A stretch of 54,189 nt of DNA from an uncultured Gammaproteobacteria bacterium (GTDB lineage: Bacteria > Patescibacteriota > Microgenomatia > Levybacterales > UBA12049). Positions within the stretch are counted from its first letter, which is position 1. The number at the start of each line of letters is the position of its first letter. Below the pieces are notes generated by a model that had not been told where the DNA came from, did no database searches, and saw nothing but the letters and a program-made list of their open reading frames with translations. The position numbers were made by a program, and so were the translations under genes. Positions 1 through 54,189 of the stretch are shown here, one piece after another. The DNA is taken from positions 1 to 54,189 of the forward strand of contig CAZTFV010000002.1 in the NCBI GenBank assembly GCA_964613075.1, in the 5' to 3' direction.

Positions 1-326
1 CACTGGGAAAAGTATACGACGTAGCAGTTGATATACGAGCAACCTCAAAGACCTTGGGACAGTGGTTCGGAGTTGAATTAAGTGAAGAGAATAAAAAAAT
101 GCTCTATGTCCCTGTCGGTTTTGCGCATGGGTTTGAGACAGTTTCTGACATAGCGGACTTACAGTATAGACAAACTGATTATTATACTCCGGAAGCAGAA
201 GGAGCTATCATGTGGAATGATCCGGATCTCAATATCCCCTGGCCGATACAAAATCCACTTCTTTCAGCCAAGGACCAGCACGGCATGAGCCTTGCGGAGT
301 ATAAGAGAAATCCTATTTTTTCTTGA
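1..326 (+). CDS. rmlC: dTDP-4-dehydrorhamnose 3,5-epimerase (RmlC), C-terminal ~107 aa; the 5' end lies outside the window
   Basis: Frame 3 is open from the window edge (LGKVYDVAVDIRATSKTLGQW precedes tracked ORF 54..326). RmlC cupin signatures: VDIR..S.T.G.W.GVELS, VPVGFAHGF, WNDPDLNIPWP, SAKD. TGA stop at 324-326. Confidence 0.85.
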   Translation, partial: LGKVYDVAVDIRATSKTLGQWFGVELSEENKKMLYVPVGFAHGFETVSDIADLQYRQTDYYTPEAEGAIMWNDPDLNIPWPIQNPLLSAKDQHGMSLAEYKRNPIFS

Positions 327-2388
327 AGCTCCCACGACCTAACGGTCGAGGATTCTCTTCATGCGCTTTGTCGGAGCTGAAATCCGCCGAAGCGGAAATT
401 GGCTCTGCATCCCACGATCTTACGATCGGGGATTTCCGCGAAGGCGGATTAAAAAAGAATAAAAACGGTAAAGATACCAGTGTAACACCGCTTACTACAA
501 GCCCCATATCAGCAAGCTGTTGTTTTTGGTACACTAGTCGGACCGAATATGTTCCTGATTTCGATAGCTGAAACGTCATGAGGGAATTATATGCATCTGG
601 TTCAGATTGTTTATCCGCCTCAAGTATCCAATGCTTATTATTCGCTTGCGAAAAAACCAGCTTATCCCCAATATGCACATTCTCAAGTGTAATTTCGTAT
701 TGTGTAGGGTTAATCCTTCTATATAATTGTATTCTGCATTTCCCAATGCACCAAAAAAGATCTTTTTGTTCAGCCACTTTAAATACCGATAAACCTTGAT
801 ATTTATACATTTCTTTAAGTGTTTTTTTACTGCTTAAAATGCTCTTCAACTCTTTGCTTTTTTTCTGGGTATACCCTTTCTCCTTAAGGGGGATCTCATG
901 TTGCTCATCTACTGGTATGACAATATAACCAATAGAATTGGTCTCAAGAATATCTGTCAAACTATCTCTTTTTAAACTTTTTATTACTGCTGATGCACTT
1001 GAAGCTTTAAAAAACTCTTCAAATGATACTGCAGGATGCGTTGCAGAGGAATAACTATACCTACTTACTGTTGGAATCCATAGCACACGCGAGAATTGAG
1101 CATCCTGTATCAGTTCATCTTTCAACTCTATGTATTCATCAGGAACGACACGAGGAAATACTCCGGTCTGTGCATGCTGAAAAATAGGAAACAGCAGGTA
1201 TCCCCAAAATAAGACAAATAGCCCAGACAGTAACACACCCCTTTTTTGTATCGTGAAAGGAATTAAATATGCATATGCTATTGCCACTAACACATACCAT
1301 TTTGTCGGATCTCGAAATAAGGAAAACCCCGGAATGAAGTTATATAACCACAAATAAAAGCTACCAAACGGTTCATTTGTTCCTTTTGCTAAAAACGCTC
1401 CGAATAAACCCAAAAATGCAAAAAAAATAATTGTTCTATTGTTAAATTGTTCCATTGTTAAATTGTTTTTGATTTTGGTATTTGAATTTTGTATTTGTTT
1501 CGGATTTCGATATTCGGATTTCGGATTTTTATTGAAAAGTAAACTACTAAACGCCAAAAGAGGAAGTATGAGAAACTCAGGCCTCATAAAATATACCTTC
1601 CCAAATATATTTTCCGGCCAGTTAGGGTGGAGAAGTGAAATCGAATTTTCAAGTTCTGCAAAACTTAAAAAATCAACTGAAACATCTCCTTTGCCAGATT
1701 CAAAAGTATCCTGAAGAGAAAATACCGAAGGTAAAATCCAAAACGAGTGAAGAAGAAAAACCGTTACCGCGCATATGACAAGATGTAGAACACGGGAAGA
1801 AAAGAATTGAAGAAAACTTTTTCTTGAAACATGAATATAACTAAAAACCAAGAACAAAAAGCAAACGAATACAAAAGACATATATGCCAATCGCACATCA
1901 AGAAAAGCTTGCAAAGCGAGAAAGAATCCTGTTATCAATGATAACTTAATATTAAAACGATTATTTTGTAACAATTTGATAGATAGGCCAAGCACAAGAG
2001 GAGTTAGTGAATAAGCAAGCATTACCCCAACCTGTCCGCCATGGATGATCATGAGAATATATGTATTGGAAATATAAATGAGAAGCGAAATGAAGAAAGT
2101 GTACCAATTTTTACCAAAAAGAGTTCGAACAAAAAAATAAATAGATATCCCTGAAAATAATACAAACAAAGAATAATAAACGATCGTTATCCAGAACCAA
2201 TCAAGTCCAAGACTATTATGTAAAAATCCAGCAGTTGAATAAATAAATGTTCTCAGCCAAAGAACACCTGAAATATCTTCTCCGAATCCATTCCCACGAG
2301 TAGAATCCCACACATATGGATAATAATAAAAATTCTGCAACTGTTCATTGAAAAAAAATGGTAAATCTTTGCTACTAAAAGAAATCAT
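313..2388 (-). CDS. Polytopic membrane protein, GT-C-like glycosyltransferase candidate (AftD/DUF3367-like); shorter paralog of 26859..30182
   Basis: 691-aa ORF with many hydrophobic spans, a large non-membrane C-terminal domain and a terminal TM anchor (GLVVSGVTLVSLPFLFFF). Shares SKD..F..Y.W and PGF[SA][LI]FR[DT]P.K motifs with the 1107-aa ORF. The last ~47 codons (313..456) run through the GC-rich hairpin element and may not be native coding sequence. Confidence 0.55.
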   Translation of the reverse strand: MISFSSKDLPFFFNEQLQNFYYYPYVWDSTRGNGFGEDISGVLWLRTFIYSTAGFLHNSLGLDWFWITIVYYSLFVLFSGISIYFFVRTLFGKNWYTFFISLLIYISNTYILMIIHGGQVGVMLAYSLTPLVLGLSIKLLQNNRFNIKLSLITGFFLALQAFLDVRLAYMSFVFVCFLFLVFSYIHVSRKSFLQFFSSRVLHLVICAVTVFLLHSFWILPSVFSLQDTFESGKGDVSVDFLSFAELENSISLLHPNWPENIFGKVYFMRPEFLILPLLAFSSLLFNKNPKSEYRNPKQIQNSNTKIKNNLTMEQFNNRTIIFFAFLGLFGAFLAKGTNEPFGSFYLWLYNFIPGFSLFRDPTKWYVLVAIAYAYLIPFTIQKRGVLLSGLFVLFWGYLLFPIFQHAQTGVFPRVVPDEYIELKDELIQDAQFSRVLWIPTVSRYSYSSATHPAVSFEEFFKASSASAVIKSLKRDSLTDILETNSIGYIVIPVDEQHEIPLKEKGYTQKKSKELKSILSSKKTLKEMYKYQGLSVFKVAEQKDLFWCIGKCRIQLYRRINPTQYEITLENVHIGDKLVFSQANNKHWILEADKQSEPDAYNSLMTFQLSKSGTYSVRLVYQKQQLADMGLVVSGVTLVSLPFLFFFNPPSRKSPIVRSWDAEPISASADFSSDKAHEENPRPLGRGSFKKK
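327..450 (-). other. GC-rich structured element: four short hairpins arranged as two tandem two-hairpin modules. Possible 3'-end RNA stabiliser, REP/MITE-like insertion or small structured RNA.
   Basis: Hairpins: 331-351 (cccacgacc/taac/ggtcgagg), 383-396 (tccgc/cgaa/gcgga), 411-431 (cccacgatc/ttac/gatcgggg), 435-448 (tccgc/gaag/gcgga). Outer helix agctcc 327-332 pairs with ggagct 373-378. Hairpins 1 and 3 differ by a compensatory pair change (cgacc:ggtcg vs cgatc:gatcg). Read on the minus strand the loops are GUUA, UUCG, GUAA and CUUC. The element is far more GC-rich than its flanks. Confidence 0.4.
1438..1530. repeat. Short direct and tandem repeats inside the CDS, encoding a low-complexity N/K-rich loop
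   Basis: attgttaaattgtt at 1438-1451 and again at 1454-1467 (16-nt period). tcggattt-type units occur near 1500-1507, 1514-1521 and 1521-1528. The encoded loop NKNPKSEYRNPKQIQNSNTKIKNNLTMEQFNN is absent at the equivalent position of paralog 26859..30182. Confidence 0.6.
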
Positions 2389-2400
2389 ATATCCTGATGG

Positions 2401-4065
2401 TTATTTGTTAAGCCCTCTCTGTATTTTCAAAGAGATGTTCGTCGTTTTTTTAGTCTCCGAATTATAAGAGAAAGCAGTCACTGTTTGGGGGTCTATTTTA
2501 TATTTTCTGAGATCTAGGGCCAAACGTCTGAAGTCACTATAATACCCAAACCCCGTACCATTTTTTTCTTTATATCCTTGATTTCCTAATTCCCAAAAGA
2601 AATTATCGTTTAAATAAGGAAGTGCTGATTCGTCACCTTTCTCAGTTCTCAGTACCAGAAGCATATATCCGATCCCCTGTTGAAAAGGCAAGGGATTGCC
2701 TTCCACGACAAAATCTCTATCACTTTCAATATAATAAATTTGCTTTTTACCTGATGGCATGTTAGTTGCGATAAATGCAAGAATAGGTTTTTGCACATCT
2801 GCTTTTTCTTTTTGGAAAGCAAGTTGCTTATGTATATACTTCACATGCCAAAATAAAAATAACACGAATATTAAAATGGGAATTATAACAGAGAGTTTAT
2901 AAAGATTAGAATCCCATTTCTTTTTCACAATAGATACAACCGTGTCTATAAAAATGCCCATAAAAAGCGCAAACGGTATTACGAAGGTATAGTAATACCG
3001 TGATTCTAAATATCCTGATGTTTTCTTAATTACGATAAACGGCAAAAAACTAAAAAGATATAATCCTGAAAATATCCAAAATTGCAACTTGTTTTTTCTT
3101 TTTATAAGGACAAAGAAGATTAATGGTGTAAAAATAAGCAAGGTAGCAAGAACAGATAGTAATTCAACAACAACTTTTTCTGATACCTGTGTAGCATATC
3201 CCACTTGTTCAAAATAAGGAAATATAGCAAAGGTAAACTTTTGTGAAAAGGGATAGAATATTGCATCAGGAATAAGTAATTGTGACAGTGTCTCAACAGG
3301 ATAAGAAATAGCCATCCACAGAAGTCTGTGGAAAATGTTTCCGTTAGAGCTTGAAACATAACCGGAGTAATCGGATCGTAGAAAAAATATATTGATAATT
3401 TTTAACGTAATATAAAGAGCCCCGCCTAACAAAAGGAGTAGAGCTGGCTTTAATGATCTGGACTTTTCTTTTTGATAACGTTTTAAGAGAAAATCCAAAA
3501 AAGGGAGAAAAATAAAAAGAAAAATTGCTGTCTCTTTAAAAGCTATTGAGATAAAAATACAAATTATTGACAAGAAATAAAAATATAACTTTTTCTTTTC
3601 TATAAACGCAAAATAACATATGATAGCTAACAAGATAGTTGTTGTTGAAGGAAGCGTACCAGTAGCTGTACCATACCAAATTATTGCCTGCTTTGAGGTA
3701 TCATTTATTAAGAAAAAAAGGGAAGCAATAAAAGCAATAAATTCTTTCTTAAGAATCTTTTTAAACAGTGTAAAAACGAGCGATGTGTTGAGTGCATGGA
3801 AAAAAATTGAAAATAAAAATAAAGGAAATGTGTTCAATCCGAAATATCCAAATAAGCCCATATTGACTAACCGAGCAAAAATCCTTGATTCGAATAAGAA
3901 TAATCCAATAAATGAAGTTTGAGTAATTAAATACCTCAGACCCTCTGACTTTATAAATCCAAGTGCATGCCATTCATCCTGCTGATATGCAGAAAAATAT
4001 AAATCTTTATATATAAGAAGAGTGAGAAGGAAAAAAAGTAAGAAGGAAAAAAAGAATCGTCTCAT
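2401..4065 (-). CDS. Polytopic membrane protein, GT-C-like (ArnT/PMT-style) glycosyltransferase candidate
   Basis: 554 aa with about ten or more hydrophobic spans. Acidic motif YQQDEWHALGF lies directly after TM1. Soluble C-terminal domain. ATGA-type 4-nt overlap with the upstream gene. Confidence 0.5.
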   Translation of the reverse strand: MRRFFFSFLLFFLLTLLIYKDLYFSAYQQDEWHALGFIKSEGLRYLITQTSFIGLFLFESRIFARLVNMGLFGYFGLNTFPLFLFSIFFHALNTSLVFTLFKKILKKEFIAFIASLFFLINDTSKQAIIWYGTATGTLPSTTTILLAIICYFAFIEKKKLYFYFLSIICIFISIAFKETAIFLFIFLPFLDFLLKRYQKEKSRSLKPALLLLLGGALYITLKIINIFFLRSDYSGYVSSSNGNIFHRLLWMAISYPVETLSQLLIPDAIFYPFSQKFTFAIFPYFEQVGYATQVSEKVVVELLSVLATLLIFTPLIFFVLIKRKNKLQFWIFSGLYLFSFLPFIVIKKTSGYLESRYYYTFVIPFALFMGIFIDTVVSIVKKKWDSNLYKLSVIIPILIFVLFLFWHVKYIHKQLAFQKEKADVQKPILAFIATNMPSGKKQIYYIESDRDFVVEGNPLPFQQGIGYMLLVLRTEKGDESALPYLNDNFFWELGNQGYKEKNGTGFGYYSDFRRLALDLRKYKIDPQTVTAFSYNSETKKTTNISLKIQRGLNK

Positions 4066-4790
4066 CTTTTTCTGAGCTTCACAAGTATTGTAAGCGCATG
4101 CGATCTGTCTAGCTGTGCAAGTATATCGGATAGCATTCCCCCAAAAGGATAAAATCCTGATGGTTTTTCAGCATCAATCTTAAATCCATGATACGTAAAT
4201 AATTTCAAGAGCGCTTTTCGCGCAGCAACGTTTATATGCTTATCCGTATTCCATTTCTTTCCTTTTTTTACTCCACTAGTCTGCTTGTGACAAAGGGGAT
4301 GGAAACCAACCGGATAATAGTCTGAGATATGAGGACCGGTCGAGGGTTGTTGCCCTAACGTTAATGCGACAATATTGTGCCATGACGCTAAGTTTTCTGT
4401 ACCAATAACTGCATACCCATCCCTTTTTAATATTCGATATATTTCTCTTAAAAAGATGTCTGTATCGTAAAGATGCTCAATTACTTCTATCCCTGTAACT
4501 ACATCAAACATTTGATCTTTGAATGGAAAACATTTATTAAGATCTCCTCTTTTGACCTCTATCCCTTTCTTTTTAGCTTTTCTAACATACGAAGAATCTC
4601 TATCTATACCGTAAATGTTATTAGTAGCAATTTTATTTGCAACTTTTAATGTTAATTCTCCATCAGCAGGTCCGCAATCGAGATATACTGCACCAGGTTT
4701 CCGCTCAATAAGAGAAAGGAGATTGGTTTCTCTTTTCTTTCCCGCCTCTTGTCCAACATTATAAAGATAATTTAACAATAACTGCTTCAT
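4062..4790 (-). CDS. Class I SAM-dependent methyltransferase
   Basis: Motif I VYLDCGPADG, then IYGIDRD and EVIEHLYD. 4-nt overlaps on both sides. Tandem paralog of 4787..5551 (shared E[VI]IEHLY.TD.F..EI.RILK..G...IGT.NL). Confidence 0.8.
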   Translation of the reverse strand: MKQLLLNYLYNVGQEAGKKRETNLLSLIERKPGAVYLDCGPADGELTLKVANKIATNNIYGIDRDSSYVRKAKKKGIEVKRGDLNKCFPFKDQMFDVVTGIEVIEHLYDTDIFLREIYRILKRDGYAVIGTENLASWHNIVALTLGQQPSTGPHISDYYPVGFHPLCHKQTSGVKKGKKWNTDKHINVAARKALLKLFTYHGFKIDAEKPSGFYPFGGMLSDILAQLDRSHALTILVKLRKR

Positions 4791-5551
4791 ATTTTTCTTG
4801 CTACCACCATAATATCCGAGGCTGTCGTAGGAAAATAGCTAAAAATACTATCTACAAGGCCATAACCGAAATTAAGCAATATATTTGAAGTAGCAAATTC
4901 AACACTGTTTCCGTAGACACGCTCTAGCGTAAATCCATAATACTTGAGCATATCCTTCAAAGCATGGACATTATAAACTCGTACGTGTCCAACTGGTTGA
5001 TTGCTGACAAATGTTCTAAGCCACCGCATGCCAAAATTTCTTTTCTTGACACTTACTTCCTGATAAAGAGGGTATATCCCGAGGAGAAAAATCAGACGGT
5101 TAAACCAAAACGAGAGATTGGGAGTTCCAATAATAAAAATTCCTCTTTTTTTGAGTATTCTTTTTATTTCCTCAATAAAAGTGTCAGTATTATACAAATG
5201 TTCTATGATTTCATTGGCAATGACCGCATCAAAAAATCCATCAGCAAAAGGGATATGCTTTTCAACATTTGCTACCTTACTTGGAATACCATTTCTTTGT
5301 GCCAGATGTACTCCCTTATGAGAAATATCTACTCCATAGAATTTTGATGGAATATGTTTCATTATTTCCACTCCGAGTCCGCCGTCTCCACATCCGACGT
5401 CAAGTATCACTGGTTGATTCTGTTTTTTTGAATTGAGAAAAGTATGGAGCGCTTTTATATATGCCTTGCTCCTCTTGGGATATATCTTTTCTCTTTCTTG
5501 AAGATCAACTTCTTTATATCTATCTGCTTGGTAATACTTATTTACGTCCAT
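4787..5551 (-). CDS. Class I SAM-dependent methyltransferase
   Basis: Motif I ILDVGCGDGGLG, then FYGVDIS and ANEIIEHLYN. Tandem paralog of 4062..4790. Confidence 0.8.
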   Translation of the reverse strand: MDVNKYYQADRYKEVDLQEREKIYPKRSKAYIKALHTFLNSKKQNQPVILDVGCGDGGLGVEIMKHIPSKFYGVDISHKGVHLAQRNGIPSKVANVEKHIPFADGFFDAVIANEIIEHLYNTDTFIEEIKRILKKRGIFIIGTPNLSFWFNRLIFLLGIYPLYQEVSVKKRNFGMRWLRTFVSNQPVGHVRVYNVHALKDMLKYYGFTLERVYGNSVEFATSNILLNFGYGLVDSIFSYFPTTASDIMVVARKI

Positions 5552-6515
5552 AGGCGTTAAAAATCTTAAATGTAATAAAGATTACCGCATACACAATAAT
5601 AGTCAAAAAAGAAACAACCGGGTGCCAAAACCAGGCTCTATTTTTTGTTCTCTTATATTCTCTCATCGCTTCAATAAGCGGACCAATAATTGAAATATTA
5701 TACAGCACAGCGGCTGCGAAATTCTGATTTGTCGCTTGATCTACCCAGGTTAATTGGCCGCGCGATTTCCTCTTCATAAATTTTCTTCCTATTTTTATTC
5801 TCTTTTTTATATAATCTGTCAGCGACGACACATAATGATGATAGACTCCTACATTTTTTGGCACAGCATACGATAAGTATCCGTTATTGACAAGTTTTGC
5901 AACAAAGTTTACTTCCTCAAATTTATCCCCGAATCCGGTCATTTTAATATACTTTTTCCGATAGAGAAAACCGTTTGCCCCAACAATTGGAGTCGACCCA
6001 AGTTTCATTTTATATATGATATAGTCCCCTTTATCAATTATTTTCATTTTCGGATGAAAACGACGCGCCAGAGGATCTGAAATTTTCAGCATAGCAAAAT
6101 ATTGATTAAGATACGAGTCCTTTTTCCTTACAAGCCATGGCGACTCAACTCCAAAAATCTCTCTTTCTTTCAAGAATGGTTTTACCATCTCTTTCAACCA
6201 ATTTGTATGTACAATTTCATTATCTGCATCTATTAAAGCAACGATTTCACCCTTTGCATGCTCAATACCAATCGCTTTTCCGCTCTCAGCATCTTTTCTG
6301 GGATTATGAAGAACAACAGTATTAAATTTTTTTGCAATTTCAAGTGTTCTATCAGTGCTTCCCCCATCAATGATCAAGATTTCAAATTTGGATGGAGGGT
6401 AGTCTTGTTTAGCAATACTTCTTAGACAATTGTTAAGAAGTTTTCCTGCCTGAAAAGTCGGAATTACGACAGAAATAATGGGTTTTCTATTCCTCTTATG
6501 AACCTGAGATTTCAT
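5538..6515 (-). CDS. Family 2 (GT-A) glycosyltransferase with C-terminal membrane segment
   Basis: ISVVIPTFQ, IIDGGSTDRT and LIDADN (DxD). C-terminal AWFWHPVVSFLTIIVYAVIFI. Paralog of 44548..45564. Confidence 0.8.
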   Translation of the reverse strand: MKSQVHKRNRKPIISVVIPTFQAGKLLNNCLRSIAKQDYPPSKFEILIIDGGSTDRTLEIAKKFNTVVLHNPRKDAESGKAIGIEHAKGEIVALIDADNEIVHTNWLKEMVKPFLKEREIFGVESPWLVRKKDSYLNQYFAMLKISDPLARRFHPKMKIIDKGDYIIYKMKLGSTPIVGANGFLYRKKYIKMTGFGDKFEEVNFVAKLVNNGYLSYAVPKNVGVYHHYVSSLTDYIKKRIKIGRKFMKRKSRGQLTWVDQATNQNFAAAVLYNISIIGPLIEAMREYKRTKNRAWFWHPVVSFLTIIVYAVIFITFKIFNAYGRK

Positions 6516-7411
6516 GATCCTTTTCTTGCCAAAATAGAGATATTTCCGCCTGCAAGGGTGAGCTCAATATTACCCATACGTGTCAGTTCCAAAACCCATA
6601 ATCCTGTTATTTTAAGTATTTTTGCTATTCCGCTCATCCTCCACCAATACCAGAGTGGGTAGGTATTCTGTACTCCTGAAATATCTTTCGTCTCGAATCC
6701 ATGTTTTTCAAATATTCTCGAAAGGGTTTTTTTGTTGAATAAATAAATATGCTCTATGTCAAAAATTGGGGATTTTTCTCCAAAGAATTTTACTGACAAC
6801 CCATCTGTGTCGTGCACAACAATAAGCGCAACTCCCCCTGGTTTAAGAATTCTATGTATCTCCGAAATAGCGTCATTTGGGTCTAGCATATGATCGAGCG
6901 TATGAAAGCATGCAACAAAGTCAAATGTGTCTTTTTTAAATTGTCGCGGCTTGAAGATGTCCTGTATGATTGATTTCTTGATTTGTTTTGGGGCTTCTTG
7001 CACCATTTTGGGGCTTGGTTCAACGCCTGCTACGTTTCTTATCCCCTTCTTCCATAATGCCTGAAGGAAAAATCCATTTCCACAACCTATTTCAAGCACT
7101 TTTGGATTTCTGGGGAGAAATTTCTCTGCTTGCTCAAAAAGTCCCATATATGTTTTTACAAGATAGCGGATTTGATCATTGTAATTGCAAGCGCTTTCAC
7201 GATAAAAGGAGGCAATTTTCTCTTGTGGAAGGACTGGTGAAGAAAAGATGAGCCCACACCGCTCACAGCGAACAATTTGATAATGAATATTATCTGGAAA
7301 TCTTCTTGCTGAATATATGTCACTCTGCAGTTTTTCTCCCTTGAAAGTAGCTGGAAAGAGTTTCTTTACTTTTTTATTGTTTTTACAGATTGCACAAACT
7401 GTTCTAATCAC
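6512..7411 (-). CDS. SAM-dependent methyltransferase with N-terminal CxxC...CxxC zinc ribbon
   Basis: CAIC...CERC precede motif I VLEIGCGNGFF and ACFHTLDHMLDP. GTG start at 7411. Confidence 0.75.
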   Translation of the reverse strand: MIRTVCAICKNNKKVKKLFPATFKGEKLQSDIYSARRFPDNIHYQIVRCERCGLIFSSPVLPQEKIASFYRESACNYNDQIRYLVKTYMGLFEQAEKFLPRNPKVLEIGCGNGFFLQALWKKGIRNVAGVEPSPKMVQEAPKQIKKSIIQDIFKPRQFKKDTFDFVACFHTLDHMLDPNDAISEIHRILKPGGVALIVVHDTDGLSVKFFGEKSPIFDIEHIYLFNKKTLSRIFEKHGFETKDISGVQNTYPLWYWWRMSGIAKILKITGLWVLELTRMGNIELTLAGGNISILARKGS

Positions 7412-7444
7412 AAAATTAATTCTTCTTGACTTGAAATATTTCTT

Positions 7445-7453
7445 ATTCTAGCA
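7445..7453 (-). promoter_or_regulatory. Candidate extended -10 promoter element (TGcTAGAAT on the minus strand) upstream of 6512..7411
   Basis: Lies in the 98-nt gap 7412..7509. The plus-strand text attctagca reads TGCTAGAAT on the minus strand, about 33 nt upstream of the GTG start. No good -35 box. Confidence 0.3.
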
Positions 7454-7509
7454 TAGTTTTCTCTTATTTCACACAAATGTATTTGATATAATGCAATAGC
7501 ATTATTAAT

Positions 7510-9522
7510 TTAGGGGGTAATTTTCTCATACACATCAAGCTCGCCTATATTTTCTTTAAATTTGTAATCATTAACCATCGTTTTAAGTAGATAGTATACT
7601 ATTTTACCCTCCCTTGTTTTATCTTTATCGACAAATATATATTTATCTCCACGATTTACTACTGATCTTGCTAAGTTTTTTAGGTCACGCTCATCAGTAT
7701 AATGTTGTAGATTATTGCTTTCTACATTATTGACCGAGTTTAATTCAATTAAGTACCAGGTATCAAAAATCGAAAGAATTGTTATTCCATAAGATTTAAT
7801 ATATTGACCATATTTATTATTTGAGTTACTTTTTAACTTGCTAACTGTTTTCTTACCAAGAATAGAGTTTAAGTGTACCCTTTCAGAAACATTTGCACTT
7901 CTAATTAATTCCGGTATGTGAAATAAATTTTCATATTTAATATTTTTAATCCCTGGCAAAAATAAAAAATAAGAAGGTAGCGCTAAAGCTAGTGAAATGA
8001 TAATTCCGGTTATTATCTTGATTTTAATATCTGATAAACTTTTAGTATATTGGATAATAATTAGAATTATATAAAACAAAGATAGGCTAAAAGGGACAAA
8101 AACATGGTGCAAATTATTTAAGTGGCTTCTTCCCACAAAATAAGTAAACTGAAATATTCCGTAAAAGACTATAAAGGAGAAAACACGGTTTTCTGATAAC
8201 TTATCTTTACCAAAATTAAATTTTCTCTGCGTAAATAATAAACATAAACTTACGGCATAAGTTAAAATGAAAAACCATGGCCAGGAAGAATTAGGAAAAA
8301 TCATTAATCCATAACCATGTAAATAATATACTGAGTCAGAGATGTAATAACTCCAATTAGGATTAATGTTTAAAATAAAGATATAAAAACCATTGATTAA
8401 TAAAAATACAACTCCCACAGAGACTGCTAATTTTAACAATGTTTTTTTAATAATACTAAACGTATTTTTTGCGTCTTCTTGCAAACTGTCAAAAATCTTG
8501 TAAGAAAAATACGCAAGCAAAACGTAAATGCCATTGTCAAAAATCCAAAATACGCTTACACTTATAAGAAGAAGTGTTATTGCTTCCCAAACTTTAGAGA
8601 ATTTAGAATGGCTATTTTTAACTTCATTAATAATTGATAAACAAATAAGCATCCACATACCAAATCTTAGAGCATTTGTTTGCAAATAATATCCATGCCC
8701 TGCTGTAATGTGGTTAGCAAATATAATAAATATTAAAACAAAAAGCGCATAATATTTATTTTTGTACAAAAACTGTGCTATTGCTAAGAGCGCTGTAAAG
8801 CCTCCAATGATGGCAACAGAATTTAATATTGTTAGATTGGTTAAGTTTAATTTAACAAAGTAAAATGGTATCGACAAAAATATGATTGATAAAAAACCAT
8901 ATTGAGAAATACTGTTATACAAAAGATACTTTCCATGCAGAATATCATTTATTGGACCGGCATAATAAGCATAATCATAGAAGTTTAATTTTTCAAAATT
9001 TAAAGTTAATATAGCTATTGAAAGAAATGATAAAATATAAAATACTATTCCAGCCTTTTTTTCAAAACTCTTATTAAAGATTAAAAAAAAGTAAGAAAAT
9101 ATAAGTAAAAGAGATATAATTATAAACGTAGTTAATTTAAAGTTATTCTCTGGAAAAAATCCTGTTTCATTAAGTTCCCAAACAAATACAGGATTACGGT
9201 AACCCTCTATAACAAAAAAAACTAGGTAAGCAATTTGAATAACTAGTAAGAAGAAAAAAAATAGCTTATTAAGTTTTATCTTCGAGTTGTCGTTTAAAAA
9301 AGGGAGCGAGGAAAACCTCCGTTTAAAAGATAGCCAATAGAGGAGAGAAAATACAGTAAATATTATAAAAAATATAAAATAATAAGTTTGGACCTCGGAT
9401 TCAGCGTATGAGGAAAACAAAGATAACATAGGATTATAAACTTTAAGTATTGTTAGAATAACAACTAGGCAGATTAATAGCAGAAATATAAAATAGAAGA
9501 AAACCTTGCGTTTTATTAACAT
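7510..9522 (-). CDS. Polytopic membrane protein, function unknown (possible polymerase or GT-C-type enzyme)
   Basis: 670 aa, extremely hydrophobic and very AT-rich. It is the only large gene with real intergenic gaps on both sides (98 and 168 nt). ATG at 9522 is preceded by aaaggtaaa. Confidence 0.6.
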   Translation of the reverse strand: MLIKRKVFFYFIFLLLICLVVILTILKVYNPMLSLFSSYAESEVQTYYFIFFIIFTVFSLLYWLSFKRRFSSLPFLNDNSKIKLNKLFFFFLLVIQIAYLVFFVIEGYRNPVFVWELNETGFFPENNFKLTTFIIISLLLIFSYFFLIFNKSFEKKAGIVFYILSFLSIAILTLNFEKLNFYDYAYYAGPINDILHGKYLLYNSISQYGFLSIIFLSIPFYFVKLNLTNLTILNSVAIIGGFTALLAIAQFLYKNKYYALFVLIFIIFANHITAGHGYYLQTNALRFGMWMLICLSIINEVKNSHSKFSKVWEAITLLLISVSVFWIFDNGIYVLLAYFSYKIFDSLQEDAKNTFSIIKKTLLKLAVSVGVVFLLINGFYIFILNINPNWSYYISDSVYYLHGYGLMIFPNSSWPWFFILTYAVSLCLLFTQRKFNFGKDKLSENRVFSFIVFYGIFQFTYFVGRSHLNNLHHVFVPFSLSLFYIILIIIQYTKSLSDIKIKIITGIIISLALALPSYFLFLPGIKNIKYENLFHIPELIRSANVSERVHLNSILGKKTVSKLKSNSNNKYGQYIKSYGITILSIFDTWYLIELNSVNNVESNNLQHYTDERDLKNLARSVVNRGDKYIFVDKDKTREGKIVYYLLKTMVNDYKFKENIGELDVYEKITP

Positions 9523-9606
9523 TTTACCTTTTCAGAAATGCCTTAAAAGAGATTATATAACTGAAAATTATCTTTTTATTATGGGCATACAAATCATGAT
9601 AAATAG

Positions 9607-9653
9607 TTTATAAGAATAAACAAATGATTTCAACTGTGTTTTATTCTTATAAA
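9607..9653. repeat. Perfect 14-bp inverted repeat with a 19-nt spacer in a divergent intergenic region; operator or hairpin candidate
   Basis: tttataagaataaa (9607-9620) and tttattcttataaa (9640-9653) are exact reverse complements. The right arm ends 15 nt upstream of the TGcTATAAT element. Confidence 0.5.
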
Positions 9654-9668
9654 AAAAGAATTGCTATT

Positions 9669-9677
9669 TGCTATAAT
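9669..9677 (+). promoter_or_regulatory. Extended -10 promoter element TGcTATAAT for the plus-strand transketolase operon
   Basis: TATAAT at 9672-9677 is preceded by TGc. 13 nt separate it from the ATG at 9691, and no Shine-Dalgarno sequence is visible. Confidence 0.45.
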
Positions 9678-9690
9678 TACATGGAAAATA

Positions 9691-10533
9691 ATGAGTCCCA
9701 CAAAACATAACGATGTTTCACTCGCGAAATATGCCCATGAGATTAAAAAAGATATTCTTGAAATTTCCTATCATGCACATGTAGGACACATTGGCTCTGC
9801 TTTTTCCATCGCAGATATTCTTACAGTTCTTTATCACGAAGTTCTTCGTATCTCTCTTAAAACTCCGCAAGACCCAAAAAGGGATCGTTTTATTCTCAGC
9901 AAAGGCCATGCCGCCTCTGCCCTTTATGCAACCCTTGCATCAAGAGGGTTTTTTACGAAAAAGGCTATGCGGAGCTTTTGTCGGGATGGAGGACAATTTG
10001 GAGTACATCCTGTTATCGACCCAACTTCAGGAATAGAGTTTTCAACAGGCAGTCTTGGGCATGGACTCTCGGTTGGCGCCGGGCTTGCAATGGGCCTTGC
10101 AAGAAATCATTTTAAAAGTATTCCACGAGTTTTTGTTTTGTTGTCAGATGCTGAACTGAATGAGGGAAGTACGTGGGAAGCAGTAATGTTTGCATCACAC
10201 CATAAACTTTCGAATCTTGTCGCTATAGTAGATGACAATAACTATCAGGCATTCGGAAAAGCATCAGATGTTCTTAATCTACAACCACTCCGTATGAAAT
10301 GGGAAGCGTTTGGCTGGACTGCAAAGGTTTGCGATGGGCACTCTCTTTCTGACCTCTCAAATAATCTTTCAACAATTCCCTTTCGAAAAGGCAAGCCGAG
10401 TATACTTATCGCAAAAACAAGAACAGCAAAAGGAATTTCTTTTCTTGAAAACAAGCAAGAAGCTCATTATCTTCCTCTTGATGATGCAAAGTATAAAAAA
10501 GCGCTAAAAGACATTGAAAGGAATTTGAGGTGA
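9691..10533 (+). CDS. Transketolase-family ThDP enzyme, N-terminal (PP-domain) subunit, copy A
   Basis: HVGHIGSAFSIADIL, RDRFILSKGHAASALYA, GSLGHGLS. ThDP/Mg motif LLSDAELNEGSTWEA...IVDDNN. Start moved to the first ATG (MSPTKH); the tracked TTG at 9661 would overlap the promoter element. Confidence 0.85.
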   Translation: MSPTKHNDVSLAKYAHEIKKDILEISYHAHVGHIGSAFSIADILTVLYHEVLRISLKTPQDPKRDRFILSKGHAASALYATLASRGFFTKKAMRSFCRDGGQFGVHPVIDPTSGIEFSTGSLGHGLSVGAGLAMGLARNHFKSIPRVFVLLSDAELNEGSTWEAVMFASHHKLSNLVAIVDDNNYQAFGKASDVLNLQPLRMKWEAFGWTAKVCDGHSLSDLSNNLSTIPFRKGKPSILIAKTRTAKGISFLENKQEAHYLPLDDAKYKKALKDIERNLR

Positions 10534-11465
10534 GAGATGCATTTATACAAACACTCTTAAAAGAAGCAAAAAAAGATAGGAACATTATGCTCCTCACGGG
10601 AGACTTAGGGTTCAGTGTACTTGAAGAGTTTCGCGATACCCTCCCTCATCAATTTCTTAACGTAGGAGTCGCAGAACAAAATCTAATGGGAGTTGCTTGT
10701 GGCCTTGCACTTTCAGGTCATAAAGTTTTTGCATATACTATTGCAACTTTTGCAACAATGAGACCGTTTGAACAAATACGAACAGATATTGCTTCACATA
10801 ATGTAAAAGTGGTGATTGTTGGAACAGGAGGAGGACTTTCTTACGGGCATGACTCAATAACCCATCATTCTGTGGAAGATATAGCGCTTATGAGAGGAAT
10901 ACCAAATATGACAGTTTTGTGTCCTGCCGACCCTATAGAAGCTCAATGGGCTACCCGTGAGGCTCTCAGGATTCCTCAACCTGTTTACCTTCGTCTAGGA
11001 AAAAAGGGGGAGCCTGCGCTGTATTCAAAAAATCCTGTTCTTAAAGTAGGAAAAGCAAGCATACTCAAGAAGGGACGAAAGGTGGCAATTCTTGCGACAG
11101 GAAATATAGTCGCAAATGCAATCGCCTCAGCAAAACTGCTTCAAGAAAACGGAATAAATCCCCTCGTTGCAAGCATCCATACGATAAAACCAATGGATAG
11201 AAAATTTATAGGTTTAGTTATGCAAAAATTTCCCCTTATTGTAACAATCGAAGAGCATAATACAACAGGAGGACTCGGAAGCACTATTGCGGAAATTATA
11301 TCTGAAGAGGGTAAAAAAGTCCGACTTATTCGATTGGGAGTGCCCGATCGATTCTTATTTGAAATAGGTTCACAAAGCTACCTAAGAAATATTGTCGGTA
11401 TTTCTCCGGAAAAGATAGCAAAGAGGATAGAAAAAGAGTTAAGAAAAACAGTATTGTATACTTAA
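10530..11465 (+). CDS. Transketolase-family ThDP enzyme, C-terminal (Pyr plus C-terminal domain) subunit, copy A
   Basis: LTGDLGFSVLEEF, NVGVAEQNL, MRPFEQIRTDI, ITHHSVEDIALMRGIPNM. GTG start overlaps the upstream TGA by 4 nt. Confidence 0.85.
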   Translation: MRDAFIQTLLKEAKKDRNIMLLTGDLGFSVLEEFRDTLPHQFLNVGVAEQNLMGVACGLALSGHKVFAYTIATFATMRPFEQIRTDIASHNVKVVIVGTGGGLSYGHDSITHHSVEDIALMRGIPNMTVLCPADPIEAQWATREALRIPQPVYLRLGKKGEPALYSKNPVLKVGKASILKKGRKVAILATGNIVANAIASAKLLQENGINPLVASIHTIKPMDRKFIGLVMQKFPLIVTIEEHNTTGGLGSTIAEIISEEGKKVRLIRLGVPDRFLFEIGSQSYLRNIVGISPEKIAKRIEKELRKTVLYT

Positions 11466-11468
11466 AAT

Positions 11469-12437
11469 ATGGGGAACAAAAAAATATCTGCTATCATCGC
11501 TTGCTATAGAGACAGTCAAGCAATTCCCCTCATGTATGAACGTCTTGTAAGAGTGTTCAAAAAAATAGGCGTTGATTATGAAATTATCTTTGTAAATGAC
11601 GGCAGTCCTGATAATTCAGAAGAAGTAATCCGGGAAATTGTTGAGAAAGATCCCCATGTAATCGGTATCAACCACTCCCGAAATTTTAGTTCCCAAATGG
11701 CATTTACGAGCGGAATGAATATCTCAACAGGAAATGCAGTGGTACTTCTTGATGGAGACTTACAAGATCCTCCTGAGCTGATTAAAAAACTATATCACAA
11801 GTGGCTTGAAGGATATGATGTCGTATACGGAATACGAACAAAAAGAGAAACATCATTATATATGGCCATTCTTTACAAACTCTTCTATCGTTTATTTCAT
11901 AAACTGTCTTATATTCAAATTCCTCTAGATGCGGGCGATTTTTCTCTTATTGATAGAAAAGTCGTAGAAGTTCTTAAACAGTTTCCGGAAAGAGATAGAT
12001 TTTTGCGAGGACTCAGAGCATGGGTTGGATTTCGACAAACAGGGATTCCATACGTGAGACCTGAGAGAATGTTTGGTAGAACAACAAACAATTTTCTCAA
12101 AAACCTCAACTGGGCTAGTAAAGGAATCTTCTCATTTTCCTATGTTCCTCTTCAATTCACATCGCTTGCTTCCTCTATCATATTTCTCATTGCGCTTGGG
12201 GGAATCATCTACCAACTTATTGCACGATTTATATTCAATAATGCTCCACAAGGCGTAACTATTATTCTGATCACTGTCCTCTTTCTTGGCGCGATTCAAT
12301 TACTCGGGATAAGCGTTCTTGGTCAATATGTTGGGAAAATTTTTGAAGAAGTGAAACAAAGGCCTCAGTATGTGGTAAAAAGTATTGTTCGAAACGAACG
12401 CCCTAAAAGGAAAAAAAGAGATTATGTATCGGACTAA
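11469..12437 (+). CDS. GT2 polyprenyl-phosphate sugar synthase (ArnC/GtrB/Dpm1-like) with two C-terminal TM helices
   Basis: ISAIIACYRD, IIFVNDGSPDNS, LLDGDLQDPPELI, then two hydrophobic C-terminal spans (LASSIIFLIALGGIIYQLI, VTIILITVLFLGAIQLLGISVLG). Confidence 0.8.
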   Translation: MGNKKISAIIACYRDSQAIPLMYERLVRVFKKIGVDYEIIFVNDGSPDNSEEVIREIVEKDPHVIGINHSRNFSSQMAFTSGMNISTGNAVVLLDGDLQDPPELIKKLYHKWLEGYDVVYGIRTKRETSLYMAILYKLFYRLFHKLSYIQIPLDAGDFSLIDRKVVEVLKQFPERDRFLRGLRAWVGFRQTGIPYVRPERMFGRTTNNFLKNLNWASKGIFSFSYVPLQFTSLASSIIFLIALGGIIYQLIARFIFNNAPQGVTIILITVLFLGAIQLLGISVLGQYVGKIFEEVKQRPQYVVKSIVRNERPKRKKRDYVSD

Positions 12438-13845
12438 GTGGATTGTGTTGGTAGCCATTTTTTTTCTTTCTTATTTGTCTTTTGGCTCTATAATTCATTT
12501 TAATTTTGCCCAAGACGATTTTACTATTCTTTACTATGTCCAAAACAATACAATACTATTCTACCCATACTATGTGGCATCGCTTATATTTGTTCCTTTG
12601 TACAATGTTTTTAAGCTCAACGCATCATACTACTATACTCTGTCTCTCCTTTTATTCACAGGTGTCGGGCTGAGCCTCTACTATTTTTCTTTTGTCCTTT
12701 TCAAGGATAAAATAATTGCTTTTGCTGCAGTTGTTTTTTTTATATTCTCATTCGCGGGATCTGATGCATTATACACGATGAACGTTGGAATACTTAGGAG
12801 TATATTCTTAATTCTTGAGCTCTGGATACTTTCCTTTTACATAAAATATCTAACCACAAAAAGAAATATGCATTTCTACTTTGCTTTTTCTCTCTATGTA
12901 CTCGCGCTTTTTCTTTTTCCGTATATAGCCTACATTTTGCTCTTGTTTATTTTATTGCTCTACGTTTTTATTGGGAAAAAACGACCTACGGCTCTTTTTG
13001 TAAAACAATTATTTCTATTAATTCTACCGTATCTATTTGTATACGGATTACTTCCATATCTCCCCTTCTTGCAAACTGCAGAACATCATCTTCCTCCTCT
13101 ATTTGCACACCTAAAACTAGAGTCCATCGATAATGTAGTACAAACAATAAAGAATGTCATTATTCCAAGCACTTTTTCTTTCACTACCGGTACTGCATAT
13201 CTTATCTCTTTGCTGATAATTCTCATTGTCCATAAAAACAGACTCATACTATTATCTCTTCTCTTTTTACTCATTCCAATTCTGGGATTCGTTTTAATCT
13301 TCGGAGAGAATTATGGAACATTTGACAGGTATTTATATGTAATTCGCCCTTTTTTTGCATTACTTCTGGCTGCGCTATTATTTTATAAATTTTCATCTCC
13401 TCAATTTTCATTCAGAAGACTTCTTATTATCATCTTCATTCTTCCCGTTTTTCTCTTTCACACAATCGAAAATGTAAAATATCAAAAAGAAATTGTCACT
13501 GACAGAAACTACTCGAAATATCTTTTTAACACCATTCTCGCCTCCCATCCAAACATCCAAGACTATACAATTTTTTTCTTCAATTCGTCTGACGTTCCGA
13601 CAAGAAATCGTCTCTCACGGGCTACTGATGTTGGGGCACTTCCTCACAGTGGATCGTTTGCCGTTTATTATAAAAAGGATTATGAAAAAATAGGCGTTGT
13701 TTTTTACTGTAATACATATGCCTCATTATTGGAAACATGGAAAGCGAATTCACCCAAAACGATTTACTTTACATTACAAGGTGAGAAGCTAGCGGAAAAA
13801 AATCTTGGAGACATCGCATCAGATTGTCAAACTACTCAACAATAA
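12424..13845 (+). CDS. Polytopic membrane protein, GT-C-like candidate acceptor-side transferase paired with the ArnC-like GT2
   Basis: Start set at ATG 12424 (MYRTKWIVLV), a 14-nt overlap with the GT2. Acidic motif NFAQDDFTILYY lies right after TM1. About ten hydrophobic spans plus a soluble C-terminus. Confidence 0.5.
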   Translation: MYRTKWIVLVAIFFLSYLSFGSIIHFNFAQDDFTILYYVQNNTILFYPYYVASLIFVPLYNVFKLNASYYYTLSLLLFTGVGLSLYYFSFVLFKDKIIAFAAVVFFIFSFAGSDALYTMNVGILRSIFLILELWILSFYIKYLTTKRNMHFYFAFSLYVLALFLFPYIAYILLLFILLLYVFIGKKRPTALFVKQLFLLILPYLFVYGLLPYLPFLQTAEHHLPPLFAHLKLESIDNVVQTIKNVIIPSTFSFTTGTAYLISLLIILIVHKNRLILLSLLFLLIPILGFVLIFGENYGTFDRYLYVIRPFFALLLAALLFYKFSSPQFSFRRLLIIIFILPVFLFHTIENVKYQKEIVTDRNYSKYLFNTILASHPNIQDYTIFFFNSSDVPTRNRLSRATDVGALPHSGSFAVYYKKDYEKIGVVFYCNTYASLLETWKANSPKTIYFTLQGEKLAEKNLGDIASDCQTTQQ

Positions 13846-13847
13846 CA

Positions 13848-14786
13848 CTACATCATCGTTTTATTTTTCATAAACGTATAAACAGCGCTGGCGATTTTTT
13901 CCGGTGTTATTCCATGATAATTGAGTAATGTATTATATTCTGCTGATAGTGGAGTAAATTGATTTTTCAACCCAAGGCGTAATACGTTAGGAAAAGGATT
14001 TATCCAGGAATCGTTTACTGTCTCAAGAACTGCCGTGCCAAATCCTCCGTTAATTCTATGTTCTTCAAGCGTGCAGAGAAAGGGGTACTTTCTCACAATC
14101 GAACGGATCAATGTCGTATCGAGAGGATTGATTGTTGAGAAAACATATAAAGAAGGAAAAATATTTTTCCTCTCTAATTGAGAAACTGCCTCCAGTGCAT
14201 GGACGATTTGTGGACCCGTAATCAGAAGAGCTATTTCTTTCCCTTTCCTAATCCTCATCCCTTTTCCTAATACAAATTTTCTCTTTCTCAATGGAACAGT
14301 CATTTCTGGATTGCGTCCGATACGGAGATACACTGGCCCCCTATATCTTGCTATAACTTTTGTAGCAGCATATGTCTCGTCTTGGTCAAATGGCGCTACG
14401 ATAACCATGTCAGGAAGCATTCTCATAAGCGCTATATCTTCCATAGAATGATGGGTAGGACCGGCTTTGGTGTAGGATAGTCCCCCACCTACTCCCACAA
14501 TTTTTACATTCAACTTCTGCAGACTGACATCATTTCTGATCTGTTCAAATGGTCGCATCGTCATAAAGGTCGCTATCGAATAAATAAACGGGGTATAGCC
14601 GGTCGTTGAAAGACCGGCTGCAACTGTCACGAGATTTGCTTCCGCAACACCAATATTTAAGAATCTCTCCGGGAATGCATATTTAAATTCTTCAAGAATG
14701 TTAAATCCCAAATCGCCGGTAAGAAGCATTATTCTCTTATCTTTTTGAGCAACTTCACACAGCGCTTTTACAAATGCTTTCCTCAT
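13848..14786 (-). CDS. Transketolase-family ThDP enzyme, C-terminal subunit, copy B
   Basis: LTGDLGFNILEEF, NIGVAEANL, MRPFEQIRNDV, PTHHSMEDIALMRMLPDM. Its stop is 2 nt from the stop of the converging plus-strand gene. Confidence 0.85.
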   Translation of the reverse strand: MRKAFVKALCEVAQKDKRIMLLTGDLGFNILEEFKYAFPERFLNIGVAEANLVTVAAGLSTTGYTPFIYSIATFMTMRPFEQIRNDVSLQKLNVKIVGVGGGLSYTKAGPTHHSMEDIALMRMLPDMVIVAPFDQDETYAATKVIARYRGPVYLRIGRNPEMTVPLRKRKFVLGKGMRIRKGKEIALLITGPQIVHALEAVSQLERKNIFPSLYVFSTINPLDTTLIRSIVRKYPFLCTLEEHRINGGFGTAVLETVNDSWINPFPNVLRLGLKNQFTPLSAEYNTLLNYHGITPEKIASAVYTFMKNKTMM

Positions 14787-15604
14787 AACGCCTCAAGCTC
14801 CTTTTTTGCAGTCATATATTCTTCTCTTGTAAAGATCTTGTAATGTCCTATTAATTGGTCCTCAATACACGATACTCCTTTTCCTGATATCGTATGCGCT
14901 ATCACAACTGTAGGTTTTTGTTTTTTTAATGGAATTTTGTCAAATACTCTCTTGAGTTTTCTGATGTTATGACCATCAACCTCAACAACTTCCCAGCCAA
15001 ATGTCTTCCACTTATCAGCGAACGGTTCTAAAAGCGTTACATCATTTGTTGCGCCAAAACATTGCCATTTGTTATAGTCGATAATTACTGTAAGATTATC
15101 TAATTGTAATCGCGGAGCAAGAAACGCTGCCTCCCATACAGACCCCTCACCGCATTCTCCATCGCTTATAAGAACAAAAACATTTCCCCTTTCCCTCTGT
15201 AAACGCAGTCCATGTGATATGCCGATCCCAAATGCAAGTCCATGACCCAGTGACCCGCTCGTCATTTCAATACCCCTCTCATGCATCTCTGGATGTTCAC
15301 ATAACCCGTTGTTCTGTCCAAAAGAAAACAATTTTCTTGAGGACATGATGCCTTTCTTATATAACACTGCATACAGCGCTGCAGCAGCATGTCCTTTACT
15401 TAGGATAAATCTATCTCGAAAGTTACTATCTCTATTAGTAGCGGTGATATTAAGTTTCGTGAAATAGAGAACGCTTAAGATATCTGAAATGGAAAGGGCA
15501 GATCCAACATGACATGTTCTTGCTTTGTATGAGATTTCAAGCGTTAAAAGTCTCACTTGCTTTGCAAATGCTGTAAGCCCTTTGAGAGTGTACTTTTTAT
15601 CCAT
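14783..15604 (-). CDS. Transketolase-family ThDP enzyme, N-terminal subunit, copy B
   Basis: CHVGSALSISDIL, RDRFILSKGHAAAALYA, GSLGHGLA. ThDP motif LISDGECGEGSVWEA...IIDYNK. 4-nt overlap with its C-terminal subunit gene. Confidence 0.85.
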   Translation of the reverse strand: MDKKYTLKGLTAFAKQVRLLTLEISYKARTCHVGSALSISDILSVLYFTKLNITATNRDSNFRDRFILSKGHAAAALYAVLYKKGIMSSRKLFSFGQNNGLCEHPEMHERGIEMTSGSLGHGLAFGIGISHGLRLQRERGNVFVLISDGECGEGSVWEAAFLAPRLQLDNLTVIIDYNKWQCFGATNDVTLLEPFADKWKTFGWEVVEVDGHNIRKLKRVFDKIPLKKQKPTVVIAHTISGKGVSCIEDQLIGHYKIFTREEYMTAKKELEAL

Positions 15605-16523
15605 GAGTTTTGTACCATTCTATTGTCTTGAGTAGTCCCGCGTTAAGAGTCGTGCTCGCTCTAAAACCAAGTTTGTTTCTTGTTTTGTAAGTACTTGCTT
15701 TCCAATGATACGTATCCCATGACCTTCCCGGGTAAACGTTGAGTTTAATAGGAACATGAACTCCTACGAGTGATCGTACCTTCTCCGCAAGTTCTTTAAT
15801 CGTCGTTTGCTTACCTGTCCCAATATTGAATACTTCTCCTGCCGCAACCTTTCTCTGTAAAGCGTGTATAAATGCATCTACAACATCATCAACATATATA
15901 AAATCCCTGGCTTCTTTTCCCGTGGCAAGAAGAATTGGTTTTTTCTGTAAGGCTGTTTCAATTACTGAACGAACCAGTCTTCCTTTTTCCTCATATGGTC
16001 CATAAACACTAAACAGGCGAAAAATTATTAACGGATGCTTGGTTGTCTTTGCAAATGTTTGACAAAGATATGTTTGTGAGGCCTTCATCGCGCCATAATA
16101 ACTGTTGGGTTCAAGATAATCGCTCTCGTTCATCGGTTTTTCTTTTTTTCCATATTCGGAAGAGCTCCCGGTAACAACCAGCTGGTGGTATGGAATGTCT
16201 TTCAGGCTTTCAAGAAGGTTGAGCGTCCCGTGAATATTCACATCCACCATCTTTCTCGGATCCTCTTGCGTATGATACGCACCATACGTTGCCAAATGGT
16301 AGACGCCGTAGGGTTTAATCCGCTTGAAAAGACTAGTGAGTTTTTTTTTGTCTTCCAATAATCCTTCGTGAACGGTAAGCTTGTTTAAAACACCAGAAAG
16401 CCGCCAAAGATTTCCATTTTTCCTTGTGATGATATGGATCCTGGCTTGCGATTTTAATAATCTTCGAGTTAGATTTGCACCGACAAACCCCCCCGCGCCT
16501 GTTATAACAATCGTTTTCTTCAT
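15597..16523 (-). CDS. NAD(P)-dependent sugar epimerase/dehydratase/reductase (extended SDR)
   Basis: Rossmann motif IVITGAGGFVGANL, catalytic YYGAMKAS (YxxxK), ARDFIYVDDVVDAF. Confidence 0.8.
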   Translation of the reverse strand: MKKTIVITGAGGFVGANLTRRLLKSQARIHIITRKNGNLWRLSGVLNKLTVHEGLLEDKKKLTSLFKRIKPYGVYHLATYGAYHTQEDPRKMVDVNIHGTLNLLESLKDIPYHQLVVTGSSSEYGKKEKPMNESDYLEPNSYYGAMKASQTYLCQTFAKTTKHPLIIFRLFSVYGPYEEKGRLVRSVIETALQKKPILLATGKEARDFIYVDDVVDAFIHALQRKVAAGEVFNIGTGKQTTIKELAEKVRSLVGVHVPIKLNVYPGRSWDTYHWKASTYKTRNKLGFRASTTLNAGLLKTIEWYKTHG

Positions 16524-16526
16524 CCT

Positions 16527-17966
16527 TTAGTTTTCTCTCCGCCCAATTTGATATGGATCTGGAATCTTTCTTCTAGTAATGTAATCATTTTTAGGGTCAA
16601 AAATCATTTCCCACGCCTCACCCTGGTTGAGATATTCACTTTCTTTCAGTCTTTCGTAATCATTGCTATCTAGGGCTTTATCTGCCTCATCGTATCCCGC
16701 AATAAGTGTTCGTATTGCATCACCATGACCAACTACAACAGCATGAAGCGAGCCATTCTCTTCTCTTTGGCTAACAATCCGCTCTATAGTATCCCTATAT
16801 CTTTCTTGCAGATCACCTAAGCTTTCATTCCCGGCTGCGACGAGATTTGGAGTATAAACATTTCCTCCAGTCTCTGCAAAAAAGTCCTCCATTGTTTGAT
16901 ATTGCATAACGCTTGGCGCCCGAACGTCTCTGAGCTCTTTTTTCAAAACCACCGATATGTCATCCCTTACTGATCCAAGTTTTTTCAACTCGTCAACCAA
17001 TCCATTCACGGATAAGTGTGCGCGGTAAAGATCGCTGGAATAGACCTCTCCTACTTTTATTCTCCGCCGAGTAATTGCTCTTGCAACCTGCCTCATTTGC
17101 TCATGACCTTCCGGCATAATACCAACCGGTGTCTCAGAAAACTCATCCAAATTATACGGCCTTCCGTTATTATCCGTTTTACCGTGACGAACGATATACA
17201 CAATGGCTGGAGTAAACGAAACTATCCCCTCACGTACATCTTCAAAAGATATTCCAAGGCCTTTCAGCCAATCGTACGTTTGTTGCATTATCTCTCTTTG
17301 ATATTGTTCTGCCTCACGCATATGCTCCAATCCATATTTTTCAGTGTCAAAGAACGCCTGATTTGGCTGTGGATAACGCCTTGTTTCCGTATCCATATAT
17401 TTCATAAAATCCTCCATTGTGAACAAATCCCCATCAGGAGTACGTTTGCCAAGATTATCCGCAAAATTGAAGATTCGCTGCTCTGCTGACAAATCAGCAA
17501 AAGGTGTCCTTTTTTTCAGGATATCATCCACATCAACCATCCCTCTCCCAATACGATCCGTTACGCCAAGACGCTTTAGTATACTTCTTGTAACGAGATC
17601 ATTGGTATGATATGCGCTGGGTAGCGCTAATCGACCGATATCGTGAAAGAGTCCGCGGATTTCCGCTGCAACTGGGTCAGCATCCACTCCTTTTTCAGTC
17701 AATGCATTGCTTAATTCTCGAGCCAATGCTGCTGATGCATATACGTGTTCCCACCAGGACGGAAAAACATCGGGATGAGCAAAGTTTGCTGACTCTTTAA
17801 GGAACTGATACGCTGTTGCGACATCTTCAGCACCTAAGGACTGACTGGATAATAGGTTTGATTCGCGAAACAATGATTCTCCTGTTTCTATAATCCTATC
17901 CCTGCGATGCAGCATATCTTCTCTTTTTGCCAGCCTCATTTCCGTCTTTTCATTTACATTACTCAT
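16527..17966 (-). CDS. Fusion protein: N-terminal HD-superfamily phosphohydrolase domain plus C-terminal histidine phosphatase (phosphoglycerate-mutase-like) domain
   Basis: HD part: WWEHVYASAALA, GLFHDIGRLALP, NFADNLGK. Histidine phosphatase part: VYIVRHGKTDNN (RHG) and AVVVGHGDAIRTL. The protein is acidic and R/E/D-rich, unlike its K/I/F/N-rich neighbours, and the DNA is visibly more GC-rich. Confidence 0.65.
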   Translation of the reverse strand: MSNVNEKTEMRLAKREDMLHRRDRIIETGESLFRESNLLSSQSLGAEDVATAYQFLKESANFAHPDVFPSWWEHVYASAALARELSNALTEKGVDADPVAAEIRGLFHDIGRLALPSAYHTNDLVTRSILKRLGVTDRIGRGMVDVDDILKKRTPFADLSAEQRIFNFADNLGKRTPDGDLFTMEDFMKYMDTETRRYPQPNQAFFDTEKYGLEHMREAEQYQREIMQQTYDWLKGLGISFEDVREGIVSFTPAIVYIVRHGKTDNNGRPYNLDEFSETPVGIMPEGHEQMRQVARAITRRRIKVGEVYSSDLYRAHLSVNGLVDELKKLGSVRDDISVVLKKELRDVRAPSVMQYQTMEDFFAETGGNVYTPNLVAAGNESLGDLQERYRDTIERIVSQREENGSLHAVVVGHGDAIRTLIAGYDEADKALDSNDYERLKESEYLNQGEAWEMIFDPKNDYITRRKIPDPYQIGRREN

Positions 17967-17967
17967 G

Positions 17968-18951
17968 CTACCTTACCAAATGATCCCACCACTGTCTATT
18001 TTTTTTGTACCATTTAACAGTTCTTTCTATACCGTCTTCTATTGACACTAAGTGCTTCCAGCCTAAAACTTTTATTGCTTTTTTGGAAATACCAACATTT
18101 CCCATCGTTCCGGGAAGAGAGGACTCTTCAATTCTAATAAGTTTTTTATTTTTATTGAGTGCATCAAGTATCAAAAATGCAACTTCCTTTGTACTCGTAT
18201 TTTTTCCCGTCCCAATATTAAATATTTCTCCTTTTATCTTTCCCAGTGGTACATTTAGCGCGCGTTCAATAGCGCTTACATGATCGTCAACAAATAACCA
18301 ATCTCTTGTTTGTCTCCCTCCATGGTGCAGTATAATCGGAAGATTCCTCATAAGCCTTGTAATAAAAAGCGGGATCATTTTTTCTATATATTGGTAAGGT
18401 CCATATGTATTAAATGGACGGAGAATAACAACCGGAAGCTGTTGCGTTAAGTAATATGAGTAAACAAGTCTGTCTGCGGCAAGCTTTGTGACAGCATACG
18501 GACTTACAGGTACTAAAGGATGTTCTTCATTCATTTCTACTCCTTCTTGCTGATTACCATATACCTCAGAGCTTGAAATATAAATAAAATGCTCAATACC
18601 ACATTTGTAAGAGGCTTCAAGGAGACGTGACGTGCCGATGACATTACTTTTTATAAATTGTGTCGGTTTCTTAAGAGAACTTGCCACATGAGTATCTGCA
18701 GCTAAATGAATGACCGCTGAGGCCTCCTTCATTGCTTCATGAACTGCTTTCTTGCTGGCAACATCACCTTTTATAAAAAATATTCTTTTTTTATTTTTTT
18801 CTTCCCGCGGTAAGTTCTCGAATCTTCCGGCGCCTGTAATTTTGTCCAGAATAATAAATGAAAAATTACTATTCTTTAATAGTCTTCTGAGAAGATTCGT
18901 TCCTATAAAACCAAGCCCCCCGGTAATTAAAATCTTTTTTGTTTTTTTCAT
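17968..18951 (-). CDS. NDP-hexose (dTDP-glucose-type) 4,6-dehydratase, RmlB-like SDR
   Basis: ILITGGLGFIGTNL, SSSEVYG, SPYAVTKLAADRL (YxxxK), GRQTRDWLFVDDHVSAI. Confidence 0.7.
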   Translation of the reverse strand: MKKTKKILITGGLGFIGTNLLRRLLKNSNFSFIILDKITGAGRFENLPREEKNKKRIFFIKGDVASKKAVHEAMKEASAVIHLAADTHVASSLKKPTQFIKSNVIGTSRLLEASYKCGIEHFIYISSSEVYGNQQEGVEMNEEHPLVPVSPYAVTKLAADRLVYSYYLTQQLPVVILRPFNTYGPYQYIEKMIPLFITRLMRNLPIILHHGGRQTRDWLFVDDHVSAIERALNVPLGKIKGEIFNIGTGKNTSTKEVAFLILDALNKNKKLIRIEESSLPGTMGNVGISKKAIKVLGWKHLVSIEDGIERTVKWYKKNRQWWDHLVR

Positions 18952-19005
18952 GTACTACATACCCTTATAATGTTCACTATATTAGCGAAGAATGATAGCT
19001 GTTGT

Positions 19006-20088
19006 CTATAGGCGTTCTTTGAGACGTATGAATGCTTCATGGATTCGACTCGAATCCAACGGTCGATATTCATTCACCTTCTTTTGAAAATGCAACTTCC
19101 CAACTGCTTTCGCAAGACTTATTCGAAGATAATAGATCCAGTAAGATCGTTGAAAATCCTCAGGAAGGTTTCTTTCAGACGTGTACCCTTGCAAGAAATA
19201 GTCAAACCATGAAGGATGAGAGAATGTACCTGAACCGAAATACGCAAGATCATAGATTGGATCACCAGAGCATGCGTCTTCCCAATCAACAATTGCTGTT
19301 ATCTTCTTGTTTTTTACGAAAACATTATGATTTGCTAGATCGCCATGAAGTAACACCGGATTGACTTTTGTTAGATGATCAAATGCCCTATCCAAAATAG
19401 TATGTATCTCTTCTCCTTCTTGTCTCCGTAGAGTTTTGTGTTTAACTAAAACATTTATATGAGAATCAAGTTGAGTTCGCAAATAGTCTTCCCATCGTTT
19501 ATGAATACCTGTCAGCCTCTTTCCGGTCTTAAGCTTTGAAATCTGGAATGGACCATAGTCACATGTCTCAACTCTATGAATTTTTGCTACAAATTTCCCA
19601 AATTGAATGAAAAGTTCGTTAGCATTTTCGTTCCTTTTTACAATTTCTGATAATAACTCACCACGTACCGCAGTAGCGATACAATAATCAAAAGGGGCCG
19701 TTAATTTTGATAAGTCAATGAAGATCACTTTAACAGAGGGTACCATGTTCTTTTCCATCACACCCATTATCGATTTCTCCAAGATAAAATGAAGAGCGGA
19801 GAAATATACATGATGCTGTAATCGTATTGCATATTTTTCCTGACCCTTATGAAATTCCAAAATAGTATGAAATGTTCCTTTGTTAATTGTTATCTTTCTC
19901 ACTTTTCCTCCATGTTTTTCAACAATCAACCTAAAGAGAGAATAAAGGGCCTGCAGATTTAGTTTTTCCAAAGAAAACTGTGAAATAATTGATGGAATAT
20001 CACTTTTGAAGATAAAGCACTTCTTTTGGAGATTTGTGAATTCCTTTATCTTTTGAGAAGTCAACCCAACGATACTAGAGGTGGTCAT
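19006..20088 (-). CDS. APH/choline-kinase-fold phosphotransferase (possible anomeric sugar kinase)
   Basis: Catalytic loop LLHGDLANHNVFV (HxDxxxxN) and metal-binding IVDWEDACSGDPIYDLAY. 360 aa. Confidence 0.7.
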   Translation of the reverse strand: MTTSSIVGLTSQKIKEFTNLQKKCFIFKSDIPSIISQFSLEKLNLQALYSLFRLIVEKHGGKVRKITINKGTFHTILEFHKGQEKYAIRLQHHVYFSALHFILEKSIMGVMEKNMVPSVKVIFIDLSKLTAPFDYCIATAVRGELLSEIVKRNENANELFIQFGKFVAKIHRVETCDYGPFQISKLKTGKRLTGIHKRWEDYLRTQLDSHINVLVKHKTLRRQEGEEIHTILDRAFDHLTKVNPVLLHGDLANHNVFVKNKKITAIVDWEDACSGDPIYDLAYFGSGTFSHPSWFDYFLQGYTSERNLPEDFQRSYWIYYLRISLAKAVGKLHFQKKVNEYRPLDSSRIHEAFIRLKERL

Positions 20089-21001
20089 ACCTAAGAATCT
20101 TGTTCATTGTCTGGGTTCTCATCTTGATCTCTCTATATTCAACCCTTGAGAGTTCCTCCATCGTCTTCATATTGGACTTTGGTGTTGGAATCCGAATAGT
20201 ACCCCATGGAACGATGCCATCAAGCTTCCTGCCGTTCCATGACGGATATTCGAGCGTTTTCTCATATGAAATACCCAGCTTTTTTGTCAGTGATTTAAAA
20301 AGCTTCTTCGGGTCTGCCACGAGGTCTTCGAATCGTACAATATGAAAATTGTCGGGGTATAAATCTGCAAAGTGCAATGCAAGTAACTGAACAATACTCC
20401 ATGTTTGGACGTACCGCGAAATGCTATATGGAACAGGTCGTTTTTTTGTATCAGAATAAGCAGAATACGGATTGCGAATGACATGGATGATATGACCGTT
20501 GGGAAAATCTGTAAAGATCTTTTCCGCGTCGATTCCGATAATAGGACTATACCCTACATACGCAATTTCTTTTCCCGACGTATTATAATCCTTCCAGGCC
20601 ATAAATGTCGCTTGGAAAAATGCCTGGACAATATTCGCACGTGTTCGTGACTTATTTTTTAACAATTTCAGAAAAATCTTTTTTCTATCTTTATCATCAA
20701 GTTTCATATCGGCCGATTTAAATTTACTCGCAAACGGAGTTTTCACATGACGTTTCAATTCTTCATCGATAATTAACTCATAGTCTTCATCAATTCTTCC
20801 CGATAACGAAAATTCTGGCCAGCGATATTTCACCGGGAAGACTGAGCTAAGATAGTCGTTGACAAGAGACGTTCCTGGTTGGGATTCGAAAGGATAGACA
20901 AAAAGCTGCGGATGACCGTCGAGGAAGCGATGTGTCGTGTTTCCGCCATTTTCATACATAGCAGAAATCATAATTAGCTTAAAATTATGTGATTTTCTCA
21001 T
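20075..21001 (-). CDS. Sulfotransferase-fold protein (P-loop-like PAPS-binding motifs partly degenerate)
   Basis: 5'-PSB-like MISAMYENGGNTTHRFLDGHPQLFV and 3'-PB-like IIHVIRNPYSAYSDTK. 308 aa, no TM segment. Confidence 0.5.
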   Translation of the reverse strand: MRKSHNFKLIMISAMYENGGNTTHRFLDGHPQLFVYPFESQPGTSLVNDYLSSVFPVKYRWPEFSLSGRIDEDYELIIDEELKRHVKTPFASKFKSADMKLDDKDRKKIFLKLLKNKSRTRANIVQAFFQATFMAWKDYNTSGKEIAYVGYSPIIGIDAEKIFTDFPNGHIIHVIRNPYSAYSDTKKRPVPYSISRYVQTWSIVQLLALHFADLYPDNFHIVRFEDLVADPKKLFKSLTKKLGISYEKTLEYPSWNGRKLDGIVPWGTIRIPTPKSNMKTMEELSRVEYREIKMRTQTMNKILRYDHL

Positions 21002-21044
21002 AATTTATGACGCAAGAAATAATATCATAAGTGCATTACCATTG

Positions 21045-21746
21045 CTAGATGAAAAATGAATGTTTTTTAAAATAATAATGAAGCATGTACGTAATCATTT
21101 CCCTTACTGATTTCAGATTCGTCGTTGACATTCCATGCGACCTTTTCCCAGATTTTGCAGGAATTTCCAACCACCTATAGCCCTGTGACTTCATCTTTAG
21201 CATCAATTCTAAATCAAAAGTAATATTGTATGAAGAAAGTGAGATATGGTCAAACACTTCATTTTTTAGAACTTTTGGGGTTCCGTTTATGTCCTGGCTG
21301 GGAATCCGAAACATCATATACGAGAGCATATTATAAAAACGAGAGTTTATAAATCGTGTTGCATTTTCTCGTTTGACTCTTTTTATTTTCACCATACTCA
21401 CATCTGTTTTCAGTATAAGATCGTACACTTCAACCAAATATTTCGAATCTACTTGTCCATCAGTAACCATATACGAAATATATTGCCCTTGTGCGTACCT
21501 CAGACCTTTTCGAACTGCGTTACCCCATCCTTTTTTTGATTGAACAACGAGGAGCTGCTTATATTTTTTCTTTAAGCTCCTTAAAAGTTGGTAACTATTG
21601 TCAGTTGACCCGTTCTCCACGCAAATAAGTTCAAAAGAAATTGAATGTTTGTGGAGGAGTTCTATCAGTTCGCTTAAAAATACTTCTATACCCCCTTCTT
21701 CATTGTGGACAGGAAGAATTACTGAAAGATCTACTTTTTTCTTCAT
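21045..21746 (-). CDS. GT2, Dpm1-like soluble polyprenyl-phosphate glycosyltransferase candidate
   Basis: LSVILPVHNEEGGI, LICVENGSTDNS, KKGWGNAVRKGL, MVTDGQ. Confidence 0.7.
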   Translation of the reverse strand: MKKKVDLSVILPVHNEEGGIEVFLSELIELLHKHSISFELICVENGSTDNSYQLLRSLKKKYKQLLVVQSKKGWGNAVRKGLRYAQGQYISYMVTDGQVDSKYLVEVYDLILKTDVSMVKIKRVKRENATRFINSRFYNMLSYMMFRIPSQDINGTPKVLKNEVFDHISLSSYNITFDLELMLKMKSQGYRWLEIPAKSGKRSHGMSTTNLKSVREMITYMLHYYFKKHSFFI

Positions 21747-23191
21747 GGAGATGACGCTTCATTTAAAAAGTAAATTTCTATTCCATTGAAGCTTTTCTGT
21801 ACCGTGTAGTTTTTATGAAGGTATGAGATAAATTTCCAATCCTTCAATTCCGGCCAATTCGTTGGCAAATTTTTATCCCACACAACGACTTTAGGCGGAT
21901 CTTTCGTAATGTCTGCAAATGTTTCGTCATACGGATAATATACCCATGGCAAACCATCTATATATTTATTATGATGTTTTCTATTTGAAAGACGCATAAT
22001 CGTATTGCTTGCCGTGTTGAAAATTTTTATATCTTGAGAAGTGTTTTTAGCTAACCACTCTGCCACCTTCATGTCATTTGGACTATCCTCATAAATATAA
22101 GGCAGGAGGCTTATTCCGTAATTTTTGATAAATGACTCATATTGTTTCAAAAAATAACCATAGAAAGCAATGAAACTCAGAGCGCCGATTATAAGAATCG
22201 CAAATGAAATATTTTTTCTCTGTATATTTGTTTTCTCAGAAAGTGTTAAAAGTACATAGGCAGCCGCAATGCTTACCAAAGGAAGTGCTGTGTTAAGCCG
22301 GTAAGACCAGAATGAGGGAAGTAAGGTTGGGATCATTCCAATAATCGATATAACAATTAAAAATTTAATCTGCCTTGGGATTTGGGTTATTTTTAATAGC
22401 GCAAAAGGAATAACTATAGATGCATATAAAGAAAGCATTCTCATTCCTTCGTTAAACCCCCATTTCCCGGCAGCCTCACGATAAATAAAAAGGTTGAAAT
22501 AAATCGCATAATAATAGTAGTCATCCAAAGCATTATTAAAAAACAGATATAAAACCAGAAATAAATAACTGATAAAAACTCCGAAAAAGTACACAAAGGC
22601 TTTTTTAAGTATTCCTTTCTTTAGATAAAAAACCACAAGCGTTACTGTAATAGCGCCAATAATTCCTATCGATGTTTGCTTTGTAACCAAAGCTGCTCCT
22701 GAAAAAACTCCAGATAAAAACAATAACTTTGCATTATTACCTTTGCCGAATTGCCAAAAGAAAAGAACCGATAGAAGTATAAAAAGGCTTACTAATGCTT
22801 CTCCTATTTGGGTATTCATAAAAAGCGGAAATAAAAGAATAATATAAATATAAAATGCCGTAACTGCCAATTTTAAAGATTCTTTTCTTAATCCAAAGAA
22901 GATAGTTAACGAAATCACAAGATACATGACCAGAGAAAAAACCCGCAGTACAAAGGCATGAATACCAAAAAGCTTAAAGACTCCTGCAAGTAAAAAAATA
23001 TCCAGCGGGTTCCGAATCCACTCAAAATCTCTATACGGCACTTCTCCGTTTAGAATAAGCCATGGCCTGTGCATTACTTCACTTCCCACCTGAAAAGGAA
23101 GAAGAAAGATATTAAAGAAAATCCAAAAAATCCCAGGAACTATTAACAGTAAATATTTTTTTGTCAAATCACTCAAATAGTACACTATCAA
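21743..23191 (-). CDS. Polytopic membrane protein, GT-C-like (ArnT/PMT-style) candidate
   Basis: 482 aa with more than ten hydrophobic spans. The loop after TM1 is acidic (GSEVMHRPWLILNGEVPYRDFEW). The start is uncertain: TTG at 23191 or GTG at 23185, with no ATG before TM1. Confidence 0.5.
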   Translation of the reverse strand: MIVYYLSDLTKKYLLLIVPGIFWIFFNIFLLPFQVGSEVMHRPWLILNGEVPYRDFEWIRNPLDIFLLAGVFKLFGIHAFVLRVFSLVMYLVISLTIFFGLRKESLKLAVTAFYIYIILLFPLFMNTQIGEALVSLFILLSVLFFWQFGKGNNAKLLFLSGVFSGAALVTKQTSIGIIGAITVTLVVFYLKKGILKKAFVYFFGVFISYLFLVLYLFFNNALDDYYYYAIYFNLFIYREAAGKWGFNEGMRMLSLYASIVIPFALLKITQIPRQIKFLIVISIIGMIPTLLPSFWSYRLNTALPLVSIAAAYVLLTLSEKTNIQRKNISFAILIIGALSFIAFYGYFLKQYESFIKNYGISLLPYIYEDSPNDMKVAEWLAKNTSQDIKIFNTASNTIMRLSNRKHHNKYIDGLPWVYYPYDETFADITKDPPKVVVWDKNLPTNWPELKDWKFISYLHKNYTVQKSFNGIEIYFLNEASSP

Positions 23192-23220
23192 TTGAAAATA
23201 TTCAATTTCAATTATATAAT
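23192..23220 (+). promoter_or_regulatory. Near-consensus sigma-70-type promoter TTGAAA-17 nt-TATAAT, positioned for a leaderless transcript
   Basis: TTGAAA at 23192-23197, 17-nt spacer, TATAAT at 23215-23220. Only 6 nt (cccctt) precede the ATG at 23227. Palindrome ATTGAA-aata-TTCAAT at 23191-23206 overlaps the -35 box. Confidence 0.55.
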
Positions 23221-23226
23221 CCCCTT

Positions 23227-24174
23227 ATGAATAAAAATTGGGTCGTGATTACCTCTTTATTGATATTGATAATAGCAATAGTGGGACTATCTTATATTAA
23301 AGAACAGTCAAAAAAAATAAATAAGACTTCAACTTTAGTTGTTAAAACAATTAAGAAAATTAACAAAACCTCTGATCCAATTATTCTTGCTGCTGGTGAT
23401 TTACATTGTGGTTATAAGTTGAATGAAGGCACTAGAACTGCAGAACTTATAGAAAAAGTTCCGGAGGCAAAAGTCCTAGCATTAGGTGACTTAAGCGAGG
23501 ATGGCTTAAGAAATGAGTTTTTTGACTGCTATGAGAAGACGTGGGGAAAATTTAAAGATAGAACCTATCCTACATTAGGAAACCATGAGTTACACAAAAT
23601 AGAAACTCCGGGTCAAGCTTATTTTGCATACTTTGGTGAAAGAGTGGGAAAAATAGGGGAGGGAAATTATAGTTTTAATAAAGGAAAATGGCATCTTATT
23701 TCAATTAACAGTATGCCTTGCTCTTTTGGTATTGAAGAGTGTCAATCTACTCTAGAATGGCTTAAGAAAGATTTAGAATCAAATTCTTCAAAGTGCACTC
23801 TTTTATTTATGCATTACCCAAGATTTAGCTCTGGTGCCAATAATACCGATCCTACCATGGAACCTATCTGGGACGTACTCTATGCAAATAATGTTGACGT
23901 AGTCCTGAGTGGACACGATCATGACTATGAAAGACTTGCGCTTATGGATCCAAAAGGAAATATCGATAAAAAGAAAGGGATAAGAGGGTTTGTAGTTGGT
24001 ACAGCTGGGCACACTATTGGCTTTTCGGCAAAAGTTGCCCCTAATAGTGAAGTCAGGCAAACTGATGTAATTGGGATATTAAAAATGGCTTTACATGATG
24101 ATTCTTATGAGTGGGAGTATATTCCGGAAGATGGACAGACATTTAGTGATTATGGAAATGAAAAATGTAGATAG
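23227..24174 (+). CDS. Membrane-anchored calcineurin-like metallophosphoesterase (purple-acid-phosphatase-like)
   Basis: Start set at ATG 23227 (MNKNWVVITSLLILIIAIVGLS is an N-terminal anchor or signal). Motifs AAGDLHCG, ALGDLSEDG, GNHE, MHYP, GHDHDYER. Confidence 0.75.
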   Translation: MNKNWVVITSLLILIIAIVGLSYIKEQSKKINKTSTLVVKTIKKINKTSDPIILAAGDLHCGYKLNEGTRTAELIEKVPEAKVLALGDLSEDGLRNEFFDCYEKTWGKFKDRTYPTLGNHELHKIETPGQAYFAYFGERVGKIGEGNYSFNKGKWHLISINSMPCSFGIEECQSTLEWLKKDLESNSSKCTLLFMHYPRFSSGANNTDPTMEPIWDVLYANNVDVVLSGHDHDYERLALMDPKGNIDKKKGIRGFVVGTAGHTIGFSAKVAPNSEVRQTDVIGILKMALHDDSYEWEYIPEDGQTFSDYGNEKCR

Positions 24175-24178
24175 AATT

Positions 24179-24859
24179 TTACCTTGAATACTTCCAAAGA
24201 GCAGTAATTAATTTAAACGCATGATGCCAGCGAATATTTTTCCCTTCTTTATGTGAACGAGGGAGGTATGCAATAGGGACTTCTCTTACTTTAAATCCGG
24301 CTCTGACGATCTTTGCAGTCAGTTCTGCTTCTATTTCAAATCCGTTTGTTTCTATCGGTTTTATCTTGTTATAAACTCTTCTTGTCATTACTTTTGCTCC
24401 TGTTATAGAGTCGGTCAGATTCCTTCTGAGAATTATTCTAAATAACGTATTTATAAATACCCCTCCCAAGAAGTATGTTTGGGAAGAATATTTGTTTTTC
24501 TTATTTAATCGTCTCGATCCATACACCACATCTGAAGAGTTATTCAAAATTGGTTCTAATAATACGGGGATATTATCACAACTATATTCCAGATCATCAT
24601 CTTGAATAAGCAAAATATCTCCAGTTGCTTTTTTAAAACCAGTTCTTAAAGCCCCGCCTTTCCCAGTATTTTTTTTGTGATATACATAGATGATTCCTTT
24701 CATCTTTTTAATTCTCTCATAGGAAGTACCTAAAGAAGCATCATTAACAATGATAATTTCTTTTTCGACCTTAGGAACCTTTATTTTCTTTATTTCTTTT
24801 AACAACGAGGTAAGTCTCTGGCTGTTATTATACGAAGGAATAATAATTGATAACTTCAT
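24179..24859 (-). CDS. GT2, Dpm1-like soluble polyprenyl-phosphate glycosyltransferase candidate
   Basis: LSIIIPSYNN, IIIVNDAS, NTGKGGALRTGF, IQDDDLEYS. Confidence 0.7.
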   Translation of the reverse strand: MKLSIIIPSYNNSQRLTSLLKEIKKIKVPKVEKEIIIVNDASLGTSYERIKKMKGIIYVYHKKNTGKGGALRTGFKKATGDILLIQDDDLEYSCDNIPVLLEPILNNSSDVVYGSRRLNKKNKYSSQTYFLGGVFINTLFRIILRRNLTDSITGAKVMTRRVYNKIKPIETNGFEIEAELTAKIVRAGFKVREVPIAYLPRSHKEGKNIRWHHAFKLITALWKYSR

Positions 24860-24879
24860 GATTCAATACATATCGGTTG

Positions 24880-24909
24880 TTGACATTTTTCCAAAGCGCC
24901 TGGTATAGT
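24880..24909 (+). promoter_or_regulatory. Sigma-70-type promoter TTGACA-18 nt-TATAGT with TGn extended -10
   Basis: TTGACA at 24880-24885, TGG at 24901-24903, TATAGT at 24904-24909. The GTG start at 24920 is only 10 nt downstream, with no Shine-Dalgarno sequence. Confidence 0.55.
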
Positions 24910-24919
24910 AGTTCATATT

Positions 24920-25450
24920 GTGAAACTTGTTTCTGTTTTTATTGCTATTGTACTGTTTTTATTACCCTTTAATGCATTTGCGAAGGAATCTACAACACCT
25001 GAAATTATAGCAAACGATTATATTCTTGCATATCCAGGAATTCTTCCAGATCATTCATTATATTTTCTTAAAAAAATTCGAGATAAAATTACCGTATTCT
25101 TTATCAGCAAACCAGAGAATAAAATCAATTATTATCTATTGCAAACTGACAAAGGAATTCACGCTACTTCCCTTTTGCTCGACAAAGAGAAAGTTGATCT
25201 AGCGAAAGAGACTGCTTTGAAAGCAGAACACAACTTTACTCTTATTACATACGAAATAAAAAAACACAGGTCTATTCTTGATAACGCATTGTATCTCAAG
25301 CTCAAAAAAGCAGTACTCAAACATCAAGAAGTTTTGAAGAAAATAATTCAGACAGTAAACAAAGACGATAAGAAAACATTTGAAACTGTTCTTTATTTCT
25401 CAGCAAAAAATGTGAATGAAATAGAGAATACGCTCCATTCTTCAAGATGA
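24920..25450 (+). CDS. Secreted DUF5667-like protein
   Basis: Signal peptide MKLVSVFIAIVLFLLPFNAFA, then YPGILPDHSLYFLKKIRDKITVFF followed by helical K/E-rich repeats. Same architecture as 53570..54097. Confidence 0.55.
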   Translation: MKLVSVFIAIVLFLLPFNAFAKESTTPEIIANDYILAYPGILPDHSLYFLKKIRDKITVFFISKPENKINYYLLQTDKGIHATSLLLDKEKVDLAKETALKAEHNFTLITYEIKKHRSILDNALYLKLKKAVLKHQEVLKKIIQTVNKDDKKTFETVLYFSAKNVNEIENTLHSSR

Positions 25451-25454
25451 AAAA

Positions 25455-26510
25455 ATGGTCAGTAAGAAAAAAATACTTGTAACAGGCGGGTCTGGATTTA
25501 TAGGCAATCATCTCATACGCCTTCTCTTAAACAAAGGTTTTACCGTTGTTAACTTCGATACGATACCTCCTGAAGAATCACAGGAGAATATTACGTATAT
25601 AAAAGGGGACATAGTAGCAAAAAGGGGTCTGGGAAATGTATTTGCAAGATATGGACCCTTTCAGACCGTTTTCCATCTCGCAGCAGCTCTTCCCAACAAG
25701 AAGCTAACAGATGAACTTTTGCTGAGAACGAATCAAAAAGGAACGAGAAATGTCATAACACTTGCAGCAAAACATAAGGTTAAATCATTTGTATTTATAT
25801 CAAGTAATACGGTTTATGGCATTCCTCCCCACAATCCGGTTAGCGAAAATTTTGCAGCAAAACCATTAGAAATATATGGAAAAAGCAAACTATTAGCTGA
25901 GGAAGAAGCCAAAAAATTCTCCAAAGATATCAGCATACAAATTTTTAGATGCCCCGTTGTTTCAGGTATTGGCAGACTGGGATTGCAAGCGATATTATTC
26001 GAGTTCATCTCTGAAAACAAAAACATATACGTCTTAGGAAAAGGAGACAATAAATATCAATTTATTGATGTCGAAGATCTTTGTAGCGCGCTTTTGAAGG
26101 CATCAGAAATGAAAGGGTTTGAGATCTACAATATCGGAGCGGATGAAATTAGAACATTAAGACAGATATATCAGGCAGTTATCAGACATGCCAGAAGCAA
26201 ATCTAACATTGTTTCGATCCCTAAATCGGGAGCGATAAGTATTTTATCATTATTTGATAAATTACATCTTTCACCTCTGGGTGTGTATCAGTATACAATG
26301 ATTAGCAGGTCATTATATCAGGATACGACGAAGATACAGAAAAAACTTAGATGGAGACCAACAAAAACAAATACTGATCTTTTTATACAAAATTATGATT
26401 GGTATATAAAAAACAAACATTCCTTTAAAAAAGTGGGGGAAAGCATATTATCTGACAATAGATCGTTACCGAAGATGGGAATATTAAAGGTATTAAAAAT
26501 CCTTTCTTAA
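25455..26510 (+). CDS. NAD-dependent sugar epimerase/dehydratase (extended SDR)
   Basis: ILVTGGSGFIGNHL, FISSNTVYG, YGKSKLLAEE (YxxxK). Confidence 0.8.
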   Translation: MVSKKKILVTGGSGFIGNHLIRLLLNKGFTVVNFDTIPPEESQENITYIKGDIVAKRGLGNVFARYGPFQTVFHLAAALPNKKLTDELLLRTNQKGTRNVITLAAKHKVKSFVFISSNTVYGIPPHNPVSENFAAKPLEIYGKSKLLAEEEAKKFSKDISIQIFRCPVVSGIGRLGLQAILFEFISENKNIYVLGKGDNKYQFIDVEDLCSALLKASEMKGFEIYNIGADEIRTLRQIYQAVIRHARSKSNIVSIPKSGAISILSLFDKLHLSPLGVYQYTMISRSLYQDTTKIQKKLRWRPTKTNTDLFIQNYDWYIKNKHSFKKVGESILSDNRSLPKMGILKVLKILS

Positions 26511-26869
26511 CTTCTTCCTTTTACTTCTTTTACGATTAATGCAATAGTAACGTATGTAAAAAGATAATAAATTATTTCACCCAAAAAATCTGATAACGTC
26601 TTATATCCTATTGTTTCTGCCATGCCGGCAATCACAAACAGAATCACTACCAAAAACAAGATCATAAGGGGTCTAATATTAAAGATGAGAATAAGAATAA
26701 GAAAAATTACTAAGAAAAAAAACGTTTTAGGTACAAGAATGTTTATATATGGCAATTTCATGACGAATAGAACACTTATACTTACGACAATCGCCAAGGT
26801 TATTTTTGCAAGGTTTGCATTCCAAAAATGCATGATCTCCCGTAACAATTTACTAACGCTACTTTTCAT
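26507..26869 (-). CDS. Small four-span membrane protein, unknown function; last gene of the long minus-strand array
   Basis: 120 aa with 3-4 hydrophobic spans. Overlaps the upstream gene by 11 nt. Its stop overlaps the stop of converging 25455..26510 (TTAA). Confidence 0.5.
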   Translation of the reverse strand: MKSSVSKLLREIMHFWNANLAKITLAIVVSISVLFVMKLPYINILVPKTFFFLVIFLILILIFNIRPLMILFLVVILFVIAGMAETIGYKTLSDFLGEIIYYLFTYVTIALIVKEVKGRS

Positions 26870-29800
26870 ATTTTCTTCGTGTCAAGAATAGAAGAATAAA
26901 GAATACAAACGAAACCCCTGAAACTATAAATCCTGTGACAAGATTTCTTTGCGGAGTAAATTCGACAACAATCTTGTCCTTTGGGACATCTTGCATGACC
27001 CATGCATTAAAATCACCATTTACCCTGATATGTGACGATTTTCCACTAATAATACTCCATCCTTGATTGTATTTTTGAGACGATATCAAATATCGTAAAC
27101 CGTCGGGGAGACTATTGACGTACCATCGGGAAGGACTATCTTTCCCGTACATTACCGGTTGTAGTGTACTTTTACTGTTTTTATTAATTTTAACAAAGAC
27201 AAGATCTAATTCTGTGTTTGGGATAATTCTTATGTTGTCTATGTAAGCCTCCGGACTTCTAGCATTAACAGACAATGGAATAACAGAAATTTTATCAAGG
27301 ATATCTCCTTCATGATGAAGATAGATTGTATCAAAGCCAGATTTAGAGCCAGAAATTTCTTTTGACTCTGACCATGTATTTCCTGATGAGTTATTTTTAA
27401 AATGCAAGGTAAACACATATGCATTATCGTTCTCTATCACATAATTATATGCAAGGTTAAAAGAATATCTTGACTCGTTTATGGCAACTGTACGTGATTG
27501 GCCGTTTAACAAAAGCGTATCTGCCAACTGATTCTCTTTTCTCACCACCTTAAGGAATCCTACTTCTTGCGGTTTTTCTATTTTTGCAATTGATACCCAA
27601 TCATTTTGGGATTCTTGCTGCAAATTGGACGGAGCGCTATCAATTAACGCTTGGTTATCAAGGTAAAGAGACTGTATTGTAGGTAATGTATCCTTATGAA
27701 CAAAAATTTCATATTGTCCTTTCGTAGAAAAATCTACCGAATAAATTTGACAAAAAAAGACACATTCTACTGTCCTGTTGCTTATTTTTGTTACAAATGC
27801 TTTTAGATCCCGAATTTTCATGATTATTAACACGTTCTTACCAATATAGGACCGAGACAAATTCACCATCCTTCCCTCATATACATTCAGATAGTCCATT
27901 ACAGTAAAATACTGTTGCATACTTGATGAATCACGACTATCACTTATTGCCAAAAGACCGTGTAACGCATCAAGACTTTCAAGAATTTTTTCAACTTGAT
28001 CGTCAACGCCGGACTTATCATCTCTTTCCAGATAAGCGAGCTCATGGATATATTTTGCAGTACTGCCAAGGTAATAATTAATTATCTGAGCGTTATCTTC
28101 TAAGTGTTTTTTCTCTTGATTCCGTTTCCACTCTACCAGTGGATACAAGAATGAATCAGGATACACACGGGGAATAGACTTTTGCATAATCATATCACCC
28201 TGAGAAGCAGTATCTATGAGACTGGGGAGGATAATGACTTTTTGTATATCTAATGTGTCTTCATATAGAGCATTCTTTTTGTCGCCGGCGATAATAAACG
28301 CATTCTGAGCGAAATCTATTTCTCTATTAATCTGGTTTTTATCTCCCACAAATTCTACCATGGTATTGACGGTAAAAAATCGCGAAGGTTTGTACTCCAA
28401 GATTCTATAGAGATCCCATTTGCCAAATGATTGAACATGCGAAATTGAGATATTGTTCTCAAGGGCTTTTCTAATTTTGACAGGATTAGTGGTTTCTCTT
28501 CCTTTGTAATTATAAAATGTATCTTGCTTTAAAAGAATATATTCAATATCAAGAAGGGTGCTTAGTTGCGTAATTTTCTTGTTGTTTCCCTCAACAAGCG
28601 CTTTATGAAGTTCTGAAATCATATTGCTTACTACCGGATCTCCTGTCTGCCCTTCCACAAAGCTAAGTGATGAGATCATGCTTTGCAGAGAATCCAGGCT
28701 CCAATAACCCCATGTATATGCGTCAGCATTGAATGTTTTCTCTAACTGAGGGGCAAGCAATATTCTTCCATTGACTGTGTGCTTATTTTCCTCCGACCAT
28801 TTCTTGAAATCAAAAACATACCCTGGAATGTGCACGAGAGTGGAAAAATCCTTATCCCACTTAAAAAATGCCGAGGAAAAATATGGAAAGTGGTAAGCAA
28901 GAATTGTAAAAATAACAACAATGATATAAGCACCGTAAGCAATACGCAGACGAGTTTTATTTCTTAACCAAACACCGATTTGATAGAGCGTAAAAGCTGC
29001 AAGAACAGAAAAACCAAACCATACAAGAGGCCCAAATTTATAAAATGGTGTTCTAAAAATAGCGAAACCTGGCACGTGCTGGAATAGCGTTTTATATAGC
29101 CATCCTAGGGGAGGATGGGACCCCGAGGTAAAAAATGCTCCAACGAGAATAAATACGTAAAACAGAAGTACAAACCGTCGTTGCAGTGATGTTTTTGCAA
29201 ATAAATATGAAGAGGCAGCCAGTATAGGAAATATAAAACTTGCAAACACTAATATCTCATTATTTCTAAAATATTGCGCGTATGGATGGGAGGGGTTATC
29301 ATACCAAGAGGGGAATCCTTGAAGACGAAAAATATTGATAAAACTTGATCCGGCAGCGACAACTTCCAGCCATTTTATTGCACTCCCCAAGCCCCCTACC
29401 CTTTCAACATATTCAGAGTAAGACTCGATGATGGAAAATCCGTATGGGTACATCCAAAAAGCTGATACCAATGCAAACCCTAAAAAATAGAGCAATGTAA
29501 ACGTTATAAATGTAAAGATTAGTCTCTTCCTTTTATTATCTACCGCCAAAAAAAATAAAAATGTTATTCCCCACACAAGGAGCAGAGGGGCGTATAATGG
29601 CGGTGATCCTCCCCCATTTAATAAAGCAGACGCAAAAATAAGCAAGATAACTAACGGATATGATACTTTTTTATCAATAAGGGTTTTAAATAAAACTGCA
29701 AAAAAAATAGGAACTATTATTTGAGTGCTAAAACGTGTTCTCCAAAATACTCCCCATCCTTGCAGATTAAAAAAATTGATTGCATACAGTACTGCTGCAA

Positions 29801-30182
29801 AAACGAAGAACACAATACTTTTTGTATCTTTGTTATAAAAATACGAAAAGTATATGATAAGAAAAGGAGAAAGAAGTAATACGTACCAGAAAATAACCAA
29901 AACAAATTGATTTAGATATAAATTCCTTGAAATACTTTCAAGGATGAATTCTGGCAAATGTATTGGAATAGCACCAGGATTGACGTACTTGGAACCTCCA
30001 AAATTAATTGTGTCAGACCAGACGTAAAATAATGAAGCAAAAAAATCTTTGCTATTTAGCCTGTATCCAACATCATGTCCCAAAATTAATTTACCATCTA
30101 AGTTCCATGAGAAAACAATGACAGTTATTATAAATAAAATAAAAAGAATCGGGAATACAATGTATTGTATTTTTTTAAGCAT
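26859..30182 (-). CDS. Very large polytopic membrane protein, GT-C-like candidate (AftD/DUF3367-like) with a ~600-aa extracytoplasmic domain and a C-terminal TM anchor
   Basis: 1107 aa. Has an N-terminal TM, then GHDVGYRLNSKDFF..YVWSD, about 12 hydrophobic spans and PGFAIFRTPFYKF. A long soluble region ends in VTGFIVSGVSFVFFILLFL. Paralog of 313..2388. Confidence 0.55.
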   Translation of the reverse strand: MLKKIQYIVFPILFILFIITVIVFSWNLDGKLILGHDVGYRLNSKDFFASLFYVWSDTINFGGSKYVNPGAIPIHLPEFILESISRNLYLNQFVLVIFWYVLLLSPFLIIYFSYFYNKDTKSIVFFVFAAVLYAINFFNLQGWGVFWRTRFSTQIIVPIFFAVLFKTLIDKKVSYPLVILLIFASALLNGGGSPPLYAPLLLVWGITFLFFLAVDNKRKRLIFTFITFTLLYFLGFALVSAFWMYPYGFSIIESYSEYVERVGGLGSAIKWLEVVAAGSSFINIFRLQGFPSWYDNPSHPYAQYFRNNEILVFASFIFPILAASSYLFAKTSLQRRFVLLFYVFILVGAFFTSGSHPPLGWLYKTLFQHVPGFAIFRTPFYKFGPLVWFGFSVLAAFTLYQIGVWLRNKTRLRIAYGAYIIVVIFTILAYHFPYFSSAFFKWDKDFSTLVHIPGYVFDFKKWSEENKHTVNGRILLAPQLEKTFNADAYTWGYWSLDSLQSMISSLSFVEGQTGDPVVSNMISELHKALVEGNNKKITQLSTLLDIEYILLKQDTFYNYKGRETTNPVKIRKALENNISISHVQSFGKWDLYRILEYKPSRFFTVNTMVEFVGDKNQINREIDFAQNAFIIAGDKKNALYEDTLDIQKVIILPSLIDTASQGDMIMQKSIPRVYPDSFLYPLVEWKRNQEKKHLEDNAQIINYYLGSTAKYIHELAYLERDDKSGVDDQVEKILESLDALHGLLAISDSRDSSSMQQYFTVMDYLNVYEGRMVNLSRSYIGKNVLIIMKIRDLKAFVTKISNRTVECVFFCQIYSVDFSTKGQYEIFVHKDTLPTIQSLYLDNQALIDSAPSNLQQESQNDWVSIAKIEKPQEVGFLKVVRKENQLADTLLLNGQSRTVAINESRYSFNLAYNYVIENDNAYVFTLHFKNNSSGNTWSESKEISGSKSGFDTIYLHHEGDILDKISVIPLSVNARSPEAYIDNIRIIPNTELDLVFVKINKNSKSTLQPVMYGKDSPSRWYVNSLPDGLRYLISSQKYNQGWSIISGKSSHIRVNGDFNAWVMQDVPKDKIVVEFTPQRNLVTGFIVSGVSFVFFILLFLTRRKYEK

Positions 30183-31188
30183 TCTTTACAAGGTATAAAT
30201 GCAAATTGGGATGGGAGTATAACGGGCTATTCTCATTAGAAAATTCTTTAATTAATTCATCAATACTGGCAAATTTTGACAGAAATCCTAAGGAATCTCC
30301 TCCTTTCTCCAACACCCATAGTTTATTCAGGAACCTCGTCATGAATCTTGGAACTCCAGTGAAAAAATATAGTGGATAGCAAGAAACCGCATATTCCAAC
30401 TCAAATCCAAGATCTTTTACTACCTTTAAAAACTCCACTGTCTTCCCTTTTTTTAATAACTGAGGATGAAATTCCATAATAATAAATGCGTTCCTAAGCT
30501 CCCGAAAGATGTCTTTGTTACCGGTCATAATTTGATATTCATACCCTTCAATATCCCAGCGAAAAAGAACTCTTTTACGTTTAATTGAGTATTTATCAAA
30601 TAATGTTCGGAGAGAATACATATCCACTTTTTCTGTAGAGAATTCTTTAATTGAAGATACATTATCTATACCTTCCAAATGGGAAAGGTTTTTTTCTCTC
30701 GGAACAATAACATTGATTTTCTTATCTCTATCACCAACAGCTGCCTTGATAAGAATAGAATTGTTAATCTCGTGTAACTCAGCGTTCTTTTTTAATATTG
30801 CAAAATTATCTGATACTGGTTCCACCCCAATAATTTTTACATTCTTTTTAAGCTTGTTTTTAAAAACAACGTGAGATAACAAGAAATAATACCCTATATT
30901 TGCCCCAATCTCAAATACAGTATCAATAGATTTCCCGTATTTGGTTAAGAATTTAATAAAAAATAGTACATTTGGATATTCCCTCACCCGAGCACTGTAT
31001 AAATCTTGAGAAATCCCGTTATCATTGAGGTCGACCAGCATGTCGTATTTTATCTTTCCTATTGCAATCGTTATTCTTTGCACTGGATTAATAATTTTTG
31101 CAATGAATATTTTTGGTTTGTTTCGTAATATATAGAAAGTGATATAAAATAACCCTCGCAATCCACGGATTGCATGTTGCTTAATCAT
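30175..31188 (-). CDS. FkbM-family methyltransferase
   Basis: VFEIGANIGYYFLL (FkbM-type SAM motif), IIGVEPVSDNF. 337 aa. Confidence 0.7.
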   Translation of the reverse strand: MIKQHAIRGLRGLFYITFYILRNKPKIFIAKIINPVQRITIAIGKIKYDMLVDLNDNGISQDLYSARVREYPNVLFFIKFLTKYGKSIDTVFEIGANIGYYFLLSHVVFKNKLKKNVKIIGVEPVSDNFAILKKNAELHEINNSILIKAAVGDRDKKINVIVPREKNLSHLEGIDNVSSIKEFSTEKVDMYSLRTLFDKYSIKRKRVLFRWDIEGYEYQIMTGNKDIFRELRNAFIIMEFHPQLLKKGKTVEFLKVVKDLGFELEYAVSCYPLYFFTGVPRFMTRFLNKLWVLEKGGDSLGFLSKFASIDELIKEFSNENSPLYSHPNLHLYLVKNA

Positions 31189-31191
31189 ACA

Positions 31192-32232
31192 TTATATGAG
31201 TTCTTCTTCTCCCGGGTTTGATAATAACCGAATGTAATAACGCCAAGGCATATGCTTAGATAGCCGTGAGAGGTACTCTCTGTCACGAATCTTTCGGTTG
31301 TTTTTTTGAATGAATTTGCGTTTTTGCATTGTACCATAGACATGAAAGACATTCCAGATAATTGCACGAATAATGCCCCAAGACAAATCTATTCTCAACT
31401 TTACAAGGTAGTAACATATGAGCAAAAAGTAAATAAGCAGGTAATGGGTAAGAAATTTTATTGCATAGATAAATTCGAAATTCTTAATCACACTAGTAAT
31501 CCTATTTTTGAATGCATGGAAAAAAATGAACGATTCTTTTCGTTTTTTTGCTGTTTGTCCTCCCTTGTGAAAAATTAACGCATCAGGTATATACAATATG
31601 CTATATCCGGCCATCAGGACACGCTGACAAAAGTCAGTTTCTTCATAGTAAGCAAAAAAATCATCATCAAAGAGACCGACTTCATCAATCACGCTCCTGC
31701 GAATAAGCACGCAGGCTCCATTGGCGGAGAATATTTGTGTTTGTTTGTTGTAATCATTCGCATTTGGATTCTTCCCAAATCCAAAGTAGTAGAGAAATCC
31801 AATATTTGTAAAAAGAGCGCCGCCAGACTGTAATTTTCCTGTATCTGTAAAAATTATTTTTGGTTGTACAATACCTATCAATTTATTACGATTGATTTCA
31901 TGAACAAGTACACGTAAGAACGAGGGAGTCACTTTTGTGTCATTGTTGAGAAGCAAAACAAACTCACCTGCAGTATGTGGAAGGGCGATATTATTCCCCT
32001 CTGCAAATCCTACATTCCTTTTGTTCTTGACTATCTTCAATATAATGCGAGGGAATTCTTTCCTAAAGTCATTTATTACCAATAACGAATTGTCATGTGA
32101 CGCATTATCAACGACTATCACTTCAAATTTTTGGTAGGTAACTCTTGCAAGCGATTTCAAGCAGCCTTTAAGAATCTCTCCGCCGTTGTAATTGACAATA
32201 ACTATCGAAACCAACTGAGATCGGTATTTCAC
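31192..32232 (-). CDS. GT2 glycosyltransferase (rhamnosyltransferase-like) with C-terminal hydrophobic segment
   Basis: VSIVIVNYNGGE, VIVVDNASHDNS, LLLNNDT, EETDFC. C-terminal LTHYLLIYFLLICYYLV. Confidence 0.8.
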   Translation of the reverse strand: MKYRSQLVSIVIVNYNGGEILKGCLKSLARVTYQKFEVIVVDNASHDNSLLVINDFRKEFPRIILKIVKNKRNVGFAEGNNIALPHTAGEFVLLLNNDTKVTPSFLRVLVHEINRNKLIGIVQPKIIFTDTGKLQSGGALFTNIGFLYYFGFGKNPNANDYNKQTQIFSANGACVLIRRSVIDEVGLFDDDFFAYYEETDFCQRVLMAGYSILYIPDALIFHKGGQTAKKRKESFIFFHAFKNRITSVIKNFEFIYAIKFLTHYLLIYFLLICYYLVKLRIDLSWGIIRAIIWNVFHVYGTMQKRKFIQKNNRKIRDREYLSRLSKHMPWRYYIRLLSNPGEEELI

Positions 32233-34004
32233 AGAGACTGTAATTCCTCCATTCCCTGCTTGATTTCTTTTCCATACTCTGGAGAAAATTGTATCATAGC
32301 TTCTCCTAATCTAAAGATTTCTTCTGGGCTGAATTTTTTCTCCTTTTTGTAAATGAAAATTGAGGAATTATCTTCTGGAACTTTTACCGCACGTATCTTT
32401 TTAAACCCCGGGAGTGCGAAGTGCTCTGAATGGTAAAATGCATTAAATTGATCAAACATAAATACTATCTCATCACTACTATAGCGATATGTGTCAATTG
32501 GCTTTTGATCCTTAATCAGAATAAAATCTGCACTTTCAACTCGCTCGAAAAACTTCGAAAAATCATTTTTTGAGAGATTTCTCAAAAATATAATGTTGAT
32601 ATCATCCCTTCTTTCATATGATGAGATTGAAGTAATACCGTTTTCAATATCATATACCGAGAACGTTGCAAGAATAATAATTTTTTTATTTTTATCAACA
32701 CGATTTTCAAGAATTGTTTCAATGAGTAATCGGGCATTCGTATGTTCTTCACGAGGCGGCCACACGACAGGTGTCATATATATACGGACCGGGTAATTAA
32801 TAATATGAGGTAGAGTAATGCTGGCAAGACCCTCTCCTCCCATTGGTCCGACAGCCCAACTTGCTCCAAAAAAATTCAGGAGAGAAAGAATCAGTGTAAT
32901 AAGTATCAATATACTCTTGAATTTAATCCTGTGTATGTGGTCAAAAGTAACAGCTGAAATAATTGCAACTGCAGGATATAACGGCACAATAAAACGGTCT
33001 TGCTTAAAAACAGACCCGAAGGTAAGAAAGAGAAATGGGATGACAAGCGCAAGCACTAAAAAAAGATATCTCTTCCAAAATCGTAAACACAGAAAAAATC
33101 CTATACAAAAAAGTATAAAGAAAAATACTGTTTGCTGAGCGAGAATGTCTACATAAAACATTACTGATGAAATCGAGAATGTATTTCTCAGTTCTTGTGT
33201 CAAATGACTTACTTTCCCTACCCAAATGGGAGAATGTGTCATATTTCCTCTAATATACTCAATAAAATAGGTCCATTTTGGAATATAATAAAAAACAAGC
33301 ATAGGAACTAAACCAAACAAAAACATAATAATAAACTTTTTTAAAATCGTTGTCTTTCTTTTTCTATAATTTTCAATAGCTGAACTGACTAATGAATAAC
33401 CAAGCGGTCCTACAATAAAAAGTGGAACCATCCACCGAACGAGTGTTCCGGCAGCAAATGACAGAGAAAATAAAATAGTTTTCTTATAGTTTTCCAAGTT
33501 TTTAGATGAAGCCAAAAAATAGAGTGTAAGCGTTACAAAAAAAGAAGTTGCTGTCTCACTATATAAAAAATGGAGATAAAATAATGGGAATCCGTAGAAA
33601 GCGAAAATAACCGACCCGATTAAACTTGCAATTTTACTGACGAACTGCCTTGCAAGTAAGTAGGTCATTATAATTGTTCCACAATAAAAAACGACATTAA
33701 TAATGAGCAATAATTTGTATGAATAGTTCGTGCCAAAAATAAGCAAGAAAATAGATAATACGAATGGATAGAGTAATTGTCTGTATGTACTTATACCGAT
33801 AATATCAGCTGGTGCGCTGGCAAGTTGATTTTTTAATATGTCGTGTATTTGGAGTGCCAAAGATAAGTATGAATGTTCGTCGTCTTGAGGAAATTGGGCT
33901 GTTTTAGTAACGTATACTACGTGACTGACTAAGATAATTACAAGAACAAAACCAAGAATAATTTGCTGCCAATATTTTTTATTTTTCACTCTGCTCCTCT
34001 CCAC
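32229..34004 (-). CDS. Polytopic membrane protein, GT-C-like (ArnT/GT39/83-style) candidate
   Basis: 591 aa. TM1 is followed by FPQDDEHSYLSLALQI. About 11 hydrophobic spans and a soluble C-terminal domain of roughly 180 aa. Confidence 0.55.
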   Translation of the reverse strand: MERSRVKNKKYWQQIILGFVLVIILVSHVVYVTKTAQFPQDDEHSYLSLALQIHDILKNQLASAPADIIGISTYRQLLYPFVLSIFLLIFGTNYSYKLLLIINVVFYCGTIIMTYLLARQFVSKIASLIGSVIFAFYGFPLFYLHFLYSETATSFFVTLTLYFLASSKNLENYKKTILFSLSFAAGTLVRWMVPLFIVGPLGYSLVSSAIENYRKRKTTILKKFIIMFLFGLVPMLVFYYIPKWTYFIEYIRGNMTHSPIWVGKVSHLTQELRNTFSISSVMFYVDILAQQTVFFFILFCIGFFLCLRFWKRYLFLVLALVIPFLFLTFGSVFKQDRFIVPLYPAVAIISAVTFDHIHRIKFKSILILITLILSLLNFFGASWAVGPMGGEGLASITLPHIINYPVRIYMTPVVWPPREEHTNARLLIETILENRVDKNKKIIILATFSVYDIENGITSISSYERRDDINIIFLRNLSKNDFSKFFERVESADFILIKDQKPIDTYRYSSDEIVFMFDQFNAFYHSEHFALPGFKKIRAVKVPEDNSSIFIYKKEKKFSPEEIFRLGEAMIQFSPEYGKEIKQGMEELQSL

Positions 34005-36594
34005 CCAAAGGAATAGGTATTTTGGGAACTAATTCCACTGCATGGACTTCAACATCACCGGGAAAATTTCCAAAATCAAAACCAACTTTTTCAACATATC
34101 TTTGTAGAAATTGTCCAGGCCAGCTGTACGCCTCAGATTCATTGATTGGGATCTCATATTCATGCACTTCTCCATCAATTTTCATTGGAAAGTAAAAAGA
34201 TGTTATGTGTTCTGGAACACCGGTTAAATTTGTCTTCCAATAGAATCTCACATAAACCTGATCAATTCCTTGTGATTTCAGATACAAAAGTTGTTCAGAA
34301 CTTAACGATGATGAAAAAGTTTGTAAGTCACGCATCAATTCTGTCCTGCTTTTCCAGTTAGTAAAAATATCACTCGCATTAGCAAGTATGGGCTCAGCTT
34401 CGTCAAGTTGTACGAATCCTCCTCTTTGCGTTGTAAATACGGTAACTCTTATGTATCTTGCCTCATACACTCTATCCCATTTATCCATCATTTCCCATTT
34501 GTTATTGTTTTCTTTTAGCATGACTCGTTTCCACGTTTTCCCGTCCAAGGACACTTCGTACATATAGCGAGAAGGAGTTAAGGTATCATCAAGAAGCCCC
34601 CCCAATAAAAATCCGGAAATCGAATATTGTTTTTGCAAGTCAATGATAAACCAGTCCGGCCCACAATCTGCATGCCATACAGAGCGTGTTCCGAGATTGC
34701 CATCAATGAGATGTTCGGGATCATACATCGTTCTTCCCCCAGACGTATTACATACCGTTATTTTCTTTTTATCAAAAAGTTCAAAATGACTTCTTGCATA
34801 CTCTACAAGAGCTTTAAATTTTCTTTCATTTTGAAATCCTTCACCATTTCCGGTATTTTGCAGCGTTGCCCTCAGCTTCACCTTTGCTTTATACGGAATC
34901 TCAACAGGGGAGATGTTTTTTACGGTAAATAATAGTGTATCGTCAGAAATATTTATTGGGTTTTTTAGCAAAACTGCTTGTTTCTGATCTTTTATTATTT
35001 TTTTTGCAGCTGAGGTTCGATCCACTACGCCTTTACTCTGGTCAAAATCTATAAAAAATATCCTATTTATATCTACGTCTTTGGTAGTAAGAGAAATCAA
35101 TACTTTTTCAAATTCTTCATAGGCCCAATTAAGTCTCGTCTGTTTTATTCCAGGGTAAAAATCTTGAGCAAGATTATGCCATTCTTCTAAATAGTCTCGT
35201 AATTGATAACTGTAAGGGAAGAAATAAATTATGTCTTGTTCTTTATACGAAGGAAGAGTAGTAAAAATAGTTTTATAAAATAATTTTTGATATTTGAGTA
35301 TATTTTCATATTTATCATCTTGTATGCTCCATAAAAGAGTGATATTCAAGAATAGATTTATACCTATAACTAATCCGGCAATCAGAATATTATTTCTTCG
35401 TGAAGAAAAAACTCCTCTAAAGAAGATAGTGATAAAGCCGACTATTCCTAAAAATGATACATATCGCCATCGGTGTTCATCATACCCGTAGTCTTTCATT
35501 AAATCACCATCACTTAATGTTATTGCGAAGGAATAAAAGAAAGAAGCAATGATGATAAACAACAGAAAAAAGAGTAAGAATCGAAATGATTTATCTCTTC
35601 TCCTCATGTATGTGATTGCTATAAGGGTTGTAAAAATAAGACCTCCTAGAAATGAATAGAAATAAATATAGAGTCTATTCTGCCCAAAGAATTCTCCAAT
35701 GACACTATGAGCGAAATTTAAGAATGGATAAGGAACTATCTGAGGAGGAAGATAGTAAAAAAATCCTAATATCCCATATTTTATATACTCAGCATACTGC
35801 CCCTCACTAATAAGTTTCAACATGAGCCTTGCTCTGTGGTCATTAAAATCATACGGCGAAGCTCCATAAGAATTCCTGAGAAACAAAAATCCAACAACGA
35901 TAAGGATATAAGGAATAAGAGGAATTAAAAATAGTAACATGCTCTTAAGAGTTTTCTGAGTTCTCCTGAGTGCAAGCATTCGTTGTAGTAGAGAGAAGTT
36001 ATAAAAAAAGACAGAGTCAAAGAGCACAAGTATTAGTAAGAAAAATACTCCTGAATCTCGTAGTGGAATTATTGGGAAAAATAGAACAAGTGACAAGAAG
36101 TAAAATAGCAGTCGTTTCTGTTCACGATACATTTTATAGAAATAAAGTGAAGCTAAAAACAAGAGTAACTGTGCTGAGTACATTGAATAAGCACTTCCGA
36201 TAGTTACAGCATCGTGCCATGCAGTACTCACTCCAAATAATATTCCAATTGCAAAACCGAGAGCTCGACTTTTGAAGAACGATGCAAAAAAGACAATTAC
36301 CATCCAGACTACGAAAATGTGAAGGACAAGTCCAGTGAAGTACCACCCACTTGGATTAATACCGAAGACAAGATAGTTGAAATAGCTTATAAAACCATGA
36401 CTTTTCATGAGAGAAACAAAGTTGAACTCTCTTCCGGTGAGTTGAAGAATCCATCCTATTTCTCTATTCGCATGAAACGGAAAACTGAATATTTTATAAA
36501 ACGTGATAAATTCAATAAGAGCAATACATAAAAATTGTAACGGTAAACTACGAAGTAAGATATCGAAAATTTGAGAAAGTAATCTAGGTATCAT
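33979..36594 (-). CDS. Polytopic membrane protein (GT-C-like candidate) fused to a C-terminal F5/8 type C (discoidin, CBM32-like) domain
   Basis: 871 aa. The N-terminal ~430 aa are hydrophobic. The C-terminal part carries DGNLGTRSVWHADCGPDWFIIDLQKQYSISGFLL...VSLDGKTWKRV...ARYIRVTV. Confidence 0.6.
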   Translation of the reverse strand: MIPRLLSQIFDILLRSLPLQFLCIALIEFITFYKIFSFPFHANREIGWILQLTGREFNFVSLMKSHGFISYFNYLVFGINPSGWYFTGLVLHIFVVWMVIVFFASFFKSRALGFAIGILFGVSTAWHDAVTIGSAYSMYSAQLLLFLASLYFYKMYREQKRLLFYFLSLVLFFPIIPLRDSGVFFLLILVLFDSVFFYNFSLLQRMLALRRTQKTLKSMLLFLIPLIPYILIVVGFLFLRNSYGASPYDFNDHRARLMLKLISEGQYAEYIKYGILGFFYYLPPQIVPYPFLNFAHSVIGEFFGQNRLYIYFYSFLGGLIFTTLIAITYMRRRDKSFRFLLFFLLFIIIASFFYSFAITLSDGDLMKDYGYDEHRWRYVSFLGIVGFITIFFRGVFSSRRNNILIAGLVIGINLFLNITLLWSIQDDKYENILKYQKLFYKTIFTTLPSYKEQDIIYFFPYSYQLRDYLEEWHNLAQDFYPGIKQTRLNWAYEEFEKVLISLTTKDVDINRIFFIDFDQSKGVVDRTSAAKKIIKDQKQAVLLKNPINISDDTLLFTVKNISPVEIPYKAKVKLRATLQNTGNGEGFQNERKFKALVEYARSHFELFDKKKITVCNTSGGRTMYDPEHLIDGNLGTRSVWHADCGPDWFIIDLQKQYSISGFLLGGLLDDTLTPSRYMYEVSLDGKTWKRVMLKENNNKWEMMDKWDRVYEARYIRVTVFTTQRGGFVQLDEAEPILANASDIFTNWKSRTELMRDLQTFSSSLSSEQLLYLKSQGIDQVYVRFYWKTNLTGVPEHITSFYFPMKIDGEVHEYEIPINESEAYSWPGQFLQRYVEKVGFDFGNFPGDVEVHAVELVPKIPIPLGGEEQSEK

Positions 36595-37532
36595 CGTTTT
36601 TCTATAACAAAAATCATAAGGGGATTAAATAGTGAGACTTTTGCAATATATTTGAACAAAGATTTTACCATTTGATTTGAAATTGTGTTAAACTGATAAT
36701 CCATGATTAAATTTCCTGCATATATCACTTTAAACCCGGACTTGACTACCATTTTTTTCATGTGAGATATAGTGTAGGACAGGTTGTATCCTGTTTTTAA
36801 ATATTTTCCCTTCAACACTTTTAGATGAATAAATTCGTAAATAGGTTTTAACCCAAAAACGTGAGGAATATCTCCGCTTTTAAATTGATGATAAGTAAGA
36901 GTACCCAATGATATTTTAGGAATGATAAAAACCACTCTGCCTTTTTTAACAAGTGCAGTTTGCAAATGATCGAAAACCTTTTCTAAGTTTTTAAAATACT
37001 CCAGCGACATTGCTGAAAAGAAAAATTGGTTACTGTTTTTTCTAAAGATACTCTGTGTTATATCCGCGCAAACAAAAATTCCGTTAGCCTTATTGCTTCT
37101 AAAGTTTTCCTTTGCTTCAAGCAACGCATCTAAAGAAAAATCAATCAGTATTGGAATTTTTTTATACAGCTTGTTTACAACCAAAGCCATCATACCGTTT
37201 CCTGCACCAATATCAATGAAATAGTCATTTATCATATTTTCTTTTACAAAATGCAAATACGCTTGTATATAACTATTATGCAAAGCGTCTTGATAGGTAA
37301 TATTTCTATTACCCTGTTTTCTATACAGCTTATTCCAACTTCTCAAGCTCAGTCTTACATCATTTCTAGAAATTTTTTTATTTAATAGTACTATGCCTTT
37401 TTTTATCGGGTATTTCCTGCGACAAGAGCAGATGAAAGCAGAATCATGAAAAAAAAGCTTTCCACCACATGTCGGACAAACAAATGTGTAAGTAATTGCC
37501 TGAATATTTTTTTGGCTATAGCTTTCGTGCAT
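36591..37532 (-). CDS. SAM-dependent methyltransferase with N-terminal Trm112-like zinc ribbon
   Basis: CPTCGGKL...ICSCRRKYPIKKGIVLL, then FIDIGAGNG. Confidence 0.7.
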   Translation of the reverse strand: MHESYSQKNIQAITYTFVCPTCGGKLFFHDSAFICSCRRKYPIKKGIVLLNKKISRNDVRLSLRSWNKLYRKQGNRNITYQDALHNSYIQAYLHFVKENMINDYFIDIGAGNGMMALVVNKLYKKIPILIDFSLDALLEAKENFRSNKANGIFVCADITQSIFRKNSNQFFFSAMSLEYFKNLEKVFDHLQTALVKKGRVVFIIPKISLGTLTYHQFKSGDIPHVFGLKPIYEFIHLKVLKGKYLKTGYNLSYTISHMKKMVVKSGFKVIYAGNLIMDYQFNTISNQMVKSLFKYIAKVSLFNPLMIFVIEKR

Positions 37533-38487
37533 TGATTTGTTTTTTAATGTCAGAAATTATTTTATCAATAAATAACTCACCAACACCAATGCTAAAATAC
37601 TGCTTTTTCCTTCCTGAGAAAAACAAATAATACGTATTGTCTATCTTCACGATATCTCCCCTTCCTGATTCGTCTTGATTCCATGTATTCTCTTTGCCAA
37701 ACCGTAGGATGGGATTATTTTCGAATTTCATAAAGCGCAATAAATCATTACTGAAAGCAAGGCCAATAGCTCCTTTGGCATCTTTATTATACCCTGTGTA
37801 AAAGAGTAGATATAGTTTTCCAAATTTTAAGACTCGCGGGTCAGATATGTGATGTTCGTCCCATTCTCCCCTTTTTCCTAAATTTAGTATTGGTTCTTTA
37901 ATAAATTTATCCCATGTTACAAGATCTTTTCCTTTTGCAATACCGATTCTTTCAGTAATCCCATCGTGTCCTGCGTAGAACATATAATAGTCATCTGCAC
38001 GCCTAATCACACAGCACCTACTTACGTGCTTTTTGTCCCACCAAAAGTCTCCTGCTTTTAATACTGGGTTTTCGTTTATTCGTTTCCAGTGAAGTAGGTC
38101 TTTACTTTTCGCAACACCTATACCTTCTTTCCACGACGATCTCGGACTGCCATCATAAAACATATAATATTCTTTATTTACCTTAACAATGAAACTATGT
38201 GCAACCAAACCTGAATCCCAATCATTCTTATTCTCTGAGGGTGAGAATATCGGATTTTCAGACAATCTTTGCCATTCGTAAAGGTCATTGCTCACTGCAA
38301 CTCCAATATCATGTCTCATTGTATATCCTGTTTTCCCAGAGTAAAACAAATAAAATATACCGTCCTTTTTAATAACTTGGGGGTGGTATACCCATCTTGC
38401 TTCCCAATTTTTTCTTAAGAAGATAAAAGGAAACCCTTTCGGTAAGAGAATTGCTCTTTGCTTACCAATATAATTATTTTCTCTCAT
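37516..38487 (-). CDS. Five-bladed beta-propeller glycoside hydrolase/phosphorylase-like protein (GH130/GH43/GH32 clan), cytoplasmic
   Basis: Five repeats of the pattern [FY]Y[ML]F[YF].G....IG.A.S.DL..W......P[IV]L, plus HHISDPRV. No signal peptide or TM segment. Confidence 0.55.
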   Translation of the reverse strand: MRENNYIGKQRAILLPKGFPFIFLRKNWEARWVYHPQVIKKDGIFYLFYSGKTGYTMRHDIGVAVSNDLYEWQRLSENPIFSPSENKNDWDSGLVAHSFIVKVNKEYYMFYDGSPRSSWKEGIGVAKSKDLLHWKRINENPVLKAGDFWWDKKHVSRCCVIRRADDYYMFYAGHDGITERIGIAKGKDLVTWDKFIKEPILNLGKRGEWDEHHISDPRVLKFGKLYLLFYTGYNKDAKGAIGLAFSNDLLRFMKFENNPILRFGKENTWNQDESGRGDIVKIDNTYYLFFSGRKKQYFSIGVGELFIDKIISDIKKQINARKL

Positions 38488-39109
38488 GTGACTTGGTGAT
38501 GATAGAGATGTTATATGCGAGAAATTGGACAGGGGAAAATCTCTCCATTATTTTCTCATATATTTTAAATAGAGAAACCAGTTTTTCTGGATAATGGTGA
38601 GCTTCGAAGAATCTATACTCAACTTTGTCATTCTTAAATACTGATTGAATCACGGACTTAAAATATGCTTGCTTCCAATGATCATGTCTTCTCATCTTTA
38701 CCATATGGGGATAAAAGAGTGGATTATACCTGTTACCCTCTACAATCACTATTGTTCCACCAGTTCTACAAACTCTCCTCAGTTCCTCAAGAGCGCTTAC
38801 ATGTTTCATCCTCCTTTGCCTTGGTTCGTCTATATGATGTAAAACATCATGCAAAAAAAGATAGTCAAAACCATTTGTTTCATAAGGAAGATTGTAAATG
38901 CTGCCGATATTAAAGGGTATATCTTTATAGACAAATTCTCTATCTTTATAGACATCAGATGCATATACTCTCAAACCGTATTCCTCTTTGAGAATTTTGG
39001 CATCTAGCCCGTTTCCGCATCCAACATCAAGCAATTTTTTGCCTTTTTGGAATTTGAAGTTTAGTTTGTTGAATAAATCATTCTTATACTGACTGTACTT
39101 TCTTACCAT
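38474..39109 (-). CDS. Class I SAM-dependent methyltransferase
   Basis: LLDVGCGNGLDA, VYASDV, LFLHDVLHHIDEP. Confidence 0.8.
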   Translation of the reverse strand: MVRKYSQYKNDLFNKLNFKFQKGKKLLDVGCGNGLDAKILKEEYGLRVYASDVYKDREFVYKDIPFNIGSIYNLPYETNGFDYLFLHDVLHHIDEPRQRRMKHVSALEELRRVCRTGGTIVIVEGNRYNPLFYPHMVKMRRHDHWKQAYFKSVIQSVFKNDKVEYRFFEAHHYPEKLVSLFKIYEKIMERFSPVQFLAYNISIITKSHERK

Positions 39110-40217
39110 GGTATTTTTTGATACTTGTAAGCCCTAACAGTAATTTAACCACTTTTATTGAAATATTGAGATCTTTGTAATCATCTGGTATTGTTGTGAT
39201 CTGCTCCTTTATTGCCATTCCCACTGCAGAGAGAACTGCATGCTTATTGAAACCGCATACAATGATAGAACCTTTGTCAAATGCTTCAGGTCTTTCAGTG
39301 CTCTTTCTCAGCTGTATTGCTTTGAATCGTAAGATCGCTGATTCTTCTTGGATAGTCCCACTATCTGACAACACACATAATGCTTCTTTTTGCAGTTTAT
39401 TATAATCAAAGTATCCAAAAGGCTTCAGCGTTTGTACCAATGGATGTAGCGCAACATGGAAACTCTCAAGTCTTTTTTTTGTTCTCGGATGAAGAGAAAT
39501 TATTATTTTTTTAGAATACTGTTCTGCCAAAGCATTTATCGCTTCAAATAGTTCTCTCACATTTTCCTCGTTATCAACATTCTCTTCTCTGTGGATGCTT
39601 ATAAGGAAATAGTTTCCCGTTTCAATCCCCAGTTGCGAAAGAGATCGAGAGTTCTCAATTTTTCCTTTGAAATACTCAAATACCTCAGTCAGTGGTGATC
39701 CGGTAACAAATATTGTTTTCGGCTCTATTCCCTCCAAAATAAGATACCTTCTACTATGTTCTGTATACGCAAGATTATAATCGCTGATGTGATCGACAAT
39801 CCTTCTGTTAATTTCTTCAGGAACATCCCAATCAAAACTTCTATTTCCTGCCTCCATATGAAAAATGGAGATTTTATATCTCTTGGCAATAATAGCTGAT
39901 AATGCGGTATTAGTATCGCCCAGAACAAGAACTGCGTCTGGTTTTTCTTTTATTATTATTTCTTCAGTTTGAGAGAGGATATTGCCAATTTGTTTGCCAA
40001 GCGTACTAGCTTTTACTTGGAGTATGTACTCTGGTTTTCTCAGTTCTAATTCTTCAAAAAACACGCTACTCAATTCATAATCAAAGCTCTGGCTCGTAAA
40101 GACAATTTTATGATCAAAATATTCATCTATTTTTGGGATTACTCGTGAGAGCCTGATAATTTCAGGACGAGTCCCAAGAATTGTCATAATTTTTATTTTT
40201 TCAAGCTTTTTTGCCAT
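39084..40217 (-). CDS. fnlC: Non-hydrolysing UDP-N-acetylhexosamine 2-epimerase (CapG/FnlC/WecB family)
   Basis: IMTILGTRPEIIRLS, VLGDTNTALSAIIAKR, HMEAGNRSFD, SDSGTIQEES. Lies directly downstream of the capE/fnlA-like gene. Confidence 0.75.
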   Translation of the reverse strand: MAKKLEKIKIMTILGTRPEIIRLSRVIPKIDEYFDHKIVFTSQSFDYELSSVFFEELELRKPEYILQVKASTLGKQIGNILSQTEEIIIKEKPDAVLVLGDTNTALSAIIAKRYKISIFHMEAGNRSFDWDVPEEINRRIVDHISDYNLAYTEHSRRYLILEGIEPKTIFVTGSPLTEVFEYFKGKIENSRSLSQLGIETGNYFLISIHREENVDNEENVRELFEAINALAEQYSKKIIISLHPRTKKRLESFHVALHPLVQTLKPFGYFDYNKLQKEALCVLSDSGTIQEESAILRFKAIQLRKSTERPEAFDKGSIIVCGFNKHAVLSAVGMAIKEQITTIPDDYKDLNISIKVVKLLLGLTSIKKYHGKKVQSV

Positions 40218-40227
40218 ATATTATAAA

Positions 40228-41247
40228 TTAGCTATGCATTTTTAATTCTTTTTGAATCTCAGGAAGTGAGAGTAATAATTTTTTTGTCTGATTAACGCTA
40301 AGTCTTTTTGTATTATCTGATGTATATCCTTCTCTGTCAATTTTTCTCAATTTTTTCCCTTCTTCAAAGTATTTCTCGTATTCCAGACTCTTTGCCTCTG
40401 GAGGTATCTGATAGAAATCTCCCTCGTCGCGTACTCTTATCCATTCTTCTTTGGAGACGAGCGTTTCATGAACCTTTTCTCCCGCTCTTATCCCTACAAT
40501 TTCAAACCCTTTATCGTACGCAAATAGTCCACATACTGCTTGTGCGAGTGTCAGAAGATCTGCTGCGGGTGCTTTTTTTATATAAATACTGCCATTATCT
40601 TCCTCTGTTAACGCGTGAAGAACAAGTCTTACCGAATCACGTAATGGAAGTAAAAATCGGGTCATAGAGGGCTCTGTAATAGTAAGTTTTTTTCCTTTTT
40701 TTATCTGTTGGATAAAAAGAGGAATAACAGACCCTCGTGAATACATAACATTGCCGTACCTGACACCGCAGAGATTTGTATTCTCTGAATTCCTAGAATG
40801 AGCAATCATCATCTTTTCCATCAGAGCTTTTGACATACCCATCGCATTAATTGGGTACACAGCTTTATCAGTACTGAGTACCACAACTTTTTTTACATTT
40901 CTTGCAATAGCAGCAGTCATAACATTATTTCCACCCAGAATATTTGTACGAACAGCTTCCATTGGGAAAAATTCACAAGTGGGAACTTGTTTTAATGCTG
41001 CTGCGTGAAATATATAATCTACTCCTCTCATCACTCTATATACTGAATCGTAATCTCGTACATCCCCAACTATAAATTCGAGATTCTCTGCAGGATAATT
41101 GTTTCTCATATGAAACTGCTTCAATTCATCTCGACTAAAAACAAGTATTTTTCTTGGTTCAAGATCAAGTAATGCACTAACCATAGTAGAACCAAAAGAT
41201 CCTGTCCCGCCCGTAATTAAAATTATTTTATCTTTTATTATATTCAT
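40228..41247 (-). CDS. fnlA: UDP-GlcNAc 4,6-dehydratase/5-epimerase (CapE/FnlA/WbjB type)
   Basis: ILITGGTGSFGS, FSRDELKQ, GDVRD, FHAAALKQVP. The SDR catalytic motif reads INAMGMSKALMEK (MxxxK instead of YxxxK), as in CapE-type enzymes. Confidence 0.8.
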   Translation of the reverse strand: MNIIKDKIILITGGTGSFGSTMVSALLDLEPRKILVFSRDELKQFHMRNNYPAENLEFIVGDVRDYDSVYRVMRGVDYIFHAAALKQVPTCEFFPMEAVRTNILGGNNVMTAAIARNVKKVVVLSTDKAVYPINAMGMSKALMEKMMIAHSRNSENTNLCGVRYGNVMYSRGSVIPLFIQQIKKGKKLTITEPSMTRFLLPLRDSVRLVLHALTEEDNGSIYIKKAPAADLLTLAQAVCGLFAYDKGFEIVGIRAGEKVHETLVSKEEWIRVRDEGDFYQIPPEAKSLEYEKYFEEGKKLRKIDREGYTSDNTKRLSVNQTKKLLLSLPEIQKELKMHS

Positions 41248-41250
41248 ATA

Positions 41251-42423
41251 TTAATGACTAAGAACTCTTTCTATGTGTTTTCCAAAGAGTAAATAATAAT
41301 CAAATTGTCTCGCATAAGAAAGAGCGTTTTCTCTATATTCTCTTAATGTCTGACTGTCTTTCAGTAATGTAACCACAGCATCCACAAAATCTTCAGATTT
41401 ATACTGAATGATAATTCCCGATTTTGATTTTTTAATTTTGTCTGCTGTTGAAATTGCATCCGTAACGATTACCGGCATACCCATCACCATGTAATCTTTA
41501 ATTTTACCCGGATCCGCGTTTTTAACTTTTTCATCTAAAATTTCTGTATTAAAAGGGGCTATTCCTACTGCCCCTAATGACAAAATCTCCTCTAGCTTTT
41601 TTCTATCTCTTACCCATCCCCAGAATATAACATGTTTTTCAAGCTTCAGCTGTGTAACCATCTGTCTCAATTTATTTTCTTCTTGTCCACCTCCAACTAT
41701 TTCGAGTGTTGCATCGGGGATGCGTTTGAGAATAGAAGGCATAGATCTTATGGCAAGATCTACACCCATATGCGGCACAAGATGTCCGGAAAAAATTAAT
41801 TTCGTTTTTCCAATTTTAAGAAATTTTTTTCTCGGGGATTTTTCAAACCAAACGCCAATAGGAAGTGTATATTGTTTTTTTCGCAAAGCTTTATCCATAC
41901 CGTTATGTTTTTCTCTCGCATATGCCATTACAGGTGAGACGTTCCAAACTTCATCAGCGTATGTAACGCAAAACTTTTCTACTATATGATACAGTTTGTT
42001 TAGTAGTTGGTTATTAAACCGAGTTGGAAAATAATCGATCGTGTAGTACACAACTTTTTTTACAATTCTTAGTTTTTTTAATATAATTCCTGAAAAGGCA
42101 TTAAGATTATCCACCCCAATAAAAACGTCAAATTCTCCATTCTTTACTATCCAGTAAAGAGTAAATAGTATATCTTTGACGGTGCTGTAGAAAATATTCT
42201 CGGTTTTTCTTTTCTGTTCCTTTCTCTCAATAAGTTTTTCTCCCTCGCTTAATTCATAAAAAGAATTATCTTCAATCGTTGTATCATGAGTCGGGAGTGG
42301 ATGACTTATATAGAGAAGCTCTCCATATTTCATTTGACGTAAATAATCTCTTAATGCTTGGGGTGCTGAGTATATTCGGTAGTGTACGCTAAGGGCTATT
42401 CGAGAATGAGCGCTATTATTCAT
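41251..42423 (-). CDS. GT4-like (GT-B fold) glycosyltransferase
   Basis: Start set at ATG 42423 (MNNSAHSRIAL), an 8-nt overlap with the cupin gene. C-terminal half has LEIVGGGQEENKL and MGMPVIVTD. Sits between the capF and capE homologs. Confidence 0.65.
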   Translation of the reverse strand: MNNSAHSRIALSVHYRIYSAPQALRDYLRQMKYGELLYISHPLPTHDTTIEDNSFYELSEGEKLIERKEQKRKTENIFYSTVKDILFTLYWIVKNGEFDVFIGVDNLNAFSGIILKKLRIVKKVVYYTIDYFPTRFNNQLLNKLYHIVEKFCVTYADEVWNVSPVMAYAREKHNGMDKALRKKQYTLPIGVWFEKSPRKKFLKIGKTKLIFSGHLVPHMGVDLAIRSMPSILKRIPDATLEIVGGGQEENKLRQMVTQLKLEKHVIFWGWVRDRKKLEEILSLGAVGIAPFNTEILDEKVKNADPGKIKDYMVMGMPVIVTDAISTADKIKKSKSGIIIQYKSEDFVDAVVTLLKDSQTLREYRENALSYARQFDYYLLFGKHIERVLSH

Positions 42424-42811
42424 AATACGTATCTGGGTCTTCCGGATTGAAACTTTCGTTGAGATATGAAAGTAAATAGAGATCCTCTTTACCAATATTT
42501 GTTATTGCATGAAAGTAATTTGTCGGAATTTCAACTAATTTTAGATCGCGTTCATCAAGGATAATTTGTTCTTTTTCACTTCCATCCTTACTCCATACTT
42601 TGAGTAATCCTTTTCCTTTTAGTACAATATACCATTCTCTTTTCCTCCTATGGTAGTGCTTTCCCTTGATTATACCAGGCTTTGCTACAGTTACAAGAAG
42701 ATGACCAAATAGTGGATTGCTTACGTCTTCAACTCGAATCAATTCTGCAAGCCATCCCCTATAATCTTTTTTTATTTCCAGTTTTTTCGTTCTGAGTAAT
42801 TTTTTTTTCAT
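42416..42811 (-). CDS. fnlB: Stand-alone cupin corresponding to the C-terminal (C3-epimerase) domain of CapF/FnlB
   Basis: DYRGWLAELI, VAKPGIIKGKHYHRRKREWYIVLKGKG, EIPTNYFHAITNIG, FNPEDPDTYY. All align by eye to the CapF cupin domain. ATGA overlap with the preceding SDR gene. Confidence 0.7.
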   Translation of the reverse strand: MKKKLLRTKKLEIKKDYRGWLAELIRVEDVSNPLFGHLLVTVAKPGIIKGKHYHRRKREWYIVLKGKGLLKVWSKDGSEKEQIILDERDLKLVEIPTNYFHAITNIGKEDLYLLSYLNESFNPEDPDTYYE

Positions 42812-43614
42812 TGCAATGTTACTTTAAGCCCCTCTTCAAGAGAAGTGTTTGGTTTCCAACCGAGCACTTCGTATACATGGTGAAAGTCCTTTTTCACAAT
42901 TGGATCTGTAATTTTTTCCTTTGCATGTACTACCTTTACTTTTTTTTCTAGCATTTTCTCAATCATACGTACGATGTCATTTATCGATGTTAATCGTCCA
43001 GTACAAATATCAAAAGTCTCTACATTTCTTGGATCGTAATTAATTGTTTTTATAATTGCATCAACCGCATCTTTAACAAATAAATAGTCTTTTTTCTGTT
43101 CACCATTTCCTTTAATGGTTAGTTTTTCATCACGCTTAATTAAATGTGCAAAAGTAGCTATAACTGAATTATAAAACGGTTTTGCTCCGGGACCATAAAG
43201 ATTTGAAAAACGTAAAGTGACTGCGCGAAGATTAGCTTTTATTGCGTAATGTGCGATTAATTCTTCTGCAAATTTTTTAGAATAGGCGTAAAGATTTTCA
43301 GGATAATAAATCTGGAAAGTTGATGAAAAAATAAGCTTTGCAGTTGGAGCATAAGAAGTAATGGCCACAAGAAGTCCATATGTTCCCAAAGTATTAGTTT
43401 TTAGCAAATCCATATCAGCGTCTCTATTAAGCCCGGCAAGATGGATAACTATATCACTATTTGCAAGCAAAATTTTAAGGCTCTTCGGTCTCAATAAATC
43501 ATGTCTGTCCCTGTCAAATACTGCTAATTCACAGTTATATTCCGAAAGAGCATGCATCAAATGTTTCCCTAGAAATCCATTACTCCCTGTTATGACAATT
43601 TTCTTTTTCTTCAT
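42808..43614 (-). CDS. fnlB: Stand-alone SDR corresponding to the N-terminal (reductase) domain of CapF/FnlB
   Basis: KIVITGSNGFLGKHL, VIHLAGLNR, YAYSKKFAEE, and PFYNSVIATFAHLIKRDEKLTI (a CapF-like block). Confidence 0.7.
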   Translation of the reverse strand: MKKKKIVITGSNGFLGKHLMHALSEYNCELAVFDRDRHDLLRPKSLKILLANSDIVIHLAGLNRDADMDLLKTNTLGTYGLLVAITSYAPTAKLIFSSTFQIYYPENLYAYSKKFAEELIAHYAIKANLRAVTLRFSNLYGPGAKPFYNSVIATFAHLIKRDEKLTIKGNGEQKKDYLFVKDAVDAIIKTINYDPRNVETFDICTGRLTSINDIVRMIEKMLEKKVKVVHAKEKITDPIVKKDFHHVYEVLGWKPNTSLEEGLKVTLQ

Positions 43615-44579
43615 TTTTTTGCATTAAAATAATCTTTGTACCATGCAAAAGCTTCTGTAAGTCCTTCTTCAAGTGTATATATCGGTTTCCAGGACAAAAC
43701 TTTTCTAGCTTTCTCAATAGATATATATTGTTTTTTAATTTCCTTTTCTCGCTCTTTCGGAATAGAATCAATTAGTAGTTTTATTTTTTTCTTTCCCGAA
43801 ATTTTAATTATCTTTCTTGCAACTGTTACTGCCCTAACCTGCTTACCGGTACCTATATTGATGATTCGTGCTCGTTTGCTATTGGGAAGACTCTTCTGCG
43901 CAAGCGTAATGTACGCATTTACGGCATCCTTAATATAGAGAAAATCTCTTACAGCACCCACGTCCCAAATATGGATATTTTTATTTTCTAGAACCGCCCT
44001 CATCACCTTTGGAATTAATCTGGAAAAATTGGTATCACCCGGGCCATATAGATTTACAAAACGAAATATTTCAACAGGAAGACCATATGTATCCGCATAG
44101 CTTTGAGCGAGTAAATCAGCGCATGCTTTTGAAGTTTCGTACGGTCTAGACGGCTGGGGATAATAGTCTTCAGTGTATGGGACATTCGGATTGTCTCCAT
44201 ACACATGAGTTGTTGACGCAACTATTATCTTTTCTACTTTATTCAGACGCGCTGCTTCAAGAATATTCCATGTTCCTTGAATATTAACAGAAAATGTTTC
44301 CAGAGGACTCTCTCTTCCTGTCTCAACTAAAGGTTGTCCGGCCAAATGAAAAATATAACCAATTCGATAGTTGCGAATAATCTTCTGCAATAGGCCAAAC
44401 TCTTTAACTGATCCTTTTTCCTCAATGAGATAATCAGTTCTATTTACCTTGGTATGCTTCAAGCCAACAACACGCGCTCCTTTTTCAAGAAGACAAGATG
44501 TAAGATGTGAACCAACAAATCCTGAGGCTCCGGTAATGAAAACTCTTTTATTTTTCCAAAATGATTCTGTCGAATTCAT
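43611..44579 (-). CDS. NDP-sugar 4,6-dehydratase/epimerase (extended SDR; N-terminus resembles CDP-glucose/GDP-mannose dehydratases)
   Basis: FWKNKRVFITGASGFVGSHL, ASTTHVYG, YETSKACADLL (YxxxK), VRDFLYIKDAVNAY. Confidence 0.7.
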   Translation of the reverse strand: MNSTESFWKNKRVFITGASGFVGSHLTSCLLEKGARVVGLKHTKVNRTDYLIEEKGSVKEFGLLQKIIRNYRIGYIFHLAGQPLVETGRESPLETFSVNIQGTWNILEAARLNKVEKIIVASTTHVYGDNPNVPYTEDYYPQPSRPYETSKACADLLAQSYADTYGLPVEIFRFVNLYGPGDTNFSRLIPKVMRAVLENKNIHIWDVGAVRDFLYIKDAVNAYITLAQKSLPNSKRARIINIGTGKQVRAVTVARKIIKISGKKKIKLLIDSIPKEREKEIKKQYISIEKARKVLSWKPIYTLEEGLTEAFAWYKDYFNAKK

Positions 44580-45564
44580 ATTTTATCGTTGGAATTCCAT
44601 AAACGAATAACATACAAAAACACATAACAGGATGGATAAACCAAGCAGGGTCATGAATTTTCATATAGCCTCTCAATGAGTCATAGAGGGGTTTTATTAT
44701 GGTAAGAGAAATAATAATATACATTATTAATTTTATTCTGTCTTTATGAGGTTCATAGATGCTATACCTTCTCCTTGAGTGATCGAGAAAATGATATTTC
44801 TCAATAAAATATTTTCTTCTCCCTAAGAATGAAAAAAACTTGTTATTAGTAAGATGAATTATTGTATCTTTGACTATACCATACGTATTAAAACCATTTT
44901 TAATTAGGTCAACATGAACGTCAATATGGAAAAAGCTTTGGGGGCTTACCTTTGCATTTTTCAGAAGAAATTTTCTCCTTACTGCTGCTCCATTCCCACC
45001 CAGAGCGGGAATATTTTCCGGACTAAATTTGACGAGGTAATAGGAGCCCATATCTTTTGCTGTACCTGCTAAATTATAGGTATCATACGCCCATGACAAG
45101 TGAGAGTTCTTACCAAAATAGTATGGGACAGGATCAGGACCTCCTATTAAAGCAAAATATCTGTCGACAACATCCATTTTGCGGTCGTAATGGAACCGAA
45201 GAGGCTCAACTCCTACAATTTCTTGATTCTCCAGAAATGGTTTCGTCATGCTTAAAAACCAATGAATATGGGGGAGAACGTTATCATGATCTAATAAAAA
45301 GATGACGTCATTTTTTGCTTGATTTACTCCAATGCCTTTATTGTATTCAGCATTCTGTTTTTCAGGAGAAACAGAAATTATTGTTGTATTATATTTCTGA
45401 GCAATCGATACTGTTCTGTCATTTGAGCTTCCATCTACTATTATTATCTCGATTTTTTCATTTGGGTACTGTTGCGCCACAATGCTTTTTAAGCATTTTT
45501 CAAGAGTTCGTTCAGAATTATAGGTTGCAATAACTACAGAAATAGAAAAAAGATTATTCTTCAT
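44548..45564 (-). CDS. GT2 glycosyltransferase with C-terminal membrane segment; paralog of 5538..6515
   Basis: Start set at ATG 45564 (MKNNLFSISVVIATYN). IIVDGSSNDRT, LLDHDN. C-terminal AWFIHPVMCFCMLFVYGIPTI. Confidence 0.8.
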   Translation of the reverse strand: MKNNLFSISVVIATYNSERTLEKCLKSIVAQQYPNEKIEIIIVDGSSNDRTVSIAQKYNTTIISVSPEKQNAEYNKGIGVNQAKNDVIFLLDHDNVLPHIHWFLSMTKPFLENQEIVGVEPLRFHYDRKMDVVDRYFALIGGPDPVPYYFGKNSHLSWAYDTYNLAGTAKDMGSYYLVKFSPENIPALGGNGAAVRRKFLLKNAKVSPQSFFHIDVHVDLIKNGFNTYGIVKDTIIHLTNNKFFSFLGRRKYFIEKYHFLDHSRRRYSIYEPHKDRIKLIMYIIISLTIIKPLYDSLRGYMKIHDPAWFIHPVMCFCMLFVYGIPTIKYEFDRIILEK

Positions 45565-46684
45565 ACTTTGCCAGTAATAAATGCTTAAAACGCGTATAAC
45601 TTTTGTCCCAGTTGAATTCTTTGCTCCTTCGTAAAGCACCAAGAGACAACCTCTCTCGCAACTTATTATTCTCAATAAGAAGGGCTATCGCATCAGCCAA
45701 TTCTTGCGAAGATGGTTGCTTTGACAGTATTATCCCGGTTTTTTTGTCAACAACCGAGTCTCTTAAACCTGTGACATTACTCACGATTGAAGGAGTTCCA
45801 CAAGCCGCTGCTTCTGTCACCACCATCCCCCATCCTTCTTTGACTGAAGGGAGAAGCAACCCCCATGCTTCTTGCATGAAACGAACCTTTGTGTCAACAG
45901 GACTTTTATCAATAAAAAAATTATTTTTGTTGATAATATGAATATTCCTCGTTAGACTAAGATCACTAATCAGATTCTGCAATCTTTTTTCGTCCGGACC
46001 ATTACCAATAAGCAATAAGCGTGCTTTGGGGTGTTTTTCTACCACAGCCTTCATGGCTTTTATACACAAATCTCCGCGCTTCATCCTGACAAGCCGGGCA
46101 ACGAAAATAAAAAGAGGGTATCTACTTTTTTCCTTGCCTGGAACATACCTCGTGTGATCAAGCCCTAAAGGAAATACGTGAATATTCCTACCTGGTATTC
46201 CAAATGACATTAAATCAATTTTCGTGCTTTGAGAATAGCAAAGAACTCGCGACGTTTTATAGGTGAGATACTCGAGGGACTCAAGAATATAAGAAATCCA
46301 TGATACCGGCCAAAAGAACTCATAGAAAAGTACCTCTTTGGCAAGTTGGTTGACATATGCGATTCTTTTCTCTTTTGGAATATACAAAGGGGTCTGCCAG
46401 CAAAGCGTGTTTATCATATCAATAACGATATCTGGCTTTCTCTTAAGTGAGTGATAATACAGCAACGCGTGCAGATATACGGAAAGCTTGTTTCCTCGTC
46501 GAATAATTGTAACATTATCAATTATTTCCTTATCCTTGCATCTATGAAAATTTCGCGAGAAGAAGGTAACAGTATATCCCTCCTTGACCAGTCTACGAGC
46601 AAATTCAAACGCAATTACCTCGGCTCCTCCTACCTCCGGATTTTTTATATCTTTCCAGTTCAACAGTAAAATGTCCATCAGCAC
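45554..46684 (-). CDS. GT4 (GT-B fold) glycosyltransferase
   Basis: VGGAEV near the N-terminus. The C-terminal half has LLPSVKEGWGMVVTEAAACGTPSIVSNVTGLRDSV (EX7E-type motif). Confidence 0.8.
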   Translation of the reverse strand: MLMDILLLNWKDIKNPEVGGAEVIAFEFARRLVKEGYTVTFFSRNFHRCKDKEIIDNVTIIRRGNKLSVYLHALLYYHSLKRKPDIVIDMINTLCWQTPLYIPKEKRIAYVNQLAKEVLFYEFFWPVSWISYILESLEYLTYKTSRVLCYSQSTKIDLMSFGIPGRNIHVFPLGLDHTRYVPGKEKSRYPLFIFVARLVRMKRGDLCIKAMKAVVEKHPKARLLLIGNGPDEKRLQNLISDLSLTRNIHIINKNNFFIDKSPVDTKVRFMQEAWGLLLPSVKEGWGMVVTEAAACGTPSIVSNVTGLRDSVVDKKTGIILSKQPSSQELADAIALLIENNKLRERLSLGALRRSKEFNWDKSYTRFKHLLLAKYEE

Positions 46685-47706
46685 TTAAATAATTTCTTGT
46701 TTTCCTCAACCCACTCATAGAGCAACCGCACTCCATCTCTCACATTCACCCTAGGTGTCCATCCAAATTCCCTTTCCGCCTTTCGTATATCGGCGATAAA
46801 AATCGGCTGGTCACCCGGTCTAATCTCCGAAAAAGATGCAAGTATTTTTTTGTTAAAATACTCCTCAAGAAGAGGTTGCAACTCAAGCCAGACCGAAATC
46901 GTATTTTTCGGCCCTCCGCCGATGTTATATATCTTTCCTTTGGTTTTACCGATGTGCTTGATCGCTAAATCATACGCCCGCATAAGGTCATCGATATACA
47001 AGATGTCTCTTACCTGCTTCCCATTTCCGTAGATTGCAATCTTCTTTCCTAAGCACGCTGCAATAATAAACCAGGCTACCCAACCTTGATCTTCTATACC
47101 AAATTGCCTCGGTCCATAAATGCAAGATTGACGAAATACAACGGTATTCAGACCGTATATTCTGTGATAATCGCGTACATACTGATCTGATGCTCCTTTG
47201 CTGCAACCGTACGGAGAATGAAAATCTAAATTCTCCTCCTCAGAAATACCAAACTTCCGATCAACAAATGTATATCTTGTTTTATCTCCTTTAATTTTTA
47301 AATGCTCTAAGCCTCCGTACACTTTGTTTGTTGAGCTATAGATAAAGATAGGGTTTTTTCCAGATAAGCGGACAGCCTCCAAAACATTCAGCGTACCCAA
47401 AGCGTTATTTTCGAAATCATCTCGAGGATTTTTCACCGACGAAGTTACCGCTACCTGACCGGCAAAATGCAGGAGTACATCAATATCCAAAACAGCTTTT
47501 TTCACTACATGAAAATTTCTTATGTCACCCTCATGCACCTTTGGAGGTTTTTTTGCAGTACGTTTTACCCAGGAGATATTATCGCGGCTTCCCTTTCTTG
47601 AGAAATTATCAAATATTATTACATCATCTCCTTTGTTTAAGAAATGGAGTGCAGCATTAATGCCAATAAAACCTGCACCACCTGTTATTAGTAGCTTCAT
47701 AGTCAA
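46678..47706 (-). CDS. CDP-paratose/CDP-tyvelose 2-epimerase-like SDR
   Basis: MKLLITGGAGFIGINAALHFLNKGDDVIIFDNFSRKGSRDNISWV, YSSTNKVYG, DFHSPYGCSKGASDQY, GNGKQVRDILYIDD. Matches my recollection of Salmonella Tyv/RfbE block by block. Confidence 0.65.
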   Translation of the reverse strand: MTMKLLITGGAGFIGINAALHFLNKGDDVIIFDNFSRKGSRDNISWVKRTAKKPPKVHEGDIRNFHVVKKAVLDIDVLLHFAGQVAVTSSVKNPRDDFENNALGTLNVLEAVRLSGKNPIFIYSSTNKVYGGLEHLKIKGDKTRYTFVDRKFGISEEENLDFHSPYGCSKGASDQYVRDYHRIYGLNTVVFRQSCIYGPRQFGIEDQGWVAWFIIAACLGKKIAIYGNGKQVRDILYIDDLMRAYDLAIKHIGKTKGKIYNIGGGPKNTISVWLELQPLLEEYFNKKILASFSEIRPGDQPIFIADIRKAEREFGWTPRVNVRDGVRLLYEWVEENKKLFKC

Positions 47707-47709
47707 GGT

Positions 47710-48510
47710 TTATGGAATATTAATACGGAAGTTTAACTCAGGATCAAACTTCCATTTCCGTCTGTTACCACGGTCATAATAATGCAAAATTTTCAATCTA
47801 TAGAATACAGCAATAGTATCCCGTAACATAAAAAAGATAGTGTTCCAAAAATTTTTTGAGGTTATTGAAGATACGCCAGTAAAATCAAGTTCGATGGGAG
47901 CTTCAAATATTCGTTTGTATCCTAAGTAATGCGCAACAGCAATAATTTCTATGTCAAACGCATACGTTTTTACCAACAGTCGGGGAAGGACATCTTCTAA
48001 TACTTTTTTTCTGAAAAATTTCATACCCACTTGTGTGTCTCGAACTGACAAGCCGAATAGCAACCTTACTAATGTCCTATACCCCCAAGAAAGGATTTTT
48101 CTCGTAACTGGATAGTTAACTTTTGATACAGGGTGTAATTTACTTCCTACAATAATATCGGCATTATACCACTCAAAATGCTCCATGAGCATCGAGAGCC
48201 CATTCGGATTTATGTCCATCCCGGCGTCAATGAAGGCGATAATATCTCCTTTTGCCTTTGCCATCCCAAATCTGACAGCATGCCCTTTTCCTTTGTTGAC
48301 GTTGTATCCAGTTGCAACAATTTTGTTAAATTTCATTTTTTGGACGTTCTGCAAAGTCTTATCAACGTTACCATCGACAACAAGAATGATTTCATAATCA
48401 TATCGGAGTTGATCCAGGACGTGTTTAATGCGTATTAAATCATCTTTAATTGTTTTTTCCTGTTTGTATGCAGGAATAATGACGGAGATAAGATGCATCT
48501 TCTTTTTCAT
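47710..48510 (-). CDS. GT2, Alg5/Dpm1-like polyprenyl-phosphate glycosyltransferase candidate
   Basis: ISVIIPAYKQ, ILVVDGNVDKT, NKGKGHAVRFGM, FIDAGMD, RDTQVGMKFF. Confidence 0.7.
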   Translation of the reverse strand: MKKKMHLISVIIPAYKQEKTIKDDLIRIKHVLDQLRYDYEIILVVDGNVDKTLQNVQKMKFNKIVATGYNVNKGKGHAVRFGMAKAKGDIIAFIDAGMDINPNGLSMLMEHFEWYNADIIVGSKLHPVSKVNYPVTRKILSWGYRTLVRLLFGLSVRDTQVGMKFFRKKVLEDVLPRLLVKTYAFDIEIIAVAHYLGYKRIFEAPIELDFTGVSSITSKNFWNTIFFMLRDTIAVFYRLKILHYYDRGNRRKWKFDPELNFRINIP

Positions 48511-48525
48511 AGAGAAAATAAGCGG

Positions 48526-49773
48526 CTATTTCCTGTCCCAAACATAGGGGTAGTATAGCAAAAGGGAAATAAGGAGTACAAATGATACGACAATAGAAAC
48601 CTGAATTACCTGAGACAGGTCTTTATGAAAAAAATAGATGCCAAGTATTTGCGCTATCGCTGCGGAAACAATAAAAAAATTTTGCCTCGTTTTATGAATG
48701 GAGAGATAAAAATTCGCCATAAGAACACAAAGTGAGTACATTCCCAGAAAAATTCCCATCATGCCTAAAAGCGGTGCAACCCGTAGATAGTTTTTGCCCG
48801 GTAGAAGATAAATAATTACATCGGGAAAAAGAAAGTAAATAGCGGTGATCGTTGCTGCACCCAGGAGCGTAACAATGAGGCTTAGCAATAAATAATGAGC
48901 ATATTTATCGCCTCTTGCATGGGTTTCAGAAACGAAAGGAAACAACACTGCAGTTACTGGTGACACGGCAAAATAAATAACTTTTCCGAGTATTGATAAA
49001 ACAGCATAATCGCCAGACTCATTTCCCGGAAAAAAATAACGCACCAACATAATATCAGCCGAATACAACGAAGTAACTGATAAAATACTAATAAAAACAG
49101 GTAACGCATATTTGTACAACGCTCTCTGATCAGTAAATGCTTCAGGGTTTGAGGTATTTTTTTTAAAGAAAAAATGGAAGGGTAAATAGCCAACGATCCC
49201 GCTAAGAGCTATCGCCGCAAAAGCCCCGGTTGTTTTTAATCCGATAAGTACCAATACTATGCCGAAAGCTAATTTGCTGAAAGATTCTACAATGTTTGAA
49301 ATAGCAAGAATAAAAAAGTTAGTTACTCCCTGCAGAATACTCCGCCCGAAAACCACGAAAACGCCGATAAAAAAATTCAGCAGGAGAAGAAGTATCATTA
49401 TATTCGACGATAAGTGGAGGAGATTGGTGATAAATGGAGAAAACAATAAAATGGTCAACGCACCTATAGCGCTATATATAACAATGAGCTTTTTCATATA
49501 ATAATAAAGAGCGTGAATTGCAGAAAGATTCCCCCGGCCTTTGTACGTTGATATAAATTTAACAACCACGAGAGAAAGAGTGGCAAGAGGCACAGATAAA
49601 ATATAGAAGAAAGCTAGTAAACTTTCTAATTCGCCAAGTAACGAAGCAGGTTTTAGCATTCGCGCCATCACTAAATGGAAAAGATAGTTACCAAAACTCG
49701 TGATTGCTGAAGCAGTATACATCCAAATTGCAGAGCTGATAAACCGATTTGAAAAGAACTTTTTAACCATCAA
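48526..49773 (-). CDS. MOP-superfamily polysaccharide/oligosaccharide flippase (Wzx-like)
   Basis: 415 aa with about 12 hydrophobic spans. N-terminal pattern SSAIWMYTASAITSFGNYLFHLVMARMLKPASLLGE is typical of Wzx/polysaccharide biosynthesis proteins. Confidence 0.6.
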   Translation of the reverse strand: MMVKKFFSNRFISSAIWMYTASAITSFGNYLFHLVMARMLKPASLLGELESLLAFFYILSVPLATLSLVVVKFISTYKGRGNLSAIHALYYYMKKLIVIYSAIGALTILLFSPFITNLLHLSSNIMILLLLLNFFIGVFVVFGRSILQGVTNFFILAISNIVESFSKLAFGIVLVLIGLKTTGAFAAIALSGIVGYLPFHFFFKKNTSNPEAFTDQRALYKYALPVFISILSVTSLYSADIMLVRYFFPGNESGDYAVLSILGKVIYFAVSPVTAVLFPFVSETHARGDKYAHYLLLSLIVTLLGAATITAIYFLFPDVIIYLLPGKNYLRVAPLLGMMGIFLGMYSLCVLMANFYLSIHKTRQNFFIVSAAIAQILGIYFFHKDLSQVIQVSIVVSFVLLISLLLYYPYVWDRK

Positions 49774-50830
49774 TCTCTCCTACTGATTTGTATACATCAA
49801 CCGTATCCAGGGCAGTCTTTTTCCAGCTGAATTTACGATAGTGTTCTAAGCCCTTTGCTGACAAAGTTTTTTGTAACGCTGCGCTTAAGAACACTTCCTC
49901 AATCCCTGCTGCGATACTATCAATATCATACGCGTCAACAAAAAATGCAGCATCTCCGGCAACTTCCGGAATTGATCCTTCTTTGGATGTTACAACCGGA
50001 CAGCCACACGCCATAGCCTCAAGAATCGGCAGGCCAAAACCCTCATATAAGGACGGCATAACAAAAACCGTTGCAGCATTGTAGAGAGATACAAGATCCT
50101 CTGCTGGAACAAATCCCAGTCGAATTATTGAAGTATCATTCTCCGCTAATGTTTGAGCCTCTATCAAGTCTTTATTCCACATATTATGTACATCGATATT
50201 TTTATCGAGTAACGCCTTGCCTGTCATTACCAAAGGTATTCTAATTTTTTTAACTGCTTTTATAAGTCTTGGCAAATTTTTATTCCACGTAGCATCTCCA
50301 ACATACAAGGCAAACCTATCGGGGAGGCCATACTTATCATGGAGTGTCTTTTTTGTCTTCCTCTTATCAACTTGCCTAAATTCCTCACCCGCTGCAAGAT
50401 AGACTCTATGAACCTTTGTATCGGGCACTCCAACAAAACGAATGATGTCTTTTTTTGACGATTCAGAATCAGTAATAATTGCGTCAGATCTGACAAGGGC
50501 TCTTTTTTGTAATAACCAACGAATATTCCCTTTTATCCCAGGCGGGAAATGCTTTGGAAAAACGAGTGGCGTTAGGTCATGGACAGTGACGATTTGTTTC
50601 CTTTTTTTACGAAAAGGGAGTGTTGGGAAAAAAGGCTCAAAATACGGAAAATGAACAATCGTTGCGTCTTTGACTATTGCTTCTCCCCGTTGAAAAAACG
50701 AATACTGATGCTGAGGAAAAAATTGCAAAAGCGCGTCGCGTAAATGCTCAAGGTAAAAGCCAGTGCCGCGCACTCTGTGTTGCAGGAAATGCCCTGTCGT
50801 TAACGGAGATATATCAATTGCAATATTCAT
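49763..50830 (-). CDS. GT4 (GT-B fold) glycosyltransferase
   Basis: VMPSLYEGFGLPILEAMACGCPVVTSKEGSIPEVAGDAAFFVD (EX7E). DNA is visibly more GC-rich than most of the window. Confidence 0.85.
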   Translation of the reverse strand: MNIAIDISPLTTGHFLQHRVRGTGFYLEHLRDALLQFFPQHQYSFFQRGEAIVKDATIVHFPYFEPFFPTLPFRKKRKQIVTVHDLTPLVFPKHFPPGIKGNIRWLLQKRALVRSDAIITDSESSKKDIIRFVGVPDTKVHRVYLAAGEEFRQVDKRKTKKTLHDKYGLPDRFALYVGDATWNKNLPRLIKAVKKIRIPLVMTGKALLDKNIDVHNMWNKDLIEAQTLAENDTSIIRLGFVPAEDLVSLYNAATVFVMPSLYEGFGLPILEAMACGCPVVTSKEGSIPEVAGDAAFFVDAYDIDSIAAGIEEVFLSAALQKTLSAKGLEHYRKFSWKKTALDTVDVYKSVGEIDG

Positions 50831-52464
50831 CCTGTTTTCGTGAAGCTATGCCTCCTAACCATGAAAACCATCAGAACAATAAACGCTGAGATACTCATGA
50901 ATATCGACACCTGTCTTACTATTGTATCAGTAAACCTTGCCTCAACAACATGGTCTCCTTTCGGCAGGGTAAATGCAATTATGCCATTTGAATATGTTAT
51001 TTGCGTCGGATTGTTATCGACAGACACCTCCCAACCTGGGAAGTACGCGACGTTTAATGTCGCATCTGTCGCAACTCCTGATGTAATCGTGAATTTATAG
51101 TATTGTGCGTTTTTCGTATTTGAAACGATTTGCTTTTCCTTTGCATCGCTAAGAACGATTTTGTCTTTCTGCTTTCTAAGATTTTTGTCAAACCATATTG
51201 TATTAAAGTAATTTCCCGGACTGTTTGTTCCGTCGATAAAATTACTCCTTGTGAGGTAATAGGCGTCGTTTCGATTGTGATAGTGGGCTGGCTTTGCATA
51301 TCCTATTGACAGTAAAATTGCGATGACGGCAAATAACAAAGGCAACGGTTTATTTCTCCATAAAAGAGCTATTGTCCCTGCTAAAAACGACGTAATAAGC
51401 ATCATAAGACTGAGGAATCGCCAAGGGAATTGAAAATAATCAATAATAGGAATTGCTTTCCATAATGGATATGAAACACGAAGCAGTAAGAAAAAAGTCA
51501 TAATAAACCACAGGAGCTGAAAGCCAACTGTTCGCGCTATGCCCTTATCACGTTTTAGAAAAATCAAAAAGCAGACGAACGCAAGAAGAATTGCAAGAAG
51601 ATTTGCTATTCCTATCTGAAATGACATTTGTCCTCCCAAACTACCACCCGAGAACCCTGTTCCCCAGGATGGTATCAATAATTGAAACAGCTCCGGAAAA
51701 TTATCTTTTACATTATATATTTGCAAACCGGTGACAAATTGTCTCTCAAAAAGCGCCGGCAGCCAAAAAATTGCAGATAAACCGACTCCGAGCACCAATA
51801 TACTAGTATATTGGTAAAACATTTTTCTCTTTTCTTTTGAAAGAAAAATCAGTAGGGAAATATAAGAAATGCCATAGAAAAAAAACATCGCTGCCAAAAT
51901 ATTGTGGGAAAAGATCGTTGCGGCAAGAAATACACTTGAGAGAACTAGGTATTTTTGCCCCCCGTCAATGCTGTACCTCTTTATAGACCAGAGAAATCCT
52001 GGGAAAAAAGCAAGAGCCCAGACCTCGCCCACAGATCCTCTAACATATATGTCAACAAACCGATATGGGGTAACTGTATAAAAGATTGATGAAATAACTC
52101 CTCCTGTGTTTCCCCAATATTCTCTTGACCAAAGATAAAAAAATAGCGCCCCCAGCATGGTGGCAAAGAAAAGATTTAGTTTAAACGCATCAATAAAACT
52201 AAATCCGAAGAAATGAAAAAAAGAAGTAGCATAGTTTGGAAACGGGTAAACAAAGTTAAACAATGGTACACCGTATCCATTATTCAAATCAGGCGCCCAT
52301 CTGGGATATATAGCCCCGCTTCGTAAGACTTTGTCAAACTGATAAAACCGGATCACATGATACTCTCCGTCATGCGTTGGAGGCAAGCCGGGACGCAGTA
52401 ATGCGTGCCCGGCAATAAAAGCAACAATCAAACACGTAATTATCGGAAGTAAACTTTTCGCCAT
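50827..52464 (-). CDS. Polytopic membrane protein, GT-C-like candidate with C-terminal beta-rich domain and TM anchor
   Basis: 545 aa. TM1 is followed by PPTHDGEYHVIRF..RSGAIYPRWAPDLNNGYGVPLFNFVYP. C-terminal part has NVAYFPGWEVSVDN, then the anchor VSIFMSISAFIVLMVFMV. Confidence 0.5.
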   Translation of the reverse strand: MAKSLLPIITCLIVAFIAGHALLRPGLPPTHDGEYHVIRFYQFDKVLRSGAIYPRWAPDLNNGYGVPLFNFVYPFPNYATSFFHFFGFSFIDAFKLNLFFATMLGALFFYLWSREYWGNTGGVISSIFYTVTPYRFVDIYVRGSVGEVWALAFFPGFLWSIKRYSIDGGQKYLVLSSVFLAATIFSHNILAAMFFFYGISYISLLIFLSKEKRKMFYQYTSILVLGVGLSAIFWLPALFERQFVTGLQIYNVKDNFPELFQLLIPSWGTGFSGGSLGGQMSFQIGIANLLAILLAFVCFLIFLKRDKGIARTVGFQLLWFIMTFFLLLRVSYPLWKAIPIIDYFQFPWRFLSLMMLITSFLAGTIALLWRNKPLPLLFAVIAILLSIGYAKPAHYHNRNDAYYLTRSNFIDGTNSPGNYFNTIWFDKNLRKQKDKIVLSDAKEKQIVSNTKNAQYYKFTITSGVATDATLNVAYFPGWEVSVDNNPTQITYSNGIIAFTLPKGDHVVEARFTDTIVRQVSIFMSISAFIVLMVFMVRRHSFTKTG

Positions 52465-53579
52465 GGTCTGTGTAGTAATACAACTCCCAATCCAATAATA
52501 AGCGTCACAAACGTCAAGACTATTTTAAGAAGCGGAGTAAAGCCAAAATAATTTCCTGTCAGCATGAAAGGGATATATCGAAGGAGAAGACTGAATGAAA
52601 ATAACAGGGAAATAAGCAAAAGGCGTTTGTTCTCAGGGATCAGAAATGTAAAAGATAAAAACCAGATAGCATACCAGGGATATATTTCCTCACGAAAAGC
52701 TGATAGAAAAAAGATAAAATACATTGATAAACAGGAATAAAAGTACATGTTGTCTTTCTTAATCTTCTGCGTAAGAAGAGTTCTCCAAATCACATAAACA
52801 AAAACTGGCAAAAGAAAAATTGTCGCAAATTTAATAAATACTGAAGGCATGAAAAAGATGAGGGCAAGTAAAATTCGTCTGTTCATTAACAGATATAAGG
52901 CCAACAAGGCAAAAAACATCATGACAATATCGTTGTGTCCGCCTATGAGTGTTTCAATCACAATTAACGGATTCAGGCCGAATAACACAACTGATAGTAC
53001 ACTGTTTGTCATTCTCCAAATAAGGTATGTTGTCGCTACATAGAAAAGTGCCGTAAATAACTTAAAACCAAAAAGTATCAAAAGGAAATTTCCAAAACCG
53101 AGAAAATACGGCATTCCCGTAAGAAGTATCCACGCCGGTCCATAGAGCGCTACTTTGTTCGCCGCGCGCGTAAAGGCGAGCATCGGCTCGCCTAAAAACT
53201 CAATCGGCATCACAATATACGGATTTTCCTTATAGAAAAAGAGTACCTTTGACGTTGCGATATAGTTGAAAATGTCATAGGAAAGCATTGCGGGATAAGA
53301 AAAAAACAATATGCCAATGGTTATCCCAATGAGTATTTTCACCTCTTTTAAACCGAGCTGTTTTTTATGTAGAAGACGAAGAAACGTAAGGTAGTAAGCA
53401 AATGACAAAAAAATGATAACAACAAATACCGTTGTCGTTATTGTCCTTTCTTGAAAGGCAAAACCTGTATAGAGTTTTTTAAGATAAAACAAGTTCGGAT
53501 CAATAAAAGCATAAGAAAATAACGTCACAAAAAACAAGAAGATTGCGTAGCTTACAAATAATGTTGGCTTTACAAGCAT
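52440..53579 (-). CDS. Polytopic membrane protein, GT-C-like candidate (MptB/PimE/DUF2029-like)
   Basis: 379 aa, almost entirely hydrophobic. Loop motif YDIFNYIATSKVLFFYKENPY resembles the D..Y......NPY loop of polyprenyl-phosphate-mannose-dependent mannosyltransferases. Confidence 0.45.
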   Translation of the reverse strand: MLVKPTLFVSYAIFLFFVTLFSYAFIDPNLFYLKKLYTGFAFQERTITTTVFVVIIFLSFAYYLTFLRLLHKKQLGLKEVKILIGITIGILFFSYPAMLSYDIFNYIATSKVLFFYKENPYIVMPIEFLGEPMLAFTRAANKVALYGPAWILLTGMPYFLGFGNFLLILFGFKLFTALFYVATTYLIWRMTNSVLSVVLFGLNPLIVIETLIGGHNDIVMMFFALLALYLLMNRRILLALIFFMPSVFIKFATIFLLPVFVYVIWRTLLTQKIKKDNMYFYSCLSMYFIFFLSAFREEIYPWYAIWFLSFTFLIPENKRLLLISLLFSFSLLLRYIPFMLTGNYFGFTPLLKIVLTFVTLIIGLGVVLLHRPWRKVYFR

Positions 53580-54097
53580 GATTGTCGGATCATAATCGCG
53601 TTACTGATGTCATTTCCTATATCAAGAATCGACGCTTGTGTTTTCTCAGGCTGCCAGACAAAAGCTTCCGGTACTTGAGCTTTTACTGCTTCCAACACCT
53701 CGATATGCTTTCTTGCGGCTTCTTTAAACAAGGATTTTTTATCTCTGATGTTTTTTTGCTCTACCTTTGCTATCTCCAAACTTCCTTGTGCATTATTGAA
53801 ATATATATCAGATTTTTTTAGCGCATTTTCTGCAAGAAGATACTGCTTATATTCAAAAAGAGTTTTTGCCTCAACAAGATATTTATCGGATTGTTCGAGA
53901 TTGTACCGGAACTGACTCAAGCTTCCAAAATACCAATACTTCATGAGCTCATCCCACAAAACAAAAGCCTTATACAATCTACTTCCCGGCATTTCAGAGG
54001 GATATGGGAGCACGTACGTTGGTTCAGCAAATACCGTTTGTGTTGAAGATACAATAAATAAAAGAATTGCAATAAGAACCCATGCGCCTCCTCTCAT
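53570..54097 (-). CDS. Secreted DUF5667-like protein; distant paralog of 24920..25450
   Basis: Signal peptide MRGGAWVLIAILLFIVSSTQTVFA, then LPYPSEMPGSRLYKAFVLWDELMKY and a helical K/E-rich region. Confidence 0.55.
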   Translation of the reverse strand: MRGGAWVLIAILLFIVSSTQTVFAEPTYVLPYPSEMPGSRLYKAFVLWDELMKYWYFGSLSQFRYNLEQSDKYLVEAKTLFEYKQYLLAENALKKSDIYFNNAQGSLEIAKVEQKNIRDKKSLFKEAARKHIEVLEAVKAQVPEAFVWQPEKTQASILDIGNDISNAIMIRQSCL

Positions 54098-54106
54098 TTT
54101 TAATTT

Positions 54107-54189
54107 TTATTTTTTAATTTTTAATTTTTTTCTGTGCCACTCCCATGCTGTAACGACAATTGTCTCAAGGTCCGAATATTTGGGAGCAA
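54107..54189 (-). CDS. 3' end (26 codons) of an SDR, probably a UDP-glucose 4-epimerase (GalE)-like gene that continues beyond the window
   Basis: The minus frame starting at 54187 reads APKYSDLETIVVTAWEWHRKKLKIKK-stop (TAA at 54107-54109). ..P.Y.DLE.I...AW.WH is a typical GalE C-terminus. Another minus frame is also open for 22 codons, so the call rests on the motif only. Confidence 0.4.
   Translation of the reverse strand, partial: APKYSDLETIVVTAWEWHRKKLKIKK

What the first reader, a model, noticed from the sequence alone, without database searches (positions are those of the whole stretch)
313..53579. Window-wide glycan factory dominated by GT-C-like membrane proteins and four polyprenyl-phosphate-sugar synthase-like GT2s
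Nine large polytopic proteins look like GT-C glycosyltransferases: 313..2388, 2401..4065, 12424..13845, 21743..23191, 26859..30182, 32229..34004, 33979..36594, 50827..52464 and 52440..53579. A tenth large polytopic protein, 7510..9522, has no recognisable family motif and I treat it as unknown.

- Each candidate has many TM spans. Several carry an acidic motif immediately after TM1: QQDEWH, AQDDF, PQDDEH, THDGEY.
- Several have large extracytoplasmic C-terminal domains, and three end in a terminal TM anchor.
- They sit with four GT2s of the ArnC/GtrB/Dpm1/Alg5 type (11469..12437, 21045..21746, 24179..24859, 47710..48510). That type normally charges polyprenyl phosphate with a sugar for use outside the membrane.
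- Also present: a Wzx-like flippase, three GT4s plus a GT4-like GT-B enzyme, three other GT2s, six methyltransferases and several NDP-sugar tailoring enzymes.
- Two proteins resemble AftD and one resembles MptB/PimE.

The logic therefore recalls mycobacterial LM/LAM/arabinogalactan assembly, but in an AT-rich, apparently CPR-like genome.

I could not recognise an initiating phosphoglycosyltransferase, a Wzy/Wzz pair, an ABC exporter or a nucleotidyltransferase. The acceptor (lipid, protein or wall polymer) is unknown.
Basis: partly seen in the sequence, partly recalled or inferred. Interest (0 to 1): 0.75.

Follow-up and report, generated by a model that had tools for sequence, protein, structure and literature searches.

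The report
Ten GT-C glycosyltransferases in one island
This whole 54-kb contig from a tiny-genome CPR bacterium (Microgenomates/Levyibacteriota-like) is one sugar-polymer workshop, with ten membrane glycosyltransferases of the GT-C type and four enzymes that load sugars onto a lipid carrier. It points to an elaborate, still unknown surface glycan, but it is built from known kinds of parts.

Summary
The window is 99% coding, and 47 of its 48 ORFs of at least 100 aa have a glycan-related or accessory assignment.

- **GT-C proteins:** all nine proposed ones are supported, and the tenth (7510..9522, left as unknown) also has a GT-C fold. Its model matches STT3, AglB, PglB and AftA.
- **AftD relatives:** 26859..30182 is a true AftD relative (Foldseek E 1.8e-17). 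313..2388 is a shorter AftD/MmpA-like paralog without TM1.
- **Other families:** five proteins are PMT_2-like, one is PTPS_related, and one is GT87/PIG-M-like.
- **Catalytic motif:** where homologues were available (eight of ten families), an acidic residue after TM1 is invariant; in J, E43 is conserved in at least 90%.
- **Small GT2s:** all four match lipid-phosphate-sugar synthases best (GtrB 2e-74; DPMS 1e-16, 1e-13, 3e-9). Two lack a canonical DxD motif.
- **Conservation:** a 17-gene core is collinear in a Levyibacteriota genome. GT-C arrays surround AftD-like genes in about 80 Microgenomates loci.

Most likely mechanism: a lipid-linked glycan is built in the cytoplasm and flipped by Wzx. 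GT-C enzymes then extend and decorate it outside, using polyprenyl-phosphate sugars.

The acceptor, the sugars and the product are unknown. I rate it a new variant of a known kind, of moderate interest.

The parts
1..326 (+). C-terminal fragment of dTDP-4-dehydrorhamnose 3,5-epimerase (RmlC), cut by the contig start
   Evidence: The translation reads ...VPVGFAHGFETVSD...IMWNDPDLNIPWP..., recognised from memory as the RmlC family. No profile search was run on this fragment.
313..2388 (-). A: short AftD/MmpA-like GT-C paralog, 691 aa. It has no TM1, a conserved N-terminal Asp (D8) and a C-terminal TM anchor.
   Evidence: hhalign against the E family gives 99.5-99.9% probability, E 4e-23 to 1e-34. 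There is a weak NCBIfam MmpA hit at 3e-7. Subfamily N-termini are shown.
2401..4065 (-). B: PMT_2-like GT-C, 554 aa, with an invariant QDEW after TM1
   Evidence: Family of 21 sequences, 3 of the 20 homologues with precomputed PF13231. hhalign B-D 96.8%, B-G 99.5%, B-C 97%.
4062..5551 (-). Two class I SAM methyltransferases (4062..4790 and 4787..5551)
   Evidence: Pfam Methyltransf_11/23/31, E 1e-16 to 1e-20
5538..6515 (-). GT2 with two C-terminal TM helices; not GtrB-like by sequence
   Evidence: PF00535 1.5e-25. TM spans at 266-284 and 300-318. NCBIfam matches cover the N-terminus only.
6512..7411 (-). Class I SAM methyltransferase, syntenic with the J family
   Evidence: Methyltransf_23 2e-27. 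A methyltransferase sits next to J homologues in L083-L085.
7510..9522 (-). J: GT-C-fold protein of a small family with no Pfam model, 670 aa, about 12 TM
   Evidence: AF2 model pLDDT 69, pTM 0.72. The top 14 Foldseek PDB hits are all GT-C: STT3, AglB, PglB, AftA, DPY19 and EmbA. E43 and D183 are conserved in at least 90% of 15 sequences.
9661..11465 (+). Split transketolase pair 1 (N-terminal and C-terminal subunits)
   Evidence: Transketolase_N 2e-38; Transket_pyr 9e-35 plus Transketolase_C
11469..12437 (+). GtrB/ArnC/PgfS-type polyprenyl-phosphate sugar synthase: GT2 domain, DGD motif, C-terminal TM hairpin
   Evidence: PDB GtrB 5EKP 2e-74 and ArnC 1.5e-43, both near full length. NCBIfam PgfS 2e-69. 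TM spans.
12424..13845 (+). C: PMT_2-like GT-C with AQDDF after TM1; overlaps the GtrB-like gene by 14 nt
   Evidence: hhalign against the B family 97% over 385 columns. DDF is conserved in the L003 homologue.
13848..15604 (-). Split transketolase pair 2
   Evidence: Pfam
15597..20088 (-). Sugar-tailoring block: SDR (15597..16523), HD + histidine-phosphatase fusion (16527..17966), RmlB-like 4,6-dehydratase (17968..18951) and APH-type kinase (19006..20088)
   Evidence: Pfam. NCBIfam dTDP-glucose 4,6-dehydratase 1.6e-86.
20075..21001 (-). Sulfotransferase_3 family protein
   Evidence: PF13469 3.6e-13. 72% identical in L003.
21045..21746 (-). Small GT2, probably a polyprenyl-phosphate sugar synthase; overlaps D by 4 nt; non-canonical 'TDGQVD' motif
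   Evidence: PDB GtrB 1e-11 and DPMS 3e-9 over residues 5-225. NCBIfam matches are weak and mixed. Motif.
21743..23191 (-). D: PMT_2 family GT-C with a conserved Y-R-D in the first loop
   Evidence: PF13231 5.5e-8, above the gathering score. Alignment.
23161..24174 (+). Membrane-anchored calcineurin-like phosphoesterase
   Evidence: PF00149 1e-14. TM span at 28-46.
24179..24859 (-). DPMS/AglJ-like small GT2 with a DDD motif and no TM
   Evidence: PDB DPMS 5MLZ 1e-16 over residues 1-207. NCBIfam AglJ 2e-29, dolichyl-phosphate hexose transferase 5e-17, PpgS 2e-14.
24920..25450 (+). Secreted free-standing DUF5667 protein
   Evidence: PF18915 4e-10. Aligns to E-family profile positions 667-805.
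25455..26510 (+). SDR epimerase/dehydratase
   Evidence: Pfam
26507..26869 (-). 120-aa small membrane protein with 3-4 TM; overlaps the 3' end of E; function unknown
   Evidence: A positional counterpart of 118 aa exists in L003.
26859..30182 (-). E: AftD-like GT-C, 1107 aa. It has an invariant H36-D37, a DUF5667 helical insert, beta-sandwich CBM-like domains and a C-terminal TM.
   Evidence: Many homologues carry PF11847. Profile against PDB hits AftD at 5.5e-5. AF2 pLDDT 86. Foldseek AftD 1.8e-17, probability 1.0.
30175..31188 (-). FkbM-type methyltransferase
   Evidence: PF05050 5e-14
31192..32232 (-). GT2 with a C-terminal TM; conserved next to E homologues
   Evidence: Pfam. Hits in 60 of 82 loci.
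32229..34004 (-). F: GT-C of the Glyco_transf_22/PMT_2 type with an invariant D-E-H
   Evidence: PF03901 4e-5 and PF13231 6e-4. hhalign D-F 94%. Motif.
33979..36594 (-). G: PMT_2-like GT-C with a C-terminal F5/8 type C (discoidin, lectin-like) domain
   Evidence: hhalign against the B family 97.8-99.5%. PF00754 5.5e-13 at residues 616-728.
36591..39109 (-). Methyltransferase (36591..37532), GH130-like beta-mannoside phosphorylase-like protein (37516..38487) and methyltransferase (38474..39109)
   Evidence: Pfam. NCBIfam beta-1,2-mannobiose phosphorylase 7e-32.
39084..43614 (-). UDP-L-FucNAc-type pathway with one GT4: FnlC/WecB-like 2-epimerase (39084..40217), FnlA (40228..41247), GT4 (41251..42495), and a split FnlB/WbcJ made of a cupin (42416..42811) and an SDR (42808..43614)
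   Evidence: NCBIfam FnlA 2e-127, wecB 3e-77, WbcJ 6e-16 and 3e-27. Pfam.
43611..47706 (-). SDR (43611..44579), GT2 (44548..45675), GT4 (45554..46684) and SDR (46678..47706)
   Evidence: Pfam. NCBIfam.
47710..48510 (-). Small GT2, DPMS/PpgS-like, with a non-canonical 'IDAGMD' motif; 55-65% identical in several other loci
   Evidence: PDB DPMS 1e-13 over residues 8-210. NCBIfam ArnC 9e-14 and PpgS 4e-12. Conservation.
48526..49773 (-). Wzx-type flippase
   Evidence: PF01943 6e-10. Polytopic.
49763..50830 (-). GT4
   Evidence: Glycos_transf_1 4e-31
50827..52464 (-). H: PTPS_related (GT-C clan) protein with THDGEY after TM1 and a C-terminal TM
   Evidence: PF10131 1e-14, above the gathering score. 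PF10131 belongs to clan CL0111 (PMC7801869).
52440..53579 (-). I: GT87/GT50-like (PimE/MptB/PIG-M type) GT-C, 379 aa, with an invariant D102
   Evidence: NCBIfam MptA 5e-6. Family profile against PDB hits PIG-M at 1.3e-7. 10 of 49 family members hit Pfam GT87.
53570..54097 (-). Second secreted free-standing DUF5667 protein
   Evidence: PF18915 4e-6. 30% identical to the first copy.

Best explanation
The contig is a cell-envelope glycan biosynthesis island of a Microgenomates (Levyibacteriota-like) CPR bacterium. It works by the two-compartment logic of polyprenyl-phosphate-sugar-dependent glycosylation.

1. **Precursors (inferred from family matches).** Cytoplasmic enzymes make unusual nucleotide sugars. 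These include a dTDP-6-deoxyhexose branch (RmlB-like, RmlC fragment), a UDP-L-FucNAc-type branch (FnlA, split FnlB, FnlC) and several further SDRs. The two split-transketolase pairs, a kinase and a phosphatase fusion may also feed in.
2. **Cytoplasmic assembly (inferred).** Three GT4s and three membrane-tethered GT2s assemble a lipid-linked oligosaccharide. Six SAM methyltransferases and a sulfotransferase modify it, and Wzx flips it. The primer enzyme is encoded off-contig.
3. **Donor charging.** Four GtrB/DPMS-type GT2s load single sugars onto polyprenyl phosphate. This is shown by homology for 11469..12437 and well supported for 24179..24859. It is probable for 21045..21746 and 47710..48510.
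4. **Extracytoplasmic transfer.** Ten GT-C enzymes on the outer face transfer these lipid-linked sugars to elongate, branch and decorate the polymer, each using a conserved Asp or Glu in the first outside loop. Fold and motif are shown; donor and acceptor are inferred.

Lectin-like C-terminal domains favour a polysaccharide or lipoglycan acceptor over protein. These are the CBM-like beta-sandwiches in E and the discoidin domain in G.
For: **GT-C identity of all ten**
- Pfam hits above or near the gathering score for D, F and H.
- E: PF11847 in homologues, AftD as the top PDB match by profile (5.5e-5) and by fold (1.8e-17).
- A: 99.9% hhalign probability to E.
- B, C and G are linked to D at 95-99.5%.
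- I: GT87 and PIG-M matches.
- J: GT-C-only top fold hits.

**Acidic first-loop residues** are invariant or near-invariant across homologues.

**GT2 donors**
- Matches: GtrB 2e-74, DPMS 1e-16, DPMS 1e-13, and GtrB 1e-11 with DPMS 3e-9.
- These alignments are near full length. For the other three GT2s, only the N-terminal ~100 residues match those models.

**Gene coupling.** Two GT2/GT-C pairs overlap: 11469..12437 with C, and D with 21045..21746.

**Conservation**
- 17 genes are collinear with Levyibacteriota JAYRIM01 at 36-72% identity.
- The core of G, GT2, E, F, DUF5667 and the DPMS-like GT2 recurs in L025 and L067.
- 2-5 GT-C genes lie within about 23 kb in most of the 80 E-centred loci.

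**Lectin-like domains** are seen.
Against: - No biochemistry exists. No sugar, donor lipid or acceptor is identified.
- No initiating phosphoglycosyltransferase, polymerase, ligase or known flippase for polyprenyl-phosphate monosaccharides (GtrA-type) is in the window.
- GT2s 21045..21746 and 47710..48510 lack a canonical DxD motif and have only moderate, mixed matches.
- A lacks TM1, so its topology and activity are uncertain.
- J's fold assignment rests on a medium-confidence model (pLDDT 69) and Foldseek E-values of only about 3e-4.
- Whether the ten enzymes act on one product or on several is not shown.
Confidence: 0.7

Rival explanations
1. The GT-C enzymes are mainly protein O-glycosyltransferases (PMT / Pgf / TMTC-like). 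They would decorate S-layer proteins, pilins or adhesins with sugars from polyprenyl-phosphate donors, rather than build a polysaccharide.
For: - Five proteins are PMT_2-like.
- The best NCBIfam match of 11469..12437 is PgfS (2e-69). From memory, PgfS is the GT2 of the Streptococcus mutans Pgf protein-glycosylation system, which also uses GT-C partners and an epimerase.
- J's nearest folds include oligosaccharyltransferases.
Against: - No candidate Ser/Thr-rich substrate protein is encoded in the window.
- E is AftD-like with CBM-like domains, and G has a discoidin domain. Both features suit glycan acceptors.
- J has no WWDxG motif.
- The Wzx, GT4 and GT2 set indicates a lipid-linked oligosaccharide.
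Confidence: 0.2
2. The island is a collection of independent Gtr/CsbB-YfhO-type three-component modules. Each module (GT2 + flippase + GT-C) would add one side-chain sugar to pre-existing wall polymers such as teichoic-acid-like polymers or peptidoglycan-linked glycans. It would not be a single assembly line.
For: - Two GT2/GT-C pairs are translationally coupled.
- Modules are shuffled between genomes. C sits elsewhere in L003, and A is next to E in 44 loci but 24 kb away here.
- YfhO-family genes appear in related contigs.
Against: - There are only four GT2 donors for ten GT-C proteins.
- No GtrA-type flippase is present.
- The long co-directional operon from 26.5 to 54.1 kb mixes GT-C, Wzx, GT4 and tailoring genes, and its core order is conserved. 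That suggests one coordinated pathway.
Confidence: 0.25
3. Several of the 'GT-C-like' proteins are not transferases of lipid-phosphate monosaccharides. They could instead be polymerases or ligases for the Wzx-flipped unit, or non-catalytic scaffold or transport partners like mycobacterial MmpA.
For: - No Wzy or ligase is present, although Wzx is.
- A lacks TM1 and matches the MmpA model weakly. MmpA's own role is unresolved.
- J resembles en-bloc oligosaccharyltransferases.
Against: - The conserved first-loop acidic residues are kept in every family where homologues were available, including the A subfamily's N-terminal G-D.
- Profile matches are to transferase families. No Wzy_C or O-antigen ligase hit was found.
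Confidence: 0.15

Closest known systems
Mycobacteriales LM/LAM/arabinogalactan assembly (AftD, MmpA, PimE/MptA/MptB, Ppm1)
   Same: - It uses many GT-C enzymes fed by polyprenyl-phosphate sugars made by GT2 synthases.
- E shares the AftD fold and architecture: GT-C module, beta-sandwich lectin-like domains and a terminal TM.
- A long AftD-type protein plus a short MmpA-type paralog occur together.
- A GT87-like enzyme (I) is present.
- Methyltransferases are interleaved with the transferases.
   Different: - Identity to AftD is only 10-12%.
- There are no decaprenyl-phospho-arabinose genes and no Emb, PimA or PimB homologues in the window.
- Here the genes are packed into one island in a roughly 1-Mb-genome CPR lineage.
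- E carries a DUF5667 helical insert, which was not examined in AftD.
- No ACP partner is known for E.
Gtr / ArnC-ArnT / CsbB-YfhO / GacI-GacL / PgfS-PgfM three-component glycosylation systems
   Same: - A GtrB-type GT2 (11469..12437; 2e-74 to GtrB, 2e-69 to PgfS) is translationally coupled to a GT-C (C).
- A second GT2/GT-C overlap exists (21045..21746 with D).
   Different: - No GtrA-type flippase is present.
- There are ten GT-C enzymes and only four synthases.
- The modules are embedded in a Wzx/GT4/GT2 pathway rather than acting as a stand-alone accessory module.
Wzx/Wzy-dependent O-antigen or capsule loci
   Same: Wzx flippase, GT4 and GT2 transferases, and nucleotide-sugar tailoring genes including an FnlA/B/C-type set.
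   Different: - No Wzy, Wzz, initiating phosphoglycosyltransferase or ligase is in the window.
- GT-C genes occupy 35% of the DNA.
Archaeal/eukaryotic dolichol-phosphate pathways (DPMS, AglJ, ALG/PIG mannosyltransferases, STT3/AglB)
   Same: - 24179..24859 and 47710..48510 match DPMS and AglJ best.
- F matches Glyco_transf_22 (ALG9-like).
- I matches PIG-M.
- J's nearest folds are STT3, AglB and PglB.
   Different: - The host is bacterial.
- J has no WWDxG motif.
- All similarities are remote.

Membership tests
GT-C glycosyltransferase superfamily (Pfam clan CL0111) | Polytopic membrane protein with 7 or more TM helices and a conserved N-terminal membrane module | tested here: met
   8-12 predicted TM spans in all ten proteins. 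The AF2 models of E and J show the helical bundle.
GT-C glycosyltransferase superfamily (Pfam clan CL0111) | Significant profile or fold similarity to established GT-C families | tested here: met
   - D: PMT_2.
- F: GT22/PMT_2, borderline.
- H: PTPS_related, a clan member.
- E: AftD.
- A linked to E; B, C and G linked to D.
- I: GT87/PIG-M.
- J: by fold only, E about 3e-4.
GT-C glycosyltransferase superfamily (Pfam clan CL0111) | Conserved acidic catalytic residue in the first extracytoplasmic loop | tested here: met
   - Invariant D/E motifs in the B, D, E, F, G and I families and in both C sequences.
- J: E43 in at least 90% of sequences.
- A subfamily: N-terminal G-D.
- H: motif present, but no homologue alignment was available.
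- Outside location is inferred from positively charged N-termini and, for E, from AftD similarity. It was not measured.
GT-C glycosyltransferase superfamily (Pfam clan CL0111) | Uses a polyprenyl-phosphate- or diphosphate-linked sugar donor | not testable with these tools
   Needs enzymology. The only indirect support is co-location with GtrB/DPMS-like GT2s.
AftD (PF11847, GT-C_AftD) - protein E | Sequence-profile and structural match over the GT-C module and the soluble domain | tested here: met
   - Three colinear HMM stretches against 6W98.
- Foldseek 1.8e-17, TM-score 0.47/0.41.
- PF11847 in many family members and an NCBI name to that effect.
- E itself scores no Pfam hit at E <= 0.1.
AftD (PF11847, GT-C_AftD) - protein E | Arabinofuranosyl transfer from decaprenyl-phospho-arabinose | tested here: not met
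   No UbiA-type DPPR synthase or DprE1/E2 homologue is among the 48 ORFs. This covers the window only, not the genome. E should be called AftD-like, not an arabinofuranosyltransferase.
AftD (PF11847, GT-C_AftD) - protein E | Essential active-site residues K39, D41, E251, K361, D474 (from the paper read) | tested here: inconclusive
   An invariant H36-D37 lies in the same region as D41. Extrapolating the HMM alignment puts them one residue out of register. The other residues could not be mapped.
GtrB/ArnC/DPMS polyprenyl-phosphate sugar synthases (GT2) | GT-A domain whose best and near full-length matches are to characterised lipid-phosphate sugar synthases | tested here: met
   - 11469..12437: GtrB 2e-74.
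- 24179..24859: DPMS 1e-16.
- 47710..48510: DPMS 1e-13.
- 21045..21746: GtrB 1e-11 and DPMS 3e-9.
- Control: the other three GT2s match those models only over about 100 N-terminal residues.
GtrB/ArnC/DPMS polyprenyl-phosphate sugar synthases (GT2) | Canonical DxD metal-binding motif | tested here: inconclusive
   DGD95 in 11469..12437 and DDD87 in 24179..24859. The other two have 'TDGQVD' (21045..21746) and 'IDAGMD' (47710..48510), which are non-canonical.
GtrB/ArnC/DPMS polyprenyl-phosphate sugar synthases (GT2) | Transfer of sugar to polyprenyl phosphate | not testable with these tools
   Needs an enzyme assay.
GT87 / PimE-MptB type - protein I | Profile match to GT87 or related mannosyltransferases | tested here: met
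   - 10 of 49 family members hit PF09594.
- The family profile hits PIG-M at 1.3e-7.
- I itself hits TIGR03459 (MptA) at 5e-6, far below the cut-off, and gets no Pfam hit of its own.
Wzx/Wzy-dependent pathway | Initiating phosphoglycosyltransferase, Wzy polymerase and chain-length regulator | tested here: not met
   None is among the window ORFs; only Wzx is present. The contig edge cuts an rml gene, so absence from the genome is not shown.
Gtr-type three-component system | GtrA-family small flippase | tested here: not met
   No PF04138 hit. The only small membrane protein (26507..26869) has no family match.

The most novel reading that the evidence does not exclude
Microgenomates, despite roughly 1-Mb genomes, may build a mycobacteria-style complex lipoglycan or wall heteropolysaccharide with a lineage-wide GT-C toolkit. 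This toolkit would include:
- a conserved AftD-like plus TM1-less MmpA-like pair;
- a new GT-C family (J) tied to a methyltransferase and a split ThDP enzyme that makes an unusual sugar;
- DUF5667 as a dedicated extracytoplasmic accessory module.

The product would be a heavily methylated or sulfated glycan coat that is central to CPR envelope biology and host attachment.
Probability: 0.25. Interest if true: 0.75.

Novelty: new variant of a known kind. Interest (0 to 1): 0.5.

Why it matters
CPR/Patescibacteria have minimal genomes and largely unknown envelopes. Yet this lineage devotes an entire 54-kb contig to extracytoplasmic glycan assembly, and GT-C genes fill 35% of it. For scale, related complete genomes are about 0.9-1.1 Mb.

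If the product is a lipoglycan or wall polysaccharide, it would be a major surface determinant that has not been described. It could matter for attachment to hosts, phage defence or survival.

The island also supplies divergent, compact relatives of AftD and MmpA, whose roles in mycobacteria are still debated. It adds at least one GT-C family (J) with no existing profile model.

The literature I could search mentions only raw counts of glycosyltransferases in such genomes.

Tried and rejected
- **Single-sequence PDB searches.** E and A gave nothing useful. Profiles were needed.
- **B and J family profiles against PDB.** Neither found a relevant solved structure by sequence. J was resolved only by fold search.
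- **Exact-sequence lookup of E.** It failed, probably because of a different start call. The contig was identified through J's 100%-identical record, P0141, on a 54,189-nt NCBI contig. Cluster lookup gave no accession or name.
- **J as an oligosaccharyltransferase.** Not adopted: J has no WWDxG motif, and AftA gives the best TM-score.
- **The 120-aa ORF 26507..26869 as a GtrA or GacJ equivalent.** There is no family match, so it stays unknown.
- **A's missing TM1 as an assembly or annotation artefact.** Rejected. Homologues in L019, L029 and many other loci start at the same point, bounded by upstream stops.
- **Literature on transketolases in glycan loci.** Nothing relevant was found.
- **tRNA scan.** None found.
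- **First hhalign batch.** It timed out and was rerun.

Full report
**Observation**

The window is a complete 54,189-nt contig. A protein 100% identical to part of ORF 7510..9522 is on record from an NCBI contig of exactly that length.

48 ORFs of at least 100 aa tile 99% of the window. GC is 0.32-0.42.

Pfam and NCBIfam scans of every ORF show that all but one have a glycan-related or accessory assignment:
- ten large polytopic proteins;
- seven GT2s and three GT4s;
- a Wzx flippase;
- six methyltransferases;
- eight SDR-type sugar-nucleotide enzymes;
- a non-hydrolysing UDP-GlcNAc 2-epimerase and a cupin;
- a sulfotransferase, an APH-type kinase and an HD/histidine-phosphatase fusion;
- a membrane-anchored metallophosphoesterase;
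- a GH130-like protein;
- two split-transketolase pairs;
- two DUF5667 proteins.

The exception is a 120-aa membrane protein with no family match.

**The ten polytopic proteins**

I label them as follows:

| Label | Coordinates |
|---|---|
| A | 313..2388 |
| B | 2401..4065 |
| C | 12424..13845 |
| D | 21743..23191 |
| E | 26859..30182 |
| F | 32229..34004 |
| G | 33979..36594 |
| H | 50827..52464 |
| I | 52440..53579 |
| J | 7510..9522 |

*Direct Pfam hits.* Only a few proteins hit directly:
- D hits PMT_2 at 5.5e-8, above the gathering score.
- F hits Glyco_transf_22 at 4e-5, just under the cut-off, and PMT_2 at 6e-4.
- H hits PTPS_related at 1e-14. PF10131 is a listed member of the GT-C clan CL0111 (PMC7801869).

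*E.*
- E has more than 100 homologues, all Patescibacteria where the source gives a name. Many carry PF11847 (GT-C_AftD), and one is named an alpha-(1->3)-arabinofuranosyltransferase family protein.
- A 46-sequence profile finds AftD (6W98/6WBX) as the top PDB hit, at E 5.5e-5 with three colinear stretches.
- The AlphaFold model (pLDDT 86, pTM 0.82) hits AftD alone at E 1.8e-17 and probability 1.0.
- Its soluble part has beta-sandwich, lectin-like domains and ends in a TM helix, as in AftD.

*A.*
- A is a paralog of E: hhalign gives 99.5-99.9% probability and E down to 1e-34.
- The alignment starts after E's TM1.

*B, C, D, F and G.*
- B belongs to a small family of 21 sequences. Three of the 20 homologues are pre-annotated PMT_2.
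- Profile-profile comparison ties these proteins together:

| Pair | hhalign probability |
|---|---|
| B-G | 99.5% |
| B-C | 97% |
| B-D | 96.8% |
| C-G | 95.5% |
| D-F | 94.4% |
| D-E | 92.3% |

*I.*
- I belongs to a large family, with 3,362 representative hits.
- 10 of 49 sampled members hit Pfam GT87. The remaining member hits include other GT-C clan families (PMT_2, PIG-U).
- The family profile hits GPI mannosyltransferase PIG-M at 1.3e-7.

*J.*
It has no sequence-detectable family.
- Its model (pLDDT 69, pTM 0.72) gives GT-C enzymes as its first 14 Foldseek hits. These are STT3, AglB, PglB, AftA (TM-score 0.46/0.50), DPY19 and EmbA.
- The first non-GT-C hit has probability 0.35.

All ten are therefore GT-C-like. 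GT-C genes occupy 35% of the window.

**Catalytic motif**

Each protein has a positively charged N-terminus, then TM1, then an acidic motif. These motifs are conserved:
- QDEW is invariant in B (21/21).
- H36-D37 is invariant in E (46/46).
- D-E-H occurs in F (7/7).
- Y-[RK]-D occurs in D (5/5), a Glu in G (6/6) and DDF in C (2/2).
- D102 is invariant in I (49/49).
- E43 and D183 are conserved in at least 90% of J sequences.
- A's subfamily keeps an N-terminal G-D-[WF]-x-[FY]-[FY]-W motif even without TM1.

Outside location is inferred from the positive-inside rule and from AftD similarity. It was not measured.

**The four small GT2s**

| GT2 | Best matches | Motif and architecture |
|---|---|---|
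| 11469..12437 | GtrB 2e-74, ArnC 1.5e-43, PgfS 2e-69, all near full length | DGD; C-terminal TM hairpin |
| 24179..24859 | DPMS 1e-16 over residues 1-207; AglJ 2e-29 | DDD |
| 47710..48510 | DPMS 1e-13; PpgS 4e-12 | non-canonical 'IDAGMD' |
| 21045..21746 | GtrB 1e-11; DPMS 3e-9 over its full length | non-canonical 'TDGQVD' |

- The first is unambiguous, the second well supported, and the last two probable.
- As an internal control, the other three GT2s match these models only over about 100 N-terminal residues.
- Two of the synthase-like genes overlap a GT-C gene: 11469..12437 overlaps C by 14 nt, and D overlaps 21045..21746 by 4 nt.

**Precursor genes**

- 40228..41247 is FnlA-like (2e-127).
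- 42416..42811 (cupin) plus 42808..43614 (SDR) together match WbcJ/FnlB as a split enzyme.
- 39084..40217 is a WecB/FnlC-type epimerase.
- 17968..18951 is RmlB-like.
- Bases 1..~326 (+) encode the C-terminus of RmlC, cut by the contig end.

The 'missing' nucleotidyltransferase and primer may therefore simply be off-contig.

**Conservation**

- A Logan contig (L001) is 84-94% identical over window positions 16-34 kb.
- Levyibacteriota JAYRIM01 (L003) is collinear for 17 genes, window positions 20-40 kb, at 36-72% identity.
- A core recurs in L025 and L067: G, GT2 (31192..32232), E, F, DUF5667 and the DPMS-like GT2.
- Most of the 80 loci fetched around E homologues carry 2-5 GT-C-like genes within about 23 kb. 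The named loci span Levyi-, Gottesman-, Woese-, Roizman-, Davies-, Shapiro- and Dojkabacteria. The density of about 1-2 per 10 kb is similar to the window's 1.85. This sample is biased, because every locus contains an E homologue.
- Contigs carrying J homologues also carry YfhO and Mannosyl_trans2 GT-Cs.

GT-C arrays are thus a trait of the lineage and not an oddity of this contig.

**Mechanism**

Family matches support the best explanation given above: a two-compartment pathway with nucleotide-sugar tailoring, cytoplasmic assembly, modification, Wzx flipping, four GT2 donor synthases and ten GT-C enzymes outside.
- **Shown here:** folds, motifs, gene coupling and synteny.
- **Inferred:** donors, acceptor, order of steps, and whether there is one product or several.

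Lectin-like domains in E and G favour a glycan acceptor.

Three rivals remain open: protein O-glycosylation, independent side-chain modules, and non-transferase roles for A or J.

**Comparison with known systems and novelty**

The logic matches mycobacterial LM/LAM/AG assembly and Gtr/ArnT/YfhO-type systems.

Membership in the arabinan pathway is not supported. There are no DPA-synthesis, Emb or Pim genes in the window, and identity to AftD is only 10-12%.

The parts are known kinds. What is new:
- the packing of ten GT-C enzymes from at least four families into one island;
- the CPR host;
- a GT-C family with no profile model (J);
- a TM1-less AftD/MmpA-like subfamily that usually sits directly after the AftD-like gene (44 of 82 loci);
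- the DUF5667 insert.

The literature I could search mentions only counts of glycosyltransferases in such genomes.

I rate this a new variant of a known kind, of moderate interest.

Noticed in passing
window 313..2388 and 26859..30182; loci L005-L081: In 44 of 82 related loci, an A-type gene (a short AftD-like paralog, mostly lacking TM1) lies directly downstream of the E-type AftD-like gene. In this window the two are 24 kb apart. This mirrors the AftD + MmpA pairing in the Mycobacteriales tmaT locus, where MmpA is a partial homologue of AftD's first 11 TM helices.
   Followed up: partly
window 24920..25450 (+), 53570..54097 (-), and residues ~666-798 of E (26859..30182): DUF5667 (PF18915) occurs twice as a free-standing secreted protein. 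It also occurs as a helical insert in the extracytoplasmic domain of the AftD-like family (hhalign 91%, shared 'LPDSxFY' motif). DUF5667 genes also flank J homologues in L083 and L084. It is a likely accessory module of these GT-C enzymes; its function is unknown.
   Followed up: partly
window 7510..9522 with 6512..7411 and 9661..11465; L083 7881-11986; L084 7237-11335: J-family genes are consistently next to a class I methyltransferase and a split ThDP (transketolase-like) enzyme. In other contigs that enzyme is a short 240 + 166 aa version. This suggests a dedicated module that makes and transfers an unusual sugar. The role of the two full split-transketolase pairs in the window is unexplained.
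   Followed up: partly
window 26507..26869 (-); L003 13218..13574: A 118-120-aa protein with 3-4 TM overlaps the stop codon of the AftD-like gene in both genomes (24% identity over 79 aa). It has no family match. It could be a small subunit or a flippase candidate.
   Followed up: partly
window 1..326 (+): The C-terminal fragment of RmlC is cut by the contig start and converges on the 3' end of A. The dTDP-rhamnose genes, and probably a nucleotidyltransferase, therefore continue off-contig.
   Followed up: partly
window 42416..43614 (-): The FnlB/WbcJ-type reductase is split into a separate cupin ORF (131 aa) and SDR ORF (268 aa). Pfam labels the cupin 'Polysacc_synt_C'.
   Followed up: no
window 37516..38487 (-): A cytoplasmic GH130-like protein (beta-1,2-mannobiose phosphorylase model, 7e-32) sits inside a biosynthetic operon and is 62% identical in L003. 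It could be a phosphorylase or a GH130-fold mannosyltransferase.
   Followed up: no
window 16527..21001 (-): An HD + histidine-phosphatase fusion, an APH-type kinase and a sulfotransferase sit together. The sulfotransferase is 72% identical in L003. This hints at phosphorylated or sulfated sugars in the product.
   Followed up: no
window 21045..21746 and 47710..48510: Both weaker synthase-like GT2s share a D-[GA]-x-[VM]-D variant in place of DxD. 47710..48510 is one of the most conserved proteins of the island across distant loci (55-65% identity).
   Followed up: no
loci L004, L005, L009-L011 and others: Many records that encode clear Microgenomates-type AftD-like loci are titled 'uncultured Gammaproteobacteria bacterium' (TPA co-assembly MAGs). 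This is probably a default or wrong taxonomic label.
   Followed up: no
window 7510..9522: The public annotation (P0141, 639 aa) starts J 31 residues later, which removes TM1. Homologues of 644-693 aa support the longer start.
   Followed up: partly

Follow-up and report, generated by a model that had tools for sequence, protein, structure and literature searches.

Two non-canonical split transketolase pairs in glycan operons as candidate two-carbon transferases for unusual sugars

Why should a contig that carries glycan genes only, and on which we saw no pentose-phosphate genes, hold two separate transketolase-type gene pairs? The window, which is the whole 54,189-bp contig, encodes these N-subunit/C-subunit pairs on opposite strands, and open reading frames and Pfam domains confirm the positions given for them in an earlier note on this DNA:

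9691..10533, + strand: pair A transketolase-like N subunit (TKN, ThDP/PP domain), 280 aa; Pfam Transketolase_N 133 bits
10530..11465, + strand: pair A C subunit (TKC, Pyr and C-terminal domains), 311 aa; Pfam Transket_pyr 120 bits, Transketolase_C 86 bits
14783..15604, - strand: pair B N subunit (TKN_B), 273 aa; Pfam Transketolase_N 137 bits
13848..14786, - strand: pair B C subunit, 312 aa; Pfam Transket_pyr 121 bits, Transketolase_C 73 bits

The N and C genes overlap by 4 nt in both pairs, and the called gene for the pair A N subunit (P0126, 280 aa) is identical in sequence. Pairs A and B share 42% identity in their N subunits (114/272) and 43% in their C subunits (129/302) and fall into sister subclades of one tree, in keeping with the earlier view that they are homologous yet old, not a recent duplication. 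The best PDB match for both subunits is the split-chain transketolase of Carboxydothermus hydrogenoformans, 6YAK/6YAJ (207 bits for TKN_B with 6YAK, and 197 bits), and the pair B C subunit was aligned to 6YAJ. The window pairs have the same two-gene plan as this enzyme and other canonical two-subunit transketolases (N, PP domain; C, Pyr and C-terminal domains), and share with it the ThDP/Mg motif, the cofactor Glu and the catalytic His.

By sequence, both pairs are members of a large, uncharacterised clade of non-canonical transketolases spread across bacteria and archaea, for no member of which we found a biochemical characterisation in the literature. The tree separates canonical from non-canonical split transketolases with a bootstrap of 74/100, and the window pairs fall outside the canonical group, the A and B clades being sisters. 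Bradyrhizobium, Herbaspirillum and Paenibacillus, genera that we take to have ordinary full-length tkt genes, also carry non-canonical pairs.

The motifs first noticed in the window (SDAELNEG...DDNN, SDGECGEG...DYNK, GSLGHG and THHS) are all present in the translations, with the following residues at the active site (Ec, E. coli transketolase numbering):

Pair A N subunit: GSLGHG (H124), SDAE (S152, D153), N183; catalytic His H33, H73, H106, H259
Pair A C subunit: R2 (Ec R358), S29, E49 (Ec E411), G100 (Ec H461 position), D108 (Ec D469), H112-H113 (THH), K158 (Ec R520 position)
Pair B N subunit: GSLGHG (H121), SDGE (S147, D148), N178; catalytic His H32, H72, H104, H254
Pair B C subunit: R2, N29 (Ec S385 position), E49, G100 (Ec H461 position), A108 (Ec D469 position), H112-H113, R158 (Ec R520)

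The deviations from housekeeping transketolase are real and mark the whole clade, not only the window pairs, as clade-wide switches from GSLGQG to GSLGHG, GDG to SDG and THQ to THH. Because GSLGHG is conserved in 112/120 closest relatives of TKN_B, and SDGE in nearly all, these motifs are not chance. Canonical split enzymes instead read GSLGQG, GDGE, ATH..GEDG.SHQ and Arg520, against GSLGHG, SDG/SDA, VG.GGG...THH and Gly at the phosphate-binding His in the window pairs. The Ser stressed in the earlier note is indeed there, but the decisive difference lies elsewhere, in the lost His461 equivalent and other substrate-binding residues. In the alignment of 62 non-canonical pairs, H461 is replaced by Gly in 55, A and B among them; D469 by Leu or Ala in 46 (B has Ala, A retains Asp); and R520 by Lys in 38 (A has Lys, B Arg), while the S385 position is variable (A Ser, B Asn). 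The equivalent of R358 is invariant, and that of R520 remains Arg or Lys. A and B both retain equivalents of E. coli H26, H66, H100, D155, N185, H261, R358, E411 and H473, the catalytic and cofactor residues, which vary hardly at all across the 62, and both pairs are probably catalytically competent. In transketolase structures the donor's C1-OH is held by H26 and H261, and as both are retained, a glycolaldehyde unit fits better than a pyruvate-derived one. The motif that orients the substrate phosphate in canonical transketolases is R-S-F-H-R, and it is changed to RAFDR in SqwGH, the 6-deoxy-6-sulfofructose transketolase of the sulfo-TK pathway (PMC11659671). SqwGH is thus a split transketolase recruited outside the pentose-phosphate role via changed head-group-orienting residues; it is, however, catabolic, accompanied by isomerase and reductase genes and acting on free sulfo-sugars, whereas the window pairs show another substitution pattern (R-S/N-..-G-K/R) and lie in biosynthetic glycan modules.

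Pair A is followed by two genes, which complete operon A; there is no SDR inside it:

11469..12437, + strand: GT2 of polyprenyl-phosphate sugar synthase type (ArnC/PgfS-like), 322 aa, hydrophobic C-terminal part; Pfam Glycos_transf_2
12424..13845 (ORF from 12385), + strand: multi-helix membrane protein, possible GT-C-type transferase; called gene 473 aa, conserved AQDDF after the first helix, C-terminal soluble domain

The ArnC-like GT2 of the earlier note is supported by Pfam and by NCBIfam, where it scored 234 bits for PgfS and 162 bits for ArnC, both under the equivalog cut-offs, and a 60-61% identical GT2 comes after the transketolase pair in two other loci (L025, L028). The GT-C-like class proposed for the membrane protein, in contrast, lacks Pfam support: the protein has no Pfam or NCBIfam match and only four homologues, in whose alignment the DD is invariant, and its AlphaFold model, with about 12 predicted helices, reaches a pLDDT of 45; a GT-C type is possible at most.

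Pair B lies at the end of the following run of genes:

21743..23191, - strand: PMT_2 (ArnT/PMT-like GT-C) membrane glycosyltransferase, 482 aa; Pfam PMT_2 34 bits
21045..21746, - strand: small soluble GT2, first gene of the B-type module, 233 aa; Pfam Glycos_transf_2 76 bits
20075..21001, - strand: Sulfotransfer_3 family protein, 308 aa; Pfam 51 bits
19006..20088, - strand: APH/fructosamine-kinase-fold kinase, 360 aa; Pfam APH 84 bits, Fructosamin_kin 46 bits
17968..18951, - strand: RmlB-like extended SDR, 327 aa, motif SSSEVYG; TIGR01181 290 bits (cut-off 365)
16527..17966, - strand: HD domain and histidine phosphatase (branch 1) fusion, 479 aa; Pfam His_Phos_1 64 bits, HD 22 bits
15597..16523, - strand: extended SDR (GalE/RmlB superfamily), 308 aa, motif GSSSEYG; Pfam Epimerase 180 bits

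Pfam thus upholds the sulfotransferase, kinase, HD/His_Phos_1 fusion and SDRs first read from this operon, but the label "4,6-dehydratase" is doubtful. Although the best PDB matches of the RmlB-like SDR are dTDP-glucose 4,6-dehydratases (219 bits), SSSEVYG replaces the TDE triad of RmlB, with Ser for the Asp that we take to be the dehydratase catalytic acid, so this activity is not assured. The other SDR, whose PDB matches are generic NDP-sugar epimerases/dehydratases, has 8 nt in common with the start of TKN_B and therefore forms a conserved SDR-TK unit with it. The Sulfotransfer_3 protein belongs to a family of small size, with 70 representatives at E<=1e-30, matches the CurM sulfotransferase weakly in the PDB and has 56-73% identical orthologues in B-type modules.

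Both arrangements recur in several phyla. The B-type module (small GT2, sulfotransferase, APH kinase, one or more SDRs, TKN, TKC) is kept in seven other contigs (L001-L004, L085-L087), one of them a Gottesmanbacteria MAG. The kinase is kept in all B-type modules, the small GT2 also heads the module in L001, L002, L085, L086 and L087, and PMT_2 proteins lie near it in L085, L086 and L087, with a 59% identical orthologue of the window protein in L001; the Gottesmanbacteria contig (L086) has a 497-aa His_Phos_1 protein in the equivalent module. The A-type module consists of an optional SDR, TKN, TKC, an optional methyltransferase and the ArnC/PgfS-like GT2, which directly follows the pair in the window, L001, L025, L028, L088, L089 and L090. 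Module types include NTP_transferase-SDR-SDR-TKN-TKC (L088, L013, L072, L027) and SDR-TKN-TKC-MT-GT2 (L088, L089). In the A-type, B-type and NT-SDR-SDR-TK modules alike, the gene immediately before TKN encodes a GSSSEYG SDR and shows translational coupling with it. Extended SDRs occur within 6 kb of the transketolase genes at 40/66 non-canonical loci and at 0/13 sampled canonical ones, which form a separate clade from the window pairs; DegT aminotransferases occur within this distance in 25 loci and NTP_transferases in 8. Among the 70 N+C pairs of the comparison, the non-canonical signature accompanies nucleotide-sugar genes.

Since the catalytic machinery is kept, the usual sugar-phosphate-binding residues are lost and the genes lie in cell-surface sugar operons, unusual-sugar synthesis rather than central metabolism is most likely for both pairs. 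Conserved glycan modules and a position outside the canonical clade agree with the earlier argument from context that a pentose-phosphate role is unlikely. We tentatively favour the reading that the pairs are ThDP-dependent two-carbon (glycolaldehyde) transferases acting on an NDP-keto-sugar for glycan precursors. In the donor, acceptor, step order and product that we infer, A and B would be active alpha2beta2 transketolase-type enzymes. A common ketose would donate a dihydroxyethyl (glycolaldehyde) unit, which ThDP would carry to the carbonyl group of an NDP-keto-sugar; the partner extended SDR would supply that keto-sugar, and the outcome would be a sugar with a C-glycolyl branch or an extended chain. 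The tightly coupled SDR would then reduce this product, which in some modules may also be methylated, phosphorylated or sulfated. A GT2 (11469-12437 in operon A, 21045-21746 in operon B) would put the finished sugar on polyprenyl phosphate, and a GT-C-type membrane transferase would pass it to a surface glycan outside the membrane. Action on an NDP-keto-sugar is favoured by the NTP_transferase-SDR-SDR-TKN-TKC and SDR-TKN-TKC-MT-GT2 modules, which hold no route from sugar phosphate to NDP-sugar beyond a Glc-1-P-type nucleotidyltransferase. Against this reading, known transketolases use, to our knowledge, aldehyde and not ketone acceptors, and we know of no transketolase-family enzyme with a nucleotide-sugar acceptor and of no glycolyl-branched sugar in bacterial glycans.

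Chemical precedent, by analogy, may lie in heterodimeric E1-like ThDP enzymes that would add C2 branches to NDP-4-keto sugars. Like split transketolases, these have one PP-domain subunit and one Pyr/C-terminal-domain subunit. For AviB1/AviB2, Pau11/Pau12 and EvdU5/EvdS3, PDH-E1-like heterodimers, a C2 branch at C4 has been proposed, and their genes lie beside SDRs making the NDP-4-keto sugar, followed by a ketoreductase and methyltransferases (PMC4753412, PMC10338323); the 2023 paper still terms them hypothesised (PMC10338323). They differ in their E1_dh-type alpha subunits, pyruvate donor (acetyl branch) and actinomycete antibiotic clusters, whereas the window proteins are of Transketolase_N type with donor-hydroxyl-binding His residues, and a glycolaldehyde unit is therefore predicted. 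These enzymes are nearer than YerE of yersiniose (O-antigen) synthesis, named earlier as the known precedent: YerE does place a ThDP-dependent C2 branch on a CDP-4-keto sugar, but is a single-chain acetolactate-synthase-type flavoprotein of unrelated domain order with a pyruvate donor (PMC4753412, PMC10338323).

A doubtful but credible alternative is that the altered pocket transfers the C2 unit to a non-standard aldose phosphate, such as a hexose 6-phosphate or a deoxy or amino sugar phosphate, as a dedicated supply of heptulose or octulose phosphate, with later isomerisation, C1 phosphorylation (APH kinase), dephosphorylation (His phosphatase), nucleotide activation and SDR modification. The idea stays alive because another non-canonical subclade (about 10 loci with HldE-SIS-SDR-TKN-TKC-u218-APH-MT-ZnADH arrays) adjoins GmhA-like SIS and HldE-like kinase/nucleotidyltransferase genes; the transketolase there could simply supply an NDP-heptose-type pathway with a ketose phosphate, which tells against the NDP-keto-sugar reading. 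So do the kinase and phosphatase, as in sugar-phosphate pathways, which mirror NDP-heptose synthesis (kinase in module B, His phosphatase in the window and L086), and the two remaining cationic phosphate holders (R358 in both pairs, with R520 kept in B and replaced by Lys in A), which also fit a sugar phosphate. The window also encodes no nucleotidyltransferase, nor operon A an SDR. However, the A-type, B-type and NT-SDR-SDR-TK modules contain no SIS isomerase, and A and B no nucleotidyltransferase; the phosphate-binding His is gone in 55/62 pairs, and the gene most closely tied to the pair encodes no isomerase but an extended SDR of NDP-sugar type.

It is unlikely that the shared fold serves a different ThDP reaction, either pyruvate or hydroxypyruvate decarboxylation with acetyl or glycolyl transfer (DXS/E1-like) or a sugar-shortening C-C cleavage. 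Pyruvate is the donor of the E1-like precedents, and the C subunits score nearly equally against DXS and transketolase models (A 178/191 bits, B 173/175 bits), but the N subunits match Transketolase_N (133-137 bits) and not DXP_synthase_N (28-29 bits) or E1_dh, and both donor C1-OH-binding His are conserved.

Quite unlikely is action after lipid loading, in which the GT2 would make a polyprenyl-phosphate sugar, SDR and transketolase would remodel it, as DprE1/DprE2 and ArnD remodel lipid-linked sugars, and the GT-C protein would transfer it. The GT2 directly 3' of the pair in seven loci, the sparse content of operon A and a kept Arg that could bind the lipid phosphate are consistent with this; yet both subunits are soluble proteins whose translations show no evident membrane-binding segment, many non-canonical modules have no GT2 nearby, and extended SDRs of the GalE/RmlB kind normally engage an NDP-sugar through its nucleotide.

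Ordinary pentose-phosphate transketolases that chance to sit in a glycan locus are highly improbable: split enzymes can be true transketolases (6YAK/6YAJ were deposited as such), our view is limited to one contig and small-genome uncultured bacteria often have few paralogues, but these are two diverged copies in conserved glycan modules of several phyla, set apart from canonical enzymes in the tree, without the H461 equivalent in both or the D469 and S385 equivalents in B, and with relatives in genera that presumably have full-length tkt.

On the preferred reading, glycolaldehyde transfer onto an NDP-keto-sugar, the operons would resemble the Arn (ArnA-ArnC-ArnT) and Pgf (PgfS-PgfE-PgfM) systems, where an SDR modifies the NDP-sugar, a GT2 loads polyprenyl phosphate and a GT-C/PMT_2 protein transfers the sugar outside. 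The GT2 at 11469-12437 matches PgfS/ArnC, albeit under the equivalog cut-offs, and 21743-23191 encodes a PMT_2 protein; Arn and Pgf modify by aminotransferase/formyltransferase or epimerase, whereas the window would do so by a transketolase-like enzyme, with kinase and sulfotransferase in module B. The two operons converge, and the C-subunit gene of pair B stops 2 nt from the stop of the membrane-protein gene 12424-13845.

Both window pairs show a recognisable transketolase fold whose substrate pocket is rebuilt and whose biosynthetic context is new and conserved. The genes concerned are:

9691–10533, + strand: pair A N subunit (TKN_A; PP domain), Transketolase_N
10530–11465, + strand: pair A C subunit (Pyr and C-terminal domains), Transket_pyr and Transketolase_C
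15604–14783, − strand: pair B N subunit (TKN_B; PP domain), Transketolase_N
14786–13848, − strand: pair B C subunit (Pyr and C-terminal domains), Transket_pyr and Transketolase_C

The open reading frame list confirmed all four genes exactly where the earlier note had placed them, and Pfam gave the domain assignments shown. Both pairs have the split architecture, in which a PP-domain gene is followed directly by a gene for the Pyr and C-terminal domains, with the two overlapping by 4 nt (10530–10533 in A, 14783–14786 in B), and a gene call of 280 aa, identical in sequence, agrees with the ATG at 9691. The heavy divergence reported in the note is borne out by identities between A and B of 42% for the N subunits and 43% for the C subunits. 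Among named proteins, both N subunits come closest to those of Microgenomates/Gottesmanbacteria MAGs (52–57% identity), which makes a candidate-phyla-radiation origin likely; nothing pointed to Leptospira. A DXS-like reading is ruled out by the domain scores and the conserved donor-hydroxyl His residues: the N subunits score only 28–29 bits for DXP_synthase_N against 133–137 bits for Transketolase_N, the C subunits reach 178 and 173 bits against a TIGR00204 (dxs) cut-off of 466, and the pairs show neither the single chain, the DXP_synthase_N domain nor the dxs score of a 1-deoxy-D-xylulose-5-phosphate synthase.

From the 90 loci fetched, 70 N+C pairs were extracted and their residues tabulated against known E. 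coli transketolase positions (Ec), distinguishing a canonical (GSLGQG/GDG) from a non-canonical (GSLGHG/SDG/THH) group; window residues were given E. coli numbers by motif correspondence. The SDAE/SDGE, GSLGHG and THHS motifs noticed in the first reading were all found in the translations, and both pairs carry a ThDP/Mg motif of the GDG-X(25–30)-N type, as SDAE...DDNN with D153 and N183 in pair A and as SDGE...DYNK with D148 and N178 in pair B. The Asp and Asn of this motif are invariant. Both A and B have the cofactor-activating Glu (Ec E411) and the catalytic His set (Ec H26, H66, H100, H261, H473), which hardly vary over the 70 pairs; together with D155, N185 and R358, these residues are kept in all or nearly all canonical and non-canonical pairs. 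Since the catalytic core is intact, both pairs are predicted to be working ThDP enzymes.

Substrate-pocket and signature positions in the window pairs and in the 62 non-canonical pairs.
Position; pair A; pair B; non-canonical pairs
Ec R358; R2; R2; Arg in all or nearly all
Ec S385; S29; N29; variable
Ec H461; G100; G100; Gly in 55/62
Ec D469; D108; A108; Leu or Ala in 46/62
Ec R520; K158; R158; Lys in 38/62
Gln after TH; His; His; His in 53/62
GSLGQG; GSLGHG; GSLGHG; GSLGHG in 59/62
GDG; SDA; SDG; SDG (Ser for the first Gly) in 47/62

Asp469 of transketolase, the reader of the acceptor C2-hydroxyl, is kept in pair A and is Ala in pair B. To judge from the tabulated positions, the aldose-phosphate pocket is rebuilt in both pairs, leaving one or two cationic residues at its mouth. 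Neither A nor B retains the phosphate-orienting set R358-S385-H461-R520, named 'RSFHR' in a published comparison (PMC11659671). In the sulfofructose transketolase SqwGH, 'RSFHR' is changed to 'RAFDR' (PMC11659671), so that rebuilding this residue set is a known route within the family to a new substrate. Carboxydothermus hydrogenoformans supplies the best solved relative, a split transketolase (207 and 197 bits) with GSLGQG, GDGE and ATH..GEDG.SHQ, whereas the window pairs have GSLGHG, SDG or SDA and VG.GGG...THH; GSLGHG occurs in 112, and SDGE in nearly all, of the 120 proteins most closely related to TKN_B. In one fetched locus (L066, 9674–10843) the N subunit is of the GSLGHG kind and the C subunit has the canonical ATH..GKDG.SHQ, and the signatures of the two subunits are therefore not perfectly linked.

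In a neighbour-joining tree built from 574 columns of concatenated N+C, eight canonical pairs split from all others in 74 of 100 bootstraps. An A-type clade (window A, L088, L089, L090 and L028) is the sister of a B-type clade (window B, L001–L004 and L085–L087), indicating that pairs A and B are old paralogues within a glycan-associated clade. Neither groups with functional transketolases, and the tight clustering with housekeeping split transketolases, which the earlier note had named as evidence against its reading, was not seen in this tree.

The two pairs belong to converging operons with the following further genes:

11469–12437, + strand: GT2, operon A, directly after pair A
12424–13845, + strand: membrane protein, operon A, after the GT2
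15597–16523, − strand: SDR overlapping TKN_B by 8 nt, operon B, first gene upstream of pair B
16527–17966, − strand: HD and branch-1 His-phosphatase fusion, operon B, between the two SDRs
17968–18951, − strand: RmlB-like SDR, operon B, upstream of pair B
operon B, − strand, upstream of pair B: APH/fructosamine-kinase-fold kinase
operon B, − strand, upstream of pair B: Sulfotransfer_3 protein
operon B, − strand, upstream of pair B: small GT2
operon B, − strand, upstream of pair B: PMT_2 GT-C transferase

The operon A GT2 matches PgfS (234 bits, cut-off 500) and ArnC (162 bits, cut-off 529) over its full length, and thus appears to resemble polyprenyl-phosphate sugar synthases at the level of family likeness, below that of an equivalog. 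The membrane protein that follows it has no family match in Pfam; it may be a GT-C glycosyltransferase, a fold with an acidic motif in the first outer loop, a possibility backed by an invariant DD after helix 1 and about 12 predicted helices. It has four homologues, and its AlphaFold model reaches a pLDDT of only 45. In operon B, the SDR at 17968–18951 had been described as an RmlB-like 4,6-dehydratase. The RmlB likeness stands, but the assignment as a dTDP-glucose 4,6-dehydratase does not: the protein scores 290 bits against the TIGR01181 cut-off of 365 and has S-S-E in place of the Thr-Asp-Glu catalytic triad of that enzyme, lacking the dehydratase-triad Asp. It may carry out C4 oxidation only, or uronic acid decarboxylation, rather than dehydration. 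The window is a complete NCBI contig, and the genes on the rest of it also serve glycan synthesis: GT2 and GT4 transferases, methyltransferases, SDRs, a flippase-like protein and large membrane proteins. No pentose-phosphate gene, SIS isomerase or nucleotidyltransferase was seen on its 54 kb. Only 2 nt separate the stop codons of the converging operons (TAA at 13843–13845 and a reverse-strand stop from 13848), and no terminator-like hairpin was found between them; transcription from either operon would enter the other as antisense.

Both arrangements recur elsewhere. The pair B module was found in seven contigs from different samples, one of them a Gottesmanbacteria MAG, in the order small GT2, Sulfotransfer_3, APH, SDR, (SDR), TKN, TKC; a PMT_2 enzyme lies close by. 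The Gottesmanbacteria module (L086) includes a 497-aa His_Phos_1 protein at 1220–2713, and a His-phosphatase gene is present in the window and L086 and absent from the other B-type modules. The Sulfotransfer_3 family of this module is small, with 70 representatives at E<=1e-30 among 1.84 billion. Relatives of pair A lie in SDR-TKN-TKC-(methyltransferase)-GT2 modules, with counterparts of the operon A GT2 that are 60–61% identical in L025 and L028. Two split pairs also occur on opposite strands in L088 (931–11512), one in an A-type SDR-TKN-TKC-methyltransferase-GT2 module and the other in an NTP_transferase-SDR-SDR-TKN-TKC array, so two-pair loci are not unique to the window.

We clustered the neighbouring ORFs and counted those within 6 kb of the transketolase genes in 66 non-canonical and 13 canonical loci.

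Neighbouring gene families within 6 kb of transketolase genes.
Family; non-canonical loci; canonical loci
Extended SDR; 40/66; 0/13
DegT aminotransferase; 25/66; 0/13
Zn-ADH; 13/66; 1/13
SAM methyltransferase; 13/66; 0/13
APH kinase (cluster distinct from the B-module APH); 11/66; 0/13
HldE-like kinase/nucleotidyltransferase; 10/66; 0/13
SIS isomerase; 10/66; 0/13
NTP_transferase; 8/66; 0/13

A shared GSSSEYG motif marks the SDR directly upstream of TKN, whether the module is A-type, B-type or NT-type. In several module types, SDRs accompany a Glc-1-P-type nucleotidyltransferase, or there is just an SDR with a polyprenyl-phosphate GT2; these types have no isomerase or anomeric kinase. A further recurrent array, seen in Herbaspirillum rhizosphaerae (L018, 7357–15906) and in L007, L011, L032, L049, L009 and L071, runs SDR, SIS (GmhA-like), GMD-like SDR, TKN, TKC, a 205–218-aa protein of unknown function, APH, methyltransferase, Zn-ADH and (PhyH), frequently accompanied by an HldE-like gene. 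The array resembles an uncharacterised pathway to an NDP-heptose-derived sugar and, occurring in cultured proteobacteria, would offer an accessible test system. Related modules are also carried by the culturable Paenibacillus chibensis and Adhaeretor mobilis.

In established transketolase structures, the donor C1-hydroxyl is bound by His residues. These are retained in both pairs and, with N subunits of the Transketolase_N type, lead us to expect that the transferred unit is glycolaldehyde (dihydroxyethyl) and not one derived from pyruvate. As the simplest common reading of the module types, we infer that the transketolase pair would act on an NDP-keto-sugar supplied by its partner SDR and that a coupled SDR would then reduce the product. 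The GT2 would load this product on polyprenyl phosphate and the GT-C enzyme would transfer the lipid-linked product outside, like the GT2 loading and subsequent GT-C transfer of the Arn and Pgf systems. The scheme mirrors that proposed for AviB1/B2, Pau11/12 and EvdU5/S3, where a ketoreductase acts once a C2 branch has been placed on an NDP-4-keto sugar by an E1-like heterodimeric ThDP enzyme (PMC4753412; PMC10338323). The NDP-sugar-pathway context of those enzymes is shared by the transketolase modules, but their E1_dh alpha subunit is not, the window N subunits being Transketolase_N and the transketolase relatives giving only a weak precomputed match to E1_dh. We tentatively suggest that the GSLGHG/SDG/THH split transketolases might form a new class of nucleotide- or lipid-linked-sugar C-glycolyl transferases which, with the coupled SDR, make undescribed branched or chain-extended sugars that in uncultured small-genome bacteria could be exported via polyprenyl phosphate and GT-C enzymes and further phosphorylated or sulfated.

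Supply of a ketose phosphate for sugar synthesis stays a credible alternative to this C2 transfer onto activated sugars, because a sister subclade lies in HldE-SIS-SDR-TK-APH-methyltransferase-ZnADH arrays and module B includes a kinase and a phosphatase. Another ThDP reaction, pyruvate-dependent or a cleavage, is possible, though a poorer fit to the residues, and a housekeeping pentose-phosphate role is unlikely, with residues, tree, context and duplication all against it. That the pair acts on a lipid-linked sugar we regard as improbable. A link to bradyrhizose synthesis through Bradyrhizobium relatives was dropped, since no paper in the full-text literature searched ties the two together.

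Transketolase belongs to textbook central metabolism, and the rules for its substrates, a ketose donor and an aldose-phosphate acceptor, are considered settled. The branch described here is widespread, occurring in archaea as well as many bacterial phyla; its catalytic core is intact, its pocket rebuilt and its genes adjoin those for nucleotide-sugar enzymes. If C2 transfer onto activated sugars holds, it would represent a new reaction class in carbohydrate biosynthesis, imply that uncultured bacteria carry surface sugars as yet unknown and offer new C–C-bond-forming biocatalysts. No characterisation of the family emerged from the full-text literature, subscription journals aside, on split or glycan-cluster transketolases and on transketolase with O-antigen, heptose or 4-keto sugars. 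What this analysis chiefly adds to the initial finding is the clade-wide signature together with the catalogue of modules, and the signature residues and module types can separate these genes from housekeeping tkt, where annotation now calls all of them 'transketolase'.

The whole contig reads as glycan machinery centred on polyprenyl-phosphate monosaccharide donors, with three small or ArnC-like GT2s (11469–12437, 21045–21746 and 24179–24859) and many large multi-helix membrane proteins (7510–9522, 12424–13845, 21743–23191 [PMT_2], 32229–34004 [weakly Alg9-like GT22], 33979–36594 and 50827–52464 [PTPS_related]). The 871-aa protein at 33979–36594 ends in an F5/8 type C (discoidin) domain; since in L088 and L089 similar proteins of 877–884 aa immediately precede the SDR-TKN-TKC module, it may be part of the transketolase system. 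A 1107-aa ORF without a Pfam match (26859–30182) also lies within the glycan locus, and comparable unannotated proteins of 1002–1082 aa occur near the B-type module in L004 and L085. Finally, a GH130/GH43-like beta-propeller with a weak GINT1_N match (37516–38487) sits between methyltransferases in this biosynthetic locus and may be a glycosyltransferase with a phosphorylase fold instead of a hydrolase.
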